From a virus (taxonomy: Duplodnaviria > Heunggongvirae > Uroviricota > Caudoviricetes): a stretch of 64,000 nt of DNA. A program made the position numbers and the translations under genes. Numbering within the stretch: the first letter of the stretch is position 1; every line of letters begins with the position of its first letter. The notes under the pieces were generated by a model that had not been told where the DNA came from, made no database searches, and saw only the letters and a list, made by a program, of their open reading frames with translations. Positions 1 to 64,000 of the stretch are shown piece after piece. Where the stretch lies: the IMG/VR virus record IMGVR_UViG_3300043119_000318. One strand, given 5' to 3'.

Positions 1-36
1 AATTTAGCTATTCTTTCTGTTTCCATGGGATAAAGC

Positions 37-627
37 TCACTTATTATAGTTGTTCTGTTGTTCTTTAACCCATTGTTGGAGAGCTTTTAATTGCTCACTT
101 ACTTGGTAATAGGTCGTGTAGTTATCAATTACTGTTTCGGCAACTCCAGAGATTTTAATTTTGGAGGCTCCTTCATCAGGAGCTCTGGTGGTGTCGGGAA
201 CTTCATTTCGACTGGCACTGTCGTGGAGCATGACGAAACCATTAGGCACAGAACAACTGGCATCATCAGCTTTAGTGATGTAAGTTGGAACTTGCTTAAT
301 GATCTCATTACCTTTCTCCTTAACAACTTCTATTTGTTTGATATATTTAGTTACTACCTTGATAGTGGTTTCTGCAGCAGCAGTTTCTTTCTTTTCTGCT
401 TCTAGTTTCGCAGTAGCTATCTTAGCTTCCCATGCTTCTTGATTGGAAATACTACCTTCCATATACACACCAAAGACTAATACAAAGAATGCCAATAAAT
501 TTATTGGCAATGCGTATGTTCTAATGAATGTGATATAGCTGAAGAACTTAGCTACGATTAAACCTAGCAATCCTGATAAAACTGCCAAGTGAAATACCCA
601 AGTTGGTAACCATTCAAGTAGCCACAT
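37..627 (-). CDS. Membrane-anchored protein: N-terminal transmembrane helices followed by a coiled-coil-like region. Possibly spanin- or holin-like. Function unknown.
   Basis: The ORF track shows hydrophobic segments at the N-terminus and an AKxEAEKKE-type coiled-coil segment. No catalytic motif is visible. Confidence 0.3.
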   Translation of the reverse strand: MWLLEWLPTWVFHLAVLSGLLGLIVAKFFSYITFIRTYALPINLLAFFVLVFGVYMEGSISNQEAWEAKIATAKLEAEKKETAAAETTIKVVTKYIKQIEVVKEKGNEIIKQVPTYITKADDASCSVPNGFVMLHDSASRNEVPDTTRAPDEGASKIKISGVAETVIDNYTTYYQVSEQLKALQQWVKEQQNNYNK

Positions 628-630
628 CGC

Positions 631-1152
631 TTAAACTCCTAATGGTTTAGAGCGACGATTCATCTTCTGGTATTTCTTGATATTTTTCTTATCAATCTTT
701 GGCTCATTAGTTGAGACCGCAGCACCAGTAACATTGGCGATACCACCTTCACCTTCTTCATCAAAGAATTTTTTAACTGCAATTTCTTCTTCGACTAGAA
801 TAATACCAGATTCTACTTGCTCTAAGATATCAAAATATCTAGACTCCATTAAGGAAGTTGTCTTATCTTGACTGTTATAATACTCTTTAACAAGAAATAA
901 TGCAGCAATTAAACTCTTTAGTTTCGATTCACCACCAGGAAGTTTATTCAGAATCTTCTTCATGTTGAAAACTAAACGATGCAGATAAGTATAGGAATCA
1001 CGTTCATCGGAAGAATTGAACGTGCTAGACTTCTTAATGTTCATACCCTTTGCATCTATTATTCCTAGTTTATATGCAGCAGTATCTTCAAATGACTGTA
1101 CAAGCATTGAAAGAACACGATACGCTATTAAGTTGTCTACTAATATGCTCAT
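631..1152 (-). CDS. Hypothetical protein.
   Basis: Long minus-strand ORF. Its start overlaps the upstream ORF by 4 nt, suggesting translational coupling. Confidence 0.3.
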   Translation of the reverse strand: MSILVDNLIAYRVLSMLVQSFEDTAAYKLGIIDAKGMNIKKSSTFNSSDERDSYTYLHRLVFNMKKILNKLPGGESKLKSLIAALFLVKEYYNSQDKTTSLMESRYFDILEQVESGIILVEEEIAVKKFFDEEGEGGIANVTGAAVSTNEPKIDKKNIKKYQKMNRRSKPLGV

Positions 1153-1532
1153 TTAATTTTCCTTAAAACTTCTATCACAGTTTCGTCTAGTGCATAATCA
1201 GATGTCACGATGCCATATTCTGGAATAGATTCTGGCATTCTATTTAAAAAGATAAGAAATGTTATCAGAGAATTCCAATGTTCCTTGTCTATCTTATAGA
1301 ATAACATTGAAGTTGCTACATCATCAAATAAATTATAAAGAACGATTATATGGTTTAATATAAGTCGTTCTTTAAGCTCTCCTGATGTTTTATACCTACT
1401 GAATAATTTCTTTAGGTATAAAAATCTTTTTAAATCTTCTTCAAATTCATCTAAAGTATAACATTGAACATTACTGTAATTATGCATTGCGCATAATAAA
1501 AAAGTCGATTCACTTAGGGGATGTTTGATCAT
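1149..1532 (-). CDS. Hypothetical protein.
   Basis: Minus-strand ORF lying directly downstream of a hairpin at 1539-1558. Confidence 0.3.
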   Translation of the reverse strand: MIKHPLSESTFLLCAMHNYSNVQCYTLDEFEEDLKRFLYLKKLFSRYKTSGELKERLILNHIIVLYNLFDDVATSMLFYKIDKEHWNSLITFLIFLNRMPESIPEYGIVTSDYALDETVIEVLRKIK

Positions 1533-1538
1533 GTATAA

Positions 1539-1558
1539 TAAAAATGGGGACGAATCCC
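1539..1558 (-). terminator. Stem-loop with a UUCG tetraloop (8-bp stem), a terminator or RNA-stabilising hairpin.
   Basis: Forward AATGGGGAcgaaTCCCCATT. On the mRNA strand the loop reads UUCG. Confidence 0.5.
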
Positions 1559-1564
1559 CATTTA

Positions 1565-2830
1565 TTAAGCATCCGGATATTGAATATCGTCAGATTGGTC
1601 GCCAGTGATAGATCCCATGGCAACTAAAGTTTCAGTGAATACACGACCAGCGCGACCACCATAACCAACAGTACGACGAACCCATCCAGCATGGGTTAGA
1701 GTAGTTCCGCCGGGACCAGAACCAAGATCAGCAGTAGCTGTCGCTTGATCATCGGTAGCTTGAAGTTCAAAGTACTGTGCATTGTTACCAGTAGCAGTGA
1801 TAATAACGAGTGTGTATGGAGTGAAAGTCAAACCAACAGTTGTTCCAGCAGTAGTAACGATTGCAGTAGTATCTTCGTTGGTCAAAGTGAAACCAGTCAC
1901 ACTTGGAGAAGTGCCAGTGACTGCAGAAACTTCATAGATCTTTGGAGTAGTGTAACCAGTGATAGTTCCAGTGCCAGTTAAAGTACCAGAAACAGAAACG
2001 TGATCACCAACAGCCAGAGTTCCACCGACGCAAGTGAATTGACCAGCGGTGCCAGAAATAGCAACTGTAGATAATGCTGTGCGAGCAGCAGCATCACCGG
2101 CAGTAGGAGCAACACGGAAAGTGTTAGCTGCTAGACCAAGAGCAGAAACGTAGTATGTATTGCCAGAAGTCAATCCTGTAATAGAAGTGCTGCCGCCATT
2201 GTTATACTTTACAACATCACCAGCAACTAAACCGTGTGTTGCATAAGTGTACTGTTCAAGAGAAGTGTCAACGCCAGAAGTAGGAATTACACGAGTTGGT
2301 TTTGCAACAGTAACTGTAGGAACTGAAGTATAGGCAGAACCAACGTTAGTTACAGTGATTGCAGTAACGGCACCGCCAGTCACAGTAGCAGTGGCTGCAG
2401 CAGAAGATCCGCCACCGCCAGAGAAAGTTACAGCTGGAGCAGTTTTATATCTTGTTCCAGCATTACCAACGCCAACTTCAGTGACGTTGTCTCCACCGGC
2501 AGAAATTTCAGTGGCATCAACACCAAAAACAGATGTCGAAGTGCCTGCATTACCGTTGATGCTGATGAATGCTGGTTTCTCAGATAGAGTATAAGATGTT
2601 CCAGAGCTAACAGTAGTCATTGTTGCGCCAGCAGTTCCTGCTCTAACCGTTGCTGCTGTATCAGATGCGATTGCTACGATTTGATAATCTTCACCACTAA
2701 CGCGAATGAAGTTACCGACTTTAGCTTGTGAAGTGAAAGTAGTGCTAGAACCAGTAACAGCACCAGTCGTGCCGTTGATAGCGATAGTTCCGCTTGCTGT
2801 TTTAGAGTCTTGATTTCCCCAAAGTGACAT
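1565..2830 (-). CDS. Thr/Ser/Gly/Ala-rich fibrous protein, probably a virion structural protein.
   Basis: Low-complexity, beta-rich composition typical of phage fibre or Ig-like structural proteins. Its start overlaps the upstream 850-aa ORF. Confidence 0.35.
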   Translation of the reverse strand: MSLWGNQDSKTASGTIAINGTTGAVTGSSTTFTSQAKVGNFIRVSGEDYQIVAIASDTAATVRAGTAGATMTTVSSGTSYTLSEKPAFISINGNAGTSTSVFGVDATEISAGGDNVTEVGVGNAGTRYKTAPAVTFSGGGGSSAAATATVTGGAVTAITVTNVGSAYTSVPTVTVAKPTRVIPTSGVDTSLEQYTYATHGLVAGDVVKYNNGGSTSITGLTSGNTYYVSALGLAANTFRVAPTAGDAAARTALSTVAISGTAGQFTCVGGTLAVGDHVSVSGTLTGTGTITGYTTPKIYEVSAVTGTSPSVTGFTLTNEDTTAIVTTAGTTVGLTFTPYTLVIITATGNNAQYFELQATDDQATATADLGSGPGGTTLTHAGWVRRTVGYGGRAGRVFTETLVAMGSITGDQSDDIQYPDA

Positions 2831-2832
2831 TT

Positions 2833-5385
2833 TTATTCTCCCTTTTTATTTTTATTTGCTGCTTTAGTTGCAGCAGCTTTGGCTCTTGCCGCAGCTGCTA
2901 CTTCAGCAGTACGAGCTTTATATGTAGTGCCAGTAGTTCCAGCTGGACGACCGCGACCACGCTTTACTGGTGGCTCTGCAGTCTTAGTTGGTTCAGCAGC
3001 AGTTTCTGAGCTCTTATCGAAACGACGAGTAGCAATAACACCCTTGCCTGTATCTTTGATGTCGTGTCTTGCGCCAGCACCAGTGAATCGTTTATCGCTA
3101 TTGTCCTTTGAGTAATCTGGCCAAGTAGCTTCCATGAATTCTCTGTAGGTCAGCATTTCTCTGCCTTCTTTCACAGGTGGCTTAGGCTTTGGCTTATTTT
3201 CGTCAGATCGCGATTTTAATGCAGCAGCTGCTCTTTCCTTATGGTATGGCACTTCTCTTTTAGATAGCCCGGTAACTGCAGGATGACCATCAACGAATAC
3301 AGCCCAACTATAATCATCATTACCACCATGCTTACGAGCAGTAATGCGTCCTTCTAGAATTTCTGTATCTGTATACTCGAAGTCATCTAACTCTTCAACT
3401 TCTTCTGGCAATTTACCTTTAGGACCAGCGAGACCACCCATACTCTTAGTCGCTTTCATCTGCATCTTTAAGTGCTCACGATTGCGTTTAACCTCACGTG
3501 CCTTTCCGGCAGGTGTCTTATTAAGAACTACTTGATGGCGGATATTTAATTCATCGCCTTCGTCAATGATTTCTTCAATGATTTCTTCTTCTGTACGAAG
3601 TTTCTTAAAGTCATCGGCATCTAGTTTACCATTCTTGTTTTTATCAAGTTTATGTTGTTTACCTTGAAGTTCTTCTTTAACAGCGCGTTTAGCCTGTAAG
3701 TATGCAGCAATTCCCATCATACGTCGTTTCTCCTTAGATTTGTTTTTAAATTGTGGTGCTTTTGATTTTTGGAAGTCATTGATGTATTCACCAGCACCCA
3801 TAGATGGATCCAACACTTCGTCTAGTTCGGCTTCTTCATGCATTTCGCCGCCGAGATTTTTACTTACGGCAAACTTGTGTGTTTCTCCACCACCGATTTT
3901 ACCACCTTTGTTTGCTTGAAGGTGAATAGCTTTACCATCATTCTTAGTTACAACTCCAGAGATTTTATCACCGGTCTTAGAGTGATAGAAATCCATTTCT
4001 TTACCCTTGGTCATAAACTTAGCCATGGTTGGGTGCATCTTGCTGGCTTGAGCAAACTCGCGGTGATTGACTTCGTTTAGTTCAACTTCTTCTTTATGGA
4101 GTTTAACATTGTTCTTGCGAAGTTGAATAGACTTACTATCACCATAATCTACAGTATAAGTCTTTGGTGCGCCTTTATATAAACCATGACGAATCTCGCC
4201 AACATAACCTTGTTGATCATGATAGTCTTTACCTGGAGCATGGATCTTTACTTTAGAACCAATTTTGATTGCTTCGTCTAGTTCAACTTCTTCTTTCATA
4301 GATGCCTTCTTTCCTTGAGCAGCTTCTTCTGGTGTGTCATGGAACGTAGTACTTTTAACTGGGTGAGTAGAACTACCACCGGCAGCAAAATACTTACCAT
4401 TCTTATGTTTCATGATGTTAGAATGTTTGGTTCCATCTGTGTTGGTTGTATGTCCAACATACGTATGCCCAGCACTAGTTCTGTTTCCATAACTAGATTT
4501 GTTAGGGTGATAAGTGATCCCCTCAGAAACAAACCCATGAGCGTCATCACATACGCAAGGATCATCGTTACAAAGTGGGCATGCAGCAGATTCTTTTTTC
4601 ATAGTACTCGCTGTAAGACTCTTTTCGTGATGATCTTCTGCCTTGGCATACTCACGATCTGCTGAAGAATGACGACCTTTAGATTCGTGCCACTGACCCA
4701 TAGATTCGTGGTGGTTAGACATATGGTGGTGGAATGCAGACATGTCACTAGTCTCTAGTGCTTTAGATGCTTTATCCTTATGCGCAGTAGCCATCTCGTA
4801 GGTGTCTAGAGCTTCTGTCACAACTTCGCTCTGACCAGGAGTCATAAGATCTTTGAACTTCTTCAGCTGCTTCTTACGATCAGCAGCTTGTTCTTCAGTT
4901 TCTTCTTTCATCTTATTAGTTGGAACGCTATTGATTGGCTTCTTGGATGCCTTGTATGCTTTATTCTCTGGCGTACCTTTGATATATTTTTTATCTAGAG
5001 TTGGAGCAACTGGAGCTTGTTCTTTCATACCACGATAGTGATTCAACGCATCTGTATGATTACTCATCTTGGATGCTTCTAAAGCACGTGCATGCATTTT
5101 CTTTGCATGTATTTTTTGTGCTTGTGTTACATTTTTTGACATCATGTCTTTTAAATGTTTTACTGCAATCTTTTTATATATAGTAGCAACATCTGATACT
5201 TCTTCTTTAACAGATTTCATTTTACGATTTTCCTCTTCGTCTTTTTCCTCTTGTTCTTTTTCCTCTTCACCATCTACAGCAGAATTCATAGTGATGTACT
5301 TGTGTGTCTTACGACCAGAGGGAGTGAGCTTATAGTCAGAGCGAGTTAACTCCTCTTTTTCCATTAGTTCTCTAAAAGATTTCAT
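2833..5385 (-). CDS. Large Lys/Glu-rich protein, probably intrinsically disordered. It contains a His-rich patch, an EF-hand-like loop and a C-terminal AT-hook (RGRGRP).
   Basis: The translation shows HHHMSNHHESMGQWH, DKNKNGKLDADDF (EF-hand-like), repeated KEEVELDE units and C-terminal KRGRGRPAGTTG. Confidence 0.4.
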   Translation of the reverse strand: MKSFRELMEKEELTRSDYKLTPSGRKTHKYITMNSAVDGEEEKEQEEKDEEENRKMKSVKEEVSDVATIYKKIAVKHLKDMMSKNVTQAQKIHAKKMHARALEASKMSNHTDALNHYRGMKEQAPVAPTLDKKYIKGTPENKAYKASKKPINSVPTNKMKEETEEQAADRKKQLKKFKDLMTPGQSEVVTEALDTYEMATAHKDKASKALETSDMSAFHHHMSNHHESMGQWHESKGRHSSADREYAKAEDHHEKSLTASTMKKESAACPLCNDDPCVCDDAHGFVSEGITYHPNKSSYGNRTSAGHTYVGHTTNTDGTKHSNIMKHKNGKYFAAGGSSTHPVKSTTFHDTPEEAAQGKKASMKEEVELDEAIKIGSKVKIHAPGKDYHDQQGYVGEIRHGLYKGAPKTYTVDYGDSKSIQLRKNNVKLHKEEVELNEVNHREFAQASKMHPTMAKFMTKGKEMDFYHSKTGDKISGVVTKNDGKAIHLQANKGGKIGGGETHKFAVSKNLGGEMHEEAELDEVLDPSMGAGEYINDFQKSKAPQFKNKSKEKRRMMGIAAYLQAKRAVKEELQGKQHKLDKNKNGKLDADDFKKLRTEEEIIEEIIDEGDELNIRHQVVLNKTPAGKAREVKRNREHLKMQMKATKSMGGLAGPKGKLPEEVEELDDFEYTDTEILEGRITARKHGGNDDYSWAVFVDGHPAVTGLSKREVPYHKERAAAALKSRSDENKPKPKPPVKEGREMLTYREFMEATWPDYSKDNSDKRFTGAGARHDIKDTGKGVIATRRFDKSSETAAEPTKTAEPPVKRGRGRPAGTTGTTYKARTAEVAAAARAKAAATKAANKNKKGE

Positions 5386-5389
5386 AGTA

Positions 5390-5836
5390 TTACCCTATGT
5401 TTTTCATGGAAGCACGTAGCTGCCATGCATGTTTCTTATGTTTGTCTAGTCTGTCTGCAATAAAATTACAAAGACCTTGATTGTTTGCTGCCGTTCCGAG
5501 GCTGAATACTTTATTTAGGCTTTCAATAAGAATATTGTTTGCAGTCATTAGATTAGACAGCATATCAATGATCAGAACTGGACGAGCAGAATCTTCCTCT
5601 AGAGTTTTATACGCATAAAGCTCCATCAAGCTAATGGGAGCATATGCATCTAAAGCACGTAACTCTTCAGCAGTCGGATCAATGGCACCGTAAATGTCGT
5701 TGTATAAATCGCCAAAGAAATCGTGGTATTGGGAGAACATAATTCCCTCGATGTTCCAGTGATAAGATTGAGCTTTGAAGTACATGACGAAATTGTTCGC
5801 CAGTAAAATCTTCATTGCTGCTGTTAGTTCATTCAT
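5390..5836 (-). CDS. Dps/ferritin-like protein (DNA-protection-during-starvation family).
   Basis: A ~150-aa four-helix protein with a Dps-like ferroxidase signature (HWNIEG...F..YHDFF...D). Confidence 0.5.
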   Translation of the reverse strand: MNELTAAMKILLANNFVMYFKAQSYHWNIEGIMFSQYHDFFGDLYNDIYGAIDPTAEELRALDAYAPISLMELYAYKTLEEDSARPVLIIDMLSNLMTANNILIESLNKVFSLGTAANNQGLCNFIADRLDKHKKHAWQLRASMKNIG

Positions 5837-5845
5837 ACTATCTCC

Positions 5846-7621
5846 TTAAATTGCGACAGGTGTGCTGCTCTGAGTATATTTGCTGTGGCTAAGTCTAGCC
5901 TTTTCCATCTTCTTGATTCTTGGCACCATCTTAGTTGCGATGCGGGTTAGAACGTCTTTTCTCTTAGCCAGAGTAGCTTCAATTCTTTCCTTCTCACCAA
6001 CAGACAATTTAGCGACATCACGCCCGCGAACAAGACGCTGCTTGAATAACTTTACAGCCATGCGGCGGGCACGTTTGTTGATAGTTGCAGTGTTTGAGTA
6101 ACGCTTCAATGCTATTCTAGCAGAGCGTTCACGTTTAGCTTTTGTCTTTGCCATGCGAACTTTGGCGCGGATACGTTCTGCACGAGAAAGAACTTCCATT
6201 AGTGCAGCTTCGTTCATACCATCGTCTGGCAATTCTTCTCCGCTTTCGTCGTCGATGACACACAGTTCATCTTCATCGTATGCATCATAGAAGTCTTCAT
6301 CAGATAGAGTATCAATCATGGCGTCAATATCTTCCTCAGAAATATCTGCATGATCAATGTCGTTATGAGTGTCGTATGCACTCATGTCGATGTCATCAGC
6401 TTCTTCCTTGACCGTGGTAGCTTTCTTTGGACCTTTGATAGTACCAACTAGCTTGCTCTTGGTCATGGCAGCTATTGTTGCATTGGAGAATGCGTTGTTT
6501 GATTGATCAGGAACACCAAGCATCTTGGAATCATCAGCCATCTCGGGAGCTTTCTTATCAAACTTGATAGCAGCTTCTTTAATACCGTGTGGCTTTAAGT
6601 GTGCGTCGTAAGAAATACCAACTTCAGTGGCAAGCTCAAGCATCTTGGATAAGATCTTTAGAGCTTCAGCGTTGAGTGGTTTGCTGTTAATTTTACGAAG
6701 AGCGTTATTGACTAACTGCTCTGGAGAACTCATCGACTCAGCATCTTCGTTCCCTAACATGGTAGCAATGATTCGAGCTACTTTGATTTTATCAGAAGTT
6801 TTTAAAGTCTTAGTGGACAACTCTTCAACTAAGGTAACTTCGTGTATCCACTTGGAAACAAGTTTGCCAGAATCTTCTTTAACCAGTAGGTGATTAGTTC
6901 CACGCTTAATAATAGTGTAATGAACTCCTGCAGACTCAACGATGTCTCCAATGTTGAAGATCTCTTCACGGAAATACTTCTCGCGGAGTTCATTTTTAAC
7001 CAGAGAAACATGTTCCTTAATTGGAGCGTGACCCATACCGATTCTAATGTCGTTCATTAGACGACGACCATCAATGTCTCTAAGCGAAGAAGGCAGACCA
7101 CTCTTGAAAGTAGCGTAGTCACCTTTCTCTGCCAGAGCGCGCATCTTAGATGCAGACATTCCAGAAGCATCATCGGCATCTGGATCTCTTTCGCCTGCCG
7201 AAATGACTTGAACGGTATCAAAGTGAAACTCTGTACCGTTGTATTTGTTTAGAATTTTTACGTATTCAGATATACGGTCGCTGCCGGCGACCATAGTGAT
7301 GTTCTTATACTTCTTGTTTAGCTCTTTAGCAGCCTCGATAAAAGTACGAACATTGGCATCGGCAGCAATGAAATGCGTGTGTGGGAACATAAGGTTCAGA
7401 TAGTGAACCTTTTTGTCTACAGGGAGAGGATTTTTCTTTGCATCATTCGAACGAGATGCATAAATGGCATGATCAGCACCCTGAGCGGATGCTAATTTTT
7501 TAACGGCTTTGACGAGTAGCTCATGGCCAATTGTTGGAGGATTGAATCGTCCAAAGGCGAATACTACCGATTTTGAAGGTAATTCTTTTATTAGCTGTTT
7601 GTATCTTTTCATGTTATCCAT
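5846..7621 (-). CDS. Protein with an N-terminal HIGH-family nucleotidyltransferase (cytidylyl/adenylyl-transferase-like) domain and a long C-terminal region with acidic and basic stretches.
   Basis: It carries the FGRFNPPTIGHELL (HxGH) motif and an SASKMRA (ISSTxxR-like) motif as in NMNAT/PPAT-type enzymes. The C-terminal 400 aa have no recognisable motif. Confidence 0.45.
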   Translation of the reverse strand: MDNMKRYKQLIKELPSKSVVFAFGRFNPPTIGHELLVKAVKKLASAQGADHAIYASRSNDAKKNPLPVDKKVHYLNLMFPHTHFIAADANVRTFIEAAKELNKKYKNITMVAGSDRISEYVKILNKYNGTEFHFDTVQVISAGERDPDADDASGMSASKMRALAEKGDYATFKSGLPSSLRDIDGRRLMNDIRIGMGHAPIKEHVSLVKNELREKYFREEIFNIGDIVESAGVHYTIIKRGTNHLLVKEDSGKLVSKWIHEVTLVEELSTKTLKTSDKIKVARIIATMLGNEDAESMSSPEQLVNNALRKINSKPLNAEALKILSKMLELATEVGISYDAHLKPHGIKEAAIKFDKKAPEMADDSKMLGVPDQSNNAFSNATIAAMTKSKLVGTIKGPKKATTVKEEADDIDMSAYDTHNDIDHADISEEDIDAMIDTLSDEDFYDAYDEDELCVIDDESGEELPDDGMNEAALMEVLSRAERIRAKVRMAKTKAKRERSARIALKRYSNTATINKRARRMAVKLFKQRLVRGRDVAKLSVGEKERIEATLAKRKDVLTRIATKMVPRIKKMEKARLSHSKYTQSSTPVAI

Positions 7622-7628
7622 CTATAAA

Positions 7629-7661
7629 AATGACTGTAATACTATTATTTAGTCATTTTAA
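7629..7661 (-). terminator. Hairpin with a 9-bp AT-rich stem downstream of the Gly-rich gene.
   Basis: AAAATGACT-15 nt-AGTCATTTT. Confidence 0.4.
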
Positions 7662-7675
7662 ATTTTCAAGATGCA

Positions 7676-8659
7676 TTAAAACATTAGAAAAAACTTATTA
7701 GAAGCAGATACAACAATGGGAGTATAGGTGATGATCAAAGCACCAATCGATCCTAAACCACCAGTAGAAATAGTAGAAGAAGCTCCACCGCCTCCGCCAC
7801 CACCGTATAAACCGCCAGCACCACCTGTAGTAGTGGTAGTGCCATCGCCGGCACCTCCACCACCACCACCAGAAAATACAGTGGTAGTCGCTGTAACAGT
7901 TATCCCTCCGCCTGCAGTTCCAGAGGTACTTGCAGCACCTCCTGTACCCCCTGCACCGGCACCGGTTCCAGCAGTGCCAGCAGTGGCTGCAGTACTTGAC
8001 CCTGCAGTACCCCCGTTACCACCACCACCACCACGCCCTGTGGTTCCAAGAGTAGTGGTATTTGTGCCGCCTGCACCACCCGCACCATTTGGACCTGCAG
8101 CGCCGCCGCCGCCACCGCCAGCTGCTGTAGTGCTTGTACGACCATTTCCACCGCTAGATTGACTATAAACAAGTTTTGGATAAGATATACGATTATTTTG
8201 ATAGTATACTTCAACGGGAGTATTATCTGTTGATCCACCACCAAACCCACCATTAGTTCCAGTTGCGGATGCTCCGGGATAACATCCTACCCCATTATAG
8301 TACAACACAGCTGTACCATCAGCATCTGTTGTAAATAGTGTAAAAAATGTAAAATTAAACCCACCAACACTGCTGTTAGTGGTGTTTATTGGACTTATTA
8401 TTGCTGTGGGTTGACCGTCTATGGGATTAGGGGTTTGAGAATATAATTTTATAGGAATATTGCTTATACGTGTGTAGGCTCCGCCACCACCACCACCACC
8501 GCTGCGACTTGACAACCCCGCAGCACCATTACCGCCAGCACCATATGCTTCAATCTTATTCGCGTAATCATTCCAGTCTGGAGGGAATGTCCAAGTTTCT
8601 GTGCCTGTAATTATGATCTGTTTATCACCGTTGTCTAGGGTAGTTACTGTTTGCGTCAT
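7676..8659 (-). CDS. Gly-rich structural protein.
   Basis: Poly-Gly/GGxGG tracts. It is coupled to the upstream fibre gene because that gene's stop and this gene's start share position 8659. Confidence 0.45.
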   Translation of the reverse strand: MTQTVTTLDNGDKQIIITGTETWTFPPDWNDYANKIEAYGAGGNGAAGLSSRSGGGGGGGAYTRISNIPIKLYSQTPNPIDGQPTAIISPINTTNSSVGGFNFTFFTLFTTDADGTAVLYYNGVGCYPGASATGTNGGFGGGSTDNTPVEVYYQNNRISYPKLVYSQSSGGNGRTSTTAAGGGGGGAAGPNGAGGAGGTNTTTLGTTGRGGGGGNGGTAGSSTAATAGTAGTGAGAGGTGGAASTSGTAGGGITVTATTTVFSGGGGGGAGDGTTTTTGGAGGLYGGGGGGGASSTISTGGLGSIGALIITYTPIVVSASNKFFLMF

Positions 8660-10998
8660 TACGCTTCCTGACCAACTGCAATTACATCCCAGCGAGAGTC
8701 TGCGGCATTATAAACACAACCAACATAAGTTAGTTTGTTAATAGTAGTCGTTGATGTAGGCAGTGTTGTTCCAACAACTCTAAAACAGTTGGTTCCGCTA
8801 GTAGTCCAAGCAATATTGCGAACTGTTCCATCATCTTTAATGCGGAACATCATTTTCTGTCCGTCTGTAGGAACTCCAGTATCTAAGCCAATCGTCAATG
8901 TTGCTGTGTTAGACAAAGTTAAATTGTACTGATCGTAGGAATCACTAGTCCAACTTTGTGAAGTTGTGCCTGCAGCAACGGCAATTGAATTAACACGCGC
9001 TTTAATACCAGTCGTAACAATCACACGACCCGTACCTTTTGGTGTTAGGGTTAAGTTAATGTTTGTATCAGAACCCTGAGCAGATATAACAGGAATTCCT
9101 GCTGCTGCTGCGCCGACTACTTGTACATAATTTGCAGACCCTGCGCCGCCAATCAGAGTAGTGAATGATCCTGTGGCTGGAGTTGTAGCACCTACGGTCG
9201 TTCCGTTTATCGAGCCACCAGTAATACTTACGCTAGAATCGCTCTGAGAACTGATAGTTCCCAAAGTTGGCTTACCAGTCAGGTCAGCATAGGCACCAGA
9301 GAATAGAGTAGGTTTACCTGTCAAGTCAGCATAGGCACGAGAAAATAGTTCAGTTTTATCTGCTTTATTTCCTAAGGTAGTTGCAATTGTGGTAGAAAAG
9401 TTAGCATCATTTCCCAGCGCGGCAGCAAGCTCATTTAGTGTATCGAGTGTAGCAGGAGCAGTATTAACTAAATTAGAAATTGCTGTTCCAACATATGTTT
9501 CTGTAGCATATCCAGTCAAGCTAGGAATACTTGGCTTGTTAGTTAAGTCTGTATAAGAACCACTAAACAAAGTTGGTTTGTTTAAAATCTGAGCTAACCC
9601 ACTAACTGCATTCCAGTCACTATTAACTTGAGCAGCTGGTATTGTAGGTTTATCAGTTAAGTCATTATAAGAACCAGAGAAAGATCCACCAGTTCCACCA
9701 CTAACAGTAGAGAACTGAAACTTCTTAGTTGTAGCGTTATAGTTTAGATACTTACCATCACCAATTGTTGCCCTATCAACGTCATCTAACCATCTTAAAT
9801 TAACTTCACCTGAACCTGGACCAGTAGCAGCAATTCTACTAATGGCTCTTTCTAGGAATTTAATCTTATTGTTTAATCCAACTATCTCTTGACTTTGGAT
9901 ATAAGGTTGTACTGGAGATGCTGCAGGAGGAGTTACCTCATTCAGCTTAGCCTTAACAACGTTAACTGTATTTAATTCTTCATATAACTTATTAACTTTA
10001 TCTATCTTAGTATCTAATTCATCGTACTTTGAATTGATAAAAATAGAATTTACTTCTCTAATAGTCTCAACTATTTCTTTCTTAGTTTTATCTATTGTTT
10101 TGTTATATTCTTCATTTACGCTATTAATAGTATCAATTTTTTCTTGAAACTTATTAATTTTATCTAAAAATGGCGTTATAGAATTATCATATTTTTCAGA
10201 CAAAGACTTAACTTTAGTTCCAACAGATTCTATATCGAAATATAGATATTTAATATCAGTTAGTAAAGTTTCTTTATTTGTTGCAGTTAATTCACTAGCT
10301 TCTTGTAGTTTAACACTAAGAAGATTTAGATTATGGGATTCTGCTTCTACAACTGACTCTAGTTTTTCTAGTTTAGTTTCGGTATTCTTTAATGCTTCAG
10401 TATTTAAAGAAAGAGCTTTATTGGTATTAAATTCTGTTTCAATTAACTTATTTTTATTACTTTCTACTAATTCATTAATATAATCAATCTTAGAATTTAA
10501 ATTATTGAATATATCAGTTTCTGAATCTACAAATTCCTGTAGTTCATCTACATGTTTCTTAGTTAAAGAAAGTGCTTTATTAATGTTGAATTCTGTCTCA
10601 ATAATTTTCTTTTTATTTTTTGGAACTTCTTCATTAATATATCTAATAATTTTATTAGTTTTTTTATCAACATGTTGTATTAAATCTGATAGAAGATTCA
10701 TATCAGATTCGTTAATTTTAGTTAGATCTTTTTTAAGATATTCTATATTTTCATTGACAACCAATAAGTGAGATAGAAATAATTGTTCTATCTCATCACG
10801 CTGCATTATTACTGAACTATCTCCGCCATTGAAGAAAGACTCTAGTAGTTCAGCTTTTTCGATAGCATCACTGAATTTTTTGTAGTTATTAGAAAAAGAT
10901 TCTAGTAGCTCAATGTTTTGTGGTTTTGGAGTTTTAACTTCCTCAGGAATAATGTTTTGTTTCTCTTTATATTCTGTAAATTTTTTCATCTTTGCCAC
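8659..10998 (-). CDS. Tail fibre-like protein: N-terminal coiled coil, a central tandem LFSGAYADLTGKPT-type repeat module and a beta-rich C-terminus.
   Basis: Coiled-coil heptads. Tandem 14-aa repeats shared with the 1336-aa fibre. Thr/Gly/Ser-rich distal part. Confidence 0.5.
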   Translation of the reverse strand: MAKMKKFTEYKEKQNIIPEEVKTPKPQNIELLESFSNNYKKFSDAIEKAELLESFFNGGDSSVIMQRDEIEQLFLSHLLVVNENIEYLKKDLTKINESDMNLLSDLIQHVDKKTNKIIRYINEEVPKNKKKIIETEFNINKALSLTKKHVDELQEFVDSETDIFNNLNSKIDYINELVESNKNKLIETEFNTNKALSLNTEALKNTETKLEKLESVVEAESHNLNLLSVKLQEASELTATNKETLLTDIKYLYFDIESVGTKVKSLSEKYDNSITPFLDKINKFQEKIDTINSVNEEYNKTIDKTKKEIVETIREVNSIFINSKYDELDTKIDKVNKLYEELNTVNVVKAKLNEVTPPAASPVQPYIQSQEIVGLNNKIKFLERAISRIAATGPGSGEVNLRWLDDVDRATIGDGKYLNYNATTKKFQFSTVSGGTGGSFSGSYNDLTDKPTIPAAQVNSDWNAVSGLAQILNKPTLFSGSYTDLTNKPSIPSLTGYATETYVGTAISNLVNTAPATLDTLNELAAALGNDANFSTTIATTLGNKADKTELFSRAYADLTGKPTLFSGAYADLTGKPTLGTISSQSDSSVSITGGSINGTTVGATTPATGSFTTLIGGAGSANYVQVVGAAAAGIPVISAQGSDTNINLTLTPKGTGRVIVTTGIKARVNSIAVAAGTTSQSWTSDSYDQYNLTLSNTATLTIGLDTGVPTDGQKMMFRIKDDGTVRNIAWTTSGTNCFRVVGTTLPTSTTTINKLTYVGCVYNAADSRWDVIAVGQEA
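9290..9665 (-). repeat. Tandem 42-nt / 14-aa repeats (LFSGAYADLTGKPT family) with flanking sequence. This is copy A of a module shared with the 1336-aa fibre.
   Basis: Near-identical DNA, for example ...aatctgagctaa(c/g)cc...cattcca(g/a)tcactattaacttgagcagctgg..., found at 9580-9665 and 59560-59660. Confidence 0.6.
10400..10620 (-). repeat. Internal direct repeat, two copies about 165 nt apart, in the coiled-coil part of the 779-aa fibre.
   Basis: agagctttattggtattaaattctgtttcaattaacttatttttatt versus agtgctttattaatgttgaattctgtctcaataattttctttttatt. Protein: IETEFNxNKALSL twice. Confidence 0.5.
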
Positions 10999-12170
10999 CC
11001 TTTAATTACTTCAGAAGAGAAGTTAGCCTTGCTAAATTCCATACGATTGACGATCTTAACAGCGCCGCCGGATAGGTGATCAATGGCAACAAAACCTTCT
11101 ACTCCAGTAACTTTGAATCCAGAAGAAGTCTTGATGAACGTGGAGATATGTCCAGCTTCGTTCATCTTGTTGATGATCATTTCTTTGATAGTGGTTAGCT
11201 TCTCAGCTATCTCAAAGATCTTAACGATCTCACGTTTATCATGATTAGCGAAGAAAGCTAGAATCTTCTTACGCTTTTCTTCTTGAACGTCTTTACCCTT
11301 TTGAGTTTTCTTGGACTCGATTTCCTTCTGGAACTTATCATGAATGTAGTCGAAAAGCCCAGTGACATGCGCATTGATATCAGTGATAGGAGTATTGGCT
11401 TTGATCTTGGAGTTGTTGTAGGTTTTAACCTGCATCAATAGATCTTCGTCTCTAGATATTGCATTGAGAGTTAGAGGGTTCGTAGCTTGAAACATAGAAC
11501 CAACATCGGAAAGCATTTTAGTTACTGCAGCAGTCTCTGACTTAGTGAAAGTAGCAGTACCAGAGTAGTCTTTATAGTTAGCGTCGTCCATCCAGATGCT
11601 AGAAACATCCTTGAACTTCTCAACGATACCTTTACCAAAGGAAGCAGACATAGTCTCAAAAGACTTACCTTCGTAGGTAGTATGCCAAACGATACCGATC
11701 TTGGCAGAACGAATCTTAGCACCTAACTCGCTAGAGTAAGGAATGGCATAAACGATAGTGTTTGGATGAAAGGTAACATACTTCTCATCGTCGATGATCT
11801 CGATCTTTTTATCGTCAGTGAACATAAGGTCACCTTGATAAACACCAGACTTGATGCCTAGCTTTGAGAATTCAGAGAGAGCGATCTTGAATTTATCGGC
11901 TAGATCTCCAGACAACTCAGCATCAATCTCGGCTGAAGTCTTATAAACTTTAGGCTCTTTATTGAAGATACCCTTCTTAGCTACGAAGAACTTTCCGTCT
12001 CTTGGATCAATACCAGCAAAGATAGCTGGTGCGCCGTCCCACTTCACAGTGGCAGTTACTTTGGAAGCAGAGTTGCCTGCAAGCATGTCACGGAGGTCAC
12101 GTAGGAAGTTGATCGCCTTGCGAGTGCCAGCTACACCTTCGTTGAAGACTAGGTCCTCGAGGTGTTCCAT
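10986..12170 (-). CDS. ATP-dependent RNA ligase (Rnl1/RnlA-like, nucleotidyltransferase superfamily).
   Basis: It has the KWDG (KxDG adenylation) motif and an EGFVAIDHLSGGAVKIV block resembling T4 Rnl1 motifs IV/V (EGYVAVMKDGSHFKIK). The start was moved to M18 (12170) because a sigma70-type promoter occupies 12228-12256 and GAGGAAAAG precedes that ATG. Confidence 0.45.
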   Translation of the reverse strand: MEHLEDLVFNEGVAGTRKAINFLRDLRDMLAGNSASKVTATVKWDGAPAIFAGIDPRDGKFFVAKKGIFNKEPKVYKTSAEIDAELSGDLADKFKIALSEFSKLGIKSGVYQGDLMFTDDKKIEIIDDEKYVTFHPNTIVYAIPYSSELGAKIRSAKIGIVWHTTYEGKSFETMSASFGKGIVEKFKDVSSIWMDDANYKDYSGTATFTKSETAAVTKMLSDVGSMFQATNPLTLNAISRDEDLLMQVKTYNNSKIKANTPITDINAHVTGLFDYIHDKFQKEIESKKTQKGKDVQEEKRKKILAFFANHDKREIVKIFEIAEKLTTIKEMIINKMNEAGHISTFIKTSSGFKVTGVEGFVAIDHLSGGAVKIVNRMEFSKANFSSEVIKGWQR

Positions 12171-12227
12171 GTGGGTGTTCTTTTCCTCGACTATGTAGGT
12201 CTTTAAACTTTTCAACTTCATACCGTT

Positions 12228-12256
12228 ATTTTACCTCTTTGTTGCATTAAAGTCAA
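12228..12256 (-). promoter_or_regulatory. Sigma70-type promoter TTGACT-17-TAAAAT (host-type early promoter).
   Basis: The minus strand reads TTGACTTTAATGCAACAAAGAGGTAAAAT directly downstream of the hairpin at 12262-12282. Confidence 0.55.
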
Positions 12257-12261
12257 GCGAT

Positions 12262-12282
12262 AACCCTACTCTCAGTAGGGTT
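12262..12282 (-). terminator. Terminator hairpin of the repeated cassette.
   Basis: AACCCTACtctcaGTAGGGTT, followed on the minus strand by TATCGC and a promoter. Confidence 0.5.
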
Positions 12283-13196
12283 TACCAGGGGTCTCCGGAC
12301 AACTTTACTGATGATGCCATCTTTTCAGATTCAAATTTAAATCGAATCTTCATTATCTTTTTACTACCAGCAGATACACCGATTGATTCATTACCAACGA
12401 TCTCTAACTTGATATCGTATTTACTAAGAGCATCTAGTTTTGGATTATTAATTGGATCCATAACCATTGCTTTATATGGTGCTTTGTTCCCTTGACCAGT
12501 AACTTTAATATAGGGAGGAGATATAACTTCAGCATCCATCCAATCTGATAGCAGATATTTCTTTAGCTCGGGTTGTTTCATTTTCTGTAAACGCAGCATC
12601 ATAACATCACGCATAGCTGCTAAAACCTTTACACCGATCTCTTCAGTCTGTTTTTTAATTCCAGGATTTTCTCGAATATATGGTTTTCTCAGAGTGTCAG
12701 ATGGAGGAAGATTAAACTTTTTAATTGTTTGCGCCAACTGATTCTTATATTCTTCACCAAGTTTAAGTCCAAGGTTTCTATCAACAGTTCCAACACCTGG
12801 ATTCTTAAATCCGATATCACCTTTGCCTTGAGTAGCTTTAGCTGACAGACCGAGGAATCCTTTAGATGGACCAGAGTTAAATTTAACTAAGATGTCTGTA
12901 GGATTTTTCTTCTGATCGACTGGTTCTCCAAAGGCATCAGCCATAGAACCTGGACGAGCAGTCCACCAGACCCCTACTATTGGAGTCTTATATCCATTTT
13001 GTTTCGCCCACTTAATGAATTCTTCTGCCATCACTGCAGATTTACCAATAGCATCAGCTACTTCATCAGCATTTGCTTGTTTGCATCTCTCGTTAAATTG
13101 CTGTTTAGCAGCGTTGTCGTACCATTCGTTTCCGTTTAGAACGTAGCCAGTGTAGATTTCATTGATATCTGATAGTATTGTATTTGCTGTTGCCAT
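12282..13196 (-). CDS. Hypothetical protein.
   Basis: A 304-aa ORF with no confident motif. It contains an SPPY tetrapeptide but no clear SAM-binding motif. Confidence 0.35.
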   Translation of the reverse strand: MATANTILSDINEIYTGYVLNGNEWYDNAAKQQFNERCKQANADEVADAIGKSAVMAEEFIKWAKQNGYKTPIVGVWWTARPGSMADAFGEPVDQKKNPTDILVKFNSGPSKGFLGLSAKATQGKGDIGFKNPGVGTVDRNLGLKLGEEYKNQLAQTIKKFNLPPSDTLRKPYIRENPGIKKQTEEIGVKVLAAMRDVMMLRLQKMKQPELKKYLLSDWMDAEVISPPYIKVTGQGNKAPYKAMVMDPINNPKLDALSKYDIKLEIVGNESIGVSAGSKKIMKIRFKFESEKMASSVKLSGDPW

Positions 13197-13238
13197 GATT
13201 CCAATCCATATGTCTGCATCATGTATTTAGGTCACATT

Positions 13239-14585
13239 TCAACCAAAGAAAGATTCTAGATCTACAGTGTTATCTTCAAAGTGTTCATCAAACATTTTAC
13301 GAGCCAGCTTTGGCAGCTTAGGGTCGTGATTAGATTTGGTCTTCAATTCATTTAGATAACCAGTTTGCTTACCCATTGCGAGATCGACATAGTGCTGAGC
13401 GATCACCTTACGATCAAACTGTTTAATCAGTTCATAGTTGTTCAACTGAATCTGTTTGTATGCTTCTGGGCTCATATCGCAGTACTCTGTGATTTTTTCA
13501 GCGTATTGTCTTGGTGTATAAGAACGCTTCAACATACAATAATTGATACCTGCCTTTAGAACAACTCCATTACCTTCTTCGTTGTTGGAAACACCGTAGT
13601 TAATTGCAATGGGAACAGTACCAATACGCATGGCATCAATCACCACACGGTTGAAATGCTCGCCATAGGTATTTGACCAGCTTGGATCTACAAGAAATTT
13701 AGATGTAGTTAGGATCTCATCACGCTTACCGCCAGAGATAAAGCCAAGGTAGTCGAAGGTGCCAGAGTTTTCAGCATTTTCCCAGATACGCTTACCCAAC
13801 ATTTTGTCAGTTGCATCTGGATCATACTCCTTCGTACAGTAGTATTCTTCCTTACACTTTTCCTTGGACATCATGTATGCAGCTTCCATACCATAACCAC
13901 CTACCAGAGTTTTAACCATTGGCATGTGTGGAACTGCACGAACTAAGTCATCAACACGCTTCCAACGCTTGAATGTTTGAATAGAAAGGATCTTGTTCTC
14001 ACGACCAGCATATCTTGGAGTCTCAGGAATACCAGCGATGTCTTGTGGGTTCAGAATCATTGCACGCGGAACGTTCATGAAGTCAGCTGAATCATACGCT
14101 GCAGGATGCACACATGCCAGACCTGCAAAATGTTGTTCGAACAATTGAATCCAAGTATACAACTTCTTCAGATTACCGTCATGAATAATGGCAACTTGTT
14201 TCGCTTTAACCTTCTCGATCATCGGCAGCCAGTTGACATCTTTCTCAGTGTCTTTGTTCTTAAATCCAAAGATAGATTGCCAGATTACGATGTCATGTTT
14301 GTTAGCATCCTCAACGAATTTATTGATAGACTCTTTAACTTTGTAAGAGTAGTAAGGTGCCATCCAACCATCACCCTGGTGGACAGGATAACCTGAGCCA
14401 ACACCAATCTCCCATCCTTCACCCAGCGTTTCAGGAATCTGAACTGGGCGAACAGTTTTATTACCCTTCAAATATGCAAAGTTAACTTCGTGACCAAGCT
14501 CTTTTAAACCAGCCATCAAATGTTCACAGTGATTGATGATACCACCGAAGTTATTGAACGTATGCATTACCATTAAAATTTTCAT
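13239..14585 (-). CDS. GT-B fold glycosyltransferase (GT4-like) with a C-terminal clamp-binding-like tail (VDLESFFG).
   Basis: The N-terminus MKILMVMHTFNNFGGIINHCEHL...GHEV and the C-terminal EHFNRVVIDAMRIGTVPIA (Ex7E-type) block are GT4 hallmarks. The tail resembles T4 gp43 SLDFLFG. Confidence 0.6.
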   Translation of the reverse strand: MKILMVMHTFNNFGGIINHCEHLMAGLKELGHEVNFAYLKGNKTVRPVQIPETLGEGWEIGVGSGYPVHQGDGWMAPYYSYKVKESINKFVEDANKHDIVIWQSIFGFKNKDTEKDVNWLPMIEKVKAKQVAIIHDGNLKKLYTWIQLFEQHFAGLACVHPAAYDSADFMNVPRAMILNPQDIAGIPETPRYAGRENKILSIQTFKRWKRVDDLVRAVPHMPMVKTLVGGYGMEAAYMMSKEKCKEEYYCTKEYDPDATDKMLGKRIWENAENSGTFDYLGFISGGKRDEILTTSKFLVDPSWSNTYGEHFNRVVIDAMRIGTVPIAINYGVSNNEEGNGVVLKAGINYCMLKRSYTPRQYAEKITEYCDMSPEAYKQIQLNNYELIKQFDRKVIAQHYVDLAMGKQTGYLNELKTKSNHDPKLPKLARKMFDEHFEDNTVDLESFFG

Positions 14586-14599
14586 AATTATCTTTCAGT

Positions 14600-15937
14600 T
14601 TAAAAGAAGTCTTCAAGCGAAGATTTAACAGAGTCTGGATGATACTTCTGCAAAACAGTAGTTCCCATCTTCGATTCTAGGTAGTCATACCAGTCTTGGC
14701 TTTCCCACATACCAGAACCAACACCATTCCAGAGTGGACGCCACTCTGGATGTTCTTTATTTAGACGACGAGATTCAACAAAGTCAAATCGACAGTCTTC
14801 ATATTCCTTAGTACCGAGCTCAAGCATCTTCTCACGGAAGTAAACCACAAGCGAAATACGCTCAGAACCTTCTTGACAGACGATAGGAGTATTTCCGTGC
14901 ATAACTTCATGGTTGTTGATCAGAAGCAAATCACCGGGACGAACGTTAACAGCTACACGATACTCAGGTGCAACAAGGTAAGCACCGCTGTAACGACCAT
15001 CGTTGGATAGAGTCAACAAGTTAGACAACCCGCTAGTCAAGTCACCGGCATCGTAGTGAGCAGCTGTGCGGAAAGTTTTGTTAACAGTTACAGTGGTGAA
15101 TGGTGTTCCAGGAACCAGGAATTGCTTATCAATCTTCGAAGCAGCTTCCATTTGATTCCCATAACGCCATGGGAGCAAATCTTTAAATCCAGCAGCAAGG
15201 GTTTGTAGGAAAGGAAAAGCCATGGCAAACTTCTCAGGATTCTTCTGAGTATAAGAAGTGGCGCGACCATAAGGGATGCGTGGATAGCGATCGAACCAAC
15301 CAGCAATACCAGAGTTAACAGAGTTAGCATAGGTGGTGGCGCAGATCAGTTTCTCAGCCACGTACTTGGCGGAAGCAATCTGCTCATCCTCGGAAAGAAT
15401 TTTAGTGGCATCTACCCATGCTTCAAAGTTGAACTTATCTTTCTGAACACGGTCAATGGACCATACATTGGAACGATTCGAGATGACACCTTTCTTAGAA
15501 GCATGCTTCTTACGAATTTCTTCTACTGGATCTTCGCCGAACAGGTTACCAGTTGGCTTGAGAAAATAGTCAACCATGTCATACTCATACTCAGTGACCC
15601 AATCGCGATTGCCTAACTTATCAGCACGCGGACCTGCAGCCAAACCTCTGTTCTGAGTTTCGATGGCAGCTTCACGTAGACCTGCATAGGCAGCATCCTG
15701 CTGTTCTTTGGTGAAGAAGTTCTTGCGAAACTTCATGATGATTCTACGCTCGTCCTTATTCTCAATCGAATCACCATATTCTGGCGGAGCGTACACATCA
15801 CAATCTTCTTCCAACAGAACATCGTAGTGAGACTCGTCTAGAAATTGACCCAACAAATGAGTGCAATCATGTTTTCTATCAGCGACAATAACCTTTACCA
15901 TATAATTCTCCTTAGAACTTAAAACCTTCGTAGCCAT
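14600..15937 (-). CDS. 2OG-Fe(II) dioxygenase, a candidate nucleic-acid base oxygenase (TET/JBP-like), with C-terminal SSLEDFF identical to the tail of this phage's DNA polymerase.
   Basis: An HYD (HxD) motif, about 55 aa to NNHEVMHG, then ERIS (RxS) about 13 aa later. The final 7 aa are identical to those of gp43. Confidence 0.55.
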   Translation of the reverse strand: MATKVLSSKENYMVKVIVADRKHDCTHLLGQFLDESHYDVLLEEDCDVYAPPEYGDSIENKDERRIIMKFRKNFFTKEQQDAAYAGLREAAIETQNRGLAAGPRADKLGNRDWVTEYEYDMVDYFLKPTGNLFGEDPVEEIRKKHASKKGVISNRSNVWSIDRVQKDKFNFEAWVDATKILSEDEQIASAKYVAEKLICATTYANSVNSGIAGWFDRYPRIPYGRATSYTQKNPEKFAMAFPFLQTLAAGFKDLLPWRYGNQMEAASKIDKQFLVPGTPFTTVTVNKTFRTAAHYDAGDLTSGLSNLLTLSNDGRYSGAYLVAPEYRVAVNVRPGDLLLINNHEVMHGNTPIVCQEGSERISLVVYFREKMLELGTKEYEDCRFDFVESRRLNKEHPEWRPLWNGVGSGMWESQDWYDYLESKMGTTVLQKYHPDSVKSSLEDFF

Positions 15938-17315
15938 CTGTCTTCAACCGTTTACCGAATTCACTCTTATCAAACATCGGACCGTCATCATGGCTTCGTT
16001 TACCTGCGTCGGACAAACCTTCTTGAGCAGAAATCTCAACATCATAGAGTTTCATCTTCGAGCGATCAATACCAAGAACAAATCTCTTATAGTAGTTCAG
16101 ATCATTGTAACGGTTCTTCAATTGCTTAACGATGATCTGATTCAACTGCTCAAGTTCTTCGTTTGATACCAAGGCAAACATAAAGTCAGCAGTGGCAGGC
16201 AAGCCGAATGATTCTGAAGTATCTTCCAATCCTGGATCGCTATTCGTGAAACCACCTCTGGTAGTTTGAGTTGCCGAAATAATCGGAACGTTGTACTCTA
16301 CTGCCAGACCACGAAGCTCTTCAGCGATTGCCTTTACATATGTATAAGAATTTACATTCGCTCCCTGCTTCATACGTTGAGAAGCGCAGATGTTTAAATA
16401 GTCGATCATGATAATGTCAGGGATGAATTCTCGCTTTAGCTTTAGCTCTTCTAACAAGGCACGGAAATGTCCAGCGTGCGCTGATGCAGTAGGATACTCT
16501 TTGACGATTAGCTTACCTTGAGTCTTTTTAGCGATTTTACCAATACGCGTATTGAAGACTTCTCTATCAACAACCTTCAATTCATCCATGGTCAGGTTCA
16601 AGAGATTCGCGTCAATACGTTCTGCGATGCGCTCCTCAGCCATTTCCATAGTTATGTATAAGACATTTCTACCCTTGGTTAGTGCACCAGCTGCCACGTG
16701 ACACATGAACAAAGACTTACCAACACCAGTGCCGGCAAGCGCAATGTTTAGAGTTTTACGAGACAGACCACCTTTAGTGATAAGGTTAAACATCTCCAAA
16801 TCGAACGGAATCTTTTCTTCTATTCTGTTATAGAAGTCAAATCGTTCCTCAGCATTCTCAATGTAATCATGACCAATGTGATTGTCAAAGCAAGTGCCAA
16901 GTGCTTCAGACAACAATGAAGGGATCGCATCCTTACTGTGGACTTGGTCTTTTCCTTCAATGATTTTAATGGAAGCAAGAATGGCGTTGTAAACTGCTCG
17001 GTCTTTACAGAATTGCTCTGTTTGCTCAAGCAGCCATTCTTGGTTCTTTTCTTGAGTGTTTAGACTTTGAAGATATTCAGTATATTCTGGGACTTCTTTG
17101 TCAGTCAACCCCTTGAGGTTGGCGATCTCAATAGCCAGAATTTCTGTAGATGCTGTCTTATTGTACTTCGTGAAGAAGGAAACAACAAGACTTGCGATCA
17201 TAGCATCTTTGCGATCCGCAAAGTATTCTTTCTTAAGATGTGGAACTACCTTTCTGCAATACTCCTCATTATTGATGAGATTTGAAAGAATCGTTTTCTC
17301 TAGAGTCATCAACAC
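15912..17315 (-). CDS. 41: Replicative DNA helicase, DnaB-like (T4 gp41 homologue).
   Basis: Walker A GTGVGKS and RecA-like DnaB C-domain. The N-terminal region is similar to T4 gp41. Confidence 0.8.
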   Translation of the reverse strand: MLMTLEKTILSNLINNEEYCRKVVPHLKKEYFADRKDAMIASLVVSFFTKYNKTASTEILAIEIANLKGLTDKEVPEYTEYLQSLNTQEKNQEWLLEQTEQFCKDRAVYNAILASIKIIEGKDQVHSKDAIPSLLSEALGTCFDNHIGHDYIENAEERFDFYNRIEEKIPFDLEMFNLITKGGLSRKTLNIALAGTGVGKSLFMCHVAAGALTKGRNVLYITMEMAEERIAERIDANLLNLTMDELKVVDREVFNTRIGKIAKKTQGKLIVKEYPTASAHAGHFRALLEELKLKREFIPDIIMIDYLNICASQRMKQGANVNSYTYVKAIAEELRGLAVEYNVPIISATQTTRGGFTNSDPGLEDTSESFGLPATADFMFALVSNEELEQLNQIIVKQLKNRYNDLNYYKRFVLGIDRSKMKLYDVEISAQEGLSDAGKRSHDDGPMFDKSEFGKRLKTDGYEGFKF

Positions 17316-17637
17316 CGCCTGTATATGCTATATTATTTTCTTTGATACCGTAAATGATAAGATCTCTTAGAAATTCACCCAAGTACACTTCGAAGTCTTT
17401 TAACTGTTTTGCTGTGAAGTCTTTCCCAGCAGATTCATGCATCGTGTAGTCAAACTTCATCGTCACATGCTCTTCGTCAGCGTCGCCTCGGATCGTATCA
17501 AAAGACACCTTACCGTAAGACACTATTATACCTGAATATGGCTCGGCGAGCAACTTTATCGCATCAACTCCAACCGCATCTTTGTGTTTAACAACTTGAT
17601 GTGGTGGAAGCTTCCAATCATCTGAAACTTCATACAT
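17269..17637 (-). CDS. Hypothetical protein occupying the position of T4 gene 40.
   Basis: A 122-aa ORF between uvsX and gp41. No motif is recognised. Confidence 0.3.
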   Translation of the reverse strand: MYEVSDDWKLPPHQVVKHKDAVGVDAIKLLAEPYSGIIVSYGKVSFDTIRGDADEEHVTMKFDYTMHESAGKDFTAKQLKDFEVYLGEFLRDLIIYGIKENNIAYTGGVDDSRENDSFKSHQ

Positions 17638-17639
17638 AA

Positions 17640-18203
17640 TTAGTCTCCAATCAATGCAAGTTCAGCATCAATGTCTTCACCCTTCATAATTTCTGAAGTC
17701 GAAACTTGATACTTATTTTTAACAAACTCAGAGAAAGTCTTTTGCTGAATAATTGGAAGCCAGAAGTCTTTGCTATCGGTATCCTTCAGACGATACTTTT
17801 TATCTTCAACAACGCCATCTTGATCTACTTTGCTGTACCATCCATTGCTTGGTTTAACGACATGTCCAGATTCTAGAGCAATGTCAAGTAAGCCAGACCA
17901 ACGGCTAATGCCGCCGTCAAAAGATACGCTAACAGGTATTTTAGATTTCTCACGAACATAACGACTCTTTTCTACGTTGATGATAAAGTTGTAACCAACA
18001 ATTTCAGTTCCGTCTTTTTCTTGTTGACGACCAAGAATGAAGATATTGTCAGCAGAGTAGTAAGAACCAGTGTTATGAGTAACTACTCCATTTTCTAACA
18101 CATAATGTTCAACATCCTTTACTGAAATGTCATATACCTTCTTTTTACCAACAGGTGTTATCGATTTAATTTTCATTTTGCGGTTTCCTTTTACATTTAT
18201 CAT
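17640..18203 (-). CDS. uvsX: UvsX recombinase C-terminal fragment, preceded by the C-terminal half of a split intein (IntC).
   Basis: The N-terminal 44 aa, KKKVYDISVKDVEHYVLENGVVTHN, are followed by the +1 Thr (intein blocks F/G). The remainder, GSYYSADNIFILGRQQ...FINVEKSR...SGLLDIALESG, aligns to T4 UvsX from MTGG|TGVMYSADTVFIIG onward. Confidence 0.75.
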   Translation of the reverse strand: MINVKGNRKMKIKSITPVGKKKVYDISVKDVEHYVLENGVVTHNTGSYYSADNIFILGRQQEKDGTEIVGYNFIINVEKSRYVREKSKIPVSVSFDGGISRWSGLLDIALESGHVVKPSNGWYSKVDQDGVVEDKKYRLKDTDSKDFWLPIIQQKTFSEFVKNKYQVSTSEIMKGEDIDAELALIGD

Positions 18204-18870
18204 TATGCCATCTTTTTATATTAGAGGCAGTCGTCACAGTATCACAATGAGAACATTTATATTTCTGTTCGGGTTTCAATTTTCTTGGGTTAACCCAATC
18301 GGAACAATTAAATCTACCATCAGAAATTGATACTCTAATTATTTCTTTAGTATGCACATTTTGTAACATTCTAAGACCCTTCTTTCCGATCTTCTCTCTA
18401 TGTTCATTAGATTTCGGTTTTTTGGCGACCATCTCAACCCAATCAGATATCTGTTTTTCAGTTCTATAATTCTTTCCAGAATGTATATTAGATAATTTCT
18501 GTTTAGTTTCTTCAGAATGGTGTTTACCATAGAAATTGTTACCTTCACCTGAATACTGTATCGATAGAATTTTTGAACGTTCTTTTTTACAGTATTCAAA
18601 TAAATGAGAATTTATAGATCTGGCGCTTTGACCAACCCCAATTCTACTCATCGAATGCCATGCATGAACCAGACTACTAGTTTTATACATTTTATACAAC
18701 AACCAATGCGCCAAATAGTGCTGTCTTGCAGTTAGTAGAACTAGATTCTCTTTAGAGTCATCACCACCCATACAACAAGGTATTATATGATGAGATTCCT
18801 TATAGTCATCTAGTTTTGGATTAGTTTTAGCATCTAAAACTAAGTTCTCGTAAATTTTATAATAGTTCAT
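18166..18870 (-). CDS. Free-standing HNH homing endonuclease.
   Basis: HHIIPCCMGGDDSKENLVLLTARQHYLAH (HNH) near the N-terminus. It lies in a different frame between the two uvsX halves. It has its own TATAAATA late promoter and a GGAGG Shine-Dalgarno sequence. Confidence 0.75.
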   Translation of the reverse strand: MNYYKIYENLVLDAKTNPKLDDYKESHHIIPCCMGGDDSKENLVLLTARQHYLAHWLLYKMYKTSSLVHAWHSMSRIGVGQSARSINSHLFEYCKKERSKILSIQYSGEGNNFYGKHHSEETKQKLSNIHSGKNYRTEKQISDWVEMVAKKPKSNEHREKIGKKGLRMLQNVHTKEIIRVSISDGRFNCSDWVNPRKLKPEQKYKCSHCDTVTTASNIKRWHNDKCKRKPQNEN

Positions 18871-18886
18871 AGTTTCCTCCTACAAC

Positions 18887-18894
18887 TATTTATA
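18887..18894 (-). promoter_or_regulatory. T4-type late promoter TATAAATA serving the HNH endonuclease gene.
   Basis: The minus strand reads TTTTATAAATAGTTGTAGGAGGAAACTATG: TATAAATA, 16 nt, then ATG, with a GGAGG Shine-Dalgarno sequence. Confidence 0.55.
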
Positions 18895-18906
18895 AAATTT
18901 TGAATC

Positions 18907-19815
18907 TTAGTATTCAGCTGATTCCATACCAACAGCCAAATTTTTAGCCTCTACCCATTCATTATTAATTAAAAATTTGTGTTTATCTGAACAAATAACC
19001 TTATATCCATCTTCAAATTCCACCTCAAAACACTCAGGCTCGCCATCTTCTAGTGTTTCTGGATTCCAGGTATATGTTACTTCTTTGCTACCATCAAGGG
19101 TTTTAACTAAATCACCAACTACGAAATCCTCAATAGATTTATATGTTCCATCTGATAGTTCTATTTTCGTGCCTGCAACCAAACAACCACCACCAACGAT
19201 GTCCTTTGGATACAATCCGATTTCTTTATACGTATGGTTCACAACAACCATAGGAATATCCTTCATGGTCAAGTGTGGAGTTACCATACGGAACAACGAC
19301 TTCATTTGCTTGGCACGGCTCATATCGGCAACCGACTTACCGTCCAAGGCATCCTCGACTTCTTTCTTAGAAGCAAGATTACCAATGGAGTCAATGATGA
19401 TCATGATTTTATCACTACGCTCGATGACAGAAAGTTGCTGCATGATATCAAACTTCAACTGTTCAACGTCCATGATTGGAGTATGCACAACACGCGAAGT
19501 ATCAATACCAAACGAATCGAAGTAAGACTGTGGAGTGCCGAACTCAGAATCATAGAACAGCAAAGCTGATTCTGGATACTTGTCCATGTATGACTTTGCC
19601 ATCAGCAAAGAGAATGCGGTCTTAAAGTGTTTCGATGGACCTGCCCACATCGTGAGTCCAGGAACGAATCCACCGTCAAGTCGACCTGAAAGTGCGACGT
19701 TGATTACGGGAATAGAAGTGGGAATCATATCCTTCTTCTGAAAGAACTTTGATTGTGCAAGAATCGCAGTTTCTTTAATTGTAGTATTTTTCTTAATTTT
19801 ATCTAGTATGCTCAT
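18907..19815 (-). CDS. uvsX: UvsX recombinase N-terminal fragment (RecA-like core, Walker A/B), fused in frame to the N-terminal half of a split intein (IntN).
   Basis: A RecA/UvsX-like N-extein up to IVGGG. From Cys211 the sequence reads CLVAGTKIELSDGT...SDKHKFL (Hint blocks A and B) and ends after about 93 aa. Confidence 0.8.
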   Translation of the reverse strand: MSILDKIKKNTTIKETAILAQSKFFQKKDMIPTSIPVINVALSGRLDGGFVPGLTMWAGPSKHFKTAFSLLMAKSYMDKYPESALLFYDSEFGTPQSYFDSFGIDTSRVVHTPIMDVEQLKFDIMQQLSVIERSDKIMIIIDSIGNLASKKEVEDALDGKSVADMSRAKQMKSLFRMVTPHLTMKDIPMVVVNHTYKEIGLYPKDIVGGGCLVAGTKIELSDGTYKSIEDFVVGDLVKTLDGSKEVTYTWNPETLEDGEPECFEVEFEDGYKVICSDKHKFLINNEWVEAKNLAVGMESAEY

Positions 19816-19833
19816 AGTATTCCTTAGTTTAGT

Positions 19834-20385
19834 TTATGGGTTCCATCGTGAATGAGGAACATCGAATACAAAAGTTATTCGAACACAGTCACCGGTGTTT
19901 TCTGTTCCATGTAATAATTTATTGTTGAACCAAAGTAGAGTACCAGGTTCAACATCAACAAATTCGTCACCTACATGGTAACGATAGGTTCCTTGAATTG
20001 ATAGATGATATCTATCTTTTGTTTGGTAGTAGCTACCGTCATCGATATGTAAACCAACATGACCACCTACAGGTAGAGACAAAAAACCACACCGTTTGAA
20101 AGTGTTAAGTCTATTTCGCTTTAACCAAGAAATGATTTCTGTGTGTCGATGATATGCTGGTGTGGCTACAGAAAGCTCACTATCTCCAACGAAATCTTTA
20201 GCGGCGCGTACTGCACCAATAACCAGCTGCAGCACGTCCGCATTAATATCATCGTATCCACGATCTAGAAGGGACTCAACTTTTTCGAGTTTCTTTTGAG
20301 AACCCCAATCTTCTGGATACTGTTCTAGCTGTTTGAGTATCTTAGAGACATTGATTCCTGTCTTAATAACTCTGATGTTTTTCAT
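19834..20385 (-). CDS. Cupin / 2OG-Fe(II) oxygenase-like protein.
   Basis: HIDDG (HxD) and LLHGTEN (distal His) motifs. Size and fold are typical of cyanophage 2OG oxygenases. Confidence 0.45.
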   Translation of the reverse strand: MKNIRVIKTGINVSKILKQLEQYPEDWGSQKKLEKVESLLDRGYDDINADVLQLVIGAVRAAKDFVGDSELSVATPAYHRHTEIISWLKRNRLNTFKRCGFLSLPVGGHVGLHIDDGSYYQTKDRYHLSIQGTYRYHVGDEFVDVEPGTLLWFNNKLLHGTENTGDCVRITFVFDVPHSRWNP

Positions 20386-20630
20386 GCAAGAAATTCTAAC
20401 AACTGGGCTTCTGACATAGAGCCAACCTTGCGTTTAACTTCCGCATTGTTTTCATTGACAATGATCATCGTGGGCACGGAACGAATGCCATAGTGCAGTG
20501 CTGCAGCAGTGTCATGGTCAATATCAATTTCTTCAATGGGCACTGTGATTTTATCGCCGGCATTTTTAATAATTTGCGTCATCGATTTGCACGGTGCGCA
20601 CCATTCTGCTTTAAATTTTAATACTCTCAT
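20382..20630 (-). CDS. Thioredoxin or glutaredoxin-like protein.
   Basis: WCAPCK active site. The start was set at the internal Met (MRVLKF) preceded by AAGGAAAC. The longer ORF-track version would overlap the upstream gene by about 80 nt. Confidence 0.6.
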   Translation of the reverse strand: MRVLKFKAEWCAPCKSMTQIIKNAGDKITVPIEEIDIDHDTAAALHYGIRSVPTMIIVNENNAEVKRKVGSMSEAQLLEFLA

Positions 20631-20638
20631 AGGTTTCC

Positions 20639-21256
20639 TTATGTGTAATGACAATACGTTGATAGTATGTATTTTGAGTTGCTGATAGGTGGAAGTGCCT
20701 TGTGTGGGTACATCCACATTGGAGGGAATACTACTATTCTACCTCGCCTTGGGTTAATACTCAAATCTTTTTCTGGATAAAAACTTGAGTCATTGAAAAC
20801 CGTTTGTCCGCCGTCTTCAACATCATTCAGATAAAAGAACATCGAAAGGAACCTGCGCGCAGAAGAATAATCTCCAACGTCACTATGCCAGTCAAACTTA
20901 TCCGTATCGTTTACACTATACTTCTTAAGTCTAAGTTCTTCATATCCAATTTTAGTTGGGAAGAATTCGATCTCACATTTTTCTTTATAGAACTCAACTA
21001 GATTTTTACTTAAAGTGTAGAGCTCTATACAGTTTTCTTGAAATTCTTCTTCTTTAGTTAAGTTTAACTCGTCGAATCTTTTCTGATAAGAACCATGCCA
21101 AGTAGCTTCTGTAGATTCAACATTTAGTGAAGCATCAAATTTTTCAATAAGCTCATTGCATAATTCATCGCTCAATACGTCGTCAAGAATCATAACGTAA
21201 TCAGATAGCTTTTTCAAAAGAAGTCCTCCAATGAAGATTGTTGTTCGGTTTTCCAA
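20639..21256 (-). CDS. 2OG-Fe(II) oxygenase, prolyl-4-hydroxylase-like.
   Basis: HSDVGD (HxD) and a distal His in PPMWMYPHKA. P4Hc-type composition. Confidence 0.55.
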   Translation of the reverse strand: MENRTTIFIGGLLLKKLSDYVMILDDVLSDELCNELIEKFDASLNVESTEATWHGSYQKRFDELNLTKEEEFQENCIELYTLSKNLVEFYKEKCEIEFFPTKIGYEELRLKKYSVNDTDKFDWHSDVGDYSSARRFLSMFFYLNDVEDGGQTVFNDSSFYPEKDLSINPRRGRIVVFPPMWMYPHKALPPISNSKYILSTYCHYT

Positions 21257-23700
21257 CCAAGTGGTTCAATAATAGTTGACAGTGCATCAAGAAAGGTTTT
21301 CTGGAACTGTAGTTCATAGTCGATATACTTATGTATGTTAAATTCCTTGGGTAGTTCTTGACTAAAGGAAATAACATCCTCGTGAAATGGATTTGGTTTC
21401 TTCACATAGATGAATCGAATCTTATCACCGTCTCTAATGAGAGGATATTTATTACCCAGGGATAGCTTCTTCACATAGTGATTAAACAGCAACGATCCAC
21501 GAACATGAATAGGAGTACCCTTTGTGTAGATAGGAGATCCGGCATACTGCTTCATACCATTCACACCACGAGGGAAAGCTATCTGTTCAACACTTAGTTT
21601 ATTAAACTCTGTTCTAAAGTCCTCAATATACTTATGTAGAACCTCTTGTTCTCCGGCAAGAATAACGTTGATTGAATCTTTAAGTTTTTTACGAATAACG
21701 GCAGGCGTAGAGGACTTGACCATCTCCAAACCCATGACCTTAATCTTAGGCTTTGCGTACTGCACACCTTCAGAGTTATGGACGTTCAGAATGTAACGCT
21801 TCTTGGCAGTCCAGATACCCTTGTCTGCCAAAACTTCTCGCTTCATCTGCATCTTCTGATCATAGGCATTCATATAATCAGCCAATTCTTGATACGTATC
21901 ATCGATGAACGGTTGGAAGATCTCATTACAGATCTTATCCATGTACTTGATCTTTTGCTCAGTAGTTTTATCAACACAGGTATGCTCGACCAGAGCTTCA
22001 AGCGAAAGATAAATCGAGTCAGTGTCAATCGCAATGATGTAATCTTTACCCTTGGTCTTCAGGATGCGATCCATGTACTTGTTGAATTCATTAGCCATCC
22101 AACGAATAGACAGTTGACCCGAAGTCGTGATACCTTCAGCTAACCGTAGATCAAAGTAACGAAAGTACGAATTACCAAGCGCACCATAAGCTGAGTTAAG
22201 TGCAATCTTCATAGCCATCTGCAGATTATTCAGACGCGATATCTCTTTACGTAGGTCGTTGTTACTCTTGTCGTGTTCATACTGCTGTTCAATCTTCAAC
22301 ATCTGCTTCTTGAACTTGCTTCGGTCAGTATACATCTTTTCCATCAGCTTGGGTAAGAACCCCTTGACGTCTTTACGATAACACCAGCCGTTCGCAGTCA
22401 ATGCTAAGTTCTTTTCCTTGGCATAGGAAGTATCAACTTCTTTATTAAGCAGCTTATCCACTGTACAGCTAATCTTCTCGTGGCTCAAAGTCTCCGGAGA
22501 CATGTTATACTGCATGATCAAGTGAGGGTACAAAGAGTTCAAGTCAAAGGAAGCAACCCACTTATGCAAACCAATCAGTGGATCTTTAACGAACGCACCT
22601 TCGAACTGAGCATCTTTACCTGAGTATTCCTTCTGGGGAATAACGATACCTTCATCACGCAGGTGATTATAGATGATGGCATCCCACATACGAACTGGAC
22701 TGAAGACGTCCTCGTAGTTGATCTTGGCTTGATATGCCATGGTTAAACACAGTTCAATTAGACGCATCTTATCTTCTAGACGAACAACCAGTGCAACGTC
22801 TTGAATGTTATAATCAACGAACTGTTGCCAGTAGTTTGTATAGAAGTCTTTGAAGTCCTCGCCAGGATTCTCTTTCTTGTTATCGCCAAGTTCAACCTCT
22901 GCAATATAATCAAGACGATAAGACTCTTGCTTCGTGTAGGTAAACTTCTTATACAGATCAAGATAATCTAAGTGTGCAATACCTTGGATGTCATAGGACA
23001 ACTCTTCATTACCCTTGATGAAGATCTTACGCTCATTGACGATACCATGTGGTGACAGTTTGTTAGAACTGTTCTCGCCAAGTTCTCGTTCAATGCGACG
23101 AACAAGATACGGAATGTCGAATAGGTTAGTGTTCCATCCAGTGATAACATCAGGGTAGTTCTTAGACCAATAGTTTAAGAATTCACGGAACAACATGATC
23201 TCGCTATCACACATGATGAAGCGGACGTTTTCGTGTTTGTTCACGTAAGGTTTAGTACCAAACGTAATAGTCTCTTTGAGTTTAGAGTCTGTGATTGTAA
23301 TTAGGATAACTTCTTCATTGGCATTCTTGATATCTGGGAAACCGTTTTCTGTTTTGGTTTCAATGTCGAATGTGAATACACGAATCAGATCCATATCCCA
23401 TAGGATATCTGACTGGTAGTTATCGCTTAAATACTGGTAAGTGTAGTTGGTGTTACCATAGATCTGGAATCCCTCAACACCTTCGTAAGTCTTAACGAAC
23501 TCACGCGTGTCACGGATACTTCCAGGATGGACTTCATCAACGACTGTTCCATCCAGAGTCCGCCATTCACTGTCGGGCTTCTTGGATGGAACATAGAGGG
23601 TTGGAAAGAATTCGCGCTTTTCGTTGAAGGGAATTCCGTCTTCATAACCCCTTACTGCTAACCTATTACCAAGTGGATATACATTTGTATAAAACTTCAT
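21214..23700 (-). CDS. 43: Family B DNA polymerase (T4 gp43 homologue) with a C-terminal SSLEDFF clamp-binding-type tail.
   Basis: Exo motifs (FDIET), pol motifs (DTDS, KxxxNSxYG) and a T4 gp43-like C-terminus (T4: SLDFLFG). Confidence 0.9.
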   Translation of the reverse strand: MKFYTNVYPLGNRLAVRGYEDGIPFNEKREFFPTLYVPSKKPDSEWRTLDGTVVDEVHPGSIRDTREFVKTYEGVEGFQIYGNTNYTYQYLSDNYQSDILWDMDLIRVFTFDIETKTENGFPDIKNANEEVILITITDSKLKETITFGTKPYVNKHENVRFIMCDSEIMLFREFLNYWSKNYPDVITGWNTNLFDIPYLVRRIERELGENSSNKLSPHGIVNERKIFIKGNEELSYDIQGIAHLDYLDLYKKFTYTKQESYRLDYIAEVELGDNKKENPGEDFKDFYTNYWQQFVDYNIQDVALVVRLEDKMRLIELCLTMAYQAKINYEDVFSPVRMWDAIIYNHLRDEGIVIPQKEYSGKDAQFEGAFVKDPLIGLHKWVASFDLNSLYPHLIMQYNMSPETLSHEKISCTVDKLLNKEVDTSYAKEKNLALTANGWCYRKDVKGFLPKLMEKMYTDRSKFKKQMLKIEQQYEHDKSNNDLRKEISRLNNLQMAMKIALNSAYGALGNSYFRYFDLRLAEGITTSGQLSIRWMANEFNKYMDRILKTKGKDYIIAIDTDSIYLSLEALVEHTCVDKTTEQKIKYMDKICNEIFQPFIDDTYQELADYMNAYDQKMQMKREVLADKGIWTAKKRYILNVHNSEGVQYAKPKIKVMGLEMVKSSTPAVIRKKLKDSINVILAGEQEVLHKYIEDFRTEFNKLSVEQIAFPRGVNGMKQYAGSPIYTKGTPIHVRGSLLFNHYVKKLSLGNKYPLIRDGDKIRFIYVKKPNPFHEDVISFSQELPKEFNIHKYIDYELQFQKTFLDALSTIIEPLGWKTEQQSSLEDFF

Positions 23701-24209
23701 TAAGCACTCTTTCCGTATAGCAGCATCATCGCGTCGAGAGCACAGTCATGCACCGGATGGTGTTTGATGACTTCGTGTCTCTTAAAAGTTGGGTGTTCGA
23801 TATCGCAGTATCCATTGCTGGAACCACTAAGCAGGTCAACTGCTGTTCTCATATCTCTCCACATATTATACCCCGTTATAGGCTGCATGTCAACTTTCCT
23901 TGCCAAGCTATCAATAGCCAACTGATCAAGAGAACCTCGTGCCCACATGGTATGTTTGTTTGCATTCGGATACTTGTTCATATAGTTGTGCAGTGCAGTG
24001 ATTGCATCTTCAGCTGGCATATCATCGGGTTTCGGATCGAATGAAAGAGCACGAACAAATTCATGCTGATTCTTCCACCACTCAAGCGTGTCAACATCAA
24101 CGCTACGTTTGAGTCTTTGGATCTGATCTTTGGCATTCAGCTTAACAAAGATAGCATCATCCAAGAGTTTCTGATAGTCAGGCTTTTCTTCAGGGTCAAA
24201 ATAAATCAA
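23700..24209 (-). CDS. DnaQ/DEDDh-like 3'-5' exonuclease (DexA-like).
   Basis: C-terminal HHPVHDCALDA resembles Exo III motif H-x4-D. It lies directly upstream of gp43. The match is weak. Confidence 0.4.
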   Translation of the reverse strand: MIYFDPEEKPDYQKLLDDAIFVKLNAKDQIQRLKRSVDVDTLEWWKNQHEFVRALSFDPKPDDMPAEDAITALHNYMNKYPNANKHTMWARGSLDQLAIDSLARKVDMQPITGYNMWRDMRTAVDLLSGSSNGYCDIEHPTFKRHEVIKHHPVHDCALDAMMLLYGKSA

Positions 24210-24282
24210 TGCTGCAGAAAGAACAACAGAATTAGATTCAACGCCAAGGGTTTCTACATCGAAAATAAAAATTTTGATTCTC

Positions 24283-24555
24283 CTATTTGTCGCGGGTGAA
24301 GAAGGTTTTCATCTTCTGTTCCTGAGACCAGTCTTTAGTGTAGTCATTATCTACATCACAAAGAGCCAGAGCTTCAGCTTCAGAAACAACGCGGTGAGAA
24401 ACGATAGTTTCATCAAGATGCTCTTGAGAGAATTCCTTGGCTTCCTGCATAACTACAGTATCCAAAGCATACTCTGGATGATCGGCAGGAACTTCTACCA
24501 TATAACGCATACGAAACATAGAAACTGCTTCGACTAATACCCAAGACTTATTCAT
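24283..24555 (-). CDS. Hypothetical protein.
   Basis: Acidic 90-aa ORF. Confidence 0.3.
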   Translation of the reverse strand: MNKSWVLVEAVSMFRMRYMVEVPADHPEYALDTVVMQEAKEFSQEHLDETIVSHRVVSEAEALALCDVDNDYTKDWSQEQKMKTFFTRDK

Positions 24556-24985
24556 TTGGAAACCTTTCTTTCATTGATTTTTGACGCTCAGCTTCATGCT
24601 CGTCACACAAGGTGCGAATCCACCCACCGCTTCTACTCTCACCTGGCTTGCCGCAATTTTCGCAAGTATTTGCTGCCCAAGATTCTGCCACTCTAATCAT
24701 ACCATCTACAACATCATCTCCACCAGAGTAGTAGAAGCGAAGCCCACCAAACTTCTCTTTGATCTGTTGAACAGTAACCTGTTTAACTGGAGCACCTCTA
24801 CCGTGATTTTCAAATTGTGAATTCTTCCAGTCTGTGTAGTACTGAATACGCATACAAAGACTTTTAATAATCTGCCACCAACCCGCACCTACAGAAAAAC
24901 CACCATAGGGATCAGCGAACATTTTAGGATACTCAGTTTCCATTTCCTTAGCGAATTCATCATACTTAACCTCATCGTAGCTCAT
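24548..24985 (-). CDS. Hypothetical Cys-rich protein, possibly zinc-binding.
   Basis: A CENCGK...C cluster near the C-terminus. Confidence 0.35.
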   Translation of the reverse strand: MSYDEVKYDEFAKEMETEYPKMFADPYGGFSVGAGWWQIIKSLCMRIQYYTDWKNSQFENHGRGAPVKQVTVQQIKEKFGGLRFYYSGGDDVVDGMIRVAESWAANTCENCGKPGESRSGGWIRTLCDEHEAERQKSMKERFPNE

Positions 24986-26289
24986 TTAATATCTCCATCA
25001 GAGTCTGCAACATCTTTGTCGCTGCGAATTTCAACAAAGATCGGGAGGAACAAAGATTCTTCACCCAACCTGTTCTTGATACGACAATTATACTTGACCG
25101 CAGCGATTTTGTCAAGTAAGTTTTCTTTGAATAGTGCCTTGCGTTGATCGTCGTTGAAACCTGAACCAACACGAGTCTTTACAACACCGTCCGCGGATTC
25201 GCAAAGAATCGCACCAAGCATTCCAACATACTTACCAGTACCTTCTTCAACGCCAACGATCTTCAGGTCACATTCCAACTCACCCTTAAATTTGATCTGG
25301 TGCTTGGCACGTTTATCTTCCCAAACACCGGAACCATCCTTGAGGATAATACCCTCAAGACCATTCGCAAGATATTCTTCGAACTTAGCATTAGCTTGTT
25401 CTTGATTCTCAACGAGATCGTTAGAGACCAACCAGATCTTTTTCTTGCGGTCATCAGTGTTGTTCAACAGATCAGACAACGCAGAAAATCGTTTAGCGTA
25501 GGGAGTGGCGCAGTAGCCATCTGCAAATAGAATGTAAGGAATCATATCCCAAACCGTGGCATGGACCATGGCTGCTTCTTTAGCAGAGATAGTTCCTTTG
25601 TTAGCTTTATTGAGAATTCCATTGCCAGTCTGACGATCCATAAACTGGAAGTCTTCCGGATGCATGACCATAAGCTCACCGTCGAACACACAATCACTAT
25701 CGCCAGCAAGTGCCAAGAATTCTTGCTCCAAGTTACCCAGAAGTTGAATCTCTTTGCCGTTTCGGCTACGGAATTCCACTGCACCGTTACGCACGATGGC
25801 ATTGAAACGCATACCGTCCATCTTTAGCTGAACATAGGCAGGGAACTTGATCTTGTCGACTAGCTTCTGCTCAAAGGGAGAGCAAAGCATCACCGGGTAT
25901 TCATGCACCAGACCCATCCAAACTTTGTTTGCAGTGCTAGCGGAGAACCCTGCGCGAAGATCTTTCCCGATAACTTTCTCGATAACCTTGGCATCATCTG
26001 CAGTTAGGCTGGACAAGATGAATCGAAGAAATTCGATACCGACGTTTCCTGTGCGCTCACGCGAGGAAAGTTCATACAATCGATCCAGTGCCCAATTTAG
26101 AGTGCAACCAATAGTATGTTGAGTATCATACTTTGGAATCTTACGGATATAGAATTGTGTGAACGGACAGTATGCCAGACGGATAACTTCGCGAAGGGTT
26201 TCGTTATCACGGTTAGCTTCTAGCTGCTCGATTTTGAAATTGCGAGATGCGTTGGCAGCGAGAGATTCTAGAAAATCATTAATATTCAT
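24982..26289 (-). CDS. 30: ATP-dependent DNA ligase.
   Basis: LKMDGMRF (KxDGxR adenylation motif I), DGELMV (motif III), EGIILK and a C-terminal OB-fold region. Confidence 0.7.
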   Translation of the reverse strand: MNINDFLESLAANASRNFKIEQLEANRDNETLREVIRLAYCPFTQFYIRKIPKYDTQHTIGCTLNWALDRLYELSSRERTGNVGIEFLRFILSSLTADDAKVIEKVIGKDLRAGFSASTANKVWMGLVHEYPVMLCSPFEQKLVDKIKFPAYVQLKMDGMRFNAIVRNGAVEFRSRNGKEIQLLGNLEQEFLALAGDSDCVFDGELMVMHPEDFQFMDRQTGNGILNKANKGTISAKEAAMVHATVWDMIPYILFADGYCATPYAKRFSALSDLLNNTDDRKKKIWLVSNDLVENQEQANAKFEEYLANGLEGIILKDGSGVWEDKRAKHQIKFKGELECDLKIVGVEEGTGKYVGMLGAILCESADGVVKTRVGSGFNDDQRKALFKENLLDKIAAVKYNCRIKNRLGEESLFLPIFVEIRSDKDVADSDGDIK

Positions 26290-26468
26290 TTCAGTTCCTT
26301 GAAAGTACGATACTTAGTATCAAAATGCATAGGCTTAGAGAACTTCTTCACGGTTTTAGTGACGACGTTATAGAAAGCAATCAGTCGTTTCTTATCGTCA
26401 GTCAAGTAATAGATATGATTCGGGACTGGAACTCGCCAGTCTTTGGTAGTTTCTTGAAATGCTTTCAT
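26286..26468 (-). CDS. Hypothetical small protein.
   Basis: A 60-aa ORF coupled to the ligase gene. Confidence 0.25.
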   Translation of the reverse strand: MKAFQETTKDWRVPVPNHIYYLTDDKKRLIAFYNVVTKTVKKFSKPMHFDTKYRTFKELK

Positions 26469-26469
26469 A

Positions 26470-26706
26470 TCAAGCGATCACGACGAGACGCGGGAACTCG
26501 GGTTTATCGTTGAACATTTCGCCGTTGAGAGGAGCGACGAAGAAGTCAGGATTCTTTTTCTTGACTTCTTCATCATCAAAAACGCGAGCCATGAATTCGC
26601 AGCGAACCGTGCGGTCCATCTCAGAGATCGAGACGATCTTGCCAATCATGTAGCAGCTGTCAACACCGTTGAAATCGTAGGACTTGATCACGTTACCAAC
26701 TTGCAT
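26470..26706 (-). CDS. Hypothetical protein.
   Basis: A 78-aa ORF directly downstream of a sigma70-type promoter at 26736-26764. Confidence 0.3.
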   Translation of the reverse strand: MQVGNVIKSYDFNGVDSCYMIGKIVSISEMDRTVRCEFMARVFDDEEVKKKNPDFFVAPLNGEMFNDKPEFPRLVVIA

Positions 26707-26735
26707 TTCGTTTCCTTTTTACTCATCATACAGCT

Positions 26736-26764
26736 ATTATACCGCGGATGTGAATTAAAGTCAA
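26736..26764 (-). promoter_or_regulatory. Sigma70-type promoter TTGACT-17-TATAAT.
   Basis: The minus strand reads TTGACTTTAATTCACATCCGCGGTATAAT downstream of the hairpin at 26779-26797. Confidence 0.6.
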
Positions 26765-26778
26765 CGCGCAAATGCAAA

Positions 26779-26797
26779 AACCCTACACTCAGTAGGG
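26779..26797 (-). terminator. Terminator hairpin of the repeated cassette.
   Basis: ACCCTACactcaGTAGGGT. The minus strand is followed by TTTTTG. Confidence 0.55.
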
Positions 26798-26828
26798 TCT
26801 TGTAGTCTTGTATGGAGAGCCTACATAG

Positions 26829-27122
26829 TTAGCCCGTATACAGGGCAGACGCAGGAGCTACAACGATACCAGATCCGAAGATACGATTATATTCATTGGC
26901 TAATTGATCGTCGGCAGTACCTTCCAATGCAATTGAATGTTTAAATAAATACAAATCTTCTTTAGTATATGGTAAGAATGGGGCTAAGGCAATACCCATT
27001 CCGGAATTAGTTTGTTTAACTAAAACAGAAGCAGGATTATCTAAATGGTATCCAATCTCTGACCCACTAGTAACTTTACTAATAATTTCTTCGCCAGTAA
27101 TCAATTTAAAAATTCTAATCAT
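26829..27122 (-). CDS. Hypothetical protein.
   Basis: A 97-aa ORF. Confidence 0.3.
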   Translation of the reverse strand: MIRIFKLITGEEIISKVTSGSEIGYHLDNPASVLVKQTNSGMGIALAPFLPYTKEDLYLFKHSIALEGTADDQLANEYNRIFGSGIVVAPASALYTG

Positions 27123-27329
27123 TTATTCTCTTTCAGCAAGTTGTTCAATATAATCAGCAGCTAGATCTTGATCGGGAAAGAAATAAACCTCAACCTTATC
27201 TAGATCAAAATAATGTCTGGATACTACCAAAACATTTTTATTCTTAAAAACAGAAACCTTAATGACCCAATTATTCCTCCTAACTGGAACGAAGGAGACT
27301 AGGTTTTGGTGGGATTTAGGTTTCATCAT
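27123..27329 (-). CDS. Hypothetical small protein.
   Basis: A 68-aa ORF downstream of a UUCG-loop hairpin. Confidence 0.25.
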   Translation of the reverse strand: MMKPKSHQNLVSFVPVRRNNWVIKVSVFKNKNVLVVSRHYFDLDKVEVYFFPDQDLAADYIEQLAERE

Positions 27330-27341
27330 AAAATTATTTAG

Positions 27342-27357
27342 GGGTCCGAAGACCCCA
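27342..27357 (-). terminator. UUCG-tetraloop hairpin downstream of hsp20.
   Basis: GGGGTCcgaaGACCCC. On the mRNA it reads GGGGUC(UUCG)GACCCC. Confidence 0.5.
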
Positions 27358-27423
27358 TGTTTATGATTACCTAATCATTTAACTTTCCCTTTTTTATACT
27401 TCCTAAAAGCAGAAAGCCAACGA

Positions 27424-27933
27424 TTAAAGTCTGCCAGCCAGTTCATCTTTTTCATCCTCAGTTAAAAATCGTTTTTGACCTTTAGAAGTCACAGGGATTT
27501 TCTTTGGTTTCTTTTCTTCTGGAATAAATCTCTCCAGAGCGATTTTCAGCATACCATTGAATAGCTCTGCATTTTTAACTTCGATTTGATCATCGATAGC
27601 AAACGCACGTGTGAACGCACGAGTAGCAATACCTTTGAATAAGAAGTTATCTTCTGGGTCTGTCGATGCAACGTTACCCTTAACAATCAACTTACCTCCG
27701 TCGATCTCGATGTCGATCTCGTTTTGTGCGAAACCAGCAACAGCAATTTCAATGGTGTAAGAGTTCTCCCCATTCTTGCGAATGTTATATGGAGGATAGT
27801 TGGGGATATTTTTAGTGATATCGTCATGAATTTTCTGCATGCGATGCACTTGATCGTCAAACCCTACGAAGAATCTGTCGAAGTCCTTGAATGCTGGACC
27901 AAATGCGATTTTACCGATGTTGAAATCAGTCAT
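27424..27933 (-). CDS. Small heat-shock protein (Hsp20, alpha-crystallin family).
   Basis: Alpha-crystallin domain signature (GxLxIxxP-like: NAELFNGMLKIAL). Common in cyanomyoviruses. Confidence 0.7.
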   Translation of the reverse strand: MTDFNIGKIAFGPAFKDFDRFFVGFDDQVHRMQKIHDDITKNIPNYPPYNIRKNGENSYTIEIAVAGFAQNEIDIEIDGGKLIVKGNVASTDPEDNFLFKGIATRAFTRAFAIDDQIEVKNAELFNGMLKIALERFIPEEKKPKKIPVTSKGQKRFLTEDEKDELAGRL

Positions 27934-28163
27934 AGTTTTCTCCTATTTAGCGAGTTAAATTTGCTATCCCGAAGGCATAGCGGTTAGTGAAATGCTGGTT
28001 ACTTTATCCAGCGCCTACTGACGAGAGGCAGTTCAATTGCTCGAGCGCCTAAGAAATATAGAAACCTCTATAAATCTTTGACCGTTGACGCCGAACGGTC
28101 CTAAGGTGGATCTTGACAGATATTTACTAGGATGTCAGCCTAGCTTCCCATCCCGAGGAAATT

Positions 28164-28352
28164 TTATTCAGTAGGAACGTCTGTGATGACGTTTGGATCA
28201 GCTGCCATAGCTTTCTGTTCCATTTCTGCAATCTGGGCTTCTCCCTGAGATTTGATCTTATTGATTAGCCCTGCGACTTCTTCAAAAGAACCCTTACCCA
28301 ATGAGCGAAGAATAACATTACACTCATCAATACTCAAATTCAAATTAATCAT
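28164..28352 (-). CDS. Hypothetical small protein.
   Basis: A 62-aa ORF whose start overlaps the regA stop. Confidence 0.25.
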   Translation of the reverse strand: MINLNLSIDECNVILRSLGKGSFEEVAGLINKIKSQGEAQIAEMEQKAMAADPNVITDVPTE

Positions 28353-28785
28353 TTTTCACCTCTAATTTAGTTTTCTTAGAACCTATGTTATATTTAGGCA
28401 CTAGTTGCCAATTTGCCTTCTCTTTATAGGAGACGACCTTAATTTGAGACATAGATGCTTTTGGTTCTGCCTTGGCAGCAACTACGATCTTTAGAAGATC
28501 CCAGTCCTGAAGCAGAGTTGCAATGGCATTTCTACGCTCGATATCCTCTAAAGAAATGTTCGATTCTTTGCCGTCTAAAGCAAACAATTCTTTAAAGTGT
28601 ACAATGAAATACCTACCTTGTTTATGTAAGATATGACAAGATTGGTATAATGTATTTTCTTTTCTGGAAGCAATTCCGATTCTAGTTAGAGTTTCACGAA
28701 CCTTCAAAAAGTTGTCAGGTTCGGGAAGAATAATCTCTAACATGGAATCTTGTTTCCAGTCGTAGTAGATCATTTCGATAGTCAT
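28345..28785 (-). CDS. regA: RegA-like translational repressor.
   Basis: PDNFLKVRETLTRIGIA...LYQSCHILHKQGRYFIVHFKE...WQLVPKYNIG matches T4 RegA (PEDFLKVKETLTRMGIA...LYQSCHILQKKG...WKLVPKYTIG). Confidence 0.7.
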   Translation of the reverse strand: MTIEMIYYDWKQDSMLEIILPEPDNFLKVRETLTRIGIASRKENTLYQSCHILHKQGRYFIVHFKELFALDGKESNISLEDIERRNAIATLLQDWDLLKIVVAAKAEPKASMSQIKVVSYKEKANWQLVPKYNIGSKKTKLEVKND

Positions 28786-29165
28786 TTTCCACCTTTATAT
28801 AGTTTTTCTTTTATTACTTTTAGTTGATCACTCGAAAGAACTTTTAAAGCACCTTTCGCCTTTTCGATGGAATAACCATAATATTCCATAACCAAGTTTA
28901 AATCATCAGAGTTCTTGTCTTTTTTATGCCAAGCACTCCAACGTTTCCCTTTAGGTATACTATTTAGTAAATATTGAAATTGATTTTCTTTATCAAGGTG
29001 ATGTAATCTATTCATTTCATTGACATGAAAGATCGTATCATGGTAAAACGACAATCCGAGATTAACTACCCAAGGGCTATATGCTTTCTTAGCGACAAGG
29101 GGATCCTCTAGAAACAAATCCTTCTTGGACGTATTTATGGCATTAATAAAGTCAAAGGGTTTCAT
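28782..29165 (-). CDS. 62: Clamp-loader small subunit (gp62 homologue).
   Basis: YLLNSIPKGKRWSAWHKK resembles T4 gp62 YLMAAVPRGKRYGKWAKL. Position matches the T4 order 44-62-regA. Confidence 0.6.
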   Translation of the reverse strand: MKPFDFINAINTSKKDLFLEDPLVAKKAYSPWVVNLGLSFYHDTIFHVNEMNRLHHLDKENQFQYLLNSIPKGKRWSAWHKKDKNSDDLNLVMEYYGYSIEKAKGALKVLSSDQLKVIKEKLYKGGK

Positions 29166-29482
29166 TTAAATCCCACATTCTCTAAGTTATCATTGGATGC
29201 TCCAAACATAATTACATGTGGATAAAGCTCTCTAAGGTGTTCCTCTAATTCTTCTCGAGTATTACCTTGAGCCATAAACGCGCCATCTTCTGCGCTATAA
29301 CAGAAGAAAATATCATTATGCTTTTCTATAATTATACGAAAAACTTCTTGAGGTATAGCTTCTTCATTTTCTTCAACTGATTCTAGCTTATTTATAAGAG
29401 AGTTTATTCTATAAACAGCGTATGCCTCACGAAGAAGCCAGCCAACGCCAAATGCAACAATGGAAGCTAGAATGATTTCCAT
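29162..29482 (-). CDS. Small membrane protein.
   Basis: N-terminal hydrophobic helix. Lies between gp44 and gp62. Confidence 0.3.
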   Translation of the reverse strand: MEIILASIVAFGVGWLLREAYAVYRINSLINKLESVEENEEAIPQEVFRIIIEKHNDIFFCYSAEDGAFMAQGNTREELEEHLRELYPHVIMFGASNDNLENVGFK

Positions 29483-29486
29483 ATAC

Positions 29487-30437
29487 TTATTTGAACTTAC
29501 AAGTTGCCATGATCTCAGTCATAGCTGCCATGATATTGATTTCTTGGTCTGCCACGAATGCTGCCTTGTATTGGTATTCACCAAGGGTAACTACCAGAGT
29601 AGGAATACCCGCTGGCTCAATGATAGTCAACGCTTTATCATAAAACTCACGGAACAATGCAGCAGAATCTCCTTCACTATTCTTGGCAACCCACTTGCGC
29701 ACTTCAGTGAAGTTCTTTTCCTTCATATACTTGAGCAGTTCCTTGAAGGATTCTTCACCGAGATTGATAAGGATACCAGTATCAATCGTACCAGAAACCG
29801 AGTACCTCTGAAGCTCGTTCAGAATACGGCGGAAGTCTGGGAAGTGTTTCGTGACAAGTTCAGCGACAACCTTCTGATCAAAGGTGACGTTCTCGTTGTT
29901 TAGAATTTCTACAATGCGACGATAGAAGTTAGAAGCAATCTTAGGTTTGTCGGCAGCGTCAATCTTAAAGTCGATGACAGAACAACGAGAATGCAATGGC
30001 GCAATGATCTTGTTCTTGAAGTTACAAGTAAAGATGAACCGGCAATTGTTGCTAAACTCTTCAATAAATGCACGCAAAGCAGGTTGAACGCTTTCGGCAT
30101 TCATATAATCTGCCTCGTCCATGATGATAACTTTCTTAGCATCAGTCAGAGAAACAGTGGAGGCAAACTGTTTAATCTTCAGACGAACAGTTTCAATGTG
30201 ACGACCTTCATCAGAGCCGTTGATGAGCAGGTACTCAGCACCAATCTCATTACATAGTGCTTTAGCTACAGTGGTTTTACCAACACCTGCTCCGCCAGTG
30301 AATAGAAAGTTTGGGATGTTCCCAGATTCTACATATTCGCGGAAGGTCTTCTTCAGAGATTCCGGCAGAACACAGTCATTAATCTTCTGTGGGCGATATT
30401 TCTCACACCACAAGAATTGGTCTTCACGATTTTCCAT
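29487..30437 (-). CDS. 44: Clamp-loader ATPase (gp44, RFC-like AAA+).
   Basis: Walker A FTGGAGVGKTT, Walker B IIMDEAD and an SRC-like region. Confidence 0.8.
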   Translation of the reverse strand: MENREDQFLWCEKYRPQKINDCVLPESLKKTFREYVESGNIPNFLFTGGAGVGKTTVAKALCNEIGAEYLLINGSDEGRHIETVRLKIKQFASTVSLTDAKKVIIMDEADYMNAESVQPALRAFIEEFSNNCRFIFTCNFKNKIIAPLHSRCSVIDFKIDAADKPKIASNFYRRIVEILNNENVTFDQKVVAELVTKHFPDFRRILNELQRYSVSGTIDTGILINLGEESFKELLKYMKEKNFTEVRKWVAKNSEGDSAALFREFYDKALTIIEPAGIPTLVVTLGEYQYKAAFVADQEINIMAAMTEIMATCKFK

Positions 30438-30460
30438 AACTTACCCTATCATAATAAAAA

Positions 30461-30482
30461 TTGGAGGTTCAATATTGAACCT
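30461..30482. terminator. Perfect 22-bp palindrome, a bidirectional hairpin between gp45 and gp44.
   Basis: GGAGGTTCAATATTGAACCTCC. The minus strand is followed by AATTTTTATTAT. Confidence 0.5.
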
Positions 30483-30503
30483 CCATAAATGGTCTAAAAA
30501 TTA

Positions 30504-31166
30504 TTAAGCGTCAAACGTTGAATCTGCCTCAACAGCTACGTAGTAAACCAAATCAGTGGAGACGCTTTTGAACCTAGAGATTTTCTTGCTAGAGATGCTA
30601 ACTGCGTAGTCACCTGCCAACATCTTCAGGTTTTCAACCTTCAAGTTTACATGGAAAGATTTATCGGTAGTTCCAACCAACTTGTTGTAGTTGTTACCAG
30701 TTGCATTCTTCTTGTCTCCGACTTGAAGCATCAAGCGAGCACTGTCACCAACGATGGACAAATCTTCAGCGCGAAGAACAGATGCAGTGCGGCGGATCAT
30801 ATCTAGCATAGCTGCGGTCAAGGTAAAGTCAACGTCGCTGGCAGGGAAAGTGATGCTCTTGCTAGGAACAGTCAAGACAGAAGCATCCGCACCATAGAAC
30901 TTGATATTGGCATCACCCTCTTTGATGTTGATATACTTCTCTGCAAAATCGAGTTCAGGGTCACTGAACAGTGACATTGCACCCAAGAATTCATTCAGGT
31001 CGTAGATACCAATTTCAGATGGGATAGTTTCAGCAATGGTAACATCGGACATGACGTTCTTCATTGCTGAAATGGTTGACAACTTCGTTCCTGGCTTCAA
31101 CAGGATATTGCTGTTGATGGAAGCGAAGTTCTTAAAAATGGCTAGGGTGTCTTTAGATAGTTTCAT
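30504..31166 (-). CDS. 45: Sliding clamp (gp45 homologue).
   Basis: N-terminal MKLSKDTLAIFKNFASINS matches T4 gp45 MKLSKDTTALLKNFATINS. C-terminal YYVAVEADSTFDA matches NYVVALEADSTHDF. Confidence 0.85.
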   Translation of the reverse strand: MKLSKDTLAIFKNFASINSNILLKPGTKLSTISAMKNVMSDVTIAETIPSEIGIYDLNEFLGAMSLFSDPELDFAEKYINIKEGDANIKFYGADASVLTVPSKSITFPASDVDFTLTAAMLDMIRRTASVLRAEDLSIVGDSARLMLQVGDKKNATGNNYNKLVGTTDKSFHVNLKVENLKMLAGDYAVSISSKKISRFKSVSTDLVYYVAVEADSTFDA

Positions 31167-31195
31167 AGGTTTCCTTAATAATGAAAGATAGATGA

Positions 31196-31224
31196 ATTAT
31201 ACCCCAGAACTGAGTATGGGGCAA
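31196..31224 (-). promoter_or_regulatory. Possible promoter (TTGCCC-17-TATAAT) overlapping a hairpin upstream of gp45.
   Basis: TATAAT at minus 31201..31196. The -35 is weak. The hairpin CCCCAgaactgagtaTGGGG lies in the spacer. Confidence 0.35.
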
Positions 31225-31231
31225 ATTTATT

Positions 31232-31582
31232 TTAGTTAGATTTGTAAGATGCAGAAATTTCTGCGAATGATCGTTTCCAAGACCACTCGTCTAGAACATA
31301 CTGCTTGAATTCTAGACGGTCGAGTTCCACTTCAGACTGAGTAGTCCACTCTAGCATAGAGATAGCTTCGTCATAGTGCTCAAGGTAAGATACTGGGCGA
31401 ACGACACGAATAGCATGCTCAACGTCTTCTTCTTTCTTAGCAGCTTTCAATTTTGCATTTAGAGCATCAATCAGTGCCTTGCGGTATCCAACCATAGCTT
31501 CTTCGAAGTCTACGACGTGCTTAGCACGATTTGTGATGAGATGTGAGAGTAGTTGCTTCACATCAATTTTTACTGAATCCAT
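31232..31582 (-). CDS. Hypothetical protein.
   Basis: A 116-aa ORF upstream of gp45. Confidence 0.3.
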   Translation of the reverse strand: MDSVKIDVKQLLSHLITNRAKHVVDFEEAMVGYRKALIDALNAKLKAAKKEEDVEHAIRVVRPVSYLEHYDEAISMLEWTTQSEVELDRLEFKQYVLDEWSWKRSFAEISASYKSN

Positions 31583-31595
31583 AATTTTACCTTTC

Positions 31596-32393
31596 TTACT
31601 TATTCATCATTAGTGCATTGAAGTTGCTAGGAACGACAATAGTTTGAACCTTACCAGCTTTGATACCCTCAGAGATGTTCAACATAGCTTGCGCTTGCAT
31701 GAATGCAATAGAACTACCGCTGTTGTTAGCCAGTGCTGCCATACGACGGCTTTCAGCTTCAGCCGTCTTGACTTCAACTTCCTTTCGCTTCAGTTCGTTC
31801 TTAGCCTTGACCAATTCATTTGAGCTTGCTACAACCGAATCTGCGGGAACTACGTTACGGATCAAAACTTGGCTGATAGTGATAGAACCGTCCAACTTTT
31901 CTTCAGTCAGGTTACGCACAATCTCGTCTTGAATAAACCTTTCCATTTCATTACGCTTGTCTGCCATTTCCAGTGCTTCGTACTTTCGTGCTGCCTTGTA
32001 GATAGCATTACGTGCATTTTGAACAATGTAGTTATACATCACATAGATGTCACCTTTGAACTCTGAGTGAAATGCTTTGTTCTTAGTCGAATACAGTTCA
32101 GCCACTTTTTGTGGATTGATGTTGTAAACAACCACTGCATCAAAGTCCTTCATAGTAGAATTGTCAGAAGTAACCGGCATCATATCGCTCAACTGGACAT
32201 TAACATCCTTGACAGGAAACGTTAGCACATCACCAATCAGCACCTGATTAAATGATCCAGGCAACAGTTCGCCACTCTGGACCTGCTTGTCAAAGCCAAC
32301 TCGGACTCCAACTTCACCAGTTTCGATACGGGTGCAGCCAGTGACAAGAGCCAGGGCAGCAACGACAGCAGTAATTTTAAAATAAGTATTCAT
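31596..32393 (-). CDS. SPFH (band-7 / prohibitin-stomatin) domain lipoprotein.
   Basis: Lipoprotein signal LALVTGC, followed by an SPFH-type domain and a C-terminal coiled coil. Confidence 0.55.
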   Translation of the reverse strand: MNTYFKITAVVAALALVTGCTRIETGEVGVRVGFDKQVQSGELLPGSFNQVLIGDVLTFPVKDVNVQLSDMMPVTSDNSTMKDFDAVVVYNINPQKVAELYSTKNKAFHSEFKGDIYVMYNYIVQNARNAIYKAARKYEALEMADKRNEMERFIQDEIVRNLTEEKLDGSITISQVLIRNVVPADSVVASSNELVKAKNELKRKEVEVKTAEAESRRMAALANNSGSSIAFMQAQAMLNISEGIKAGKVQTIVVPSNFNALMMNK

Positions 32394-32402
32394 AATAATC
32401 TT

Positions 32403-32642
32403 TCAGAACAAAATAACAATAATAGACAAAAAGCAAACAACAAGAACAGCAATACCCGAACTATACGCAGCAGTTTTCATGATATTCCAACGTTCTTTGT
32501 TAGAAAATTTACGAAATAGGTCAATCCCAGTATAGAAAATAATACAGAGACAAATGAATGTAACTAGCATTTTAATCACAAGTAGGTTCCTTTGAGTATA
32601 AAACGTCATGTTCATACAAGAAAGCCAAACAACACATAGCAT
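32403..32642 (-). CDS. Small membrane protein.
   Basis: Two hydrophobic helices. Overlaps the upstream ORF. Confidence 0.25.
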   Translation of the reverse strand: MLCVVWLSCMNMTFYTQRNLLVIKMLVTFICLCIIFYTGIDLFRKFSNKERWNIMKTAAYSSGIAVLVVCFLSIIVILF

Positions 32643-32916
32643 GAGCCAGGTGATGGATTCCAGATTCTGGATCTAGATCCTCGCCCATTTTCCACGCCCA
32701 GATATGACGTTCCATTGCATCGAAATATCGAGTCAAAGAATCCGGCACAACTTTCCAATTGTCTGGTTCATATTTCTCAGCACCAAATGTGAGAACCTTA
32801 ACCATCTCTGCCATGGCTAGCGGTGGGATCAAACCATAACGGAGTTTACCGCCGTCAAACTTTCGCCCACCGCTAGTGGCTAGCTGAGATGCTTTAATGT
32901 CATCTACAGTAGCCAT
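32572..32916 (-). CDS. Hypothetical conserved protein.
   Basis: A 114-aa ORF with no motif assigned. Confidence 0.3.
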   Translation of the reverse strand: MATVDDIKASQLATSGGRKFDGGKLRYGLIPPLAMAEMVKVLTFGAEKYEPDNWKVVPDSLTRYFDAMERHIWAWKMGEDLDPESGIHHLAHAMCCLAFLYEHDVLYSKEPTCD

Positions 32917-32921
32917 AATTA

Positions 32922-33167
32922 TCAGGCAGTGAAAAGATAAGTACCAAGACCAGCATGGACCACGCGGACCATACGCTTACTGGGCTTTCCAATGCGATAC
33001 TTAACAGTACCCTGAGAAGTTTTATTGCTGTAAATGCAATGACCCTCGCCGCGCAATTGATGGATTGCGCCATGAGGGTTCTTCAGTCCAAAGAAAAGTG
33101 AAATTTGGCTGGCAGTGATGCTAGAGCCGGTGTTTAGATAGCTAAAAAGTTCTTGCTTTGAGTTCAT
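32922..33167 (-). CDS. Hypothetical protein.
   Basis: The start was moved to the internal Met at 33167 (MNSKQELF), preceded by AAGGAAAC. The longer ORF-track N-terminus is R/L/S-rich and overlaps the upstream gene. Confidence 0.3.
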   Translation of the reverse strand: MNSKQELFSYLNTGSSITASQISLFFGLKNPHGAIHQLRGEGHCIYSNKTSQGTVKYRIGKPSKRMVRVVHAGLGTYLFTA

Positions 33168-33199
33168 ATAGTTTCCTTGTCCATCAAGTGATAAAATAT

Positions 33200-33221
33200 G
33201 CAGGAGAGATGGATCCCCTGC
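33200..33221 (-). terminator. Hairpin downstream of the basic-repeat protein gene.
   Basis: GCAGGagagatggatccCCTGC. The minus strand is followed by ATATTTTAT. Confidence 0.4.
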
Positions 33222-33231
33222 ATACGCATAA

Positions 33232-33750
33232 TTAAAGTTCAATACCGTGAGTGCGAAGAATAGCGTTGAAGTCTTCAAGATCTTCGTCGTAGGCAGCCGA
33301 CTCACCGATAGCGTCGATGAGACGATTCTTGTTCTTAACGACGGGAGCATCCTCAGATTCCGTAGCAGGCACAACCTTCGGTGCCTTAGGTGCTTTCGGT
33401 GCCTTGGGAGTCTTGGCGACTACGACCTTCGGAGCCTTGGGTACCTTCACGACCACTGCCTTCGGAGCCTTAACAGACTTGCCGGCACAATCCTGAGCGT
33501 ACTGAGACAGCTCGGCATCAGTGGGAACTGGCAGCTGATACAAGCCACGGGAAATCTTATTCGTCGGGAACAGCCAGTTCGGGTAACCAACTTTGACGCC
33601 CCCAGATTCACGCTTTTCAGCCAGGTCCATAAAGATGGCATGGACCAGTTTGAGCGTCACTTCGGGATTGGTCTTAATAGAGGGAGTGTGCTCGATGTAA
33701 GCAACGATCAGCTTCTTTTGAGCCATGGTCAGGTCAGCGAAATTCAACAT
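33232..33750 (-). CDS. Basic Lys/Pro/Ala-repeat protein (histone-H1-like tail). Possibly DNA-binding.
   Basis: Repeats of KAPKAVVVKVPKAPKVVVAKTPKAPKAPKAPK. The start was moved to 33750 because a TTGACT-17-TATAAT promoter occupies 33780-33808 and AAAGGAAA precedes that ATG. Confidence 0.4.
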   Translation of the reverse strand: MLNFADLTMAQKKLIVAYIEHTPSIKTNPEVTLKLVHAIFMDLAEKRESGGVKVGYPNWLFPTNKISRGLYQLPVPTDAELSQYAQDCAGKSVKAPKAVVVKVPKAPKVVVAKTPKAPKAPKAPKVVPATESEDAPVVKNKNRLIDAIGESAAYDEDLEDFNAILRTHGIEL

Positions 33751-33779
33751 AATATATTTCCTTTTCAAGTTTGTAAATA

Positions 33780-33808
33780 ATTATACCGCATTAGTGAATT
33801 AAAGTCAA
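33780..33808 (-). promoter_or_regulatory. Sigma70-type promoter TTGACT-17-TATAAT.
   Basis: The minus strand reads TTGACTTTAATTCACTAATGCGGTATAAT downstream of the hairpin at 33822-33841. Confidence 0.6.
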
Positions 33809-33821
33809 GCGATATCGTAAA

Positions 33822-33841
33822 GACCCTACGGTCTGTAGGGT
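33822..33841 (-). terminator. Terminator hairpin of the repeated cassette.
   Basis: GACCCTACggtctGTAGGGT. The minus strand is followed by CTTT. Confidence 0.55.
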
Positions 33842-33843
33842 TA

Positions 33844-35019
33844 TCAGAACGGAACCTCGTCGGTCGACGCTTCCATCGGATTTTGCACAGGATCGGTTTC
33901 ATCTGGTGTGGAAACCTTCTCGAACAGATCTTTAAACGCGATCTTAGTCGCAGCATCAAACCGATTGCAGCACAGTTCGATTGCCTTAGCACGATTCTTG
34001 AAGATCGCATATGCGCGAACAATATGAATCATACGGCGAGTTGTGATCGTCTCATCAACACCACCGTCCTCGAAAGTGCGGCGAATTGCGTCAGCCCACT
34101 TAACGAGCGTCTCTGCGAACTCATCGTCAACACATCCGAAAGATTGCATAAGGTTCTTAATGATTTTGATTTCTACCCGAGCAGAGGGATATTCCTGCTC
34201 GAAGGTAACAGCGAAACGCTCCAAGAATGCTTCGTTCAGAACGTTAGTACCGATATAACGACCATCGTCAGAACCCTTACCCTTGGTATTTGCAGTTGCA
34301 AAGATATTGAAGCCAGGAGTAGGAACGATCATCTCGTTCTTCAGCTTGAAGTAGTATGGCTTACCTTCCAAGATAGATTGCAGGCAAAGCGTAGTGTTTG
34401 CTGCACCAGCATCAATTTCATCCAGCAAGAGAGCAGTACCATTGCGCATTGCAATAAGCACCGGACCTTCGACGATCTGCACGTTGCCGTCGACGAGAGT
34501 CTTGGAGCCGATGAGTTGTTCCTCATCGGTCATCATATTCAAGTTAACTCGAATCAGAGGACGCTTGTGCTTGGCGCAAATTTGCTCGATCATGGTGGAC
34601 TTACCGTTACCGGTCGGACCGCTGATGTAGCAAGGATAGAAAATACCAGACTTGACAATGTTCTCGAGGTCTGCGTAGTTACCAAAGGGAACAAAATTCG
34701 GATCCCTCTGAGGAATGAGCGATTCGATATTCGAATAATCAACTTCAAACGACTCAATGCGCACTTCGGGTTTGCGTGGTTCTGGCTTAATGCGAACCAC
34801 TACTTCTTGAGTAGTATCCGGAGAAGAGTCAGGCATCGCATAGATGCCTCGCGACAACCGATTAACCATCAGCCAATGCGGGCTCTTTTTGGTATTCAGT
34901 GCAGTCATCGTTTCAACGATTTCTTTACTCTTGACAGTTCCACTGGTCTTGATGTCGGGGAACAACTCAAAGAGTTTAGCCTCGAACGCAGCCGCAAACA
35001 CGCTATCAATTTTACTCAT
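33844..35019 (-). CDS. cobS: CobS-like AAA+ (MoxR-type) ATPase.
   Basis: Walker A SGPTGNGKST, Walker B LLLDEID and an arginine finger region. The start was moved to 35019 (MSKIDSV) downstream of the promoter at 35045-35073. Confidence 0.7.
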   Translation of the reverse strand: MSKIDSVFAAAFEAKLFELFPDIKTSGTVKSKEIVETMTALNTKKSPHWLMVNRLSRGIYAMPDSSPDTTQEVVVRIKPEPRKPEVRIESFEVDYSNIESLIPQRDPNFVPFGNYADLENIVKSGIFYPCYISGPTGNGKSTMIEQICAKHKRPLIRVNLNMMTDEEQLIGSKTLVDGNVQIVEGPVLIAMRNGTALLLDEIDAGAANTTLCLQSILEGKPYYFKLKNEMIVPTPGFNIFATANTKGKGSDDGRYIGTNVLNEAFLERFAVTFEQEYPSARVEIKIIKNLMQSFGCVDDEFAETLVKWADAIRRTFEDGGVDETITTRRMIHIVRAYAIFKNRAKAIELCCNRFDAATKIAFKDLFEKVSTPDETDPVQNPMEASTDEVPF

Positions 35020-35044
35020 CACACACTCCATCTTGTAAAAACTT

Positions 35045-35073
35045 ATTATACCGCGACACTGAATTAAAGTCAA
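35045..35073 (-). promoter_or_regulatory. Sigma70-type promoter TTGACT-17-TATAAT upstream of cobS.
   Basis: The minus strand reads TTGACTTTAATTCAGTGTCGCGGTATAAT downstream of the hairpin at 35086-35105. Confidence 0.6.
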
Positions 35074-35085
35074 GCAATGCAAGAA

Positions 35086-35105
35086 GCCCTACACCTTGTA
35101 GGGTC
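35086..35105 (-). terminator. Terminator hairpin of the repeated cassette, downstream of cobT.
   Basis: GCCCTACAccttTGTAGGGTC. Confidence 0.5.
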
Positions 35106-35112
35106 TTCTCGC

Positions 35113-37209
35113 TCAGGCGACGTACCCGATGAACTTGTTCAGCAGCACACGAGAAGTCTTTTTATTTCCCATAAATTTCGAGAAATTCCTAGCGATTGCA
35201 GCGGCAGACATATCAGAAGCAGCTTTAATTTCACCGTCATTAATTTTAGTCGAGCTCGCAGGAACCAAAAACAATTCGTCACGACCAGCATTTGTCAAAG
35301 ATGCATAACCAAACTCTTTGAATTCTTTACGAATGTCAACAATAGTTTGCGTCATATCAGCACGAAACTCTGGAATATTATTGTTGATGGCGTTTCGAAT
35401 CACACCCGAATTATTGTTGCAGATGTAAAAACCCACAACATTAATTCGGTATCGGTCCTTAATCATATTCAAAATAGAGCAGGTTTGCACAGTTTCGTTA
35501 GATGAAAATTCATAATTCTTTTTCGTGTAAATATCACGAACGAAATGTTTATTCTTGAAATAAACATGCCTACCAAAAGAATCCTGCTCCCATCCGTTAG
35601 GTTGGAGGCGACCTTTATTAGAATACAACTCTCCACCCTCTCCATCAGTCAGAGTGATCAGAGTCATTTTCTCGATGTTTCGATTCTTGATAAATTTGTC
35701 GATATAATTATACATATAGACCAATGCCTCATTCAAAGGAGTTCCTCCCAAACTATATCCGCCCTGTTTCTGACGGAAAAAGGAATAGGTAGTCAACGTC
35801 CGACGAATCATAGTATTGAAATCAGCAGAGGACATTTTATCAGAGAACAACTCTAGCAGATTGAAAGTGCCAGAATTATTGCAAATCACTTGTTTGTCTG
35901 CTAGCGAATCAGGAGAATATGGCTTATAGATATTATCTCCTTTATAATAGCTAGTGAATGCAAACACCTGATACGGAATGTTGGCACGCTGGCAAAACAT
36001 CGCCAGATTAATCACCTGTTTGATAGTGTCTTGAATAACATCAATCATAGAACCAGACCAATCCAGAAGGAAAACCATACCATGGTTCTTGCCAGCAGGA
36101 ATAGTGGTGACACGTTTGAACAAATCGTCGTTCAACTTATACGACCAAACCTTGCCCATATCCAAAGAACCAGACTTCGAAGTCTGAGCTCGTTTGTACA
36201 ACGTGGCAGATTTACGCATCTCGAATTCTTTCACGAGATAACTCACAACTCGATCAGTCTCCTGCTTAAACTGTGAGATATACATCGAATCCACATACTC
36301 ATCAACTTCCTTAGTCTCATTCAGGATGGTTTTGTATCCAACGATCGGGTCTTCTTTATATTGAGACTCCAACTCATAATACGTATACCGAACAGAAGAA
36401 TCTGCCAAGGAAGCCAGTTTTTTATCGAAAGCATCTGCAGTCTTGGCTTCCAGATCTTCTTCCTCAATTTTCGGTTTGCGAATAGACCTTGACGACTTCC
36501 GATCAGAATCATCATCGTACTCGTCTTCATCATCTTCGTCATCATCATAGGAAGAAGAGCTACCGAATTCTTCATCGGTATCATCTTCGTCTTCATCATC
36601 GAAGTAGTCTGAATCATCACCACTGAATTCGTCATCGAATTCCCGTTTATCTGCATCATTCTTATGCTTAGAGTACTCCCTAATCTCGTTAGCCAAGGAG
36701 ATGATATCGTCGATGGTCTCGGTGTTTTCTGCTCGGTTAACGAATTGCTTTTCTTTAGGTGTGAACGTGACTCCGCAATCAAAACCAACCTTAAAGTAAA
36801 GATTGAGTTTGTCAATCAGAAGCAGGGTATTCAGATTCTTCGCAGATTTAATTCCAAAGAAATCTCGCTGATTCAGTTGGCGATATCCCTCAGTCATCGT
36901 TTTACGAATACCCGGATAGAGTCGCTTGATCAGTTTTTCTACACGAACATCTTCTAGGATGTTCATGTACGACATAAGCGCAGGATTTTCTTTAATGGGT
37001 TTGATGTAGGAGACATCAGTGAACAGAGCGTGACCGACCTCATGTCCGATCAACATCGACTCAATCTCCGGCGTGGTGTCTTTCCAATTAGGAAGCGTCA
37101 ACGTCCGATTCTTAATGTCGAAGGACGCGGTGGAAGTTGGCGCACGAACAACGGAGATGTTCTCGGTAGCCAGCAGCTTGGCTGACAGATCAAAGGTGTT
37201 TTGTTTCAT
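35113..37209 (-). CDS. cobT: CobT-like protein with an acidic Asp/Glu tract and a C-terminal von Willebrand A domain.
   Basis: A long DDEDEDD... tract. vWA-type MVFLLDWSGSM (MIDAS DxSxS). Paired with cobS as in marine myoviruses. Confidence 0.6.
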   Translation of the reverse strand: MKQNTFDLSAKLLATENISVVRAPTSTASFDIKNRTLTLPNWKDTTPEIESMLIGHEVGHALFTDVSYIKPIKENPALMSYMNILEDVRVEKLIKRLYPGIRKTMTEGYRQLNQRDFFGIKSAKNLNTLLLIDKLNLYFKVGFDCGVTFTPKEKQFVNRAENTETIDDIISLANEIREYSKHKNDADKREFDDEFSGDDSDYFDDEDEDDTDEEFGSSSSYDDDEDDEDEYDDDSDRKSSRSIRKPKIEEEDLEAKTADAFDKKLASLADSSVRYTYYELESQYKEDPIVGYKTILNETKEVDEYVDSMYISQFKQETDRVVSYLVKEFEMRKSATLYKRAQTSKSGSLDMGKVWSYKLNDDLFKRVTTIPAGKNHGMVFLLDWSGSMIDVIQDTIKQVINLAMFCQRANIPYQVFAFTSYYKGDNIYKPYSPDSLADKQVICNNSGTFNLLELFSDKMSSADFNTMIRRTLTTYSFFRQKQGGYSLGGTPLNEALVYMYNYIDKFIKNRNIEKMTLITLTDGEGGELYSNKGRLQPNGWEQDSFGRHVYFKNKHFVRDIYTKKNYEFSSNETVQTCSILNMIKDRYRINVVGFYICNNNSGVIRNAINNNIPEFRADMTQTIVDIRKEFKEFGYASLTNAGRDELFLVPASSTKINDGEIKAASDMSAAAIARNFSKFMGNKKTSRVLLNKFIGYVA

Positions 37210-37212
37210 GGC

Positions 37213-37386
37213 TCAAGTATACTCCAGGTCTGAATTAAAGGCAAGACAATACTCGTGCTCTTCGATGAGAGTCTCGAGGTAGACACGGTTGGTGATCCTA
37301 CGGTCTGACCCAAAATTCACGTAGTCGTGCAAGTTGTATGAGACTGCCAGTTCAGCGAGCTCAAAGTCAGAGAAGTCGTTCCACAT
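37213..37386 (-). CDS. Hypothetical small protein.
   Basis: Lies downstream of the promoter at 37414-37442. The start was set at the internal Met preceded by AGGAAAG. Confidence 0.25.
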   Translation of the reverse strand: MWNDFSDFELAELAVSYNLHDYVNFGSDRRITNRVYLETLIEEHEYCLAFNSDLEYT

Positions 37387-37413
37387 GTTTAGCTTTCCTA
37401 AGTTCATACAGTT

Positions 37414-37442
37414 ATTATACTGTAGATGTGAATAAAAGTAAA
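37414..37442 (-). promoter_or_regulatory. Sigma70-type promoter variant TTTACT-17-TATAAT.
   Basis: Same cassette architecture with a weaker -35. Downstream of the hairpin at 37457-37476. Confidence 0.45.
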
Positions 37443-37456
37443 GCTAAGAACAAAAA

Positions 37457-37476
37457 GACCCTACGGTCTGTAGGGT
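37457..37476 (-). terminator. Terminator hairpin of the repeated cassette, downstream of gp46.
   Basis: GACCCTACggtctGTAGGGTC, identical to the stem-loop at 33822. The minus strand is followed by TTTTTG. Confidence 0.55.
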
Positions 37477-39194
37477 CATGGGGAAGCGATCACAGAAAAA
37501 TCGTTGCGCTTTTCGAATCGAATAGTTGATCTAAACTTATCAAATAACTGGTCACCTTTATGGCTAATAACAAAGATATTAGTTTTATCACCAAATTGAT
37601 CCATAAGATTAACAAAGTAATCAGTGCCTGCCGTGTCTAAAGAAGAATCAAAAATCTCATCAAGCAACAACAGATTAGTATTAACCGAGTTCTTCATCTT
37701 AGCAATTTGACGCCAAGTAAATAGAATTGCTAAATCAATTCTCATTTTCTCACCTTCCGAAAAGGAAGCATAAGTAAAATCATCACGGAATCTGGACTTA
37801 ATACTTTCGTTAAAAGATTCGTCTAATTCAAAGTGAATATAAGTATCCATCGCGTTTAAATACTTGTTGATCAACTTATTCATAACAGGAAGATACTCTC
37901 TAATGATAGCAGTCTTAATACCATTATCCTTTAAGAGAACAGAAGCAACTTCTTCTAGATCTCGCTTCTCAGCCAATATAGATTTATACTTTATTTTAGA
38001 CATGGCATCAGCAGCCAGTTCTTTTAACTTACGCTTCTCTTCGTCAATATTTGTAGTATCTTCTTTGTGGAGATTCAGTTCATCTTGAAGAGATTTGTTC
38101 ATCTTATTCAACATAGAAATGTTGGCATTATATGTAGAAACGGTAATATTTTTATCTGTTATTTGCTTTAACAACTCATTGACATTCAATAAATCAGCGT
38201 TTAACTTGTTCAGGATTTCTTCAAGATCAGCTAATCGTTTGTTCTCGACAGCAACCTTAGTAGTCAACTCACTGATAATGGTTTCTTTATGAGTGTGTGG
38301 AATGCCTTGCGTGCAGGACGGGCATACTGAATTCTCATTGAAGAATTGAGTTTGATCTTCGAACTGCTCGAGTTGGGAAGAGACTTTAGATTTAATCCCA
38401 GTCGCTTTTTTAAGTTCACTATCAATTTTACTCTTGACCTGAGTCTGTGATTGGAGTGTGGTAATCTCAGCAAGTGTTGCAGCCACCGCACTTTCGCTGG
38501 AGAGTATTTGTTCGTTATTATCTTTGATTTTAGATAATAAAGATTCAATAACTTCTGACTTGGCAGCTGCAATAGTTTTAATGAGAATATTCTGTCCATC
38601 AACTTTAGTCTTCGCGACGTCAATCTCTTGTGCGGTCCTCTCAATTTCAGATTTCGTTTCAATTGATTTTTCCTTTAAAAGCTGATTCATGACAGAAAAA
38701 ATACGGATATCTAAAATATCCTCAATCACTTCACGACGTTGATGTGAAGATAATTGCATGAAGGGAACGAACGATGCGCTACCCAAGATAACGACTTGAG
38801 TGAACGTCTTATAGTTCAAACGAAGAATTTGTTGCTCAAGAACTTTTTGATAGTCACGAGAAGCAGCTTCCTGGTTCAAGACGACACCATCAATTTTGAT
38901 TTCAAAGATATTTGGTTTGATGCCGCGGATCACTTGGTATTCTTTACCGTTGATCTCAAAGTCAATGGTAACGAGACACTTTTTACCATTGATAGAATTT
39001 ACCAGCTGCCCTTTATTGATGTTACGGAAAGGTTTACCGAACAAGGCAAAACAGAGAGCATCTAAAATCGTGCTCTTTCCCTCACCATTCTTACCGATGA
39101 TAAGAGTAGTGGTAGAACGGTCAAGTAAAACTTTGTTGGGAGAGTTGCCTGTGGATAAAAAATTCATCCACTCTATACATTTAAACGTGATCAA
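37476..39194 (-). CDS. 46: Recombination endonuclease subunit (gp46, Rad50/SbcC-like).
   Basis: N-terminal Walker A GKNGEGKST, a long coiled coil with a CxxC zinc hook (CPSCTQ) and the C-terminal signature LLLDEIFDSSLD. Confidence 0.75.
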   Translation of the reverse strand: MITFKCIEWMNFLSTGNSPNKVLLDRSTTTLIIGKNGEGKSTILDALCFALFGKPFRNINKGQLVNSINGKKCLVTIDFEINGKEYQVIRGIKPNIFEIKIDGVVLNQEAASRDYQKVLEQQILRLNYKTFTQVVILGSASFVPFMQLSSHQRREVIEDILDIRIFSVMNQLLKEKSIETKSEIERTAQEIDVAKTKVDGQNILIKTIAAAKSEVIESLLSKIKDNNEQILSSESAVAATLAEITTLQSQTQVKSKIDSELKKATGIKSKVSSQLEQFEDQTQFFNENSVCPSCTQGIPHTHKETIISELTTKVAVENKRLADLEEILNKLNADLLNVNELLKQITDKNITVSTYNANISMLNKMNKSLQDELNLHKEDTTNIDEEKRKLKELAADAMSKIKYKSILAEKRDLEEVASVLLKDNGIKTAIIREYLPVMNKLINKYLNAMDTYIHFELDESFNESIKSRFRDDFTYASFSEGEKMRIDLAILFTWRQIAKMKNSVNTNLLLLDEIFDSSLDTAGTDYFVNLMDQFGDKTNIFVISHKGDQLFDKFRSTIRFEKRNDFSVIASP

Positions 39195-40264
39195 ACTACC
39201 TCCGCATTAATAGCTTCCGTGTAAAGAGATTTCATAAAAGTTTTGATTTCTTCTTTATCAGAATCAGTTTCAATAGAATCAATGAAGTTCGACAAAACAG
39301 ATAGAGTATCTTCTAGATCAATCTCTTCACCAACATCACCTTCTACGAATTCAGAAAGATCTTCAATGATCTTTATTTCGTTACATCCCTTATTATACAG
39401 TTTCTGAACGAACTTATCAAATTTATAATAGTCTGTCTTGTTCGCGACAATGAGGCGAATGTACATACCCTTTAGATCGAGAGCATCTAGATCGACTGGC
39501 TCGGTATCTTTGTCGTCATACTCGATTCTTTGGAACATTGTATAATAATTCTGTATAAACTGGAGCTCTCTTGTATCGAGGTCAAACAAGTGGAATCCTC
39601 GGGGATCATTATAGTCCTGCCACGTGAGTTCGTAAGGATTCCCGAGATAGTGAATATGCCCGTTATTGTTGCGGTGATGATAATGCCCAGAGAAAACCAG
39701 GTCGAATTTATCAAAAATTTCTTTAGAAAGTCCACCATGTGATTCCATACCTCTATACATAGAAAATCCTGCGATTTCAAAATGCCCCATACACAATTCG
39801 GCTTTGGTGTCTCGCATAACATCAATACTTGTTTGATAGTTGTCAGAGCATATCCAAGGAACCATACAAATAGGAATGCCATCAATGTAGATGGTTTCCG
39901 GATTAGATATGACGTTAATGTTTCCGTACTCTTGTAGTAACAAGTCAGGAGAGTTAACTTCATTGGTATTCTTGTATGTGGTATCATGATTACCAACAAT
40001 CATATGGATATTAATTCCACGTTCTTCCAATGGATCAAAAAAGATTCTTTTTGCATGATGTAGAGATATATGATTAGTATATTTTCTTCTATCGAATGTA
40101 TCACCTAACATTAATACTGTATTTATTTCATGCTCATCTAATAATGGTATAAAAATATTAGTATAAAATTTATCAAAAAAATCAATAAAAACTAGGCTGT
40201 CATTGCGGGCGCCCCAGTGTGTATCAGTTATTATAGCTACTTTATTCAACATAACTCCAATCAT
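39191..40264 (-). CDS. 47: Recombination nuclease subunit (gp47, Mre11/SbcD-like).
   Basis: Calcineurin-like phosphoesterase motifs (DTHWG, GDTFD, GNHD). Coupled to gp46. Confidence 0.75.
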   Translation of the reverse strand: MIGVMLNKVAIITDTHWGARNDSLVFIDFFDKFYTNIFIPLLDEHEINTVLMLGDTFDRRKYTNHISLHHAKRIFFDPLEERGINIHMIVGNHDTTYKNTNEVNSPDLLLQEYGNINVISNPETIYIDGIPICMVPWICSDNYQTSIDVMRDTKAELCMGHFEIAGFSMYRGMESHGGLSKEIFDKFDLVFSGHYHHRNNNGHIHYLGNPYELTWQDYNDPRGFHLFDLDTRELQFIQNYYTMFQRIEYDDKDTEPVDLDALDLKGMYIRLIVANKTDYYKFDKFVQKLYNKGCNEIKIIEDLSEFVEGDVGEEIDLEDTLSVLSNFIDSIETDSDKEEIKTFMKSLYTEAINAEVV

Positions 40265-40934
40265 TTATTTTATTTTTACACCAACGTCTGATAGAAACTG
40301 GATGTACTCCTACAGCGCAACTAGCTTCAAATGCGTCATTATATAAAACGTCACCACATTTAACTTTTTTTATATTAGTTCTGGGTGTTCTCTGTGATAA
40401 GTCTTTAGATCCTTTGGGTCTTCCATGAACTAATCTATTGAGCATAGCGTCTGAAGGATTTTTCCATTTTTCTAACATCCAATTTGATTGAAAATTTTTA
40501 TTTCTTTCAGACAATCTCTTTTTCTTTAATAGACCATCTTCTGAATTCCAATATTGTTTGGTTTTATTAGAAACAATTTTTTTAGTTTCTAAACTACGCT
40601 TCCTTGAACAAAATCCTTTAGTTGCTATACTATGATTAAAATATTGATCAGAAAGAACATCCATTTTTATGTGTAAGTCTCGCTCATGCTCAACCAACTG
40701 TATAGCAGTTAAATCTTTATATTCAGCTAAAATTTCAAATTTAAAATTTTCTGGATTTCGTTTTTGTTCTTTCCACCAGTCTCTTAAAGATTTACCGCAG
40801 GTGTATTCATATATTTGTTTAGAGTCTACAGAACCGTAGTAGTTACCCTTATAGTCATATTTTGAACCTATATAATATTTCGGGTAACTCGTTCCGATGT
40901 GTGGTAAATAAGTAATCATGTAAAGTATGTGCAT
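40242..40934 (-). CDS. GIY-YIG family homing endonuclease (seg-like).
   Basis: N-terminal KYYIGSK...YYGS GIY-YIG core with a basic C-terminal DNA-binding region. Inserted between gp47 and an AAA ATPase gene. Confidence 0.6.
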   Translation of the reverse strand: MHILYMITYLPHIGTSYPKYYIGSKYDYKGNYYGSVDSKQIYEYTCGKSLRDWWKEQKRNPENFKFEILAEYKDLTAIQLVEHERDLHIKMDVLSDQYFNHSIATKGFCSRKRSLETKKIVSNKTKQYWNSEDGLLKKKRLSERNKNFQSNWMLEKWKNPSDAMLNRLVHGRPKGSKDLSQRTPRTNIKKVKCGDVLYNDAFEASCAVGVHPVSIRRWCKNKINDWSYVE

Positions 40935-40948
40935 TTTAATATCCTCCT

Positions 40949-40985
40949 ACACTTATTTAGGGAATTTAGTTTTTCAAATAAGTGT
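40949..40985 (-). terminator. Hairpin with a 10-bp stem downstream of the AAA ATPase gene.
   Basis: ACACTTATTT-17 nt-AAATAAGTGT. Confidence 0.4.
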
Positions 40986-40999
40986 CGAGGTTATAATAA

Positions 41000-42184
41000 T
41001 TAAACGAACCCAACCTTCCTTCTAGATGCTGCATTATTTGCATTAACAGTCTGTTCATTGAACACTTCAGCGATAGAATAATTTTTAGTTTCACTACCTC
41101 TTGGGCGAACTGGCAGCTTAACGTTCAACTTGTCTGCCAGGGCTTGAGCTTCTTGAACGTTCAGTGTGTCAAAAGAGATAACATCGAAGCAGCGTCCTGG
41201 GCGAACTAGAGCAGAGTCGATGTCATTAATACTTGGAAGGTTAGTCGAGAAAACCAGCTTCTTACCTTTAGTGGTAACCAGACCATCACCAACGTTCAGG
41301 AAACGGTGCATCATAGTGTTGCCATCGCTTCGAGACTTCAAGAAAGCATCGCTGTCTTCGAGAACCATAACAGCGCAGTCATCTTCAATAAACCGGGCAA
41401 ACAGATAGTCCTTCTCGAGGATAGCTGCGTCGTAGGTAACCATTGCAGAGGAATCTGTGTGGGAAAGCAATCCACGAATGAATGTGGTCTTGCCAGTACC
41501 AGGAGGTCCAATCAAAAGAAGGATGTTGGCAGAAGAAGCCATATAACGTTCGTAATATGATTCCAGCGACTCACCCTTAAGGAAAGGATACATTTCGGCA
41601 ACAGGTAGACGCTCGCGGTTCAACGGAACGTTGACCGAGTTGCCGTCAGCGGAATAGATCCACTCAATGTGCGAGGTGACGATGTCAAAAGAATTTTCAA
41701 CCTTATCCAAGATGCACTCAGCGAAATCCAAATCACCGAAACAACGAACACTCGTCGTGTTGTTATTCACACTGTACGTGATATAGTTATCAGTGTCTTC
41801 CTCGATGATGAATCCAGAAGATGCGCTGCCTTGTACAAAAAAGAAAGATTGAAATTGTTTCTCAGACCATTCAGACCAGCGTGCGCGGTTACACAGAACT
41901 GTAGTCTCACGATGAACAGTCTGCTTACCTGCAGATACTCGACGCTGTAGAATTTGAGTTGTGATCAGATCATCAAAGTCCGAAACACCAAGAAAGATTT
42001 TATTTTCAGTTTGCATAATATGTGGTAGGTTTAATTGATTGTCTTGAGCATCCCATGTAAATTTCTTTACAGTTTTTTTAGATGGTTTACCTTTTCGCTT
42101 TTTTGAACCGTAACGGGTTTGTTTTTTATTATTCACGTGATTCACCCAATTAACTGGGTCCCATTCATTGTTGTTCTGACTCAT
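41000..42184 (-). CDS. AAA+ ATPase of unknown role.
   Basis: Walker A GPPGTGKTT, Walker B VMVLEDSD and a sensor region. Confidence 0.55.
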   Translation of the reverse strand: MSQNNNEWDPVNWVNHVNNKKQTRYGSKKRKGKPSKKTVKKFTWDAQDNQLNLPHIMQTENKIFLGVSDFDDLITTQILQRRVSAGKQTVHRETTVLCNRARWSEWSEKQFQSFFFVQGSASSGFIIEEDTDNYITYSVNNNTTSVRCFGDLDFAECILDKVENSFDIVTSHIEWIYSADGNSVNVPLNRERLPVAEMYPFLKGESLESYYERYMASSANILLLIGPPGTGKTTFIRGLLSHTDSSAMVTYDAAILEKDYLFARFIEDDCAVMVLEDSDAFLKSRSDGNTMMHRFLNVGDGLVTTKGKKLVFSTNLPSINDIDSALVRPGRCFDVISFDTLNVQEAQALADKLNVKLPVRPRGSETKNYSIAEVFNEQTVNANNAASRRKVGFV

Positions 42185-42719
42185 CAGTATCAGTCTCTAT
42201 AAAATCGTTGAGAGAAGGATTTTTTGGTTTAGCTTTGGCTGGCTTTTTCTTTGTTAAGAAAGAATCATCGAATGAGGTATTGCTTTGCATATAATCGATA
42301 TACATATTTTTATAATCACCAATATCATCTTGATCTTGTAGTGCAAATACATCAAACGGTATCTCTTGAATTAGTTTATTCTTTATGTAGGAATGTTTCT
42401 TTTCTTTTTGAATCCTGCGCAAGAAGGCGTAATAAATTATCTGCGTGAAATAAGAAAATGGATTGCTATACTTATCCGCGTCAAAATTATTGAAATATTG
42501 TATGCAATTTTCTACACCATCAAGAATCATATCATCGCGATATGAGTAATTAATAAAATTTGGTTTATATGATAAATGCGTGGCTATTTTTAGAATACAC
42601 TCACCAATATAATTGCTAATGATTGGAGGTTCTTTCCCAGTTTCAGCTGCGATCTTAATTAATTCTTTGTGTTCTTTAATTGCAGCTAAAAATTTAGCAT
42701 TATCAACATAGTCTGCCAT
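42165..42719 (-). CDS. 55: Late-transcription sigma factor (gp55 homologue).
   Basis: Similar to T4 gp55 across its length. C-terminal PSLNDFIE resembles T4 gp55 SLDFLYE (clamp-interaction). Confidence 0.75.
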   Translation of the reverse strand: MADYVDNAKFLAAIKEHKELIKIAAETGKEPPIISNYIGECILKIATHLSYKPNFINYSYRDDMILDGVENCIQYFNNFDADKYSNPFSYFTQIIYYAFLRRIQKEKKHSYIKNKLIQEIPFDVFALQDQDDIGDYKNMYIDYMQSNTSFDDSFLTKKKPAKAKPKNPSLNDFIETDTDESEQQ

Positions 42720-42865
42720 GTAAACCCTTTTTATTGTTCATAGACGTAAGTATACCTCATGCAATGAAATAAAGCAAATAATGTTCTGCTTGGAGTTGCA
42801 AGAAAATTTATTTGCTTTATTTTTGGTTGCCGGGTAAAATAACCCATGTTGGGTTTGATGAGTGA

Positions 42866-43336
42866 TCAATTAAGTGTTTTGTTACCCTCTATGAAGAACT
42901 TGTCTAAGTCTTCTTTATCTAATTCATCTAACGGTGGAAGTCCGACCATAGCAGATAAACGATTCAATTTATCCCTAAGCTCTTCAAGACTCATAGGATT
43001 TTCTTCTAGGTCGCCGTCTTCATTCTCGTAAACAGATGCTTCACGTTCTGCTGGCTTGACTAGAGCGATGTACTTGCTGACCATCAATTGATGCATCTCT
43101 TTCACATACATCACATGATACCTATCTAAGAAGTAGTTAGGATCTGCAGAGAACGGACATAATGGCGAAGCTGTCATTTGCTCCACTGCCTTATCGTCTA
43201 TCATCTGGTGTGTTATCTTAACGACGACTGGATATTTTAATTGCACGGTATCCTCGTCTTCGTCTACTAAAATTGCAAGTAAGTGCTCTCCAGAGATCAA
43301 TTTTACAGCAACGAAAAAATCGTTTTCATCTATCAT
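42866..43336 (-). CDS. Hypothetical acidic protein (uvsW.1 position).
   Basis: A 156-aa ORF coupled to uvsW. Confidence 0.3.
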   Translation of the reverse strand: MIDENDFFVAVKLISGEHLLAILVDEDEDTVQLKYPVVVKITHQMIDDKAVEQMTASPLCPFSADPNYFLDRYHVMYVKEMHQLMVSKYIALVKPAEREASVYENEDGDLEENPMSLEELRDKLNRLSAMVGLPPLDELDKEDLDKFFIEGNKTLN

Positions 43337-44835
43337 AAATTTACTTCCACTAACTTAATGTCGAATTGTTCTTCAGCATAGATCTTGTATCTTTCTGCTG
43401 CGTGATTTAGTGTGTGATTTTTATGAGACTTCCATTGAAGATTATCTGCAAGATCGTATAGGTTGCATGTTGTTTTACCGTTATTGAGACGGAGACCGCG
43501 CCCTATCGATTGCAGATTGCGTATTTTACTTTTGGTTGGAGATGCAAAGATAACATTTTGTATAGATGGAATGTTAATTCCTGTTGAGAAAGTTCCATAA
43601 GAAGCTACAATGATAGCATCTTCTTCGCTTTCGGTGATATGTCTGATTGCTTCTCTGTCCGCAGTATCTGTGCCACCATGTACGAAGAACACTTTTCGGT
43701 TCTTATGAACTCGATCCTGTATAGCTTTATACAGAACTTTGCCATGTTTCTCAACAAACTGGAATAGAACTAGCGTATTGCCTTTAGAGCTAACAGCTAG
43801 ATTGCGTATAAATTTATTACGTTCTGGATTCGAGACCAACCAATCCATTTCTTCCTGGTATGTTAGTGCTTTATTGGCTTTGCGAATTTCTTCGCTGTAC
43901 TTAAGAATCACACACGTTATATTTAGCTGGACCAATCTACCGGTGTCCATCAGTGCCTTGGTGGTAGTGACGCGATGCATTCTACCGAACACACCTTCAA
44001 GAACTAGACGATGAATCTTCTTGTTGTCTAAGGTGCCAGTGGTGCCAACACGATACCGAATGTTGTCCATTTTTTCCATTACGCCGATTAGCGACTTGGC
44101 TTTAAACTGGTGAGCTTCGTCTCCGAAAATAACATCGAACTGTTTGAACCATGCTTTTGGTTGTAGATAAATGGACTGCCACGTAGTGATAAGAACTGAA
44201 CGCGTGAAATCTTTAGTGAATCCGCTGTAAAGTTTTTGGCAGTTGTTTGCCACAGACCATTGATTCGCTGATGAATAATCTTCAAAGTCTGCATACAACT
44301 GCTCAACAAGAGAAGTGGTTGGCACTATGATTATACACTTACGCCCAGCTTGCGTGTGCCATCTCATAATGGTATAGATGATGAAAGACTTTCCAGAAGC
44401 TGTCGGTGAAAGAAGTAACGTGCGTTCTTTATTGAGTGCAGTTTGCACCGCTTCGATCTGATAGTCTCTAATCTCGATAGGTTTGCCGCGACCCTGTGGA
44501 TCTAAGGATTTGGCATAAGCAGATACCATCTTCTCTGTGATGCCGTTGTCTACAACCATAGGTGTTTCGTATCGCACTTCGTACTCATTACGTTGCGCGA
44601 ATTCTTCGACGTATGAAGTTAGTCCTACATACAATGTTTTTCTGACCGCATCATACAAGCGAACTTTGCCATCCCACAACCTAGCTTTGAACTTTGGTGT
44701 GAATTTGGCTCCAGGATATTCGTATGTAAAGAAGTCGCATAGTTCTTGTTCTATGCTTGGGTCAGAGAAAACTCTAACGTAAACTTCATCTAGTTTTTCT
44801 ATTTTGATCATGATCCTGCGAGGAACTTCTTCCAC
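43333..44835 (-). CDS. uvsW: UvsW DNA helicase (SF2, DEAH).
   Basis: Walker A SPTASGKS, GDEAHQF and the N-terminal FxxEYPGAKFTPKFKARLWDGKVRL resembling T4 UvsW. Confidence 0.8.
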   Translation of the reverse strand: MEEVPRRIMIKIEKLDEVYVRVFSDPSIEQELCDFFTYEYPGAKFTPKFKARLWDGKVRLYDAVRKTLYVGLTSYVEEFAQRNEYEVRYETPMVVDNGITEKMVSAYAKSLDPQGRGKPIEIRDYQIEAVQTALNKERTLLLSPTASGKSFIIYTIMRWHTQAGRKCIIIVPTTSLVEQLYADFEDYSSANQWSVANNCQKLYSGFTKDFTRSVLITTWQSIYLQPKAWFKQFDVIFGDEAHQFKAKSLIGVMEKMDNIRYRVGTTGTLDNKKIHRLVLEGVFGRMHRVTTTKALMDTGRLVQLNITCVILKYSEEIRKANKALTYQEEMDWLVSNPERNKFIRNLAVSSKGNTLVLFQFVEKHGKVLYKAIQDRVHKNRKVFFVHGGTDTADREAIRHITESEEDAIIVASYGTFSTGINIPSIQNVIFASPTKSKIRNLQSIGRGLRLNNGKTTCNLYDLADNLQWKSHKNHTLNHAAERYKIYAEEQFDIKLVEVNL

Positions 44836-45245
44836 TCGATACCATTTTTAATTTGCCACTCACGGGACTTGATTTGGCTCATGATTGATTCGAGAAAATA
44901 AACTATCGTGTTTAAGTACTCTAGTCTCATTTGAATTTTATTGAGATCGTCGTCGCCTGTGAGAAATTCATCCATCTCATTCTTGAGTGGTTTCACTCCT
45001 TGCCACTGTTCCCAACCTAAGCTAGCTAGGTCCTCGCGTGACATTTCCCCACGATAATAACGAAATTTGTTTTTGCGTAGAACGTTGTAGTCTGCCTGCA
45101 TTTTAATCTGCTGCAGCTTTTTGTTGATCAAGATCTTAATATATTTTGCGTGCAACTTGGGTGTTGCGGTTGATGCTTCGCCAAGATAATTATCATCTAT
45201 TGCGGAGTCTTTTTCCCATTCATCTTGTAATTCTTCAATATTCAT
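44808..45245 (-). CDS. uvsY: UvsY recombination mediator.
   Basis: MNIEELQDEWEKDSAID resembles T4 UvsY MRLEDLQEELKKDVFID. The length is similar. Confidence 0.7.
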   Translation of the reverse strand: MNIEELQDEWEKDSAIDDNYLGEASTATPKLHAKYIKILINKKLQQIKMQADYNVLRKNKFRYYRGEMSREDLASLGWEQWQGVKPLKNEMDEFLTGDDDLNKIQMRLEYLNTIVYFLESIMSQIKSREWQIKNGIEWKKFLAGS

Positions 45246-45272
45246 AATAACCTCACGAGTGATATAATCTAT

Positions 45273-45806
45273 TTATTCGAACTTATAATATCCATATTTG
45301 AAGGTTACGTTGCCGACCAAATACTGAACGTCGCTGTTGTCGGATTGAAACACTAATGAGTCTAATGCTATAGGAAACATATCAACAAACTGTACCGTCT
45401 TAACCACTCTGTTATTTGAACTCAAAATAGAAAGAGTACCATCAGAGTAGTTTTTAGCCAACTCTTTAATCAAGCCGCGCTGATCATCAGAGAAATATGT
45501 GACGTATTGTTCATATGATTGTGGAAATCCCAGTGCAGTCAACCAGTTAAAAATAGATTGATAGTTATGCATCTGTTCATCGACCAGAAATTTAACATTG
45601 AGTGTATCATATGTCAAAGTTTCACCTGGTATTGGTTGCATAGAAAATGGAGTTGCAAACTCTGGGGATCCTAAAGTCATTCCAGGAAGGTTCACTTCTT
45701 GACAAAAGAAAGAAACTTCTGGTAATTTTTCAATGGAGAACATGAACCCATTCGGTGAGAGTGGATTGATGTTGTCTGGTATTGGGCAGGTTAAAGTATT
45801 TCTCAT
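45273..45806 (-). CDS. Tail-tube-fold protein, gp3-like tail completion/terminator (by position after gp23) or a gp19 paralogue.
   Basis: The C-terminal QFVDMFP...VTFKYGYYKFE resembles the gp19 C-terminus. Position matches the cyanomyovirus order g23-g3-uvsY. Confidence 0.45.
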   Translation of the reverse strand: MRNTLTCPIPDNINPLSPNGFMFSIEKLPEVSFFCQEVNLPGMTLGSPEFATPFSMQPIPGETLTYDTLNVKFLVDEQMHNYQSIFNWLTALGFPQSYEQYVTYFSDDQRGLIKELAKNYSDGTLSILSSNNRVVKTVQFVDMFPIALDSLVFQSDNSDVQYLVGNVTFKYGYYKFE

Positions 45807-45810
45807 AAGA

Positions 45811-46407
45811 TTATTTAGGCACCTTTTCTAATCGTTTAATGTCTTTATAGTAACCACGAATACGAATTCCATTACCAAGAGCATTAATATTATATTTTGG
45901 ATTTTCTTTACACCAATTTGATAAATTAGTTACTTGTATCGTCGTGTTATTTTCGAATGTTATATCATAAGTTTCTGCATTCGTTTCAGAAGATCTAGCT
46001 CGTTGTTTCGCCGTCGGCGTGGCACCTAGCATTGGATGTTGCAATCCATCTGAATATTGTTTCTTTTTAGTTTCACTTATTTTTCTTTTTACTTCTTCTG
46101 AATGTTGTTTACCTAAAAAATTTGGGTTTATTCTACTTGGATTTAAATCACCGGTAGCAAACCCTACGCTTCTATTATTCCAATTCATACATAATGGATC
46201 ATCAATATATTTATTAATAGCGAGTTCTTCTGCTAAACACAAATCTTCAAATGATGTATGTTCAGATAAAATCTCTCTACTTAATTGAGATTTATCTTTT
46301 ATAGACTTTACCCATCTTCCAGAGCCGAGATAATTTTTTGAATATTTTCTAGAACATCTTCCGATGTAATATTTTCCGCTAGTATGTGTTGTTTTATATA
46401 TGAACAT
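45811..46407 (-). CDS. GIY-YIG homing endonuclease with NUMOD-type DNA-binding repeats (segD-like position next to gp23).
   Basis: GKYYIG...YLGSG and NPNFLGKQHSEEVKRKIS (NUMOD3-like). Confidence 0.65.
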   Translation of the reverse strand: MFIYKTTHTSGKYYIGRCSRKYSKNYLGSGRWVKSIKDKSQLSREILSEHTSFEDLCLAEELAINKYIDDPLCMNWNNRSVGFATGDLNPSRINPNFLGKQHSEEVKRKISETKKKQYSDGLQHPMLGATPTAKQRARSSETNAETYDITFENNTTIQVTNLSNWCKENPKYNINALGNGIRIRGYYKDIKRLEKVPK

Positions 46408-46441
46408 AAGTGTAAAGGTTATAAATCTATTTAGTTAAAAA

Positions 46442-46466
46442 AGGGAGAGTTTTAAACTCTCCCTTA
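46442..46466 (-). terminator. Strong hairpin downstream of capsid gene gp23.
   Basis: AAGGGAGAGttttaaaCTCTCCCTT (9-bp GC-rich stem). Confidence 0.55.
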
Positions 46467-46505
46467 AAATACAACTCTTAGTGGTTGTATTAATCAAATT
46501 TAATA

Positions 46506-47822
46506 TTACATTAAATTGGTTACGCGAACTCTACGGTAGTAGTAGTTCACGTTCGCAGTCAAGTTGTCTTGACCAGAAGTGCCGTCATCCAAGTTAACGA
46601 ATGGGTTAGCAACTAGACCGTAGCGAGTCTTGAATCCAATCTTAGGTTGGAAGCTGTTAGGATCAACAGCGCGAACCATTTGTAGAGGAACGTATGGGCA
46701 GTAGAAAATACCAGCGTCGAAGGCAGACTGACCTTTGTATCCGCAAACGAAGTACTGAGTAGCAGATACGTTTGCAGTATATGGATCAACATACACTTTG
46801 TACTTGCCGTTTAGAATACCAGCGAAAGTAGTAGAAGTGTCATCTACGTTCAGGTTGTTCATGCCGTTTAGAGCAGAAGAGTAATCAAGAACACCAGCCA
46901 TCGCCAATGCAGAAGCAACGTCTGCAGAAGTGATGATGAAGTTACCGCGTCCGCGACGAGTTTGCTGACCGATAGCATTTGCTTCACGTTCGATTTGGAA
47001 CATCAATCCCTTGAACTTTTCAACAGACCAACGACCGTTAGAGTCAACGTCCAAGTCGAAAGTACCAGCAGTAGCAACACCAACTGCAGCACCTGGCTTA
47101 GCAGTCTTGTATACAGTACGAACAACTTCACGGTTGATTTCAGCAAGGATTTCTGTAGAAAGAATGTTGCTTAGTTCACCTTCAGCGTCAAGACCATGAA
47201 CAGACTTCATGTCTTGTGCCAATTCGATAGAGTATTCTGCCTTCAAAGCACGAGTCTTTGCAGTTACAGAAGTCTTTTCGATAGAGAAAGCCATAGCACC
47301 GAAAGTACCGTCGCCAGAACCACCTTGACCTAGACGTTCTGCATCAGCAGTTGCTAGACCAGTACCAGTAGTTTCAGAACCACCGAAGTCATAAGTACCA
47401 GAGTGTACTGGAGATGCAGCGCCAGAGAAGTCTGTGTCAGCTTCGTTGAAAAGAGCTTCAGTACCACCTTGAGTGCTGTAACGGCTCTTCATAGCGAAGA
47501 TCAAACCAGTTGGCTGAGTCATTGGCTGAACACCAGCGATATCATAAGCGATAAGCTGAGGCATAGCACGGCGAACCAAGCTGATCAATACTGGGTCGAA
47601 CTTAGCAACACCACCAGTGTCACCATAAGAACCAACAGAGTTAGCTGGTGCAGCTTCGTGTAGTTGACCGAACGCATCAGAGTACTTACCTGATTCGCGT
47701 TGCTGGTTTTCTAGAAGAACAGCAGTTACTTCTTTACGATATTTGTCTTTGATTGGGGCAGAACCTTCGTGTTCTAGAACAGGTGCCCACTTTTTAACTA
47801 AGTCTTGACGATTTGTAGTCAT
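46506..47822 (-). CDS. 23: Major capsid protein (gp23 homologue).
   Basis: T4 gp23-like sequence throughout. Followed by a strong hairpin at 46442-46466. Confidence 0.85.
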   Translation of the reverse strand: MTTNRQDLVKKWAPVLEHEGSAPIKDKYRKEVTAVLLENQQRESGKYSDAFGQLHEAAPANSVGSYGDTGGVAKFDPVLISLVRRAMPQLIAYDIAGVQPMTQPTGLIFAMKSRYSTQGGTEALFNEADTDFSGAASPVHSGTYDFGGSETTGTGLATADAERLGQGGSGDGTFGAMAFSIEKTSVTAKTRALKAEYSIELAQDMKSVHGLDAEGELSNILSTEILAEINREVVRTVYKTAKPGAAVGVATAGTFDLDVDSNGRWSVEKFKGLMFQIEREANAIGQQTRRGRGNFIITSADVASALAMAGVLDYSSALNGMNNLNVDDTSTTFAGILNGKYKVYVDPYTANVSATQYFVCGYKGQSAFDAGIFYCPYVPLQMVRAVDPNSFQPKIGFKTRYGLVANPFVNLDDGTSGQDNLTANVNYYYRRVRVTNLM

Positions 47823-47835
47823 TTTATTTTCCTTT

Positions 47836-48861
47836 TTATTTGCGGTCTAGCATGCTTAAGTAAGCAGCCATAACTGGGTCAACAGATTTTGCTTCTGTCA
47901 GTGATTCAACTGGAGAGTCTGTTACTACAGAACTAACTCCTGCATGTTGTGCCTTGTTTGTGAAATAGTTTTCACGAATTGTCTGCACTTTCTTCTTAAA
48001 AGATTCTTCATTGTCATATGAAAGTTCTTCTACAAGACCAGTGAACTTCTCAACTTCTGTGTCGGTTAGACCTTCACAGCTTTCAGATACAATAGCCGAG
48101 CGAGTCATTTTACCTACAGAAGTGTGTAGTTCAACGTTCGCTGCAACTTGTTCGTTAAGTTTAGCTTCTAAAGATTCAACTTCTTCTTCTAATGCACCAA
48201 GTACATCAAATTTTTCTTCTGGAACATCGATATAATGTTCTGCGAATAGATCTTTCAATCCACCAATGAAGCCTTCTAAAATATCAGACTTCATACCACT
48301 TTCAAGGGCAATCTCATTCTGTTCAATCCACTGCTCAACTACGTAGTTGAGGTATCCATCAACCTGCTCAACAATTCCCTCTATATTCTGCGCCAGTTCT
48401 TCAGTAATTCTGGCTTCGAATTCTTCTTCGATTCGTGCAACTTCTTCGTTAACACGAGTCATGACAGCAGCTTCAAAAATGGTAGTAGCTTTTTCTCTGA
48501 ATTCTTCAGAAAGAGCTTCACCACTCATAAGTGCGTCGATATCTTCTTTAACACCTTTAACTGCAGCACCCTTACGCACTGGAGTTTGGTCACCAGCTTC
48601 AGCGCTGCTATTTGCTGGATTTGATTTCTTAGCAGTACCACCAGTAGCCTCGTCTTCGCTGTCCACATTGTTTCTAGCGTTATCTGGGTTTGGTGTTTCT
48701 CCACCGTTTGGTACAGTGTTCTTAGCTGAACGAATAGGTGCTTGATCGCCAGCGACTGCTCCATGTTTGCCTGAATCTGAGCCACCTTCGGCTCCGGCGA
48801 ATTTAGCTTCTTCTAGTTTAGATTCGGCTAGAATCGCTGCAATTTTTTGTTCGATTGACAT
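47836..48861 (-). CDS. 22: Prohead scaffold protein (gp22-like).
   Basis: Acidic, coiled-coil-rich and 341 aa. Lies between protease and capsid genes. Confidence 0.6.
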   Translation of the reverse strand: MSIEQKIAAILAESKLEEAKFAGAEGGSDSGKHGAVAGDQAPIRSAKNTVPNGGETPNPDNARNNVDSEDEATGGTAKKSNPANSSAEAGDQTPVRKGAAVKGVKEDIDALMSGEALSEEFREKATTIFEAAVMTRVNEEVARIEEEFEARITEELAQNIEGIVEQVDGYLNYVVEQWIEQNEIALESGMKSDILEGFIGGLKDLFAEHYIDVPEEKFDVLGALEEEVESLEAKLNEQVAANVELHTSVGKMTRSAIVSESCEGLTDTEVEKFTGLVEELSYDNEESFKKKVQTIRENYFTNKAQHAGVSSVVTDSPVESLTEAKSVDPVMAAYLSMLDRK

Positions 48862-48894
48862 CGTTGTTTCTCCTGTAACTTGATAGTTCTTAAT

Positions 48895-48902
48895 TATTTA
48901 TC
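48895..48902 (-). promoter_or_regulatory. Possible late promoter variant GATAAATA upstream of gp22.
   Basis: A 7/8 match to TATAAATA overlapping the gp21 stop, 34 nt before the gp22 ATG. Confidence 0.25.
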
Positions 48903-49551
48903 TGACTTTTCTCAGAAATTCTTGGAAAGCACGTAACTTTGCTTCCTGTAAATTTTTAGAAGATGCCTTTCTAATAGACATCTGGGCTTCTTCTATATTT
49001 TTCTGCACGTACTTTCCATCAACAAAAACCCACTCAAACCCTTCCATGATGCCTTTAACAAATGCATCAGGAGCGGATGGGTCGGCGACGATATCTGCCG
49101 CTGTTGACAGCATGAAGTCGTCTTGAACTATTTGGATACCTTCGTTATTAACTTTAAGTGATCCTAGTGCTCTGCTAGAAACGCCAAGGTTTGCGCCGCC
49201 ATCTAAAAGACCGCGAGCGATTTTTCCCATAGGTGTTTCAAGAATCTTTGCTTTACCAACCCAGTTTGTACCTTCTTTACGAAGAGAAGTGATCAAGTGA
49301 GACACACGATCTAAATTGATCGCTGGTGTATCTGGATGACCTAACTCGCCATAAGCACGATTCTTTTGAACGTAGTTTTCAGTGTAGCGTTTGACTTCAG
49401 AGTCCATAACGCTTTCTGGATACATACGTCCATTTCTGTTCTTTAATTCTGACTGAAGGAAGATGCCTTCGATGAAGTACTCTTTTCCTTTGCCGAGCTT
49501 TGACTCGACAATAAGATTGACGGATTCTGTTACTTCTCTAATGAGTTTCAT
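48898..49551 (-). CDS. 21: Prohead protease (gp21 homologue).
   Basis: GELGHPDTPAINLDR and LGVSSRALGSLK match T4 gp21 GELDHPDSPTINLER and LGVSSRGLGSVK. Confidence 0.7.
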   Translation of the reverse strand: MKLIREVTESVNLIVESKLGKGKEYFIEGIFLQSELKNRNGRMYPESVMDSEVKRYTENYVQKNRAYGELGHPDTPAINLDRVSHLITSLRKEGTNWVGKAKILETPMGKIARGLLDGGANLGVSSRALGSLKVNNEGIQIVQDDFMLSTAADIVADPSAPDAFVKGIMEGFEWVFVDGKYVQKNIEEAQMSIRKASSKNLQEAKLRAFQEFLRKVR

Positions 49552-49553
49552 GA

Positions 49554-50018
49554 TTAGACCTTATCTGGAGAACCAGAAAGTGTAGTGCTAGCACCAACAC
49601 GAGTTTCATCATCGTATGCACCGTATACTACAGTTTCGACCTTAGTAGACCAACCAGCAACTTTACGTAGAACAAGATATCCAACAGCAGCAGCGCCAGC
49701 AACAGTGATGACGATATCAGAAGTGTTGTTAACTGTGTCGCTAATGCCGTCTTGCGTTAAGTTGATAACTGGAGCGTTTTCTGGAGCACATGCCATAACA
49801 ACAGTGCTGTTACGTTTAATGGTCACTGCAGAAGTTAGCAGACCAGTACTGATTAACTTAACGATGTTAACAGTTGGGGTGTCTGAGTTTCTAGCTTGTG
49901 TACTAGCAGTGAGGTTGGCGATTGTGATCGTACCATCGGTTGAACCCGAAGCACCCTCAAACTTAATGACGGTTTCTTGGTTAGTATTTTTAATTGTTGT
50001 TAATGCGACAGCAGCCAT
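49554..50018 (-). CDS. Hypothetical head-module protein.
   Basis: A 154-aa Thr/Val-rich beta protein coupled to gp21. Position suggests a prohead core or decoration protein. Confidence 0.3.
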   Translation of the reverse strand: MAAVALTTIKNTNQETVIKFEGASGSTDGTITIANLTASTQARNSDTPTVNIVKLISTGLLTSAVTIKRNSTVVMACAPENAPVINLTQDGISDTVNNTSDIVITVAGAAAVGYLVLRKVAGWSTKVETVVYGAYDDETRVGASTTLSGSPDKV

Positions 50019-50019
50019 T

Positions 50020-50568
50020 TTATTCCTCTAGTTTTTGTAGAACATAAAGAAAGTTCTCTTTGGACTTTCTCATATGATCCACTATTTCTTCTTGGTCTTC
50101 CAATAATATATTTAGTTGCATTTGAGTAGCCTCACTAATTGCAACTACACTTCCATCAGAAAGTTTATAGTGTATTTTATTTTCAACAATACGATCAAGT
50201 TTGTTTAATTTGCGTATTTCATAAACAACTGGATCTAAAGTAAATAAATTAGAAGAAGCAAATTCGATATATGACTCTATTAAAGTATCAGTGATCTTAA
50301 CATTGTAATGTTCTTTTATTATATTCGCTATCGTATTATTATCGATCTCTTCGTATAACTCTTCAGTGATTTCTTGCTCTAGAATTTGTGATTCTTGTTT
50401 TAACTTAATGTATTTTCGTGCTTCTTCTAAAGACTTGAACTCAGTTTCTTCGTTATTAACTAAAATTAAATCTGAGTCAGTTTTCTGTATGGTATTTCCA
50501 TAAGAATGAATTGACTCAACAATCATGTGATCGTTGTTTAGTGATTTATAGAACTGAGAGAATTTCAT
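50020..50568 (-). CDS. Prohead core protein-like (gp68 position).
   Basis: Acidic 182-aa ORF between the portal and protease genes. Confidence 0.35.
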   Translation of the reverse strand: MKFSQFYKSLNNDHMIVESIHSYGNTIQKTDSDLILVNNEETEFKSLEEARKYIKLKQESQILEQEITEELYEEIDNNTIANIIKEHYNVKITDTLIESYIEFASSNLFTLDPVVYEIRKLNKLDRIVENKIHYKLSDGSVVAISEATQMQLNILLEDQEEIVDHMRKSKENFLYVLQKLEE

Positions 50569-50738
50569 TATTCTTGTTCTGGTTCTTCACTTGTATTAAT
50601 AAACATATTAGAAGCGATGTTGACTCTCATATCATCCAGTTTAGCAGAAATTTTATCTGCCATAACTTCTTTGAATGCCGCTTCAGTGTCTACCGCATCA
50701 TTGTTAACGATCGCGTGAATTAAATCTAATGTATCCAT
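50568..50738 (-). CDS. Small acidic ORF of 56 aa, not in the ORF track (gp67-like position).
   Basis: ATG at 50738..50736. Its TAA stop overlaps the next ATG in a TAATG arrangement. Translates to MDTLDLIHAIVNNDAVDTEAAFKEVMADKISAKLDDMRVNIASNMFINTSEEPEQE. Confidence 0.3.
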   Translation of the reverse strand: MDTLDLIHAIVNNDAVDTEAAFKEVMADKISAKLDDMRVNIASNMFINTSEEPEQE

Positions 50739-50744
50739 TTTATA

Positions 50745-52325
50745 TTATCCTTGTTTCTTAGGTGCTTGTTGCGGTTGGACTGGCTCGGGGTCAGGCTCCG
50801 CATTAGCCATTGTGTAATTTTGCATGGCAGCTTGCTGCACGCCAGCCATCATACCTTGATGATCACTATAATGTAGCTGATCTTCTTTCTCAGCTTCCAT
50901 CTGCTCATCGTTTTCTTTAATCTCTTCATCGTCTTGTCTTAGAACATTACGACGAATCCATTCATTGGAGTAGTACTTACCTACGTATGGATCTAGCTGT
51001 TGTAGCATTTGAATACGTTGCAGTAGAATCTCGTTGTCTTTTAGTTCAGTGAAGTAGTTATCTTTAGTGAAGCTGTAGCGAATGTTTTGTTTAATGCCAT
51101 CCCACTCGTCGGGTCTAATGATTCCCTTGGCAATTAACTGTACACGTAAAGCATCGCTGAACAAATGCGCAAACTTCTTACGGATTCTAGTAATGAACTT
51201 ATTGAACTTCAGTTCTTCACGAGTAATCTCAGTAGAACGTCCAAGATTAAAACCGCTAGTCTGTTGTAAACGACCAATAGGAACATTCAATGCTTGATAT
51301 AACTTCTGTTGGAAGTACTGAATATCTTGAATCTCACCAAGGTTTTGTCCACCAGGCAACGTAGTGATTTCAGTACCTTTACCACCTTCGCGTCGTGGCA
51401 TCCAAAAGTCTTCCATCATAGACAAGTGGCGACGGTCATCTCTGGTTTCACCAGTAGTTGCATCATACACGATCTTGTTGCGGAACTTATTCATGATATC
51501 GTTGACGTATTGTTCTGCCTTCAGCTTAGGAAGGTTACCGACGTCAACGTAAAAAATTCTGCGCTCAGGTGCGCGAGAGATACGATAGATAACAACTGCA
51601 TCTTCGATCATCTTTAACTGATTAACTGGTTTGATTGCCTTATGTAAGTGGCTCATCATCATACCAGTGTTTGCGTCCATCAATCCAGATGGGCAATATA
51701 GAACAGAATCTACAGCCAGCTTAACACCCTGCGTGGTCTGTTCAGAAATACCTTTATCATTGTATAGATAGTACTCTTCGATTTCTTTAATAACATCAAC
51801 ACCCTTTGGGCTGCGTTCTTTCTTGATGTTCTTAATCTTACGAATTTTACGAGGATCAATGAATCGTAGTTCGACGATACCTTGTTTGATGTTTTCTTCA
51901 TCGAGCAAGATGTTATAATAAATACGACCATCGATATACCATGACTTAAAAATCTCGTGTCCTTTTTCTTCAAACTTCAAAAGGTTCAACACGTTTTTGT
52001 ATTCTTCGCGAATCTTTTTCTTGATAGCGTCAGATACCTTTAGATCATCTAAATTTATTTCAATCGGTTGTTCATCATCAGAAGCGATTGCCTCATTAAC
52101 GATGTCTTCAATCGCTGCGTCGCAGTCAGCATATTGAGATGCTTCGCGGTATCGACGAATAAGATCGTTTTCATTTTTAATAATACCCTCGATGTCCATC
52201 ACCGTCCCGTAATAGGACGATGACGAACTCGTGAATACGGCAGTTCCGTCATCAGAAGTGGGAGTTATTACATTCCCAGCTTCTTTGACTTTCTTTCGTT
52301 GTATCTCAAAGCCAAATAATTGCAT
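50745..52325 (-). CDS. 20: Portal vertex protein (gp20 homologue).
   Basis: Size, position and gp20-like conserved central region. Confidence 0.8.
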   Translation of the reverse strand: MQLFGFEIQRKKVKEAGNVITPTSDDGTAVFTSSSSSYYGTVMDIEGIIKNENDLIRRYREASQYADCDAAIEDIVNEAIASDDEQPIEINLDDLKVSDAIKKKIREEYKNVLNLLKFEEKGHEIFKSWYIDGRIYYNILLDEENIKQGIVELRFIDPRKIRKIKNIKKERSPKGVDVIKEIEEYYLYNDKGISEQTTQGVKLAVDSVLYCPSGLMDANTGMMMSHLHKAIKPVNQLKMIEDAVVIYRISRAPERRIFYVDVGNLPKLKAEQYVNDIMNKFRNKIVYDATTGETRDDRRHLSMMEDFWMPRREGGKGTEITTLPGGQNLGEIQDIQYFQQKLYQALNVPIGRLQQTSGFNLGRSTEITREELKFNKFITRIRKKFAHLFSDALRVQLIAKGIIRPDEWDGIKQNIRYSFTKDNYFTELKDNEILLQRIQMLQQLDPYVGKYYSNEWIRRNVLRQDDEEIKENDEQMEAEKEDQLHYSDHQGMMAGVQQAAMQNYTMANAEPDPEPVQPQQAPKKQG

Positions 52326-52350
52326 TATGTTTTTGCTTCTTGAATACCTA

Positions 52351-52920
52351 TTAGACTGTTACGCTGATGTAAGAACCATCGCCGATAGTACCACCAGTAA
52401 CACCAGTGTTCCAGTAGTTGTATGTGAATGTCACAGTGAAGGTTTCAATCGCGTTTCCGTTCTCATAGTCAAGCTCAATAGTTCCAACTTCAGTTGGAAA
52501 TGCGTCAACGAATTGATATGATTTGATAACATCACCGTTACGGTCTAGCTGGTTAACTGTTAACTGAGCTTGATAATCTGCTGGGTTAGTGATACCGTTT
52601 GTGGTATTAACTTGTTGAATACCGTTAGCCCAAACTTCCATGGCGTTACGGATTGCAAAATCAGTATCGTTATATACTGTGATAGTCCATGGTGCGAAAG
52701 TGCGCTCGCCAGCAAAGTTTACTGGACGACCACGATACTGGATCGCGATGTTTTCGATTGTAGATGCTGGTAGTTGCGCTGCTTTACATAAGAACATCGA
52801 CTTCGTACCAACCATCGCTCCTGTTCCCACGAATGCTGGAAACCCTAACTCAACTCTAAACTGGTTGGCACGTGCGCCACCACCAGCCATCATTGATTTA
52901 AATTCTGAAATATTTGCCAT
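52351..52920 (-). CDS. 19: Tail tube protein (gp19 homologue).
   Basis: ANQFRVELGFP...FLCKAAQLPAS...TFTVTFTYNYWN aligns with T4 gp19 NLFQVEISYLG...FQCKATALPAG...TFEVTLALDYWE. Confidence 0.85.
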   Translation of the reverse strand: MANISEFKSMMAGGGARANQFRVELGFPAFVGTGAMVGTKSMFLCKAAQLPASTIENIAIQYRGRPVNFAGERTFAPWTITVYNDTDFAIRNAMEVWANGIQQVNTTNGITNPADYQAQLTVNQLDRNGDVIKSYQFVDAFPTEVGTIELDYENGNAIETFTVTFTYNYWNTGVTGGTIGDGSYISVTV

Positions 52921-52950
52921 TATTTTCTCCTTGATTTACTTATTTCGAAT

Positions 52951-52977
52951 AAAGAGGGAGACGAAACTCCCTCTTTA
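52951..52977 (-). terminator. Strong hairpin between the sheath and tube genes.
   Basis: AAAGAGGGAGacgaaaCTCCCTCTTT (10-bp stem). Confidence 0.55.
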
Positions 52978-52986
52978 ATTTCATTA

Positions 52987-55900
52987 TTAGCGGCTGAAAG
53001 TTACGCCAGTTTTAGTGGCAATGAAGTTCAGAGTGATGTAGTTGATAGAACGAGCAGGCTTGATATAGATATCAGCAATGAATTCGTTCGCATCAATAAC
53101 TTCTGCTGTGTTGTTCGAAGTATCGCACAGCACCTTGAAGTCAGTAATACCACGACGACCCTGAACATCACGTAGGTAAGGTTCAACGATATTTCTGAAC
53201 TGAGCTCTGGTGAATTCATCGTTGTATTCAAACAACTGATATTTAGCTGCTTTCGCAATAGTCTTCTCAAGAACGATAAACAGACGGCGAACATTGATGC
53301 GATCAAAAGCAGATGGCTTAGTTTGCATAGTTTTGTCACCGAACAGAATAGTACCATCACCAGGGAATGTCGTCACTGGGTTAATACCAGCTTGGTAAAG
53401 AACGTCGCGTTGTGCTTGGTTTGGATTGAATGCCAACTTAGTCACATTCTTAATCTTACCGCGGTTAAATCCACCTGGAGAGAACCAAGTATCAGTCACG
53501 CTGTCTGTATAGGCACAGACACCAGCAACGTCACCGTTCAATGGAATCCAACGATACATATCGTTGTATTTATCGTATTGATACTTCCAACCAGAATCCA
53601 TAACACCATAAGATCCTGCAACATCACCGACATCAACTGTATTTCTATAGTCTACCATTTGAGTGGCGATATCAGTACCAGAACCGATTAGAAGAGGTGC
53701 AGAAACAAACGCCACGCAATCTTGTCTCTTTGCAGCGATGTTCTCGATGATCCATGCTGCTGTATCGGCAGCCACATTTCCAGTTGGAATCAATGAAATT
53801 TCATACTGTGCAGTATCTTCAAAAGTAGCATACGCGTCCATGATATTTCCTGCAGTCATGCTAGTAGCATCAGCGCCGCCTGCTAAAGAGTGACCTTTAA
53901 CTGGGTTCGAAGCTATAGCAGTGCTGCTAACGCCATCATCAATGTCGCGGAAGTTCACATATTTCGCAGCAACACCCCATTCAGAGCGAGTTGCGTCTGA
54001 AGTGATAGTTTCTGGGTGATCCAACCACCATAACCATGGGCTGCTGTTGATAACATTTTTATAGTAAGAGCTAGTGCCATCAGGATACTTGGCATCCAAT
54101 GCCTTAGAAGCACCTTCCCATTTCTGAATAACAGAATCCTTTGTTCCAGTGATGTCACCAGTGGTGTCTATTAGAATCATGTGAAGTTCATCGTTTAATG
54201 CACCAACGTCTGCAGCGAATTTAGAAGTTCCTGGAGCTTTACTGAACTGATCTCCATATTGCCATTCTTTATCACATCTTGCTTTATTTAATTCAGCAGT
54301 GGCATTAGTAGTTAAGTTAAGAACATCACTCAATTCTACGCCAACCACAGCACCAAGTAGACTAGTGGTCGTAGTACTACCAATTTTATATCCAGCTAGT
54401 AAACTCATAGACAAAGTATCTGCCCCGTTGGCAGTCAATACTGCTGTGGTAGTAGAATTAGTTCTTTTAACGAAGAAAGATTTTTTACTAATTGCATATA
54501 CATTATTTTTTTCATCCCACTCTTTGACAAATCCATCAAAAGTTCCGTATGATGTTGACGCTAAACCAGAACGCTGGAAAGTGATAGCCGCGTCTTGTAA
54601 CTTTACCCCAGCATTCATGATTGCAGTCAATGCTGCGCACTCTTGAGCTAGTGTGATTTTGTAATAAGTAGCTGAAGAAACTGGACTAGTGGTAGAAACA
54701 ACTCCACCAATAATATGAGCATATGGTTTTGAAGTTCTTGATACTCTTACAGTATTACCAGTTTGAGTTCTGATGGTTTTATTTGCGCAAGATTCTGACG
54801 TAACGGTGAACGGCACGTTTGCTGGAGTAGCCCATGGCTGAGCCGGTGCAGTTCCGATTGTTCCTGGTAAAACACGGCGAAGTTTTCTAAGTTCTCTTCT
54901 ATCTTCGTACGTTTCAACATTAGTTCTAGCATAGAACTCACCATCAAGGGTTCTGTCGAATGTAGAAGAGTCGCACATACTAAAACGTAGAGAATTTCCT
55001 AGTTTTCCAGCATATTTGGCAGCAACCATTCCGTATATACCTTGACCGGCTGCCCAGTTATCATCATAATCGTCGTTATTTTTAACCTTAATGCCACTAG
55101 GAGCGACAGTTGCAGATAATACAACACCGCTACCACCACCGCCAGAAAGGCGAAGTGCTGGAGTACCTTCGGGTAAAGTTCCACTTGGCGCAGCATTATA
55201 ACCGCTGCCAATAACTGTCATAGTGATTTTCTTAATAGCAGAAGTTTGTACTGGGATACTAGATGCAGTAAAAGTTCCAGTGGCTCTTGCGCTACCATCT
55301 GCTTGGGTGAATCCTGTGATAGTAGCAGCAGCAGTATATCCTCTACCTGCGTATGTGACTTCAATCGAAGTGATTGCACCAGAAGATACAGTGGCTACTC
55401 TTCCTTGGGCTTCGTCTAGAACGCTAGTTACAACACCAGTCGTTTGGTCTGTTGTGTCAACTGTTTCTTGAGGGTCGCTGAAAATAACGATATCGCCAAC
55501 ACTAAAACCAGTTCCACCATTAGTGATAAGTGCCGAGTTGATAATATTAATTGAACCAGATACTTGTGTGACAAGACCAGCACCAGCTAATACTGCAACT
55601 GCTTCGGCTTGAACGCCGTCGGCTTTATTTGGAGCAGAAATAATTACTGTAGGAACGCTAGTATATCCGCTGCCTGCGTGACCAGTCTGAGAATTTGGAT
55701 TTGCAAATCCAATAGAAGAAATTCCGCCACTAGGATTAGCTACAGCATTTAATAGAGTGACAGAGTCGGCGCGGTTAACGTACAAGCTATTCGAATAATT
55801 TAAGAAATTCGCTGCAGTGAACCAAGACTCATATGTCGTATCATCTGGAGTGCCGAATACGGTTGCCAGTTGAGTCTCATTAGAAATGAGTTGTGGATCC

Positions 55901-56025
55901 ATAACTGGACCCCATGCGAATTTACCGGCGAGCGCACCAGTACTCACAGATACCCTAGGTGTTACTTGGGTGAAGTCTTTTTCTATCACCTTTACGCCAG
56001 GGCTCAATTGTTTATTATCTGCCAT
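52987..56025 (-). CDS. 18: Tail sheath protein (gp18 homologue, extended to 1012 aa).
   Basis: Lies directly between gp17 and gp19. A late promoter sits upstream. The larger size is common in cyanomyoviruses. Confidence 0.75.
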   Translation of the reverse strand: MADNKQLSPGVKVIEKDFTQVTPRVSVSTGALAGKFAWGPVMDPQLISNETQLATVFGTPDDTTYESWFTAANFLNYSNSLYVNRADSVTLLNAVANPSGGISSIGFANPNSQTGHAGSGYTSVPTVIISAPNKADGVQAEAVAVLAGAGLVTQVSGSINIINSALITNGGTGFSVGDIVIFSDPQETVDTTDQTTGVVTSVLDEAQGRVATVSSGAITSIEVTYAGRGYTAAATITGFTQADGSARATGTFTASSIPVQTSAIKKITMTVIGSGYNAAPSGTLPEGTPALRLSGGGGSGVVLSATVAPSGIKVKNNDDYDDNWAAGQGIYGMVAAKYAGKLGNSLRFSMCDSSTFDRTLDGEFYARTNVETYEDRRELRKLRRVLPGTIGTAPAQPWATPANVPFTVTSESCANKTIRTQTGNTVRVSRTSKPYAHIIGGVVSTTSPVSSATYYKITLAQECAALTAIMNAGVKLQDAAITFQRSGLASTSYGTFDGFVKEWDEKNNVYAISKKSFFVKRTNSTTTAVLTANGADTLSMSLLAGYKIGSTTTTSLLGAVVGVELSDVLNLTTNATAELNKARCDKEWQYGDQFSKAPGTSKFAADVGALNDELHMILIDTTGDITGTKDSVIQKWEGASKALDAKYPDGTSSYYKNVINSSPWLWWLDHPETITSDATRSEWGVAAKYVNFRDIDDGVSSTAIASNPVKGHSLAGGADATSMTAGNIMDAYATFEDTAQYEISLIPTGNVAADTAAWIIENIAAKRQDCVAFVSAPLLIGSGTDIATQMVDYRNTVDVGDVAGSYGVMDSGWKYQYDKYNDMYRWIPLNGDVAGVCAYTDSVTDTWFSPGGFNRGKIKNVTKLAFNPNQAQRDVLYQAGINPVTTFPGDGTILFGDKTMQTKPSAFDRINVRRLFIVLEKTIAKAAKYQLFEYNDEFTRAQFRNIVEPYLRDVQGRRGITDFKVLCDTSNNTAEVIDANEFIADIYIKPARSINYITLNFIATKTGVTFSR

Positions 56026-56097
56026 ATCTATCTCCTTACATTGTTTTTTATCATGTGCGTTTTTCAGACGCTAGTGCGGTTATCGCAACCTACAATT

Positions 56098-56105
56098 TAT
56101 TTATA
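56098..56105 (-). promoter_or_regulatory. T4-type late promoter TATAAATA upstream of tail sheath gene gp18.
   Basis: The minus strand reads ATTCAAAATTTTATAAATAAATTGTAGG in the gp17-gp18 intergenic region, with AAGGAGAT before the ATG. Confidence 0.55.
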
Positions 56106-56117
56106 AAATTTTGAATT

Positions 56118-57701
56118 TCAGAAATTGTAGAGGGGTGTTTCTCTGTCATTCCCATCATCATAAAATCCGAAGGGAGTCAATTGTTCTTCAATCGCCTTAA
56201 TCTTCTCTTGATACATAATTTCTCTTAAGTTAACATTATTTAGGTCTTTAAAATAAGCGTTAGATGTTAACCAACTGAACAACACTAAGCACATAACTAA
56301 GTCGTCGTGGTAACCATCGTCCGCTTCATAACTAGCTTTCGTTTCAATGAAGGTAGAGATCTCAGATATAATCTCCGCATCCATGATTAATAACTTATTC
56401 TCTTCAACTAGAGACTTAAAGTTATGACACCCAACTCGCTTGACCTTCTTGTCTGTAACGACTCCATACTGTAGAGTGCTTGCAGCGAATCCACTAGAAA
56501 CTTTTTGCGATCCGCCTGCTCTAGATACGAATAACATATTTTCATACTCTAGCTCTTGATACAGAATATGCGCCACTTGTTCGCTTATGTTAGTTTCTAG
56601 AAGAACGTATGCCTGATTGTATTCCTTGGCTACTTTATATATGACGTTTGGATAAAGAAGTGGACTGATGTTGTTGTTTCTATACTTGCCGACTACCTTA
56701 TATGGAACTGTAGTGATATCAATTAAACAAAATGCTGAATAGTCTCCGCCAACACCTTTAGCTACGTCTGCCACGATCACATAAGTGTGATTTCTGGTAG
56801 GCTTTTCGTATACGTCTAAGCCTTCGTTTTTGTATATAGGGTTGTTGTAAGACAATCGAGCAATAACGTCTGCATTGATAAGAGTGAGTGCAGAACCAAG
56901 GAACTTACATAGCACTTCTTGGTTATACTTAAGATCTCCAAGCTGACGTTTCTGTTCAAGTGCCCACTTTTCGTCACGCCCAGGAATCTTCCAGTATGGG
57001 ATGAACATAGACTTGAAGTCATTGCGACCATTCTCAGCATCGTTCCAGAATTTCCAGAAGTGGTTATAACCAAGTGGTGTAGAAGTAATTAGAATCTTGG
57101 AAGTTGTGCCGGCAGAAATCGTCGGATAAACAGAAGTAAAGAACTGCTCAGCAACGGTGTTTGGAATAATGGCAGCTTCGTCAATATACAATAAGTTAAC
57201 AGACTTTGAACGAATACCAGCAGCGGTAGTTGCAGCAGTAAATACCTTGGATCCGTTTTCTAACTCGACGTCGCCTTTATTCCAAGTCTTAATACCTTGC
57301 TGCATCCATAGTGGAATATTCTCATACATCAACTGATAACGAGATAAAATTTCACGAGAAGTAGATGCCTTGTTCGCCAAGATGGCAACGTTCTTACTTT
57401 CATTGAATATAGTATACCAAAGAATATACGCTGCTGAAGTAGTAGTCTTGCCTTGCTGTCGCCCTTCCATAAGAATAGTCTTACGGTTAGTGTGTATGAA
57501 CTCTACCTTTTCTTTCTGGCAATCGTATAACTTGAATGGCTGCAGACCGTGGTCAATTGTTACAATGTAGCAGTAGTTGTCGATGAAGTATACTGGATCT
57601 TGAGAGCACTTGTAATACTCTTGCGCCATCTCCTCGGTGTACTGTATTTGTACACCGAGAGGCTTTAAATTTGCATTTGCATTATAGCCAGCTTCAGCCA
57701 T
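56118..57701 (-). CDS. 17: Terminase large subunit (gp17 homologue).
   Basis: Walker A GRQQGKTT, an ATPase coupling motif and a C-terminal RNaseH-like nuclease region. Confidence 0.85.
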   Translation of the reverse strand: MAEAGYNANANLKPLGVQIQYTEEMAQEYYKCSQDPVYFIDNYCYIVTIDHGLQPFKLYDCQKEKVEFIHTNRKTILMEGRQQGKTTTSAAYILWYTIFNESKNVAILANKASTSREILSRYQLMYENIPLWMQQGIKTWNKGDVELENGSKVFTAATTAAGIRSKSVNLLYIDEAAIIPNTVAEQFFTSVYPTISAGTTSKILITSTPLGYNHFWKFWNDAENGRNDFKSMFIPYWKIPGRDEKWALEQKRQLGDLKYNQEVLCKFLGSALTLINADVIARLSYNNPIYKNEGLDVYEKPTRNHTYVIVADVAKGVGGDYSAFCLIDITTVPYKVVGKYRNNNISPLLYPNVIYKVAKEYNQAYVLLETNISEQVAHILYQELEYENMLFVSRAGGSQKVSSGFAASTLQYGVVTDKKVKRVGCHNFKSLVEENKLLIMDAEIISEISTFIETKASYEADDGYHDDLVMCLVLFSWLTSNAYFKDLNNVNLREIMYQEKIKAIEEQLTPFGFYDDGNDRETPLYNF

Positions 57702-58453
57702 TAAATGTTATTCGTCCAGTCTTCATTGGTCACGGTAGATGTTGTTGGATTTCCAGTGGCAGTATATGTTTCTACCGGAGAATTCCCAGGAGGTAGCACG
57801 TTATTTAAGTTAACAGTAACGTCTGTAATTATCTTGCTGCCGCTATTGACGTTACCGTATAGATATGTTTTGAGTGTAAATGTTAACGTATGCGTCACGA
57901 ATCTTCTAGTTTGAAAGTCGCCATCATAATCATCTTGCACGCTAATAGAATTCAGAATTACTGGAATGTCCTGGATGATATTCATCTCAGGAACAGTCTT
58001 AATAGAAAGTGTATATTCTGGAGTGAATGTTGGTAGAATCTGCTCAACGATCTGAAGCGCATCTTCCTGAGTCTTAGTTAAAATATACAGAGAGATTTCA
58101 ATGTTATATGGAACTGGACTAAAGACACTACTTGCAGCACCGGTACCATCGCCGCAAAAAATCTTTTGCATACGATTAGTTTTGCGTGTGGAGTCGTATG
58201 TATATCCTGTTATCTCGAAGGACAATCTTGGAAGAGTAGTATAAATGTGATTCTCTAAAGTTGGATCAGAATCTAAACGTACCAACCACTTTTCTTTTGG
58301 TGCATATGCCAGCGGAACCTGTAATCTTTGAATAGTATTTCCAGTTACACTATCTCCCTCTTTACGATCAATATAAATCGAACTAAAGAGAGAGCCAAAG
58401 GCTACAATCGTTTTACGGATTATACCATGGTAGAAAACATTGTTATTTAACAT
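57701..58453 (-). CDS. 15: Tail sheath stabiliser / tail completion protein (gp15 homologue).
   Basis: The N-terminal FYHGIIRKTIVAFGSLFSSIYIDRKEGDSV...RLQVPLAYAPKEKW matches T4 gp15 FRRYATLMGDLFSNIQIKRQLESGDKFIRVPITYASKEHF. ALQIVEQILPTFTP matches MFQIVEQILPYFQP. Confidence 0.7.
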   Translation of the reverse strand: MLNNNVFYHGIIRKTIVAFGSLFSSIYIDRKEGDSVTGNTIQRLQVPLAYAPKEKWLVRLDSDPTLENHIYTTLPRLSFEITGYTYDSTRKTNRMQKIFCGDGTGAASSVFSPVPYNIEISLYILTKTQEDALQIVEQILPTFTPEYTLSIKTVPEMNIIQDIPVILNSISVQDDYDGDFQTRRFVTHTLTFTLKTYLYGNVNSGSKIITDVTVNLNNVLPPGNSPVETYTATGNPTTSTVTNEDWTNNI

Positions 58454-58461
58454 TAGTATCC

Positions 58462-61400
58462 TTAGGCAACTACAGCTTGGCAGTATAGCTCTGCTGTTGT
58501 CGTACCCATATTTACATAATTAAACATACCAGATCTAGTTATGCCAACAGAAGTAGTATTGTCTCCGTTACTCATATTACCGTTTGCGACTCCAGTAGTG
58601 ATTGTTCTAGTAGAAGTTCCACTTACATTCTTAACGATCAATCTAACTTCTCTACCAGCAGACATATTTGTATGAGCGATAGTTATATTGCCAGTAACAG
58701 TAACTAGAACAACATCATCCGCTAAGTGGTCTAAAGTTAACGTTCCGCTAGATAGAGTTCCTGCATCTCTAGTAGATTTAACTGCGGAGAATGTGATGGT
58801 TTTATTCACAGCATCAGTAATCATGCTCATACCCTTACCTTCGATTAACTCGAGAGTATCTTCGGGTAAAGTCATATCAACGTCTGTGTCGTATGTGCCG
58901 TTTCTTTTCTTACATCTGTGTTTCTTAGTTGATTTAGCATTGTCTGTGATACTAATAGTATTACCAACAATGTTTAGAGACATTCTTCCTGATGGAGCAA
59001 ATACCACTGAACTATCTGGAGCAGTGGCAGTATAAGAACCATCCCCCAAAACAGAAATAGTCTTAATAACACTTTGGCTAGAACCGTTGATAGTTACGTT
59101 CTTGCCGCTAGTAGTGATAGATACGTTTGTTCCAGCAACCAGAGTTAAACTATCAGTATTAGTTGTGGCAGAAACCGTAGTTTGCCCAGCAACAACTACG
59201 TTCTTAAAGATGGCTTGAGAAGAACCTTTATCTGTATTAGTAATAGAAACAGAACCAGTTGCAGCAGTATTCGCGCTAAGACCATCGCTAGTAGTTAGTG
59301 CGCTAACGAATGTAGGCTTATTGGTTAAGTCTGTATAAGAACCGCTGAACAACGTAGGTTTGCCAGTCAAGTCAGCGTAAGCGCCAGAGAATAACGTAGG
59401 CTTGTTGGTTAAGTCAGTGTAAGAACCAGTTCCTGCAACAGTTGCCAGTGTAGGTTTACCAGTTAGATCAGCGTAAGCGCCAGAGAATAACGTAGGTTTG
59501 CCAGTTAGATCAGCATAAACACCAGAGAATAGACTAGGTTTACCAGTTAGATCAGCATAAGCTCCAGAAAATATCGTAGGCTTGTTTAGAATCTGAGCTA
59601 AGCCGGTGGTCGCATTCCAATCACTATTAACTTGAGCAGCTGGAATAGTTGGAGTTCCAGAAAGTTTACTGTATGCTAAAGCTGTTATCCAAGATGGATT
59701 AGAATAACTTCCTGTTGTTACAACACCGTTGGTAACTGTTCCAGCATTACCGCTTACATTTCCTGTTACGTTTCCTGTTAATGCTCCAGAAAATGTAGTA
59801 GCAGAAACTGTTCCTACTACAGTGAGACCAGTATCACTAATTGTGGCACGTAGTTTATTTGATGTTGTGCCACCAGTGTGGAAAACGATATTTTTGGTAG
59901 CTGTTTGTGTTCCAATAGATAAGTTTCCACCATTGATGTACAGGTATCCGTCATTAGCTCCCATGATAGAGTAATCAACGTTAGAGAAAGTGCTAGAGTT
60001 AATACCAACATCGATATAATTTGCACTATCATTACCAGTGTCGTTAACAGCTACAAAATCAGCAGAAGCATTCGATCCAGAACTGTGATTTTTTATTACA
60101 TTCTGAGAGTATGAGTTTACATTAGTGTCTGCTTGAATAGTTGCATTTGAAAAATCATAGTCATTATATGCAGTTCCAAAATGTGCCTGACCACTAACAT
60201 TAATATCTGTTGCTGATAATTCTAATGTAACCAAACCGGCGCCATCTGTATTCCAACGATTACCAGTTAAATCGTATAAGAAACTACGACTAAATGTCTG
60301 ACCGATTGGTCCTAATAGAATACCACCTTGATCTATATTAGATGCAGTAGTAGCACCAGAAGCTAGAAGTATAGTCTTTCCTGCGCTAGTAGGAGCAGTT
60401 TCAATATTAAAGTTGGTAGCTGTTAACGTGCCAGTAATAGTTAAATTATTAAATTGAACATTACTTGTAGTTGCAATCCCTTGGGGGAGAGTTAAAGTTA
60501 AGTTCTTACTTCCAGAATCACTAACTGCAATTTGACCAGTTCCTGATGCAGCCACTAATGTTTGAACACCAGTAGCATTAATACCTAAAGTAGAACCAGA
60601 TCGATTCAAAGATATACCGGTACCGGCATTTGCTACAGTGATAACATCTGGTTTGTTGGATAAATCGCTATACGAACCACTCGTAGCTACCGTAGCTAAT
60701 CCTGTAATTTGACTGGAACTAACTGCAGCGGTGCTCGTCCACGCTGTAGTTTGTCTTGTGCTATCGTTGAATGTGATACCACCAGTTGCATTACCAACAA
60801 AACTCAATCCTGTTGAATTGATATCTGCAGTGACAGTTTGAATCACATCACTATTGGTTGGAGTTAATTGGAAACGAACTCGAGTGCCGGCATAGTCATC
60901 TGTAAAGTTCTGAGTAGCCTGAATGTTAATTCGACCAATGCTACTAACGTATCCAGTAGTTCCCCAACCTTGCGTACTGATACGAAATAAAGTTTCATCA
61001 CTCAAAGTTGCTGTTGGTGCACTAACAGTTCCGCCAGCGTGTCTGCCAGCAATAATTGGATATGTTCCAGTGCCAAACGAGTCAATACTAATACGAGTTG
61101 GTAGTCCATCTGCTCCTGTAATTTGTAACATCGTATTACTAAAGTTACGAGCTTGCTGCAGCCCAGTTGTATTTCCAACGATGCTTAATCCAGCTTCTGT
61201 TGTAGAAATATTAGCGGGTGGAATAATTGTAGTCAATCCACCTCTAGTGACCTCGAACGCTTTTCTTCCCGTGGAGCCTCGAACATTGATAGGTCTATTG
61301 AACTTCACAGTTCCTGTTGCTTGCGTTACACCAAATTCAATATCACGTGTTGAGTCGGCAATTTTGATTACATTATCTCGGAATGTGAACTCACCAACAG

Positions 61401-62472
61401 TCAAACCTTTACTGTTTTGGATATATAAATCACCGTCTCTGGCACCGATACCAATATCAGAACCTAACGTCTCATCTTGTACATATAACGTTCCTGGTCC
61501 TAGAAACAATTCTTTCCATCTGCGTGTTGGGCTACCTAAACTGCTAACGTTAGTAGCAATAGGCAAAATATTTGTATTAACGATGACATCGCCAGCACCT
61601 TGACTATCCAAGAAAATGTCAGTGTTTATTGCTGTTGTAATATCAAGCGCAGCTTTCTGAATTGGGCGTAATAGTCTAAATGATGCTTCTGGCAGTGGTT
61701 GAATTTGACCTAACCCAGCTAGATCTAAATTTACGATGATGTAACTTGCATACTGTCCAGTGCCACGACTCACGACTGTGCTTGGGACAATACCAGCACC
61801 AGTTAAAATGTCGTCAATCAGAATCGTTGAAACTGGAATATTACTACTTCCAGGAGTGAGTTGAAACACTGTCCAAGGAGCCACTACACCATTAATATTT
61901 CCATAAGTATCAATAGGTAAAGCATCGCTAGGTCCACTGCTACTATCCACTATACTCACTAAAGTATAGTTTGTGATGAATGCTTCAATTTGTAATTGGG
62001 TTTGTAAAACAGATCCAAAATCGCCGACCGTTAATTTTGGAACATTGACTGCGCCAGTACCGTTAGGATTAATTCTAATATCACCGTTTACAACACTACC
62101 ATTTATGGTTTGGTTGTTAACTGATAAGTTTCCAAGGTTAGCTGCTGATAAAACTCCATCTGAATTGATGGAAAGATTAGAACCGACTTTTACGCCACCA
62201 AGAACAGAAGCTGTAGCTTTTGGTAGAGAGTATGCTGGGTTAGTTAACACCCAAGCTCCAGATATATAAATGTACGTGTTTGAGTTTGTAGTATTATACC
62301 ACAACCAACCTTCAGATGGGGAAGTCGGCGCTGTAGCTCCTGTCGTAGAAGCTGCTGATAATCCTGAGTATAACTCTGTGAAGTTACTGTTGATTTTTAT
62401 AAAAGCATTACGCAGGGCATCGCCTGTTTTATCGTTTGCTATCGTACCAGTAAATACTAATTGTTTTGACAT
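58462..62472 (-). CDS. Giant fibre protein of 1336 aa, with seven or more tandem LFSGAYADLTGKPT repeats and a beta-rich C-terminal region.
   Basis: Composition is Thr/Gly/Ser/Asn-rich. The tandem 14-aa repeats are shared with the 779-aa fibre. It lies between gp14 and gp15. Confidence 0.5.
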   Translation of the reverse strand: MSKQLVFTGTIANDKTGDALRNAFIKINSNFTELYSGLSAASTTGATAPTSPSEGWLWYNTTNSNTYIYISGAWVLTNPAYSLPKATASVLGGVKVGSNLSINSDGVLSAANLGNLSVNNQTINGSVVNGDIRINPNGTGAVNVPKLTVGDFGSVLQTQLQIEAFITNYTLVSIVDSSSGPSDALPIDTYGNINGVVAPWTVFQLTPGSSNIPVSTILIDDILTGAGIVPSTVVSRGTGQYASYIIVNLDLAGLGQIQPLPEASFRLLRPIQKAALDITTAINTDIFLDSQGAGDVIVNTNILPIATNVSSLGSPTRRWKELFLGPGTLYVQDETLGSDIGIGARDGDLYIQNSKGLTVGEFTFRDNVIKIADSTRDIEFGVTQATGTVKFNRPINVRGSTGRKAFEVTRGGLTTIIPPANISTTEAGLSIVGNTTGLQQARNFSNTMLQITGADGLPTRISIDSFGTGTYPIIAGRHAGGTVSAPTATLSDETLFRISTQGWGTTGYVSSIGRINIQATQNFTDDYAGTRVRFQLTPTNSDVIQTVTADINSTGLSFVGNATGGITFNDSTRQTTAWTSTAAVSSSQITGLATVATSGSYSDLSNKPDVITVANAGTGISLNRSGSTLGINATGVQTLVAASGTGQIAVSDSGSKNLTLTLPQGIATTSNVQFNNLTITGTLTATNFNIETAPTSAGKTILLASGATTASNIDQGGILLGPIGQTFSRSFLYDLTGNRWNTDGAGLVTLELSATDINVSGQAHFGTAYNDYDFSNATIQADTNVNSYSQNVIKNHSSGSNASADFVAVNDTGNDSANYIDVGINSSTFSNVDYSIMGANDGYLYINGGNLSIGTQTATKNIVFHTGGTTSNKLRATISDTGLTVVGTVSATTFSGALTGNVTGNVSGNAGTVTNGVVTTGSYSNPSWITALAYSKLSGTPTIPAAQVNSDWNATTGLAQILNKPTIFSGAYADLTGKPSLFSGVYADLTGKPTLFSGAYADLTGKPTLATVAGTGSYTDLTNKPTLFSGAYADLTGKPTLFSGSYTDLTNKPTFVSALTTSDGLSANTAATGSVSITNTDKGSSQAIFKNVVVAGQTTVSATTNTDSLTLVAGTNVSITTSGKNVTINGSSQSVIKTISVLGDGSYTATAPDSSVVFAPSGRMSLNIVGNTISITDNAKSTKKHRCKKRNGTYDTDVDMTLPEDTLELIEGKGMSMITDAVNKTITFSAVKSTRDAGTLSSGTLTLDHLADDVVLVTVTGNITIAHTNMSAGREVRLIVKNVSGTSTRTITTGVANGNMSNGDNTTSVGITRSGMFNYVNMGTTTAELYCQAVVA
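59285..59660 (-). repeat. Tandem 42-nt / 14-aa repeat array (at least seven units), copy B of the shared fibre module.
   Basis: Repeated ggtttgccagt(c/t)a(a/g)(g/a)tcagc(g/a)taagcgccagagaataacgtag units encoding LFSGAYADLTGKP. Confidence 0.6.
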
Positions 62473-62473
62473 T

Positions 62474-63469
62474 TTATTCGTAATCCGCTGAAATTTTATT
62501 GGTGTCTGCTGTTATTGATGTTGTGTCAGCCCGATCAGATGGAATAAATTTATGCGTATGGACAACATCGCCAAATGGGTTGTTCTCATTAAACAATATA
62601 TCAGAAACTTGTTCTTTAAACTTGTTGTTATCACCAAATGAGTCTGGTATATCTATATTTATCTCAATCTCAGCGATGGCTGCTGCACCTGCTCCGTCGC
62701 CGCCAACGAATGTTATTGTCGGCGCAGTTACATATCCAGTGCCAGCGTCTAATATATCAACGCCGATGATCTGACCATCTTGAGCGCCAGTTCCTATAAT
62801 TGCAATCGCTGCAGCGCCAGAACCAGTGGTAGAAGTGAATTCAATGATAGGCTCGTGTGTATAACCAATGCCGTTATTGGTCATAGTTATCTTAACGACA
62901 CCTGCTGTATTATTTCTAGTTGTATCCGTAGAGAAAGTCTTCAGTGTTTCAAACACATCGACGTTTGCAATACCAGTATCAATACGTTCAGAAGCATACT
63001 GGAAGAGTTCAACTTGTAGCTTATAAACATACAGCTTACCTAGTTGATAGAATGGGTCTTGGTGTTGAACGAATTTGATTTCGAACATACCCTTTGTGAG
63101 TGGGAAATAAAGTAAGTCTCCCTCACATGGTCTTGTTGGAATAATTGTATTACCATGAACACCTACTAAAGTGTTCCATGTTCTGCGAGCAACAGTTAGA
63201 GTTGCTGTCTGCTCCATCATTAGTCCGAACTTCTGGATAAATGCGCCTTGACCTTCGAATCCATCTACGTTCTCAAGATACATCTCAATAGGATATGCAT
63301 CTTTGAACCTACTTAGTCTATCCTCTCCAAGGATTTCGTCCTTTGAGACTAGTGTGCGTGGGATGTAGAAGAAATCTTGACCATAGATGCCAAGAGACTC
63401 AACGATAATATCCTCAATGATATTCTGTTCGTTGCCAGTTCCATTTGTGAAGTATGGATTGCGAGCCAT
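62474..63469 (-). CDS. 14: Neck protein (gp14 homologue).
   Basis: FIQKFGLMMEQ and TRPCEGDLLYFPL match T4 gp14 AITKFGLSLEEQ and TRPREGDLIWMSL. Confidence 0.7.
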   Translation of the reverse strand: MARNPYFTNGTGNEQNIIEDIIVESLGIYGQDFFYIPRTLVSKDEILGEDRLSRFKDAYPIEMYLENVDGFEGQGAFIQKFGLMMEQTATLTVARRTWNTLVGVHGNTIIPTRPCEGDLLYFPLTKGMFEIKFVQHQDPFYQLGKLYVYKLQVELFQYASERIDTGIANVDVFETLKTFSTDTTRNNTAGVVKITMTNNGIGYTHEPIIEFTSTTGSGAAAIAIIGTGAQDGQIIGVDILDAGTGYVTAPTITFVGGDGAGAAAIAEIEINIDIPDSFGDNNKFKEQVSDILFNENNPFGDVVHTHKFIPSDRADTTSITADTNKISADYE

Positions 63470-63470
63470 T

Positions 63471-63851
63471 TTAACCTAGGAAAAATTCTAGGGGAGCAGA
63501 TTTGCTCATTAGTTCATTTTCTAAATCATCTATCTCTTTAGTGGCTTCATCATAAAGACCATTACCGTCCAAAGTCACTCCACCGGGAAGCTGTAGACCT
63601 TGGAACTTCTTAATGTTAGTTGCCCACTGTTTCTTTAGCAGTGCTGTCAGATAGTGCTTTAGCCACGCTTCGTTAAATACTTTGCTGTATTCAGCTGGAT
63701 CTAAAGCACGATATGCTTCGACCACTACATATTGCCCCATGGTGACGTTAGTTGCCCAATTGATATCAAGGAACAGCTTACCTTGACGACGATTGAATCT
63801 GAATTGTGTTTGACCATTCAACTCTAAGTCAAGCATAGAGAGATGGCTCAT
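63471..63851 (-). CDS. 13: Neck protein gp13-like, C-terminal portion. The true 5' end may lie upstream of the called Met or outside the window.
   Basis: Coupled to gp14 in a neck-gene position. Only 126 aa are called. Confidence 0.4.
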   Translation of the reverse strand: MSHLSMLDLELNGQTQFRFNRRQGKLFLDINWATNVTMGQYVVVEAYRALDPAEYSKVFNEAWLKHYLTALLKKQWATNIKKFQGLQLPGGVTLDGNGLYDEATKEIDDLENELMSKSAPLEFFLG

Positions 63852-64000
63852 AACTGTCTTATAGTAAATGATCGAAGTAGAGGTCAGATCATATAAGTCG
63901 TTTAGCCTTAGTTGATACTGTAAGTCGAAGATGTTTTTAGAAGAAGATGCTTGATTGAATGGGATAACTCTTGAGATACCATAAACAGCGTCTGGGAACG

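Follow-up and report, generated by a model that had tools for sequence, protein, structure and literature searches.

Composite regulatory cassettes known as promoter-early stem-loops (PeSLs) are typical of T4-like phages. In these elements a stop codon is followed by a stem-loop just upstream of a promoter with a -35 hexamer, a 17-nt spacer and a -10 hexamer, and then by a Shine-Dalgarno sequence and an ATG (PMC2839356; PMC4122927). Promoter and terminator activity of PeSLs has been measured by lacZ fusions in RB49/phi1 only (Arbiol et al. 2010, PMC2839356), and such elements also occur in T4/PST and KVP40/nt-1 (Comeau et al. 2014, PMC4122927). Extended early-promoter consensi that are specific to a lineage have likewise been described in T4-like phages (Nolan et al. 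2006, PMC1524935).

The stretch analysed here (the window, 64,000 nt) is nearly all of a 64.3-kb metagenome contig of an uncultured T4-like phage, and this contig is part of a genome only. It encodes gp43, gp44, gp45, gp46, gp47, UvsX, a DnaB-like helicase and a major capsid protein (gp23 homologue). The phage has no close cultured relative, the closest isolate being Melnitz. Six copies of a repeated element lie within these 64 kb, among the replication genes, five of them full and one promoter-only, and all are on the minus strand, which is the coding strand. Their sequence makes it probable that they are cassettes of the PeSL type. The element class is already known from other T4-like phages, and the copies in the window are a further example of it.

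The five minus-strand copies that a sequence-only reading of this DNA had located are all present, and its count of at least five is borne out by a motif search of the window that also returned the promoter-only sixth. Exact CCCTAC-N5-GTAGGG hairpins occur at 12264-12280, 26781-26797, 33824-33840, 35087-35103 and 37459-37475, five observed against 0.01 expected from shuffles. All features described below are on the minus strand. In copy 1, the stem-loop AACCCTACT-GAG-AGTAGGGTT (12262-12282; folding energy -13.5 kcal/mol, z -2.7) overlaps the TAA stop codon (12282-12284) of an upstream 304-aa gene, and its tail, TTATCGC, is a weak U-tract. The promoter (12228-12256; 32.5 bits) comprises TTGACT (12251-12256), a 17-nt spacer and TAAAAT (12228-12233), and the ATG of a DUF6267 gene (12219-12221) is found 6 nt past the -10, a leaderless geometry. 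The stem-loop of copy 2, ACCCTAC-TGAGT-GTAGGGT followed by TTTTGCATTT (26780-26798; -13.7 kcal/mol, z -3.6), lies 30 nt past the stop codon of a 97-aa gene (26829-27122). Its promoter and leader (26704-26764; 41.4 bits) consist of TTGACT (26759-26764), a 17-nt spacer, TATAAT (26736-26741) and AGCTGTATGATGAGTAAAAAGGAAACGAA, and lead to a 78-aa ORF (ATG at 26704-26706), the first in an operon that also contains a 60-aa ORF and a ligase. The latter is an ATP-dependent DNA ligase and not the RNA ligase that had been named at this position.

Copy 3 has the stem-loop ACCCTAC-AGACC-GTAGGGT (33823-33841; -12.4 kcal/mol) immediately 3' of the cobS stop codon (TGA at 33844-33846, then TAA). Here TTGACT (33803-33808), a 17-nt spacer, TATAAT (33780-33785) and the Shine-Dalgarno sequence AAAGGAA (promoter and leader 33748-33808; 27.4 bits) precede the ATG (33748-33750) of a 172-aa KAPK basic-repeat protein. 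In copy 4, the core CCCTAC-AAGGT-GTAGGG is lengthened to a 15-pair stem (GCGAGAAGACCCTACA...TGTAGGGCTTCTTGC; 35079-35112; -23.1 kcal/mol, z -6.4) that begins at the last base of the TGA stop codon (35113-35115) of a 698-aa cobT-like gene. The promoter and leader (35017-35073; 31.1 bits), with TTGACT (35068-35073), a 17-nt spacer, TATAAT (35045-35050) and the Shine-Dalgarno sequence GGAG, lead to the ATG (35017-35019) of cobS, an AAA_5/CbbQ_C ATPase. Two of the five window cassettes thus flank the conserved cobS gene. The stem-loop of copy 5, GACCCTAC-AGACC-GTAGGGTC followed by TTTTTGTTCTT (37457-37477; -13.8 kcal/mol, z -3.4), overlaps the TGA stop codon (37476-37478) of gp46 (SbcC-like). Its promoter and leader (37384-37442; 40.4 bits) carry TTTACT (37437-37442), a 17-nt spacer and TATAAT (37414-37419), then an ATG at 37405-37407 (6 nt past the -10), the Shine-Dalgarno sequence AGGAAAG and the start ATG (37384-37386) of a 57-aa ORF (MWNDFSDF...), a start that is kept in relatives. 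The sixth copy (37204-37244; 31.8 bits) has TTGCCT (37239-37244), a 17-nt spacer and TATACT (37216-37221) and no hairpin. It is embedded in the final codons of the 57-aa ORF (..CLAFNSDLEYT and stop), and the ATG of the 698-aa cobT-like gene (37207-37209) follows 6 nt past its -10 with no Shine-Dalgarno sequence, again a leaderless geometry.

The promoter elements of the five full copies are as first read. Four copies share a TTGACT -35, with TTTACT only at 37414; four share a TATAAT -10, with TAAAAT only at 12228; and every spacer, that of the sixth copy included, measures exactly 17 nt. The repeated unit had been put at roughly 65 nt; it is real, and its conserved length is about 95-110 nt, with the upstream stop codon at one end, the Shine-Dalgarno sequence and ATG at the other and a conserved initial transcribed region (..TGTATGA..) between them. 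The hairpin-bearing copies are intergenic, the distance from hairpin to -35 is 5-15 nt, and downstream of each there is either a Shine-Dalgarno sequence with an ATG or an ATG at +1.

This repetition is not random. When up to two mismatches are allowed, TTGACTTTAATTCA is matched six times in the window, where 1.59 matches would be expected, and every match is on the minus strand. A weight matrix of 41 nt, for which relatives alone and no window sequence served as training set, gave exactly six matches in the window at 27-41 bits, whereas the highest score reached in 100 simulated sequences was 19.6 bits. By themselves, generic sigma70 hexamers show no enrichment in the region (48 versus 46.8 in shuffles), so the significance comes from the extended motif together with the hairpin. 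The extended promoter TTKACTTTAATTCR-N8-GTATAAT, a pattern of 21 specified bases, recurs in hundreds of related viral contigs, with at least 119 loci of viral contigs matching the full pattern; the same pattern gave only 17 unrelated matches in 596 Gb, the genomes of 185,579 bacterial species. In relatives the 17-nt spacer is present in 29 of 32 cassettes. The elements are predicted to act as promoters, and their sigma70-like form would suggest early timing. Replication genes of cyanomyoviruses are usually classed as middle, not early, and those of many T4-like phages are also middle-class.

The latter point counts towards a different view of the spacer, where the sequence-only reading had suggested an additional protein-binding site and in which TTTAATTCA, next to the -35 at about -29 to -21, would be the site of a phage or host transcription factor and the cassettes would be activator-dependent or repressible, of a middle type like the MotA-dependent PmSLs. 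Comparison across genomes shows the TTTAATTCA block to be under selection across a large phage clade; it is conserved as well as the hexamers are, and in post-gp46 promoters of relatives TTTWATTC is kept where the -35 degenerates (TTGTCT, TTGCCT). The near absence of the extended motif from bacterial genomes and the existence of PmSLs in phage nt-1 (PMC4122927) also fit such a site. We nevertheless consider it unlikely. A MotA-dependent middle promoter or PmSL has a TGCTT Mot box in place of the -35 hexamer, and near -30 this box is absent from all six copies, which carry TTGACT, TTTACT or TTGCCT at -35 and TTTAATTCA at -29 to -21. Moreover, sigma70 alone should be able to use hexamers this close to consensus at a 17-nt spacing, no candidate regulator was identified (although the contig is a partial genome), and extended lineage-specific conservation is normal in T4-type early promoters that use no extra factor (PMC1524935).

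In several promoters of the family the ATG is placed exactly 6 nt past the -10, which suggests leaderless mRNAs. The sequence-only reading had noted that the ORF track over-extends N-termini through the promoters. Three ORFs, 33844-35082, 33232-33768 and 37213-37407, bear this out. The ORF at 10986-12221 does not: its DUF6267 domain begins as early as residue 15, so that the ATG 6 nt past the -10 must be the true start and the message is presumably leaderless.

All five stems are GC-based, with 6-15 pairs and a short loop, and they are stable, with folding energies between -12.4 and -23.1 kcal/mol and z-scores between -2.7 and -6.4. Four of them touch or overlap the stop codon, and that of copy 2 lies 30 nt beyond it. 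The stem noted as the same at 33822 and 37457 belongs to a 23-nt hairpin stretch, ACCCTACAGACCGTAGGGTCTTT, that is identical between copies 3 (33780) and 5 (37414). A search of the window found no tRNA or tmRNA, and Rfam gave no match at gathering score over the whole window and none at E<=1 over 33700-37550. The short T-run that had been described after each stem is convincing in the copies at 26731 and 37414 (copies 2 and 5), whereas the tracts of the other three are poor (TTATCGC, TCTTTACG and CTTCTTGC). Because of these tracts, and since a generic terminator rule picks only the 37457-37477 hairpin of copy 5, efficient intrinsic termination is doubtful for three hairpins. The proposal of a portable terminator-promoter unit fits all of the sequence and comparative evidence and the PeSL class; its terminator part is a prediction.

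These observations bear on a reading in which the promoter is real and the stem-loop serves mainly to stabilise RNA 3' ends or to direct their processing. Upstream transcripts, whether read-through products or processed ones, would then end at the hairpin, shielded from 3' exonucleases, and transcription units would overlap. Besides the lack of a U-tract in three hairpins and the single hit of the generic rule, the position of the stems right on the stop codon is the most useful one for a protective 3' hairpin, and a structure kept with compensatory changes fits any role at the RNA level. We regard this as a possibility of rather low probability, since a classic GTAGGGTTTTT tail follows the hairpin in many relatives and published PeSL stem-loops terminate in reporter assays (PMC2839356); the two roles are in any case not mutually exclusive.

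The cassettes are conserved across the clade. About 30 of the loci that match the hairpin belong to syntenic relatives with 50-85% amino-acid identity, and cassette positions are orthologous even among relatives that share only 64-76% gp46 identity. In viral contigs, a promoter follows within 30 nt downstream of 66 of 127 ACCCTAC-N5-GTAGGGT hairpins, compared with 10 of 121 permuted control stems. Conversely, among 115 family promoters sampled blind to the hairpin, 43 are preceded within 60 nt by a hairpin at least as stable as -8 kcal/mol (22 of 115 control segments). With only 43 of 115 so accompanied, the promoter appears as the basic unit and its coupling to the hairpin as facultative. Outside recognisably T4-like contigs, too, the CCCTAC stem is found ahead of promoters.

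The post-gp46 junction is conserved: in about one third of 79 sequences (the window and 78 gp46-seeded relatives), a CCCTAC hairpin immediately follows the stop codon of gp46. The stems in the 78 relatives are CCCTAC/GTAGGG, CCCTGT/ACAGGG, CCCCAC/GTGGGG or CCCTTG/CAAGGG, with free loops of 3 to 9 nt. The stem covaries at this orthologous site: seven of nine pairs are changed on both sides, the outer CCC/GGG pairs being invariant, and the covariation score of 0.325 versus 0.137 in shuffles was reached by none of 500 shuffles, in an alignment of segments picked by a hairpin finder, which inflates pairedness. This pattern is relevant to a role of the palindrome as DNA, which Arbiol et al. have speculated on for PeSL stems (PMC2839356). 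Here CCCTAC-N5-GTAGGG would be the site of a dimeric DNA-binding protein, recombinase or nuclease that steers recombination. The sameness of the stem in the five window copies and many relatives while the loops vary, its occurrence outside recognisably T4-like contigs and the invariant outer pairs would suit a protein site. However, the half-sites after gp46 change together to other complementary sequences around a loop of 3-9 nt, as expected of a folded strand and not of a fixed protein site, and cruciform extrusion is improbable for stems as short as 6-8 bp. A DNA-level role is for us very improbable.

PeSLs tend to be associated with hyperplastic regions and with indels or replacements that distinguish relatives. 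Here, gene content behind the cassettes varies among relatives at three of the five junctions (after gp46, before the ligase and before DUF6267). At the junction of copy 3, the CCCTAC hairpin is absent in 10 syntenic relatives. A family of ~230-aa ORFs is found at seven loci: six relatives have it in the pre-ligase region, and one has it behind the post-gp46 cassette. At three of the seven, a CCCTAC hairpin and a promoter lie within 140 nt upstream of the ORF. Orthologous cassettes of 11 relatives can be aligned over their whole length, with AACCCTAC at one end and the Shine-Dalgarno sequence and ATG at the other. At the pre-ligase junction the 100-nt cassette is 76-90% identical, the upstream coding DNA 70-76% and the 300 nt downstream 14-50%, so that the 3' edge of the cassette is a breakpoint of homology between relatives. 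A part in recombination, which the sequence-only reading had raised as a hotspot and which the PeSL literature has also proposed (PMC2839356; PMC4122927), may be envisaged for the cassettes; exchange between neighbouring copies would yield mini-circles or deletions. The hints of it are indirect, namely the 23-nt hairpin identity of copies 3 and 5 and the homology breakpoints. Against it count the indels of the near-identical relatives L002 and L004, which lie at junctions that carry no cassette, and the two cassettes that flank the conserved cobS gene.

Short, multi-copy elements confined to intergenic DNA, one of which (copy 3) looks recently acquired, might also be selfish miniature mobile repeats of a MITE- or REP-like kind, spread by transposition and with no regulatory role. 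This is extremely unlikely: the copies have a single orientation that matches transcription, occupy orthologous positions across the relatives and keep a fixed spacing to stop codons, Shine-Dalgarno sequences and ATGs with an exact 17-nt spacer, and in the copies examined neither terminal inverted repeats beyond the hairpin nor target-site duplications were seen.

Under the preferred PeSL-type reading, a stable GC-based stem-loop, (A)ACCCTAC-loop-GTAGGGT(T), would form in the transcript at the upstream stop codon or up to 30 nt past it, and would terminate or attenuate read-through, cap the 3' end of the upstream message, or both. Some 5-15 nt further on, the lineage-specific extended sigma70-type promoter (..GC-TTGACT-TTAATTCA-N8-G-TATAAT) would recruit unmodified host RNA polymerase and start a new transcript about 7 nt past the -10. 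This transcript would have a short conserved leader with a Shine-Dalgarno sequence (..TGTATGA..AAAAGGAA..ATG) or would be leaderless, beginning at the start codon. Because they are near-identical over ~100 nt and repeated in direct orientation, the cassettes could in addition act as homology patches at which the phage recombination system inserts, deletes or swaps the genes that they head. A bolder joint reading seems to us rather doubtful as a whole, namely that the promoter class is phage-specific and shared throughout a very large clade of uncultured, aquatic T4-like phages, that TTTAATTCA (-29 to -21) is read by a factor beyond sigma70 regions 2 and 4, that the transcription start is the start codon in ~40% of cases, with many early proteins made from leaderless messages, and that the CCCTAC hairpin, found ahead of unrelated promoters outside T4-like contigs as well, is a module exchangeable between phage lineages.

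Compared with known systems, the stems resemble Rho-independent terminators in their GC-based 6-15 pairs, their 3-5 nt loops, their position right after a stop codon and the T-run of copies 2 and 5 and of many relatives. They differ in their tails, where just 4 of the 8 nt next to the stem core are T in three of the five window copies, and in a stem sequence common to the copies, which ordinary terminators do not have. The promoters share with T4 early promoters (GTTTAC...TATAAT in T4; PMC1524935) host sigma70-type hexamers with extra conserved surrounding positions, a G/T-rich position immediately ahead of the -10, which here is the G at -13, and a location 5' of replication-gene orthologues and novel small ORFs, and in relatives after tRNA genes. 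Here, however, the extra block lies within the spacer (-29 to -21) and not in an upstream A-tract, and the -35 is TTGACT or TTTACT after GC, not preceded by a G at -36. Melnitz has an extended early promoter of its own with a different spacer block, TTGACWTTTGTT..AACATGTATAMT. Small genes with their own promoter and terminator and variable content at fixed slots recall morons and integron-like gene cassettes. Yet there is no integrase or attC here, and the flanking repeats are the regulatory elements themselves; moron accretion has been discussed as independent of conserved linkers (PMC2839356).

From the described PeSLs the window elements are set apart by their stem, (A)ACCCTAC/GTAGGGT(T) versus G(n)-loop-C(n) in RB49, A3-4G3-loop-C3T3-4 in nt-1 and AGNA-loop-TCNT in PST/T4, by a stretch between hairpin and -35 that is not an A-rich UP-like tract, by their own extended promoter consensus, by copies that feed leaderless ORFs and by a phage and host that are uncultured. 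What they have in common is a composite intergenic element of ~100 nt with stop codon, stem-loop, sigma70-like -35/N17/-10, Shine-Dalgarno sequence and ATG, seen in all five copies, as well as many direct copies per genome with a conserved, phage-specific stem. As in PeSLs, small variable ORFs and some auxiliary genes are found behind the cassettes, and one ORF family stands behind cassettes at differing loci in different relatives.

Five intergenic sites on the minus strand of the window carry the same elements in the same order, as the sequence-only reading had proposed: an exact CCCTAC-N5-GTAGGG stem-loop is followed by TTGACTTTAATTCA and then by TATAAT or TAAAAT. The copies named 12228, 26731, 33780, 35045 and 37414 are numbered 1 to 5. 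The TTGACTTTAATTCA element, which has one or two substitutions in two of the five copies, is separated from the hairpin by 5–15 nt, counted from the extended stem. The spacer is exactly 17 nt, and the −10 is TATAAT in all copies except that at 12228, which has TAAAAT. Folding energies of the stems range from −12.4 to −23.1 kcal/mol (z of −2.7 to −6.4), and copies 3 and 5 (33780 and 37414) have hairpins that match over 23 nt, which bears out the identical stem noted earlier for this pair. Four of the five stems adjoin the stop codon of the upstream gene or overlap it; that of copy 2 stands 30 nt past the stop. Downstream of the −10 we find either a short conserved leader (..TGTATGA..) with a AAAAGGAA-type Shine-Dalgarno sequence and an ATG, or an ATG exactly 6 nt away. 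Copy 1 heads the gene for a DUF6267 protein, copy 2 a 78-aa ORF, a 60-aa ORF and DNA ligase, copy 3 a KAPK basic-repeat protein, copy 4 cobS, and copy 5 a 57-aa ORF.

There are five CCCTAC-N5-GTAGGG hairpin motifs where dinucleotide-preserving shuffles predict 0.01; the 14-mer TTGACTTTAATTCA, with two mismatches at most, is found six times, on the minus strand only, against an expectation of 1.59. A 41-nt weight matrix, trained on 29 cassettes from related contigs only to avoid circularity, returned exactly six hits in the window with scores of 27–41 bits, compared to a peak of 19.6 bits in 100 simulated sequences. The sixth hit (37204–37244, TTGCCT-17-TATACT; copy 6), which heads the cobT-like gene, was absent from the sequence-only reading, and it has no hairpin because it is located within the final codons of the 57-aa ORF. 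The last eleven codons and the stop of this ORF (..CLAFNSDLEYT) encode the promoter at 37216–37244, and in one relative (L108) a protein C-terminus and a promoter of the same type likewise share their bases. Plain hexamer matches are not enriched in the cassette region (48 versus 46.8); the signal resides in the extended motif and the hairpin, not in the hexamers. Rfam gave no match, either for the whole window at the gathering score or for 33.7–37.6 kb at E ≤ 1, and an ARAGORN search found nothing. The cassette is a real, highly non-random and well explained feature.

The window represents almost the entire 64,320-bp JGI metagenome contig, and every long ORF lies on its minus strand. It encodes T4-like replication proteins (DNA polymerase gp43, clamp gp45, clamp loader gp44 and the SbcCD-like gp46/gp47) together with UvsX, a DnaB-like helicase, an ATP-dependent DNA ligase, cobS, a cobT-like protein of 698 aa and a major capsid protein. 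Even the best matches among cultured phages are distant: gp43 shares at most 55% identity with cyanomyovirus gp43, and the capsid protein 65% with its counterpart in the Methylophilales phage Melnitz (family Kyanoviridae). A near-identity DNA search with 26–38 kb against 50,697 phage records returned only short pieces of 72–85% identity from cyanophage gp44 and cobS, and there is therefore no close cultured relative. A BLAST search with one cassette against phage isolates gave no match, a result that the 91-nt query makes uninformative.

No enrichment was seen for the T4 late-promoter box TATAAATA (3 versus 4.07 expected), which is thus unusable for contrasting early with late regions. Two promoters that agree with the sigma70 consensus at 12 of 12 positions (TTGACA-17-TATAAT, with G at −13) lie inside coding sequence on the minus strand, at 23865–23893 and 25087–25115; one is in the 3′ part of an Rv2179c-like exonuclease gene, upstream of gp43, and the other near the 3′ end of the ligase gene. 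Other strong sites are found upstream of gp45 (31196–31224) and gp46 (39392–39420), and none of these four has the TTTAATTCA block or a hairpin. The uvsX gene is seemingly split at 17640–19815 into a RecA_N-like ORF (18907–19815) and a T4_UVSX_C ORF (17640–18203), with a 234-aa ORF carrying a NUMOD3 motif (18166–18870) between them, which is probably a homing endonuclease insertion. In addition, a Tet/JBP-family dioxygenase gene (14600–15937) adjoins a glycosyltransferase gene (13239–14585), a pairing that hints at phage DNA modified by hydroxymethylation and glycosylation.

Both parts of the cassette recur in other viral contigs. Searching IMG/VR for the hairpin and the -35 element as a single exact pattern was too strict (3 viral loci), and separate scans were far more productive. 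The hairpin ACCCTAC-N5-GTAGGGT returned at least 120 loci; among the matches listed, 66 of 127 such hairpins have TTGAC or TTTAC, 17–19 nt and TAnnnT within 30 nt downstream, compared to 10 of 121 among the matches listed for a permuted control stem (ACCCATC/GATGGGT). Synteny with 21–48 kb of the window, at 50–85% amino-acid identity, is seen in about 30 of the hairpin loci among the matches listed. The promoter-only pattern TTKACTTTAATTCR-N8-GTATAAT, with 21 specified bases, returned at least 119 viral loci. Across 596 Gb of bacterial genomes it matched only 17 times, in AT-rich Firmicutes and comparable genomes. As viral loci are many and bacterial hits few, the extended promoter is a signature of the phage clade rather than a copy of a widespread host promoter. 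None of the 17 bacterial hits has homology to the window, and they therefore give no clue to the host. In one contig (L301, 6073–8390) six exact copies of the extended promoter lie within 2.3 kb, each with a small ORF behind it and with almost identical leaders (..TAGATTGAGATAAGGAATAT..). This array resembles those described for hyperplastic regions rich in promoter-early stem-loop (PeSL) cassettes, which are known from other T4-like phages.

The coupling of the two parts is facultative. In a promoter-seeded sample, among the matches listed, a hairpin at least as stable as −8 kcal/mol is present in the 60 nt upstream of 43 of 115 promoters versus 22 of 115 control segments, and 19 of these 43 hairpins are of the CCCY..RGGG type. 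CCCTAC-N5-GTAGGG also precedes quite different sigma70-like promoters in viral contigs without synteny to the window, in one group comprising L010, L016, L041, L064, L067, L070 and L093 and a second comprising L045, L060, L095, L099 and L102; the promoters include TTGACC-N17-GCTATAAT and GGTTGAC..TGGTAAAAC..TGTTATAAT. A PHROG scan of the non-T4-like contigs with this hairpin matched solely families of unknown function. At the pre-ligase junction of five relatives (L014, L028, L046, L049 and L091), tandem hairpins stand ahead of the promoter, the first of CCCTGT/ACAGGG or similar type and the second CCCTAC/GTAGGG.

In order to sample the hairpin without bias for the motif, we fetched 80 relatives by gp46 alone (64–76% identity) and inspected the DNA after gp46 in the 78 with enough downstream sequence. 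CCCTAC/GTAGGG occupies this site in about one third of the 78; other stems are CCCTGT/ACAGGG, CCCCAC/GTGGGG, CCCTTG/CAAGGG and CCCCT../..AGGGG, with loops of 3–9 nt, and about 15 relatives have no hairpin. In 28 distinct hairpins, 88.9% of cells pair, a value partly built in since the segments were chosen by a hairpin finder. Seven of nine pairs show two-sided changes, and the covariation score of 0.325 (0.137 in shuffles) was reached by none of 500 shuffles, with slid registers giving 0.03–0.09. The outer CCC/GGG pairs are invariant, and within the CCCTAC class the stem is invariant and the loops are free to vary. The orthologous site thus keeps a hairpin while its inner stem sequence changes, which favours a role of the folded strand and makes a fixed protein-binding site the less favoured explanation. 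An NtcA-type site (GTA-N8-TAC) was rejected, as the half-sites are in the opposite order and the spacing differs, and so was a MotA box, as TGCTT is absent.

For the folded strand, termination or attenuation is a plausible prediction, although not a uniform one. The T-run that the sequence-only reading assigned to every cassette is good in copies 2 and 5 (TTTTTGCATTT, TCTTTTTGTTCTT) but not in copies 1, 3 and 4, and a generic terminator rule flags 37457–37477 alone among the five hairpins. GTAGGGTTTTT is present in many relatives. Stabilisation of 3′ ends by the hairpin is a live alternative to termination. The best classical terminator of the region, TGGAGGTTCA-ATAT-TGAACCTCCA followed by ATTTTTATTA, lies on the minus strand between gp45 and gp44 (30462–30485); its stem is unrelated to CCCTAC, and this junction carries variable ORFs in relatives.

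The position of the promoters also bears on gene starts. An over-extension of ORFs through the promoters, as claimed earlier, is seen for 33844–35082, 33232–33768 and 37213–37407, but not for 10986–12221, where the DUF6267 profile starts at residue 15 and the sole in-frame ATG upstream of it is 6 nt after the −10. The DUF6267 gene (12219–12233) and the cobT-like gene behind copy 6 (37207–37221) both start 6 nt past the −10 without a Shine-Dalgarno sequence, and from their sequence they look like genes with leaderless mRNAs rather than over-extended ORFs. In relatives (L244–L348), an ATG lies 5–7 nt after the −10 in 44 of 106 family promoters, and at exactly 6 nt in 37 of these. Such ATGs open ORFs of at least 40 codons in 37 of the 44 cases, with N-termini conserved between contigs (e.g. 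MNIFY.H.D.. and MKN..LYLDMDGV). This geometry hints that leaderless translation may be frequent among the early genes of the clade, which, if so, would constrain its possible hosts. In the leadered cassettes of relatives (e.g. L343, L244, L312, L324 and L332) the transcript tends to start with ATGATG, and the +1 ATG is in frame with a Shine-Dalgarno-led ATG 8 codons on in about 12 cases versus 3 out of frame (MMIEKELK-M...). Either a 24-nt leader fixed by descent or dual initiation would account for the pattern; in copy 2 of the window (26704–26735) the +1 ATG is out of frame.

Synteny maps show three cassette junctions with variable gene content. After gp46, the hairpin is present in the window and 11 relatives; the conserved cobT-like gene then follows directly, or after one small ORF, a 233-aa ORF or an additional 3.3 kb of genes. 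The pre-ligase junction has hairpin and promoter in the window and 11 relatives, followed by one to four small ORFs, mostly without detectable homology between relatives, and then by the conserved 60-aa ORF and ligase. In pairs with upstream coding DNA 70–76% identical, the 100-nt pre-ligase cassette is 76–90% identical, and identity falls to 14–50% in the 300 nt downstream. At the pre-DUF6267 junction a single relative could be compared, and it has other genes upstream. When unassigned ORFs from 135 clade loci were clustered, some families were found to occupy different cassette-headed slots. A family of ~230 aa follows gp46 in L118 but lies in the pre-ligase region of six other loci, with a CCCTAC hairpin and promoter at most 140 nt upstream in L118, L119 and L323 and 74% amino-acid identity between L118 and L119; ten loci carry a member of a 66-aa family in the pre-ligase slot, and one has it at cobT|cobS. 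In the window, the hairpin between cobS and the basic-protein gene repeats the post-gp46 hairpin exactly over 23 nt. Together with the lack of a CCCTAC hairpin at this junction in ten relatives, this indicates recent copying or conversion within the genome.

The association of cassettes with plastic regions is suggestive, and the recombination role proposed in the sequence-only reading is plausible, with the case for and against about evenly balanced. The near-identical pair L002 and L004 (97–99% identical at cassette junctions) has no cassette-to-cassette direct-repeat deletion. Its two differences, an indel immediately ahead of the gp45 promoter and a replacement between gp45 and gp44, are both at junctions without a CCCTAC cassette and count against the cassettes as exclusive exchange points, as does the conserved cobS flanked by two cassettes in the window.

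Both here and in hundreds of related contigs from metagenomes, the cassettes probably mark the boundaries of transcription units and point to the likely true start codons. They also serve as a 29–41 nt search key that retrieves members of an uncultured T4-like clade, in which the same gene families stand behind cassettes at differing loci in different relatives. No account of this cassette emerged from our literature searches, which were not aimed at it specifically. In phages RB49 and phi1, PeSLs are conserved intergenic cassettes of ~100 bp spanning the upstream stop codon, a stem-loop, a sigma70-like early promoter, a Shine-Dalgarno sequence and the ATG; lacZ fusions showed promoter and terminator activity, and mini-circles arise by recombination between copies (PMC2839356). 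PeSLs were later found in T4/PST and KVP40/nt-1, with the stem-loop just upstream of the promoter and with lineage-specific stem and promoter consensi (PMC4122927), and a cyanophage study that sought them in S-PM2 found few (PMC4503421). The extended consensus of Melnitz differs (gcc-TTGACWTTTGTT..AACATGTATAMT), and the first 50 kb of that genome lack a CCCTAC hairpin; the differing consensus fits the known pattern of T4-like phages, in which early-promoter consensi are particular to each lineage (PMC1524935). The element in the window shows every structural feature of a PeSL, and we consider it quite probable that it is a stem-loop and early-promoter cassette of this type with the corresponding regulatory function. 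This does not overturn current understanding; it extends the idea of a regulatory cassette doubling as a recombination linker, previously shown for enterobacterial and vibrio phages, to an environmental lineage related to cyanophages and phage Melnitz.

Follow-up and report, generated by a model that had tools for sequence, protein, structure and literature searches.

We analysed a 64-kb window of the genome (approximately 140 to 170 kb) of an uncultured T4-like myovirus, in which 2 adjacent open reading frames (ORFs) on the minus strand follow the gene for a gp41-type (DnaB_C-type) replicative helicase (15912..17315, minus strand), assigned via precomputed Pfam DnaB_C matches on its orthologues. 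As the first-pass annotation had stated, gp41 lies directly upstream of a dioxygenase ORF of 445 aa (14600..15937), and a glycosyltransferase ORF of 448 aa (13239..14585) begins 14 nt past the dioxygenase stop. Further replication genes in the window, likewise on the minus strand, are those for the family-B DNA polymerase gp43 (21214..23700; Pfam DNA_pol_B and DNA_pol_B_exo1), the sliding clamp gp45 (30504..31166; Pfam gp45-slide_C and DNA_PPF), and the clamp loader (28782..30437; Pfam AAA, Gp44_lid, and Phage_clamp_A). The loader consists of gp44 (29487-30437) and a gp62-like subunit (28782-29165), separated by a small ORF. The window gp45 is 33% identical to T4 gp45 over its full length (E 5e-29). 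The synteny with T4 that had been proposed holds for the neighbourhood but not for the slot, since the T4 genes for beta-GT and gene 42 are located between 43 and uvsX and not after 41.

The 445-aa ORF encodes a TET/JBP-family (5mYOX) 2OG/Fe(II) DNA dioxygenase, as judged by Pfam, catalytic residues and predicted fold. The PF12851 profile matches residues 219-369 with 88.6 bits (cut-off 34.9; E 3.4e-25), spanning profile positions 12-164 of 164, and precomputed PF12851 matches are present on all 120 TET homologues listed; metagenomes contain more than 3,000 such homologues. The catalytic motifs named previously were all located, i.e., HYD at 294-296, NNHEVMHG at 341-348, and RIS at 360-362. 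The distal histidine is H347, 53 residues after H294 (about 55 had been given), and R360 follows 13 residues past H347. None of H294, D296, H347, and R360 varies among 42 aligned sequences that extend down to approximately 30% identity; H294 and D296 align with the HxD of TET2, and the distal His and the Arg with the TET2 H...RISLVFY segment. For the AF2 model (pLDDT 91.3), ranks 1-26 of a Foldseek search against the PDB are taken by TET2, CcTet, CMD1, and NgTET1 (E 4.8e-11 to 1e-7), followed by FTO and ABH2, and the 50 matches listed include no prolyl hydroxylase or PhyH. The family profile, when searched against PDB sequences, gave TET2 as its sole match (1.2e-8). The enzyme is thus placed in TET/JBP by Pfam, profile and Foldseek, and not in a protein- or small-molecule-hydroxylase family, which the first-pass annotation had named as the outcome that would count against its proposal.

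The dioxygenase comprises an N-terminal domain (residues approximately 13-200), a DSBH catalytic domain (approximately 205-370), and a helical C-terminal extension bearing the tail discussed below. The N-terminal domain (approximately 190 aa) is family-specific, and a search for relatives detected none. Translation probably starts at M13 and not at the start of the longest ORF: the ATG at 15901 is preceded, at a distance of 7 nt, by a Shine-Dalgarno AAGGAG overlapping the TAA stop of gp41, and most TET homologues begin with MVKVIVA and are 432-433 aa long. Starting at M13 would yield a protein of 433 aa and remove the overlap with gp41.

The second ORF encodes a GT4-type (retaining-type) glycosyltransferase with the GT-B fold of two Rossmann domains, in agreement with the earlier reading. 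PF00534 (Glycos_transf_1) matches with 36.8 bits (cut-off 26.4; E 3.6e-9), and the AF2 model (pLDDT 87.3) returns PimA, BshA, MshA, and glycogen synthase in Foldseek at E 1e-13 to 1e-11. Both the N-terminus MKILMVMHTFNNFGG and the block EHFNRVVIDAMRIGTVPIA singled out before are present. Residues E309, H310, F311, N312, R313, and D317 do not vary among 31 homologues; by sequence comparison, the E309-x7-D317 stretch (EHFNRVVID), likewise unvaried in this set, has Asp as its second acid, versus Glu in the EX7E catalytic/donor-binding motif known from the C-terminal domain of GT4-type enzymes. T4 alpha-glucosyltransferase (1y6f_B) appears at Foldseek rank 14 (E 2.2e-11), and small-molecule and lipid GT4 enzymes match at least as well. 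BLASTP against T4 alpha-GT gave E 0.43, i.e., no sequence similarity; there is no Pfam match to PF20691 (TAGT) or to T4 beta-GT (PF09198), and no match to PDB sequences. The comparison with DNA glycosyltransferases therefore bears out a likeness to T4 alpha-GT in predicted fold only, and not membership of the known DNA-GT sequence families.

Both enzymes end in a tail resembling that of the polymerase, in line with the first-pass annotation. The dioxygenase terminates in VKSSLEDFF (SSLEDFF plus stop, 14600..14623, minus strand), the glycosyltransferase in VDLESFFG (DLESFFG plus stop, 13239..13262, minus strand), and gp43 in EQQSSLEDFF, so that the last 7 residues of the dioxygenase, within a PIP-box-like KSSLEDFF, are identical to those of the window polymerase. 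Exactly 3 ORFs in the window, those of gp43, TET, and GT4, have such an ending. The tail of gp43, QSSLEDFF, is a canonical PIP box that exactly matches the consensus Qxxhxxaa, and a crystal structure shows the equivalent tail of T4/RB69 gp43 bound to gp45 (PMC3012046). The TET and GT tails match that of the cognate polymerase and read as PIP-type peptides, of the Qxxhxxaa form or its T4-type variant S-L-[DE]-x-F-[FL]. In the TET model, pLDDT is down to 64 for the final block, as expected of a flexible tail; the GT tail has pLDDT below 50 and is hence predicted to be disordered. From these motifs, we infer that the tails are of the clamp-binding type and that they would dock on gp45.

To see how widely the tail is kept, we carried out a census across approximately 140 loci with strict and loose versions of the motif. 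It is present in 118/133 (strict) or 128/133 (loose) TET orthologues, in 51/53 orthologous gp43 polymerases, in all 41 complete GT4 homologues (loose; pattern [DSGN]L[DE]x[FL]F[GA]), and in 7/8 (strict) or 8/8 (loose) TAGT proteins. No gp41, GATase, kinase, p238, or DUF6267 protein of the same loci carries it, and 13 apparent matches in other proteins all proved to be truncated polymerase or GT4 fragments. Across these loci, the tail is confined to the polymerase and modification enzymes. AADT has a weaker relative of the motif (GLExF), and the P-loop kinase of sister phages has no tail although it is expected to act on DNA, so that a rule by which DNA-acting enzymes have the tail is not clean.

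The pairing of oxygenase and sugar transferase is not due to chance: TET is found at most 1.5 kb upstream of GT4 in 38/38 homologue loci with enough upstream sequence. The TETs of GT4 loci are 41-72% identical to the window TET, and the GTs 77-85% identical to the window GT. The novelty implied earlier for such a route was overstated: TET/5mYOX-plus-GT pathways of phages have been published, as have phage thymine dioxygenases (PMC8256090; bioRxiv 10.1101/2023.12.21.572611; PMC13229309). Upstream, gp41 directly precedes TET in 57 of the 65 loci with enough upstream sequence. Downstream of gp41-TET, 57 of 75 loci have the thymidine-hypermodification genes GATase, AADT, and P-loop kinase, with TAGT (7/75), a 335-aa gene of no known kind (10/75), and GT4 (1/75) accounting for the rest. 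The TET orthologues accompanied by GATase_6, AADT (PF18724), P-loop kinase 3 (Ploopntkinase3, PF18751), or TAGT (PF20691) are approximately 68-82% identical to the window TET and occupy the same gp41-adjacent slot. A ParB_N protein is encoded in 8 related loci, with TETs approximately 74% identical; Pfam gave no ParB_N match among the window ORFs scanned. AADT, kinase, and ParB-type neighbours constitute the partner set reported for phage thymine dioxygenases (PMC13229309). Relatives also carry sugar-activation genes beside TET and GT. One encodes an RfaE-domain-II-like nucleotidyltransferase; in addition, phage C48C1 has a UDP-galactopyranose mutase and the distant phage DLP6 a sugar-1-phosphate nucleotidyltransferase. 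The DLP6 TET is 50% identical and adjoins a TAGT-like gene; according to a review table, DLP6 DNA is resistant to restriction enzymes (PMC8228603). This gene context favours DNA as the substrate. In this phage lineage, gp41-TET is a conserved anchor and the genes downstream form an exchangeable tailoring cassette, of which GT4 is one of at least 4 types.

Our preferred reading, to which we assign a probability of about 0.62, is that the cassette is a two-enzyme, post-replicative DNA hypermodification system of an uncultured T4-like myovirus that converts T to 5hmU and then to glycosyl-5hmU while docked on the clamp. The functions of TET and GT4 are deduced here from sequence, fold and context. 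The TET/JBP dioxygenase would hydroxylate a pyrimidine C5-methyl group in polymerised phage DNA, the most likely substrate being thymine and the product 5-hydroxymethyluracil. The GT-B/GT4 enzyme would subsequently glycosylate the new hydroxyl, taking the sugar from a nucleotide-activated donor, and the resulting base-J-like glycosyl-5hmU could shield the genome from host nucleases. The PIP-box-like tails would dock both enzymes on replication-loaded gp45, and we propose that such docking allows processive modification of new DNA behind the fork. Since both enzymes share the tail with which the polymerase grips the clamp, they probably add sugars to the phage's own DNA as they travel on the replication clamp.

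The identity of the base has to be weighed with care. The first-pass annotation had reported no cytosine methyltransferase in the window and had offered thymine as one explanation; the first point is confirmed, and context favours the second: Pfam finds no methyltransferase in window ORFs of at least approximately 90 aa, C5-MTase motif IV is absent from every frame of the 64 kb, and the gene partners of the TET orthologues (AADT, P-loop kinase, GATase, and ParB) make up a 5hmU toolkit. Together, the missing C5-methyltransferase and the cassette context make thymine to 5hmU to glycosyl-5hmU the likeliest route. The same module could instead use 5mC, with a C5-MT encoded outside the window by phage or host, oxidation by TET to 5hmC, and glycosylation by the GT. 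This would agree with those clade A and clade B phage TETs that have been characterised, which act on 5mC and adjoin GT-B enzymes that glycosylate 5hmC (PMC8256090; bioRxiv 10.1101/2023.12.21.572611), and with the closest solved structures in Foldseek, which are all 5mC dioxygenases; given that the window represents only part of the genome, a methyltransferase could lie elsewhere. However, the published systems have the MT as an immediate neighbour, whereas the neighbours here are gp41 and the GT, and a C5-MT is present in only 6% of phage 5mYOX contigs (PMC13229309). We consider a 5mC substrate unlikely, though not far-fetched.

The glycosyltransferase might also have a different acceptor altogether, with TET modifying DNA and GT4 glycosylating a protein, lipid or small molecule, such as a virion protein or a host envelope precursor, so that only the operon is shared. 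Its best structural matches, which besides the GT4 enzymes named above include the protein O-GlcNAc transferases SdgB and GtfA, would suit such a role, as would the lack of sequence similarity to the known DNA GTs searched and the JGI annotation of its homologues as cell-wall glycosyltransferases. Yet published phage DNA GT-B enzymes likewise resemble BshA and MshA (bioRxiv 10.1101/2023.12.21.572611), the linkage to TET persists without exception across TET lineages diverged to 41% identity, sister phages fill the same gene slot with TAGT or AADT/kinase cassettes, and the polymerase-type tail found on every complete GT4 homologue is seen on no structural or metabolic protein of these loci. A non-DNA acceptor appears very unlikely to us. 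As for the tail, it could be something other than a clamp ligand, i.e., a tag for gp32, a helicase loader, a protease or a chaperone, or a leftover of recombination at gene ends. The proposed interaction of T4 alpha-GT with gp45 was not reproduced (bioRxiv 10.64898/2025.12.06.692756), and the tailless kinase of the sister cassette points the same way. Set against this are the exact PIP fit of the gp43 tail and the gp45-bound crystal structure of its T4/RB69 equivalent, as well as T4 gp55, a known gp45 client that ends in a similar motif, SLDFLY. In addition, 3 of the 7 codons differ, synonymously, between the TET and polymerase tails, which together with retention of the tails across hundreds of diverged orthologues and 5 unrelated enzyme folds speaks for selection on the peptide and against a recent DNA copy. 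In DLP6, moreover, TET ends in ATLGDFFV and the polymerase in ATLDSFFA, so that here too the TET tail follows that of its cognate polymerase. A role unrelated to the clamp therefore strikes us as rather improbable.

Clamp-docked modification of thymine in polymerised DNA would have several partial precedents. Phage 5mYOX enzymes (O'Toole et al. 2026, PMC13229309; Burke et al. 2021, PMC8256090) belong to the same Pfam family, have the same catalytic residues and perform what would be the same role here, post-replicative oxidation of a 5-methylpyrimidine as the first hypermodification step; GTs are the commonest neighbours in the 5mYOX survey (31%; PMC13229309), and the phage thymine dioxygenases, like the window TET, have no adjacent C5-MT. 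In gene context, the orthologues resemble the clade C1 or ParB-dependent group, which has GATase, P-loop kinase, AADT, and sometimes ParB (PMC13229309). By comparison, characterised stand-alone 5mYOX enzymes measure approximately 290-300 aa; at 433-445 aa, the window TET has in addition its N-terminal domain and the C-terminal extension with the polymerase-type PIP tail, lies at a constant position downstream of gp41 in T4-like genomes, and has no ParB in the window. Trypanosomatid base J synthesis (JBP1/2 plus JGT) involves the same 2 steps proposed here, T to 5hmU in the polymer followed by O-glycosylation, but JGT is GT-A-like (bioRxiv 10.1101/2023.12.21.572611), and JBP is targeted by a J-binding or SWI2/SNF2 domain where the window enzymes would use a clamp-binding tail. 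T4 itself (gene 42, alpha-GT, and beta-GT) glycosylates a hydroxymethyl-pyrimidine in its DNA, as the window phage would, with genes in its replication cluster; however, its hydroxymethyl base is made before replication at the nucleotide level by a thymidylate-synthase-like enzyme, while oxidation here would take place in the polymer, and neither T4 GT has the clamp-type tail of the window GT. TAGT (TET-associated glycosyltransferase, including the T2/T6 beta-glucosyl-HMC-alpha-GT) takes the same position after TET in sister phages and has the same tail, yet represents a family unrelated to the window GT.

T4/RB69 gp43 and gp55 use the same kind of short, flexible, hydrophobic-acidic C-terminal peptide on gp45, common to the polymerase and other clamp users; here, the clients would be putative base modifiers, namely the dioxygenase and glycosyltransferases, joined in sister phages by AADT and a GNAT-like protein. 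DNMT1, a PIP-box client of PCNA, is an analogous case. Full-text searching found no description of polymerase-type clamp tails on modification enzymes, nor any for phage clamps, and we found no mention of a gp45 clamp tail in the phage 5mYOX literature. It is about an even bet that, in this lineage of T4-like phages, gp45 serves as a processivity or activation platform for an exchangeable toolkit (TET/JBP, GT4, TAGT, GNAT-like, and AADT), each enzyme being recruited by its own copy of the PIP tail. If so, the arrangement would mirror DNMT1-PCNA coupling in a virus, and gp45 would have a function comparable to that of the ParB clamp, by which other phage thymine dioxygenases are activated. The same dependence could account for a result that otherwise weighs against our preferred reading: some phage clade C1 dioxygenases that lack a ParB partner were reported to be inactive on both T and 5mC when produced by themselves in E. 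coli (PMC13229309).

Phage DNA hypermodification governs the access of restriction enzymes, CRISPR nucleases, and sequencing chemistries, and phage TET-type enzymes are under development as epigenetic-sequencing reagents. The locus described here would place a TET-first, post-replicative route within the core replication module of widespread uncultured T4-like phages. The clamp tails offer a concrete and inexpensive hypothesis for how modifiers could achieve near-complete coverage of a fast-replicating genome, and for why some such enzymes are inactive in heterologous hosts. If co-expression of the cognate clamp and clamp loader activates them, many DNA-modifying enzymes that have yet to be characterised would become accessible.

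The window derives from a T4-like myovirus. Its genes are densely packed with minus-strand transcription and encode gp43, gp45, gp44/62, RegA, UvsX, UvsW, UvsY, gp46/47, ligase, gp23, portal, sheath and terminase. By polymerase, the nearest cultured phages are cyanomyoviruses, at only ~55% identity, and a nucleotide search of the phage collection gave zero matches. The first-pass annotation had placed a 445-aa dioxygenase (TET; 14600-15937(-)) and a 448-aa glycosyltransferase (GT; 13239-14585(-)) downstream of the gp41 helicase (15912-17315(-)), and we confirmed both ORFs with the same coordinates, lengths and motifs. The start of TET is probably M13 (ATG 15901), judging from an AAGGAG 7 nt upstream that overlaps the gp41 stop and from the majority of homologues, which begin with MVKVIVA... 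and have 432-433 aa. Just 14 nt separate the TET stop from the GT start, so that gp41, TET and GT are packed like a single transcription unit.

The 445-aa protein matches the Pfam Tet_JBP profile (PF12851) with 88.6 bits (cut-off 34.9). In an alignment of 42 members, down to ~30% identity, H294, D296, H347 and R360 are invariant, and the catalytic residues align with the HxD motif and the H...RISLVFY segment of TET2. The 26 best solved-structure matches of the AlphaFold model (pLDDT 91.3) are TET2, CcTet, CMD1 and NgTET1, followed by FTO and ABH2, and neither prolyl hydroxylase nor PhyH is among the 50 structure matches listed. Profile, invariant residues and structure matches therefore place the enzyme in the TET/JBP family and not with the protein or small-molecule hydroxylases. 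Its catalytic core (approximately residues 205-370) shares 40-45% identity with numerous ~300-aa phage TET/JBP proteins. The core is preceded by a family-specific domain of ~190 aa, confidently folded in the model and without a match in a profile search against PDB sequences, and is followed by a helical extension that leads into a flexible tail. In some orthologues (e.g., P0002 and P0029 in alignment A1/A3), the N-terminal domain carries a Cys-rich insert of ~20 aa (CD...C...C..C), possibly a zinc knuckle, that the window TET does not have.

Several other labels for this protein were set aside. The database name "SNF2 DNA repair protein" on the homologues of DLP6, Cr30 and S-CBWM1 is a mis-annotation, as the window protein has no SNF2 domain by Pfam, and a weak PHROG match to queuine tRNA-ribosyltransferase (E 2e-5) is a family-naming artefact in which the aligned part is the dioxygenase core. 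Likeness to TauD and clavaminate synthase is sub-threshold and confined to the final strands of the shared fold. We also dropped the residue after HxD (D299, versus N1387 in TET2) as an indicator of substrate preference, since Asp is also present at this position in NgTET1, a 5mC enzyme.

The 448-aa protein matches Glycos_transf_1 above the Pfam threshold, and its model (pLDDT 87.3) adopts a GT-B fold; the nearest structures are those of PimA, BshA, MshA and glycogen synthase, all retaining GT4 enzymes. DNA-bound T4 alpha-glucosyltransferase ranks 14th among the solved structures (E 2e-11); at the sequence level there is no similarity between the two. A protein search of 50,697 phage records and PHROGs gave no match, indicating that this GT4 is absent from cultured phages, and the homologues comprise 286 metagenomic sequences and 0 from cultured phages.

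The most distinctive result of our analysis is the presence of polymerase-type tails on both enzymes. The window polymerase (gp43, 21214-23700(-)) ends in EQQSSLEDFF, of which QSSLEDFF fits the PIP-box consensus Qxxhxxaa; a crystal structure shows the equivalent tail of T4/RB69 gp43 bound to gp45 (PMC3012046). TET ends in VKSSLEDFF, with the last 7 residues identical to those of the polymerase, and GT in VDLESFFG. Among the window ORFs, only these three have this ending. Three of the 7 codons shared by TET and polymerase differ synonymously, which argues against a recent DNA copy. The window gp45 sliding clamp (30504-31166(-)) is canonical (33% identical to T4 gp45) and a clamp loader is also encoded in the window. 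From these sequence features, we infer that the tails of TET and GT bind the gp45 clamp.

We then counted tails across ~140 related loci with a strict motif, L[DE]xFF(x)$, and a loose one. The strict motif is present in 51/53 gp43 polymerases (loose, 53/53), 118/133 TETs (128/133), 22/41 GT4s (41/41) and 7/8 TAGT (PF20691) proteins (8/8). A GNAT-like protein, typically ending in PSLEEFLV, scores 0/27 strict and 26/27 loose, and AADT (PF18724), in which a weaker GLExF ending is common, 2/41 and 9/41. Neither version occurs in gp41 (111 proteins), amidotransferase (59), kinase (34), p238 (48) or DUF6267 (43), and in 684 other ORFs, the 13 apparent matches all come from truncated fragments of polymerase or GT4. 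The tail is a feature of the long TET family of the T4 lineage; only 4 of 93 TETs of 250-420 aa have it. In the distant Stenotrophomonas phage DLP6 the tails are alike too (polymerase ATLDSFFA, TET ATLGDFFV, TAGT-like protein DLSSFFN). T4 has its own version of the motif in gp43 (SLDFLFG) and gp55 (SLDFLY...), and it is absent from T4 alpha-GT and beta-GT. The gp41 helicases of the lineage have a conserved C-terminal tail, F-x-G-F-K-F, which is unlike that of polymerase and TET and presumably binds some other replisome partner.

The pairing of TET with GT4 is meaningful. Among IMG/VR loci in which 2.5 kb or more of sequence precedes GT4, a TET gene lies within 1.5 kb upstream in 38 of 38. The TETs of these loci are 41-72% identical to the window TET, whereas the GTs are 77-85% identical, so the GT cassette seems to be passed among divergent TET backgrounds. 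TET itself is spread far more widely than GT (>3,000 matches), and gp41 directly precedes it in 57/65 loci. In the 75 loci with sufficient sequence downstream of TET, the next cassette is glutamine amidotransferase, AADT and P-loop kinase 3 (PF18751) in 57, an uncharacterised 335-aa protein in 10, TAGT in 7 and GT4 in 1. AADT, P-loop kinase and amidotransferase are recognised parts of the thymidine-hypermodification toolkit. Together with ParB, the same three are neighbours of phage thymine dioxygenases (PMC13229309). Some of these cassettes add a GNAT-like, amidoligase-like, phosphatase or ParB_N protein. The ParB_N protein (431 aa) lies between the amidotransferase region and AADT in 8 loci (L019, 9127-10422; also L024-L027), and their TETs are also clamp-tailed, so that ParB and clamp tail occur in the same phages.

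Relatives have genes for sugar activation next to TET and GT, among them an RfaE-domain-II-like nucleotidyltransferase between TET and GT4, which suggests ADP-heptose and CDP-glycerol as candidate donors for GT. DLP6 has a sugar-1-phosphate nucleotidyltransferase and a TAGT-like gene beside TET, and its DNA is listed as restriction-enzyme resistant in the table of a review (PMC8228603). In phage C48C1 (L003, 7938-11385), TET is followed by an uncharacterised 344-aa protein and UDP-galactopyranose mutase, and in Caulobacter phage Cr30 (L002, 8001-14474) an AADT-like 409-aa protein and inositol-1-phosphate synthase lie near the TET homologue; these contexts hint at other unusual DNA adducts, galactofuranose- or inositol-based, in cultured phages. 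Some cassettes have a second small oxygenase (2OG-FeII_Oxy_5, 197-215 aa) directly after TET and before the 335-aa protein or GT4 (L017, 7184-7777; L124, 2551-3198), which may provide a further oxidation step.

For the 304-aa ORF directly after GT (12282-13196(-)), Pfam, PHROGs, NCBIfam and PDB gave no match. The ORF is not GT-specific, since it is conserved with 70-77% identity in several sister loci with an AADT/kinase cassette instead of GT4, and for this reason we leave it out of the module; its SPPY tetrapeptide lacks support as a methyltransferase motif. Further off, a 114-aa protein (32572-32916(-)) strongly matches PF18909, the dATP/dGTP diphosphohydrolase N-terminal domain (E 4.6e-35), and may reshape the nucleotide pool. 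A 591-aa protein (5846-7621(-)), adjoined by a ferritin-like protein (5390-5836(-)), gives a borderline cytidylyltransferase-like match at its N-terminus (20.4 bits; cut-off 21). Larger homologues on sister contigs and "cytidylyltransferase" genes in DLP6 and Cr30 point to a conserved nucleotidyltransferase, a possible source of an activated donor. Between gp43 and uvsX (19834-21256(-)), a 2OG-FeII_Oxy_3, prolyl-hydroxylase-like protein (20639-21256(-)) and an Asp/Arg-hydroxylase-like cupin (19834-20385(-)) flank a thioredoxin, both without clamp tail. uvsX (17640-19815(-)) is in three parts: the N-terminal RecA part fused to an intein N-half (...GGGCLVAGTKIELSDG...; 18907-19815(-)), a free-standing HNH/NUMOD3 homing endonuclease ORF (18166-18870(-)) and an intein C-half (...VVTHN) fused to the C-part of UvsX (17640-18203(-)). 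The arrangement resembles a "fractured gene" carrying a split intein.

As the oxidised base we favour thymine, with a probability of roughly 0.7 to 0.75, and assign the rest to 5mC from a methyltransferase encoded outside the window. The scanned window ORFs of at least ~90 aa contain no methyltransferase domain, and no frame of the window has a C5-MTase motif IV, while in published 5mC systems the methyltransferase is the immediate neighbour (PMC8256090). The TET orthologues pair with 5hmU-specific tailoring genes, and only 6% of phage 5mYOX (5-methylpyrimidine dioxygenase) contigs have a C5-MT (PMC13229309), all of which argues for thymine over 5mC.

Publications already cover TET/5mYOX enzymes of phages, phage thymine dioxygenases, and DNA glycosyltransferases of the GT-A and GT-B types associated with 5mYOX (PMC8256090; bioRxiv 10.1101/2023.12.21.572611; PMC13229309), so the core idea is not new. 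In contrast to the published enzymes, the window dioxygenase is larger and three-part, sits in a fixed position next to gp41 in T4-like phages, with cassettes that can be exchanged, has a GT4 partner absent from cultured phages and, like that partner, a polymerase-type clamp tail. A full-text literature search found no description of clamp tails on modification enzymes, nor did word searches of PMC13229309 and the T4 glucosyltransferase preprint. The nearest published idea, binding of gp45 by T4 alpha-GT, which does not have the window-type tail motif, was recently not reproduced according to that preprint (bioRxiv 10.64898/2025.12.06.692756).

These data support the earlier proposal of an oxygenase and sugar transferase module with clamp tails, for which DNA would be the glycosyl acceptor, and the part worth testing is the clamp-tethering hypothesis. 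The analysis establishes family, fold, catalytic residues, gene linkage and motif distribution; the substrate base, DNA as the acceptor for GT, clamp binding and the biological role are inferred. Replication would load gp45 clamps on phage DNA, where the dioxygenase, docked via its PIP tail, would hydroxylate thymine methyls in the new duplex. GT, docked likewise, would glycosylate the 5hmU, with a retaining (alpha) linkage expected from its GT4 fold, and the modified DNA would resist host nucleases.

Follow-up and report, generated by a model that had tools for sequence, protein, structure and literature searches.

In eukaryotes, DNA-modifying and repair enzymes such as DNMT1 and UNG2 are recruited to the clamp PCNA through a PIP box, the core of which is L-x-x-F-F. 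In the T4/RB69 system, the C-terminal motifs of the DNA polymerase gp43, the late sigma factor gp55 and gp33 are interchangeable ligands of the clamp gp45, and the last 11 residues of RB69 gp43 have been co-crystallised with gp45 (PMC2988020); the clamp-binding function of the T4 gp55 epitope has also been described (PMC2988020, PMC7892883). A DNA glycosyltransferase linked to the clamp is likewise on record, as T4 alpha-GT binds gp45 and acts at the replisome according to the accounts of Sommer et al. 2004 given in PMC13216743 and PMC6024577. This interaction was confirmed by pull-down in 2026, and promoter-swap experiments in T4 indicated that it does not set the glucosylation ratio (PMC13216743); therefore, clamp binding need not matter much quantitatively.

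In phages with 5mYOX pathways, the gene for a TET/JBP dioxygenase precedes those for glycosyltransferases, amino-acid transferases, kinases and acetyltransferases (Burke 2021, PMC8256090; Pyle 2024, bioRxiv 2023.12.21.572611; PNAS 2026, PMC13229309). These pathways mostly have no C5-methyltransferase nearby, which implies thymine oxidation, and the ParB-independent 5mYOX class is associated with glycosyltransferases (PMC8256090, bioRxiv 2023.12.21.572611, PMC13229309). In the open-access literature that we searched, the 5mYOX papers did not mention a clamp-binding tail, and the recent ones did not address how the enzymes find fresh DNA, with a ParB activator described for one subclass. Here, we analysed a stretch of 64,000 nucleotides of a virus of the class Caudoviricetes (IMG/VR record IMGVR_UViG_3300043119_000318; hereafter, the window), in which enzymes of this kind carry the C-terminal peptide of the replicative polymerase. 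Megablast of the region against deposited phages gave only about 71% identity, in the helicase gene of Synechococcus myophages; the window is from an uncultured relative and is matched identically by JGI metagenome contigs.

Results

A C-terminal motif shared by gp43, a TET/JBP dioxygenase and a glycosyltransferase

The features on which the analysis is based are as follows.

13239-14585, minus strand: Glycos_transf_1 glycosyltransferase (GT1), 448 aa, directly downstream of the TET gene; ends EDNTVDLESFFG before the stop
13239-13265, minus strand: GT tail VDLESFFG, codons including the stop
14600-15937, minus strand: TET/JBP (5mYOX) Fe(II)/2-oxoglutarate DNA base dioxygenase, 445 aa; ends HPDSVKSSLEDFF before the stop
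14600-14623, minus strand: TET/JBP dioxygenase tail SSLEDFF, stop plus seven codons; candidate clamp-binding motif
21214-23700, minus strand: family-B replicative DNA polymerase, gp43 orthologue, 828 aa; ends GWKTEQQSSLEDFF before the stop
21214-21237, minus strand: gp43 tail SSLEDFF, codons including the stop
30504-31166, minus strand: gp45 sliding clamp, assigned by Pfam and full-length alignment; proposed docking partner of the tails
42165-42719, minus strand: gp55 late sigma factor (PHROG 234), 184 aa; ends KNPSLNDFIETDTDESEQQ before the stop
42195-42218, minus strand: gp55 motif PSLNDFIE, with the acidic stretch TDTDESEQQ after it; corresponds to SPSLDFLYEAND, the clamp-binding epitope of T4 gp55

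The original prediction had noticed SSLEDFF on both the polymerase and the dioxygenase, and related tails on the glycosyltransferase and near the end of gp55. The translations of the minus-strand ORFs bear out both observations: an identical SSLEDFF ends gp43 and the 445-aa TET, the adjoining GT1 ends DLESFFG, and gp55 carries its version ahead of the acidic stretch. The 828-aa protein aligned end to end with gp43 of RB69 and T4 (E about 1e-134), and its tail aligned with the RB69 gp43 C-terminus (...EKKASLFDMF). The product of 30504-31166 matched the Pfam families gp45-slide_C and DNA_PPF and aligned over its full length to the RB69 (1b77/1b8h) and T4 (1czd) clamps (E about 1e-25), while that of 42165-42719 corresponded to PHROG 234, 'late sigma transcription factor' (E 9e-58).

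The consensus here, SL[ED]xFF(G), is nearer to the PCNA-type core LxxFF than is that of T4, which has SLDFLFG (T4 gp43 ends ASLDFLFG and T4 gp55, as read from NC_000866, PSLDFLYEAND). All three window tails contain L-x-x-F-F, and QSSLEDFF of gp43, counted with its preceding Q, fits the PIP-box pattern QxxLxxFF. The Q at -3 is present in gp43 and is replaced by K in the window TET and by T in the GT; it is found in many TET homologues (QQSLEEFFG, 28/120).

The pattern L[ED][DES]FF occurred at the C-termini of three of the 70 genes, against an expectation of 4.9e-4 computed from the amino-acid composition of the window (Poisson P about 2e-11), and an identical terminal heptapeptide on two proteins had a composition-based P of about 2e-7. 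The looser motif L[EDNQ][DESK]F[FLIYM] was found eight times in 20,571 residues, six of them within 10 residues of a C-terminus. Three other window proteins have motif-like ends outside the strict terminal consensus and were left out, namely, a 698-aa CobT-like protein (35113-37209; LLNKFIGYVA), a 156-aa Sm-like protein (42866-43336; DLDKFFIEGNKTLN) and a 126-aa adaptor-like protein (63471-63851; APLEFFLG). The helicase, UvsX and the two other 2OG oxygenases of the window had no tail.

Identity and likely substrate of the two enzymes

The 445-aa protein matched Pfam Tet_JBP (PF12851) with an E-value of 3.4e-25 (88.6 bits against a cut-off of 34.9), and its catalytic HxD...H...R residues (H294, D296, H347 and R360) were invariant columns in the homologue alignment. 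The best PDB matches in Foldseek were CcTet, NgTET1 and human TET2, so that family and fold both specify the predicted 'dioxygenase' as a TET/JBP (5mYOX) enzyme. The AF2 model had a mean pLDDT of 85, and the last five residues had a pLDDT of 52. Most homologues begin at MVKVI, which makes M13 (ATG at 15901) the probable true start.

No C5-methyltransferase was found among the scanned window proteins or the cassettes of sister loci, and the sister loci hold genes of the 5-hmU pathway (kinase and ADDT, the amino-acid:DNA transferase); thus, the gene context favours thymine as the substrate. 5-Hydroxymethyluracil, formed from thymine, is the most likely product of the dioxygenase, with 5mC as the alternative substrate base. 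The 448-aa GT matched Pfam Glycos_transf_1 (PF00534; E 3.6e-9), with a weak match to Glyco_trans_1_4, and was assigned to the former family; the profiles of the T4-type alpha- and beta-glucosyltransferases (PF11440 and PF09198) gave no match. Its adjacency to TET was kept in more than 40 loci, and it presumably glycosylates the hydroxymethyl base made by TET.

Conservation of the tail in homologues and related loci

The tail was present in all 120 of the closest TET homologues (68-95% identity) and in TET 50%-cluster representatives down to about 40% identity. In homologues down to 38% identity, F445 was invariant and L441 and F444 were at least 90% conserved, while the linker between KYHPE and the tail varied in both sequence and length. 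About 115 of 120 GT homologues (down to 56% identity) ended in L[DE]x[FL]F[GA], as did 40 of the 42 GTs in related loci. The expectation that homologues of both enzymes would keep the tail was, accordingly, confirmed. Across 132 related viral loci, every complete polymerase ended in [ST]L[ED]xFF[GA]?, and nearly every complete TET, GT and polymerase gene bore the tail. TET and polymerase tails from the same genome agreed at 2.40 of 4 variable positions, compared with 1.81 for shuffled genome pairs (45 dereplicated genomes; P about 5e-5 in a naive permutation that ignores phylogeny and is inflated by shared ancestry).

Tail-bearing and tail-less neighbours in sister loci

The cassette after TET differs among relatives. 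The island from TET to DUF6267 is highly variable, holding GT1 in the window and GATase-like, GNAT, ADDT, kinase and radical-SAM genes elsewhere; in the window, it consists of GT1 and a 304-aa ORF without a family match. In sister loci, all five TAGTs ended NTLDEFFG, 38 of 39 ADDTs ended GLExF-x, 25 of 28 GNATs ended PSLE[ED]FL-x, and a second GNAT group ended DL[NQ]xF[LS]. One locus, L072, carried the tail on its polymerase, TET, GNAT and ADDT alike. With TAGT, ADDT and the two GNAT groups, the evidence for a shared tail exceeds that of the original prediction. The tails of ADDT and GNAT (GLExFA and SLEEFLV) stray from the polymerase consensus, and these proteins could be weak binders or non-binders.

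Other neighbours in the sister loci were tail-less, including GATase-like (0/58), P-loop kinase (0/32), amidoligase-like (0/24), radical-SAM (0/4) and DUF6267 (0/17) proteins, and genes with and without the tail were interleaved within the same islands. A rule by which enzymes that act on DNA have the tail is imperfect, as the P-loop kinase (5-hydroxymethyluracil DNA kinase type) and the radical-SAM enzyme are without it. The cassette of 5-HMUDK and ADDT was not found in the window; L072 and L026 are among the sister loci that have it.

Distribution among cultured phages

The tail was also found in cultured T4-like phages. Stenotrophomonas phage DLP6 has it on the polymerase (...TLDSFFA), TET (...TLGDFFV) and TAGT (...DLSSFFN), and the Kyanoviridae phage C48C1 has it on TET (...SLEEFFV). 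The tail of the Cr30 TET is degenerate (...TGATLF) and the Cr30 ADDT has none; the polymerase gene of Cr30 was not found in the two regions of its genome that were inspected. The gp45 gene was confirmed in the window, DLP6 and Cr30. Among the phages examined, the tail is restricted to T4-like phages: it was absent from the TETs of the non-T4-like HTVC112P, P12024L and S-CBWM1 and from the 5mYOX representatives of approximately 300 aa, which rules it out as a general trait of phage TETs. Nor is it a general trait of T-even glucosyltransferases, as it was absent from those checked (T4 a-gt and b-gt and the TAGT-family enzymes of the T4-like phages RB33, ba-gt, and Roth34).

Discussion

The tail is identical on the polymerase and the TET of the window, is conserved in their homologues, and is present convergently on proteins of unrelated folds. 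Sequence comparison supports its reading as a conserved short linear motif common to the polymerase and gp55. We propose, with a probability of roughly 0.7, that [ST]-L-[ED]-x-F-F-(G/A) is the gp45 clamp-binding motif of this lineage and was independently acquired by post-replicative DNA hypermodification enzymes. The tail resembles the sliding-clamp-binding motifs (SCBMs) of T4 and RB69 gp43, gp55 and gp33: both are short hydrophobic and acidic peptides that a variable linker joins to the protein at, or close to, its C-terminus, and the polymerase and late sigma factor bear them in a phage with a gp45 trimer of its own. As would be expected of an SCBM, the tails of the enzymes are extreme C-terminal peptides with the motif of the polymerase (in TET, identical to it), are conserved at the protein level in orthologues, and share a genome with gp45. 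We infer gp45 as the physical partner by analogy with T4 and RB69, and co-replicative timing and the substrate base are likewise proposed.

Under this proposal, the motif on gp43 and, near-terminally, on gp55 corresponds to that of T4 and RB69, and enzymes acting on the bases of already-synthesised DNA would have gained it independently, at the far end of a short, variable linker. The tail would dock an enzyme into one of the three hydrophobic pockets of the gp45 trimer, the trimers used being those that the clamp loader left on newly replicated DNA. The docked enzyme could then scan the duplex in one dimension, and hypermodification would be coupled to replication in space and time, with several enzymes sharing one clamp as a 'toolbelt'.

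The alternative that survives best, though we regard it as unlikely, is that the tail docks on another shared partner, such as gp32, the clamp loader, the polymerase itself or a scaffold of a 'modification complex', its likeness to clamp tails being partial. Acidic-aromatic C-terminal tails do make other replisome contacts elsewhere, as in E. coli SSB and the gp2.5 and helicase of T7, and ADDT and GNAT depart in their tails from the consensus of the polymerase. However, TET and gp43 have one and the same tail, which in gp43 aligns with the gp45-binding C-terminus of RB69 gp43 (PMC2988020); gp55 has its copy of the motif where T4 gp55 has the clamp epitope, and the core is of the PCNA clamp type. 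Any other partner would also have to recognise the clamp motif of the polymerase.

It is very improbable that the tail has no function and is a relic of shuffled cassettes, left as a recombination junction or as a short sequence copied with cassettes in the island downstream of the helicase. The variability of the TET-to-DUF6267 island indicates that cassette exchange does occur, but the interleaving of tail-bearing and tail-less genes in the same islands argues against such an origin, as does the tail of the polymerase, which lies outside the island and has it in all genomes. From 40 to 95% identity, the motif also holds its place at the very C-terminus, behind a linker that varies. The two copies of SSLEDFF in the window are encoded by TCT TCG CTT GAA GAC TTC TTT and TCT TCA TTG GAG GAC TTC TTT; three of the seven codons differ, all synonymously, and the flanking DNA is unrelated. 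The likeness between the gp43 and TET tails is, therefore, at the protein level, which rules out DNA duplication or gene conversion between them. Lastly, a coincidental match, arising by chance or from the composition of an AT-rich phage proteome and favoured only by the shortness of the motif, is refuted by the conservation of the tail in hundreds of homologues, in line with the terminal excess and the heptapeptide identity given above, and has a negligible probability.

The clamp-binding reading places the window beside several described systems. The T4 ligands named for the SCBM are gp43, gp55 and gp33 (PMC2988020), whereas DNA base-modifying enzymes bear the motif here. The original prediction considered clamp-coupled modification not to have been described for T4-type glucosyltransferases, which is wrong in view of the reported binding of T4 alpha-GT to gp45. 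Both cases feature a phage DNA glycosyltransferase linked to the clamp, physically in T4 and by proposal here, that acts, or here would act, right after replication. They differ in that T4 alpha-GT (PF11440) lacks a gp43-like tail, ending ...FKEQFDIITK, while an unrelated Glycos_transf_1 enzyme carries the polymerase-type tail here; in addition, the substrate base of T4 is made before replication (hmdCTP), whereas the first step here, TET/JBP oxidation, must occur on DNA.

As in the thymidine hypermodification pathway of 5-hmdU DNA kinase and ADDT (PMC8989533), the genes that follow the dioxygenase in sister loci include Ploopntkinase3, ADDT, GNAT and radical-SAM. The published phages of that type take 5-hmdU from the nucleotide pool (PMC8989533), whereas TET/JBP would make it on DNA here; furthermore, ADDT and GNAT bear a clamp-type tail, and the window has GT1 in place of the kinase/ADDT cassette. 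The order of a TET/JBP dioxygenase and subsequent tailoring enzymes also follows the published 5mYOX pathways, although the published enzymes have about 300 aa and a ParB activator, while the clade described here is T4-like, with approximately 440 aa, extra N- and C-terminal regions, and the tail. Besides ParB, tethering to the clamp would give 5mYOX another means of staying on DNA.

The eukaryotic PIP box offers a further parallel: base-modifying enzymes are anchored on the clamp by a peptide of the Qxx[LIVM]xx[FY][FY] type and modification follows the fork, as may happen here through the tail. Unlike the PCNA PIP-box enzymes, the present ones are viral, the motif is strictly C-terminal, and it is found on a whole multi-enzyme hypermodification pathway rather than a maintenance methyltransferase alone. 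An extension of our proposal, which we offer tentatively and hold to be rather doubtful, is that, throughout a widespread clade of T4-like phages, the clamp is the organising platform of the whole post-replicative pathway. In that case, the TET/JBP thymine dioxygenase, GT1, TAGT, ADDT and GNAT, with graded variants of the motif arising through repeated capture of one short peptide, would compete for the three pockets of the clamps remaining behind the fork, and how strong each motif is would partly determine in which order and how completely the DNA is modified. If true, such a system would parallel, in a virus, the epigenetic maintenance that eukaryotes couple to PCNA.

After replication, numerous bases in every new genome have to be hypermodified ahead of host nucleases or packaging. 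With a polymerase-type tail on five or six unrelated enzyme families, tethering to gp45 may provide a concrete and testable answer to how the enzymes find the new DNA, and the idea is open to genetic testing in DLP6, a cultured phage whose polymerase, TET and TAGT all end in it. Our analysis suggests that the activity of an enzyme on clamp-loaded DNA in vitro could be tuned by giving it the tail or taking the tail away. The tail is also an easy marker by which to recognise DNA-acting modification enzymes among the sequences of metagenomic T4-like phages.

Shared C-terminal tails in the window

Four open reading frames (ORFs) of the window end in the same or a related short peptide (tail), as follows.

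21214-23700, minus strand: DNA polymerase gp43, 828 aa, ending ...EQQSSLEDFF
14600-15937, minus strand: TET/JBP (5mYOX) dioxygenase (TET), 445 aa, ending ...VKSSLEDFF
13239-14585, minus strand: glycosyltransferase (GT), 448 aa, ending ...VDLESFFG
42165-42719, minus strand: late sigma factor gp55, 184 aa, ending ...PSLNDFIETDTDESEQQ

These C-termini confirmed the original prediction that SSLEDFF is common to gp43 and the dioxygenase, with related tails on the GT and gp55; positions 14600-14623 are the seven tail codons of the dioxygenase plus its stop codon. The two SSLEDFF tails are encoded differently (TCT TCG CTT GAA GAC TTC TTT versus TCT TCA TTG GAG GAC TTC TTT) and flanked by unrelated DNA, and thus their identity is at the protein level. 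Across the C-termini of 70 likely genes, the amino-acid composition of the window predicts 4.9e-4 occurrences of L[ED][DES]FF, and three were observed (P about 2e-11), while identity of the terminal heptapeptide between two proteins had P about 2e-7. The gp55 motif PSLNDFIE corresponds to PSLDFLYE of T4 gp55; no gp33 homologue was identified within the window. Motif-like C-terminal regions were also present in a 156-aa Sm-like protein adjoining gp55 (42866-43336, minus; ...DLDKFFIEGNKTLN), a 126-aa adaptor-like protein (63471-63851, minus; ...APLEFFLG) and a CobT-like 698-aa protein (35113-37209, minus; ...LLNKFIGYVA).

Identities of the genes and the phage

The alignment of the 828-aa protein to gp43 of RB69 and T4 runs from end to end (E about 1e-134) and puts ...EQQSSLEDFF opposite RB69 ...EKKASLFDMF, and 42165-42719 was assigned to gp55 (PHROG 234). 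The sliding clamp was located as follows.

30504-31166, minus strand: gp45 (Pfam gp45-slide_C and DNA_PPF; full-length alignment to RB69 1b77/1b8h and T4 1czd)

The dioxygenase is a TET/JBP enzyme by Pfam (Tet_JBP, E 3.4e-25), by its HxD...H...R residues, invariant in the homologue alignment, and by fold, the PDB structures closest to its AF2 model (mean pLDDT 85) being CcTet, NgTET1 and human TET2. As listed, the ORF shares 26 nt with the helicase gene (window 15901-15937); an internal MVKVI (M13), the start in most homologues and in one JGI gene call, would give 433 aa. The GT is a Glycos_transf_1 enzyme (Pfam), which ruled out T4 alpha- or beta-GT. The phage, an uncultured myovirus of the T4-like type, is identical in sequence to JGI metagenome contigs and only distantly resembles cyanomyoviruses in megablast. 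Its UvsX recombinase is split over two ORFs (17640-19815, minus), an arrangement resembling that of an intein which its own endonuclease has disrupted or split.

18907-19815, minus strand: UvsX N-part (Pfam RecA), continuing into an intein-like start ...GGGCLVAGTKIELSDG...
18166-18870, minus strand: free-standing NUMOD3 homing-endonuclease ORF, between the UvsX parts
17640-18203, minus strand: UvsX C-part, an intein-splicing C-terminal block ...VVTHNT, then T4_UVSX_C

Conservation of the tail

The tail was conserved, not absent, in the homologues of both the TET and the GT. The C-terminus reads [ST]L[ED]xFF(G/A) in each of the 120 closest TET homologues (68-95% identity), and 50%-identity cluster representatives retain the tail to about 40% identity, within the roughly 440-aa clade only. 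An alignment of 22 diverse TETs shows no variation at F445 and at least 90% conservation at L441 and F444, while the few residues upstream vary in sequence and length; the last five residues have a pLDDT of 52 in the AF2 model, as would be usual for a flexibly tethered short linear motif. L[DE]x[FL]F[GA] ends about 115 of 120 GT homologues (56-100% identity). Across 132 related viral loci, the tail was found on all complete polymerases and nearly all complete TETs and GTs, and LDEFFA is common to the three in one of them (L088). Of 4 variable positions, 2.40 agree between the TET and polymerase tails of the same genome, compared with 1.81 for shuffled genome pairs (45 dereplicated genomes); this apparent likeness is only suggestive because the statistic ignores phylogeny.

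Among cultured T4-like phages, Stenotrophomonas phage DLP6 carries the tail on its polymerase (...TLDSFFA), TET (...TLGDFFV) and TET-associated glycosyltransferase (TAGT; ...DLSSFFN), with none on its sugar-nucleotide transferase, and the TET of Kyanoviridae phage C48C1 ends in ...SLEEFFV. Caulobacter phage Cr30 departs from this in part: its tails are degenerate (TET ...TGATLF, TAGT-like protein ...DLSKLF) and its ADDT has none. The TET homologues of the small or non-T4-like phages HTVC112P, P12024L and S-CBWM1 are without the tail, as are the classical T-even glucosyltransferases (T4 alpha-GT, T4 beta-GT, RB33 beta-alpha-GT and Roth34 TAGT). In GenBank, the TET/JBP homologues of Cr30 (L136), DLP6 (L137), HTVC112P (L142) and S-CBWM1 (L144) are labelled 'SNF2 DNA repair protein', apparently an annotation error that has spread between records.

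Tails on other enzymes of the modification island

The stretch from TET to DUF6267 (window 12282-14585; downstream of TET in L001-L132, the related loci) is a hypervariable 'modification island', containing the GT1 and a 304-aa ORF without a family match in this window, and GATase-like, GNAT, ADDT, radical-SAM, P-loop kinase, TAGT or amidoligase-like genes in relatives. A GT follows TET in part of the clade only, other relatives having different cassettes before the conserved DUF6267 gene. The 411-aa DUF6267 protein (10986-12221, minus), at the island's far edge, carries TVKWDGAP, a KxDG-like motif that recalls motif I of the nucleotidyltransferase/ligase type. Four more enzyme groups of the sister cassettes end in the motif.

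Table. Tailed enzyme groups of sister cassettes (family; tailed proteins; typical end)
TET-associated glycosyltransferase (TAGT): PF20691; 5/5; NTLDEFFG
Amino-acid:DNA transferase (ADDT): PF18724; 38/39; GLExF-x
GNAT acetyltransferase group 1: GNAT families; 25/28; PSLE[ED]FL-x
GNAT acetyltransferase group 2: GNAT families; about 9/10; DL[NQ]xF[LS]

In one locus (L072), polymerase, TET, GNAT and ADDT are all tailed. Five or six unrelated folds have thus acquired the same peptide, a pattern difficult to account for unless they share a binding partner. In ADDT and GNAT, the variants diverge from the polymerase consensus. The tail was absent from the interleaved GATase-like (0/58), Ploopntkinase3 (0/32; e.g., L065:7433-7981 and L072:15149-15754), amidoligase-like (0/24), radical SAM (0/4) and DUF6267 (0/17) genes, and from the helicase, UvsX and the window's two other 2OG oxygenases. 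The tail-less Ploopntkinase3, a family including 5-hmdU DNA kinases and expected to act on DNA, does not fit a rule that every DNA-acting enzyme is tailed; the radical-SAM enzyme is tail-less too. The two 2OG-Fe(II) oxygenase genes (19834-20385 and 20639-21193, minus; Asp/Arg-hydroxylase-like, 2OG-FeII_Oxy_3) flank a thioredoxin gene beside the polymerase.

Proposed clamp tethering and its precedent

Clamp-binding tails are textbook knowledge for T4, and the core of the window's tails, L-x-x-F-F, is also that of the PCNA PIP box. The RB69 polymerase 11-mer has been crystallised on a hydrophobic patch of the clamp (PMC2988020, PMC7892883), and by alignment the window's polymerase tail is the positional homologue of this 11-mer. 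The original prediction is partly supported: the motif proved solid, as did its conservation, but the prediction's statement that clamp-coupled glucosylation was not described for T4-type enzymes was incorrect, because such coupling had been put forward for T4 alpha-GT in 2004 and was confirmed anew by pull-down in 2026 (PMC13216743; PMC6024577). In T4, glucosylation levels do not seem to be set by the alpha-GT-gp45 contact, to judge from promoter-swap experiments (PMC13216743). TET/JBP pathways that include GTs, amino-acid transferases and GNATs had already been described in phages (PMC8256090, PMC13229309, bioRxiv 2023.12.21.572611); in the open-access literature, a canonical polymerase-type clamp motif was not found mentioned for TET/JBP, GT1, TAGT, ADDT or GNAT enzymes.

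The context suggests that the dioxygenase makes 5-hydroxymethyluracil (5-hmU) from thymine, because the genes scanned yielded no C5-methyltransferase, the kinase/ADDT pathway of sister cassettes acts on 5-hmU, and most such 5mYOX loci are without a methyltransferase (PMC13229309; bioRxiv 2023.12.21.572611). The window's product would be glycosylated 5-hmU, similar to base J.

Overall, the shared tail is well supported as a feature of the protein sequences, and a clamp tether is a plausible mechanism and the best-supported explanation, with a probability of roughly 0.7. The tails would dock the dioxygenase and the transferases on gp45 trimers loaded onto freshly replicated DNA, which would turn the enzymes into processive scanners and couple modification to replication.
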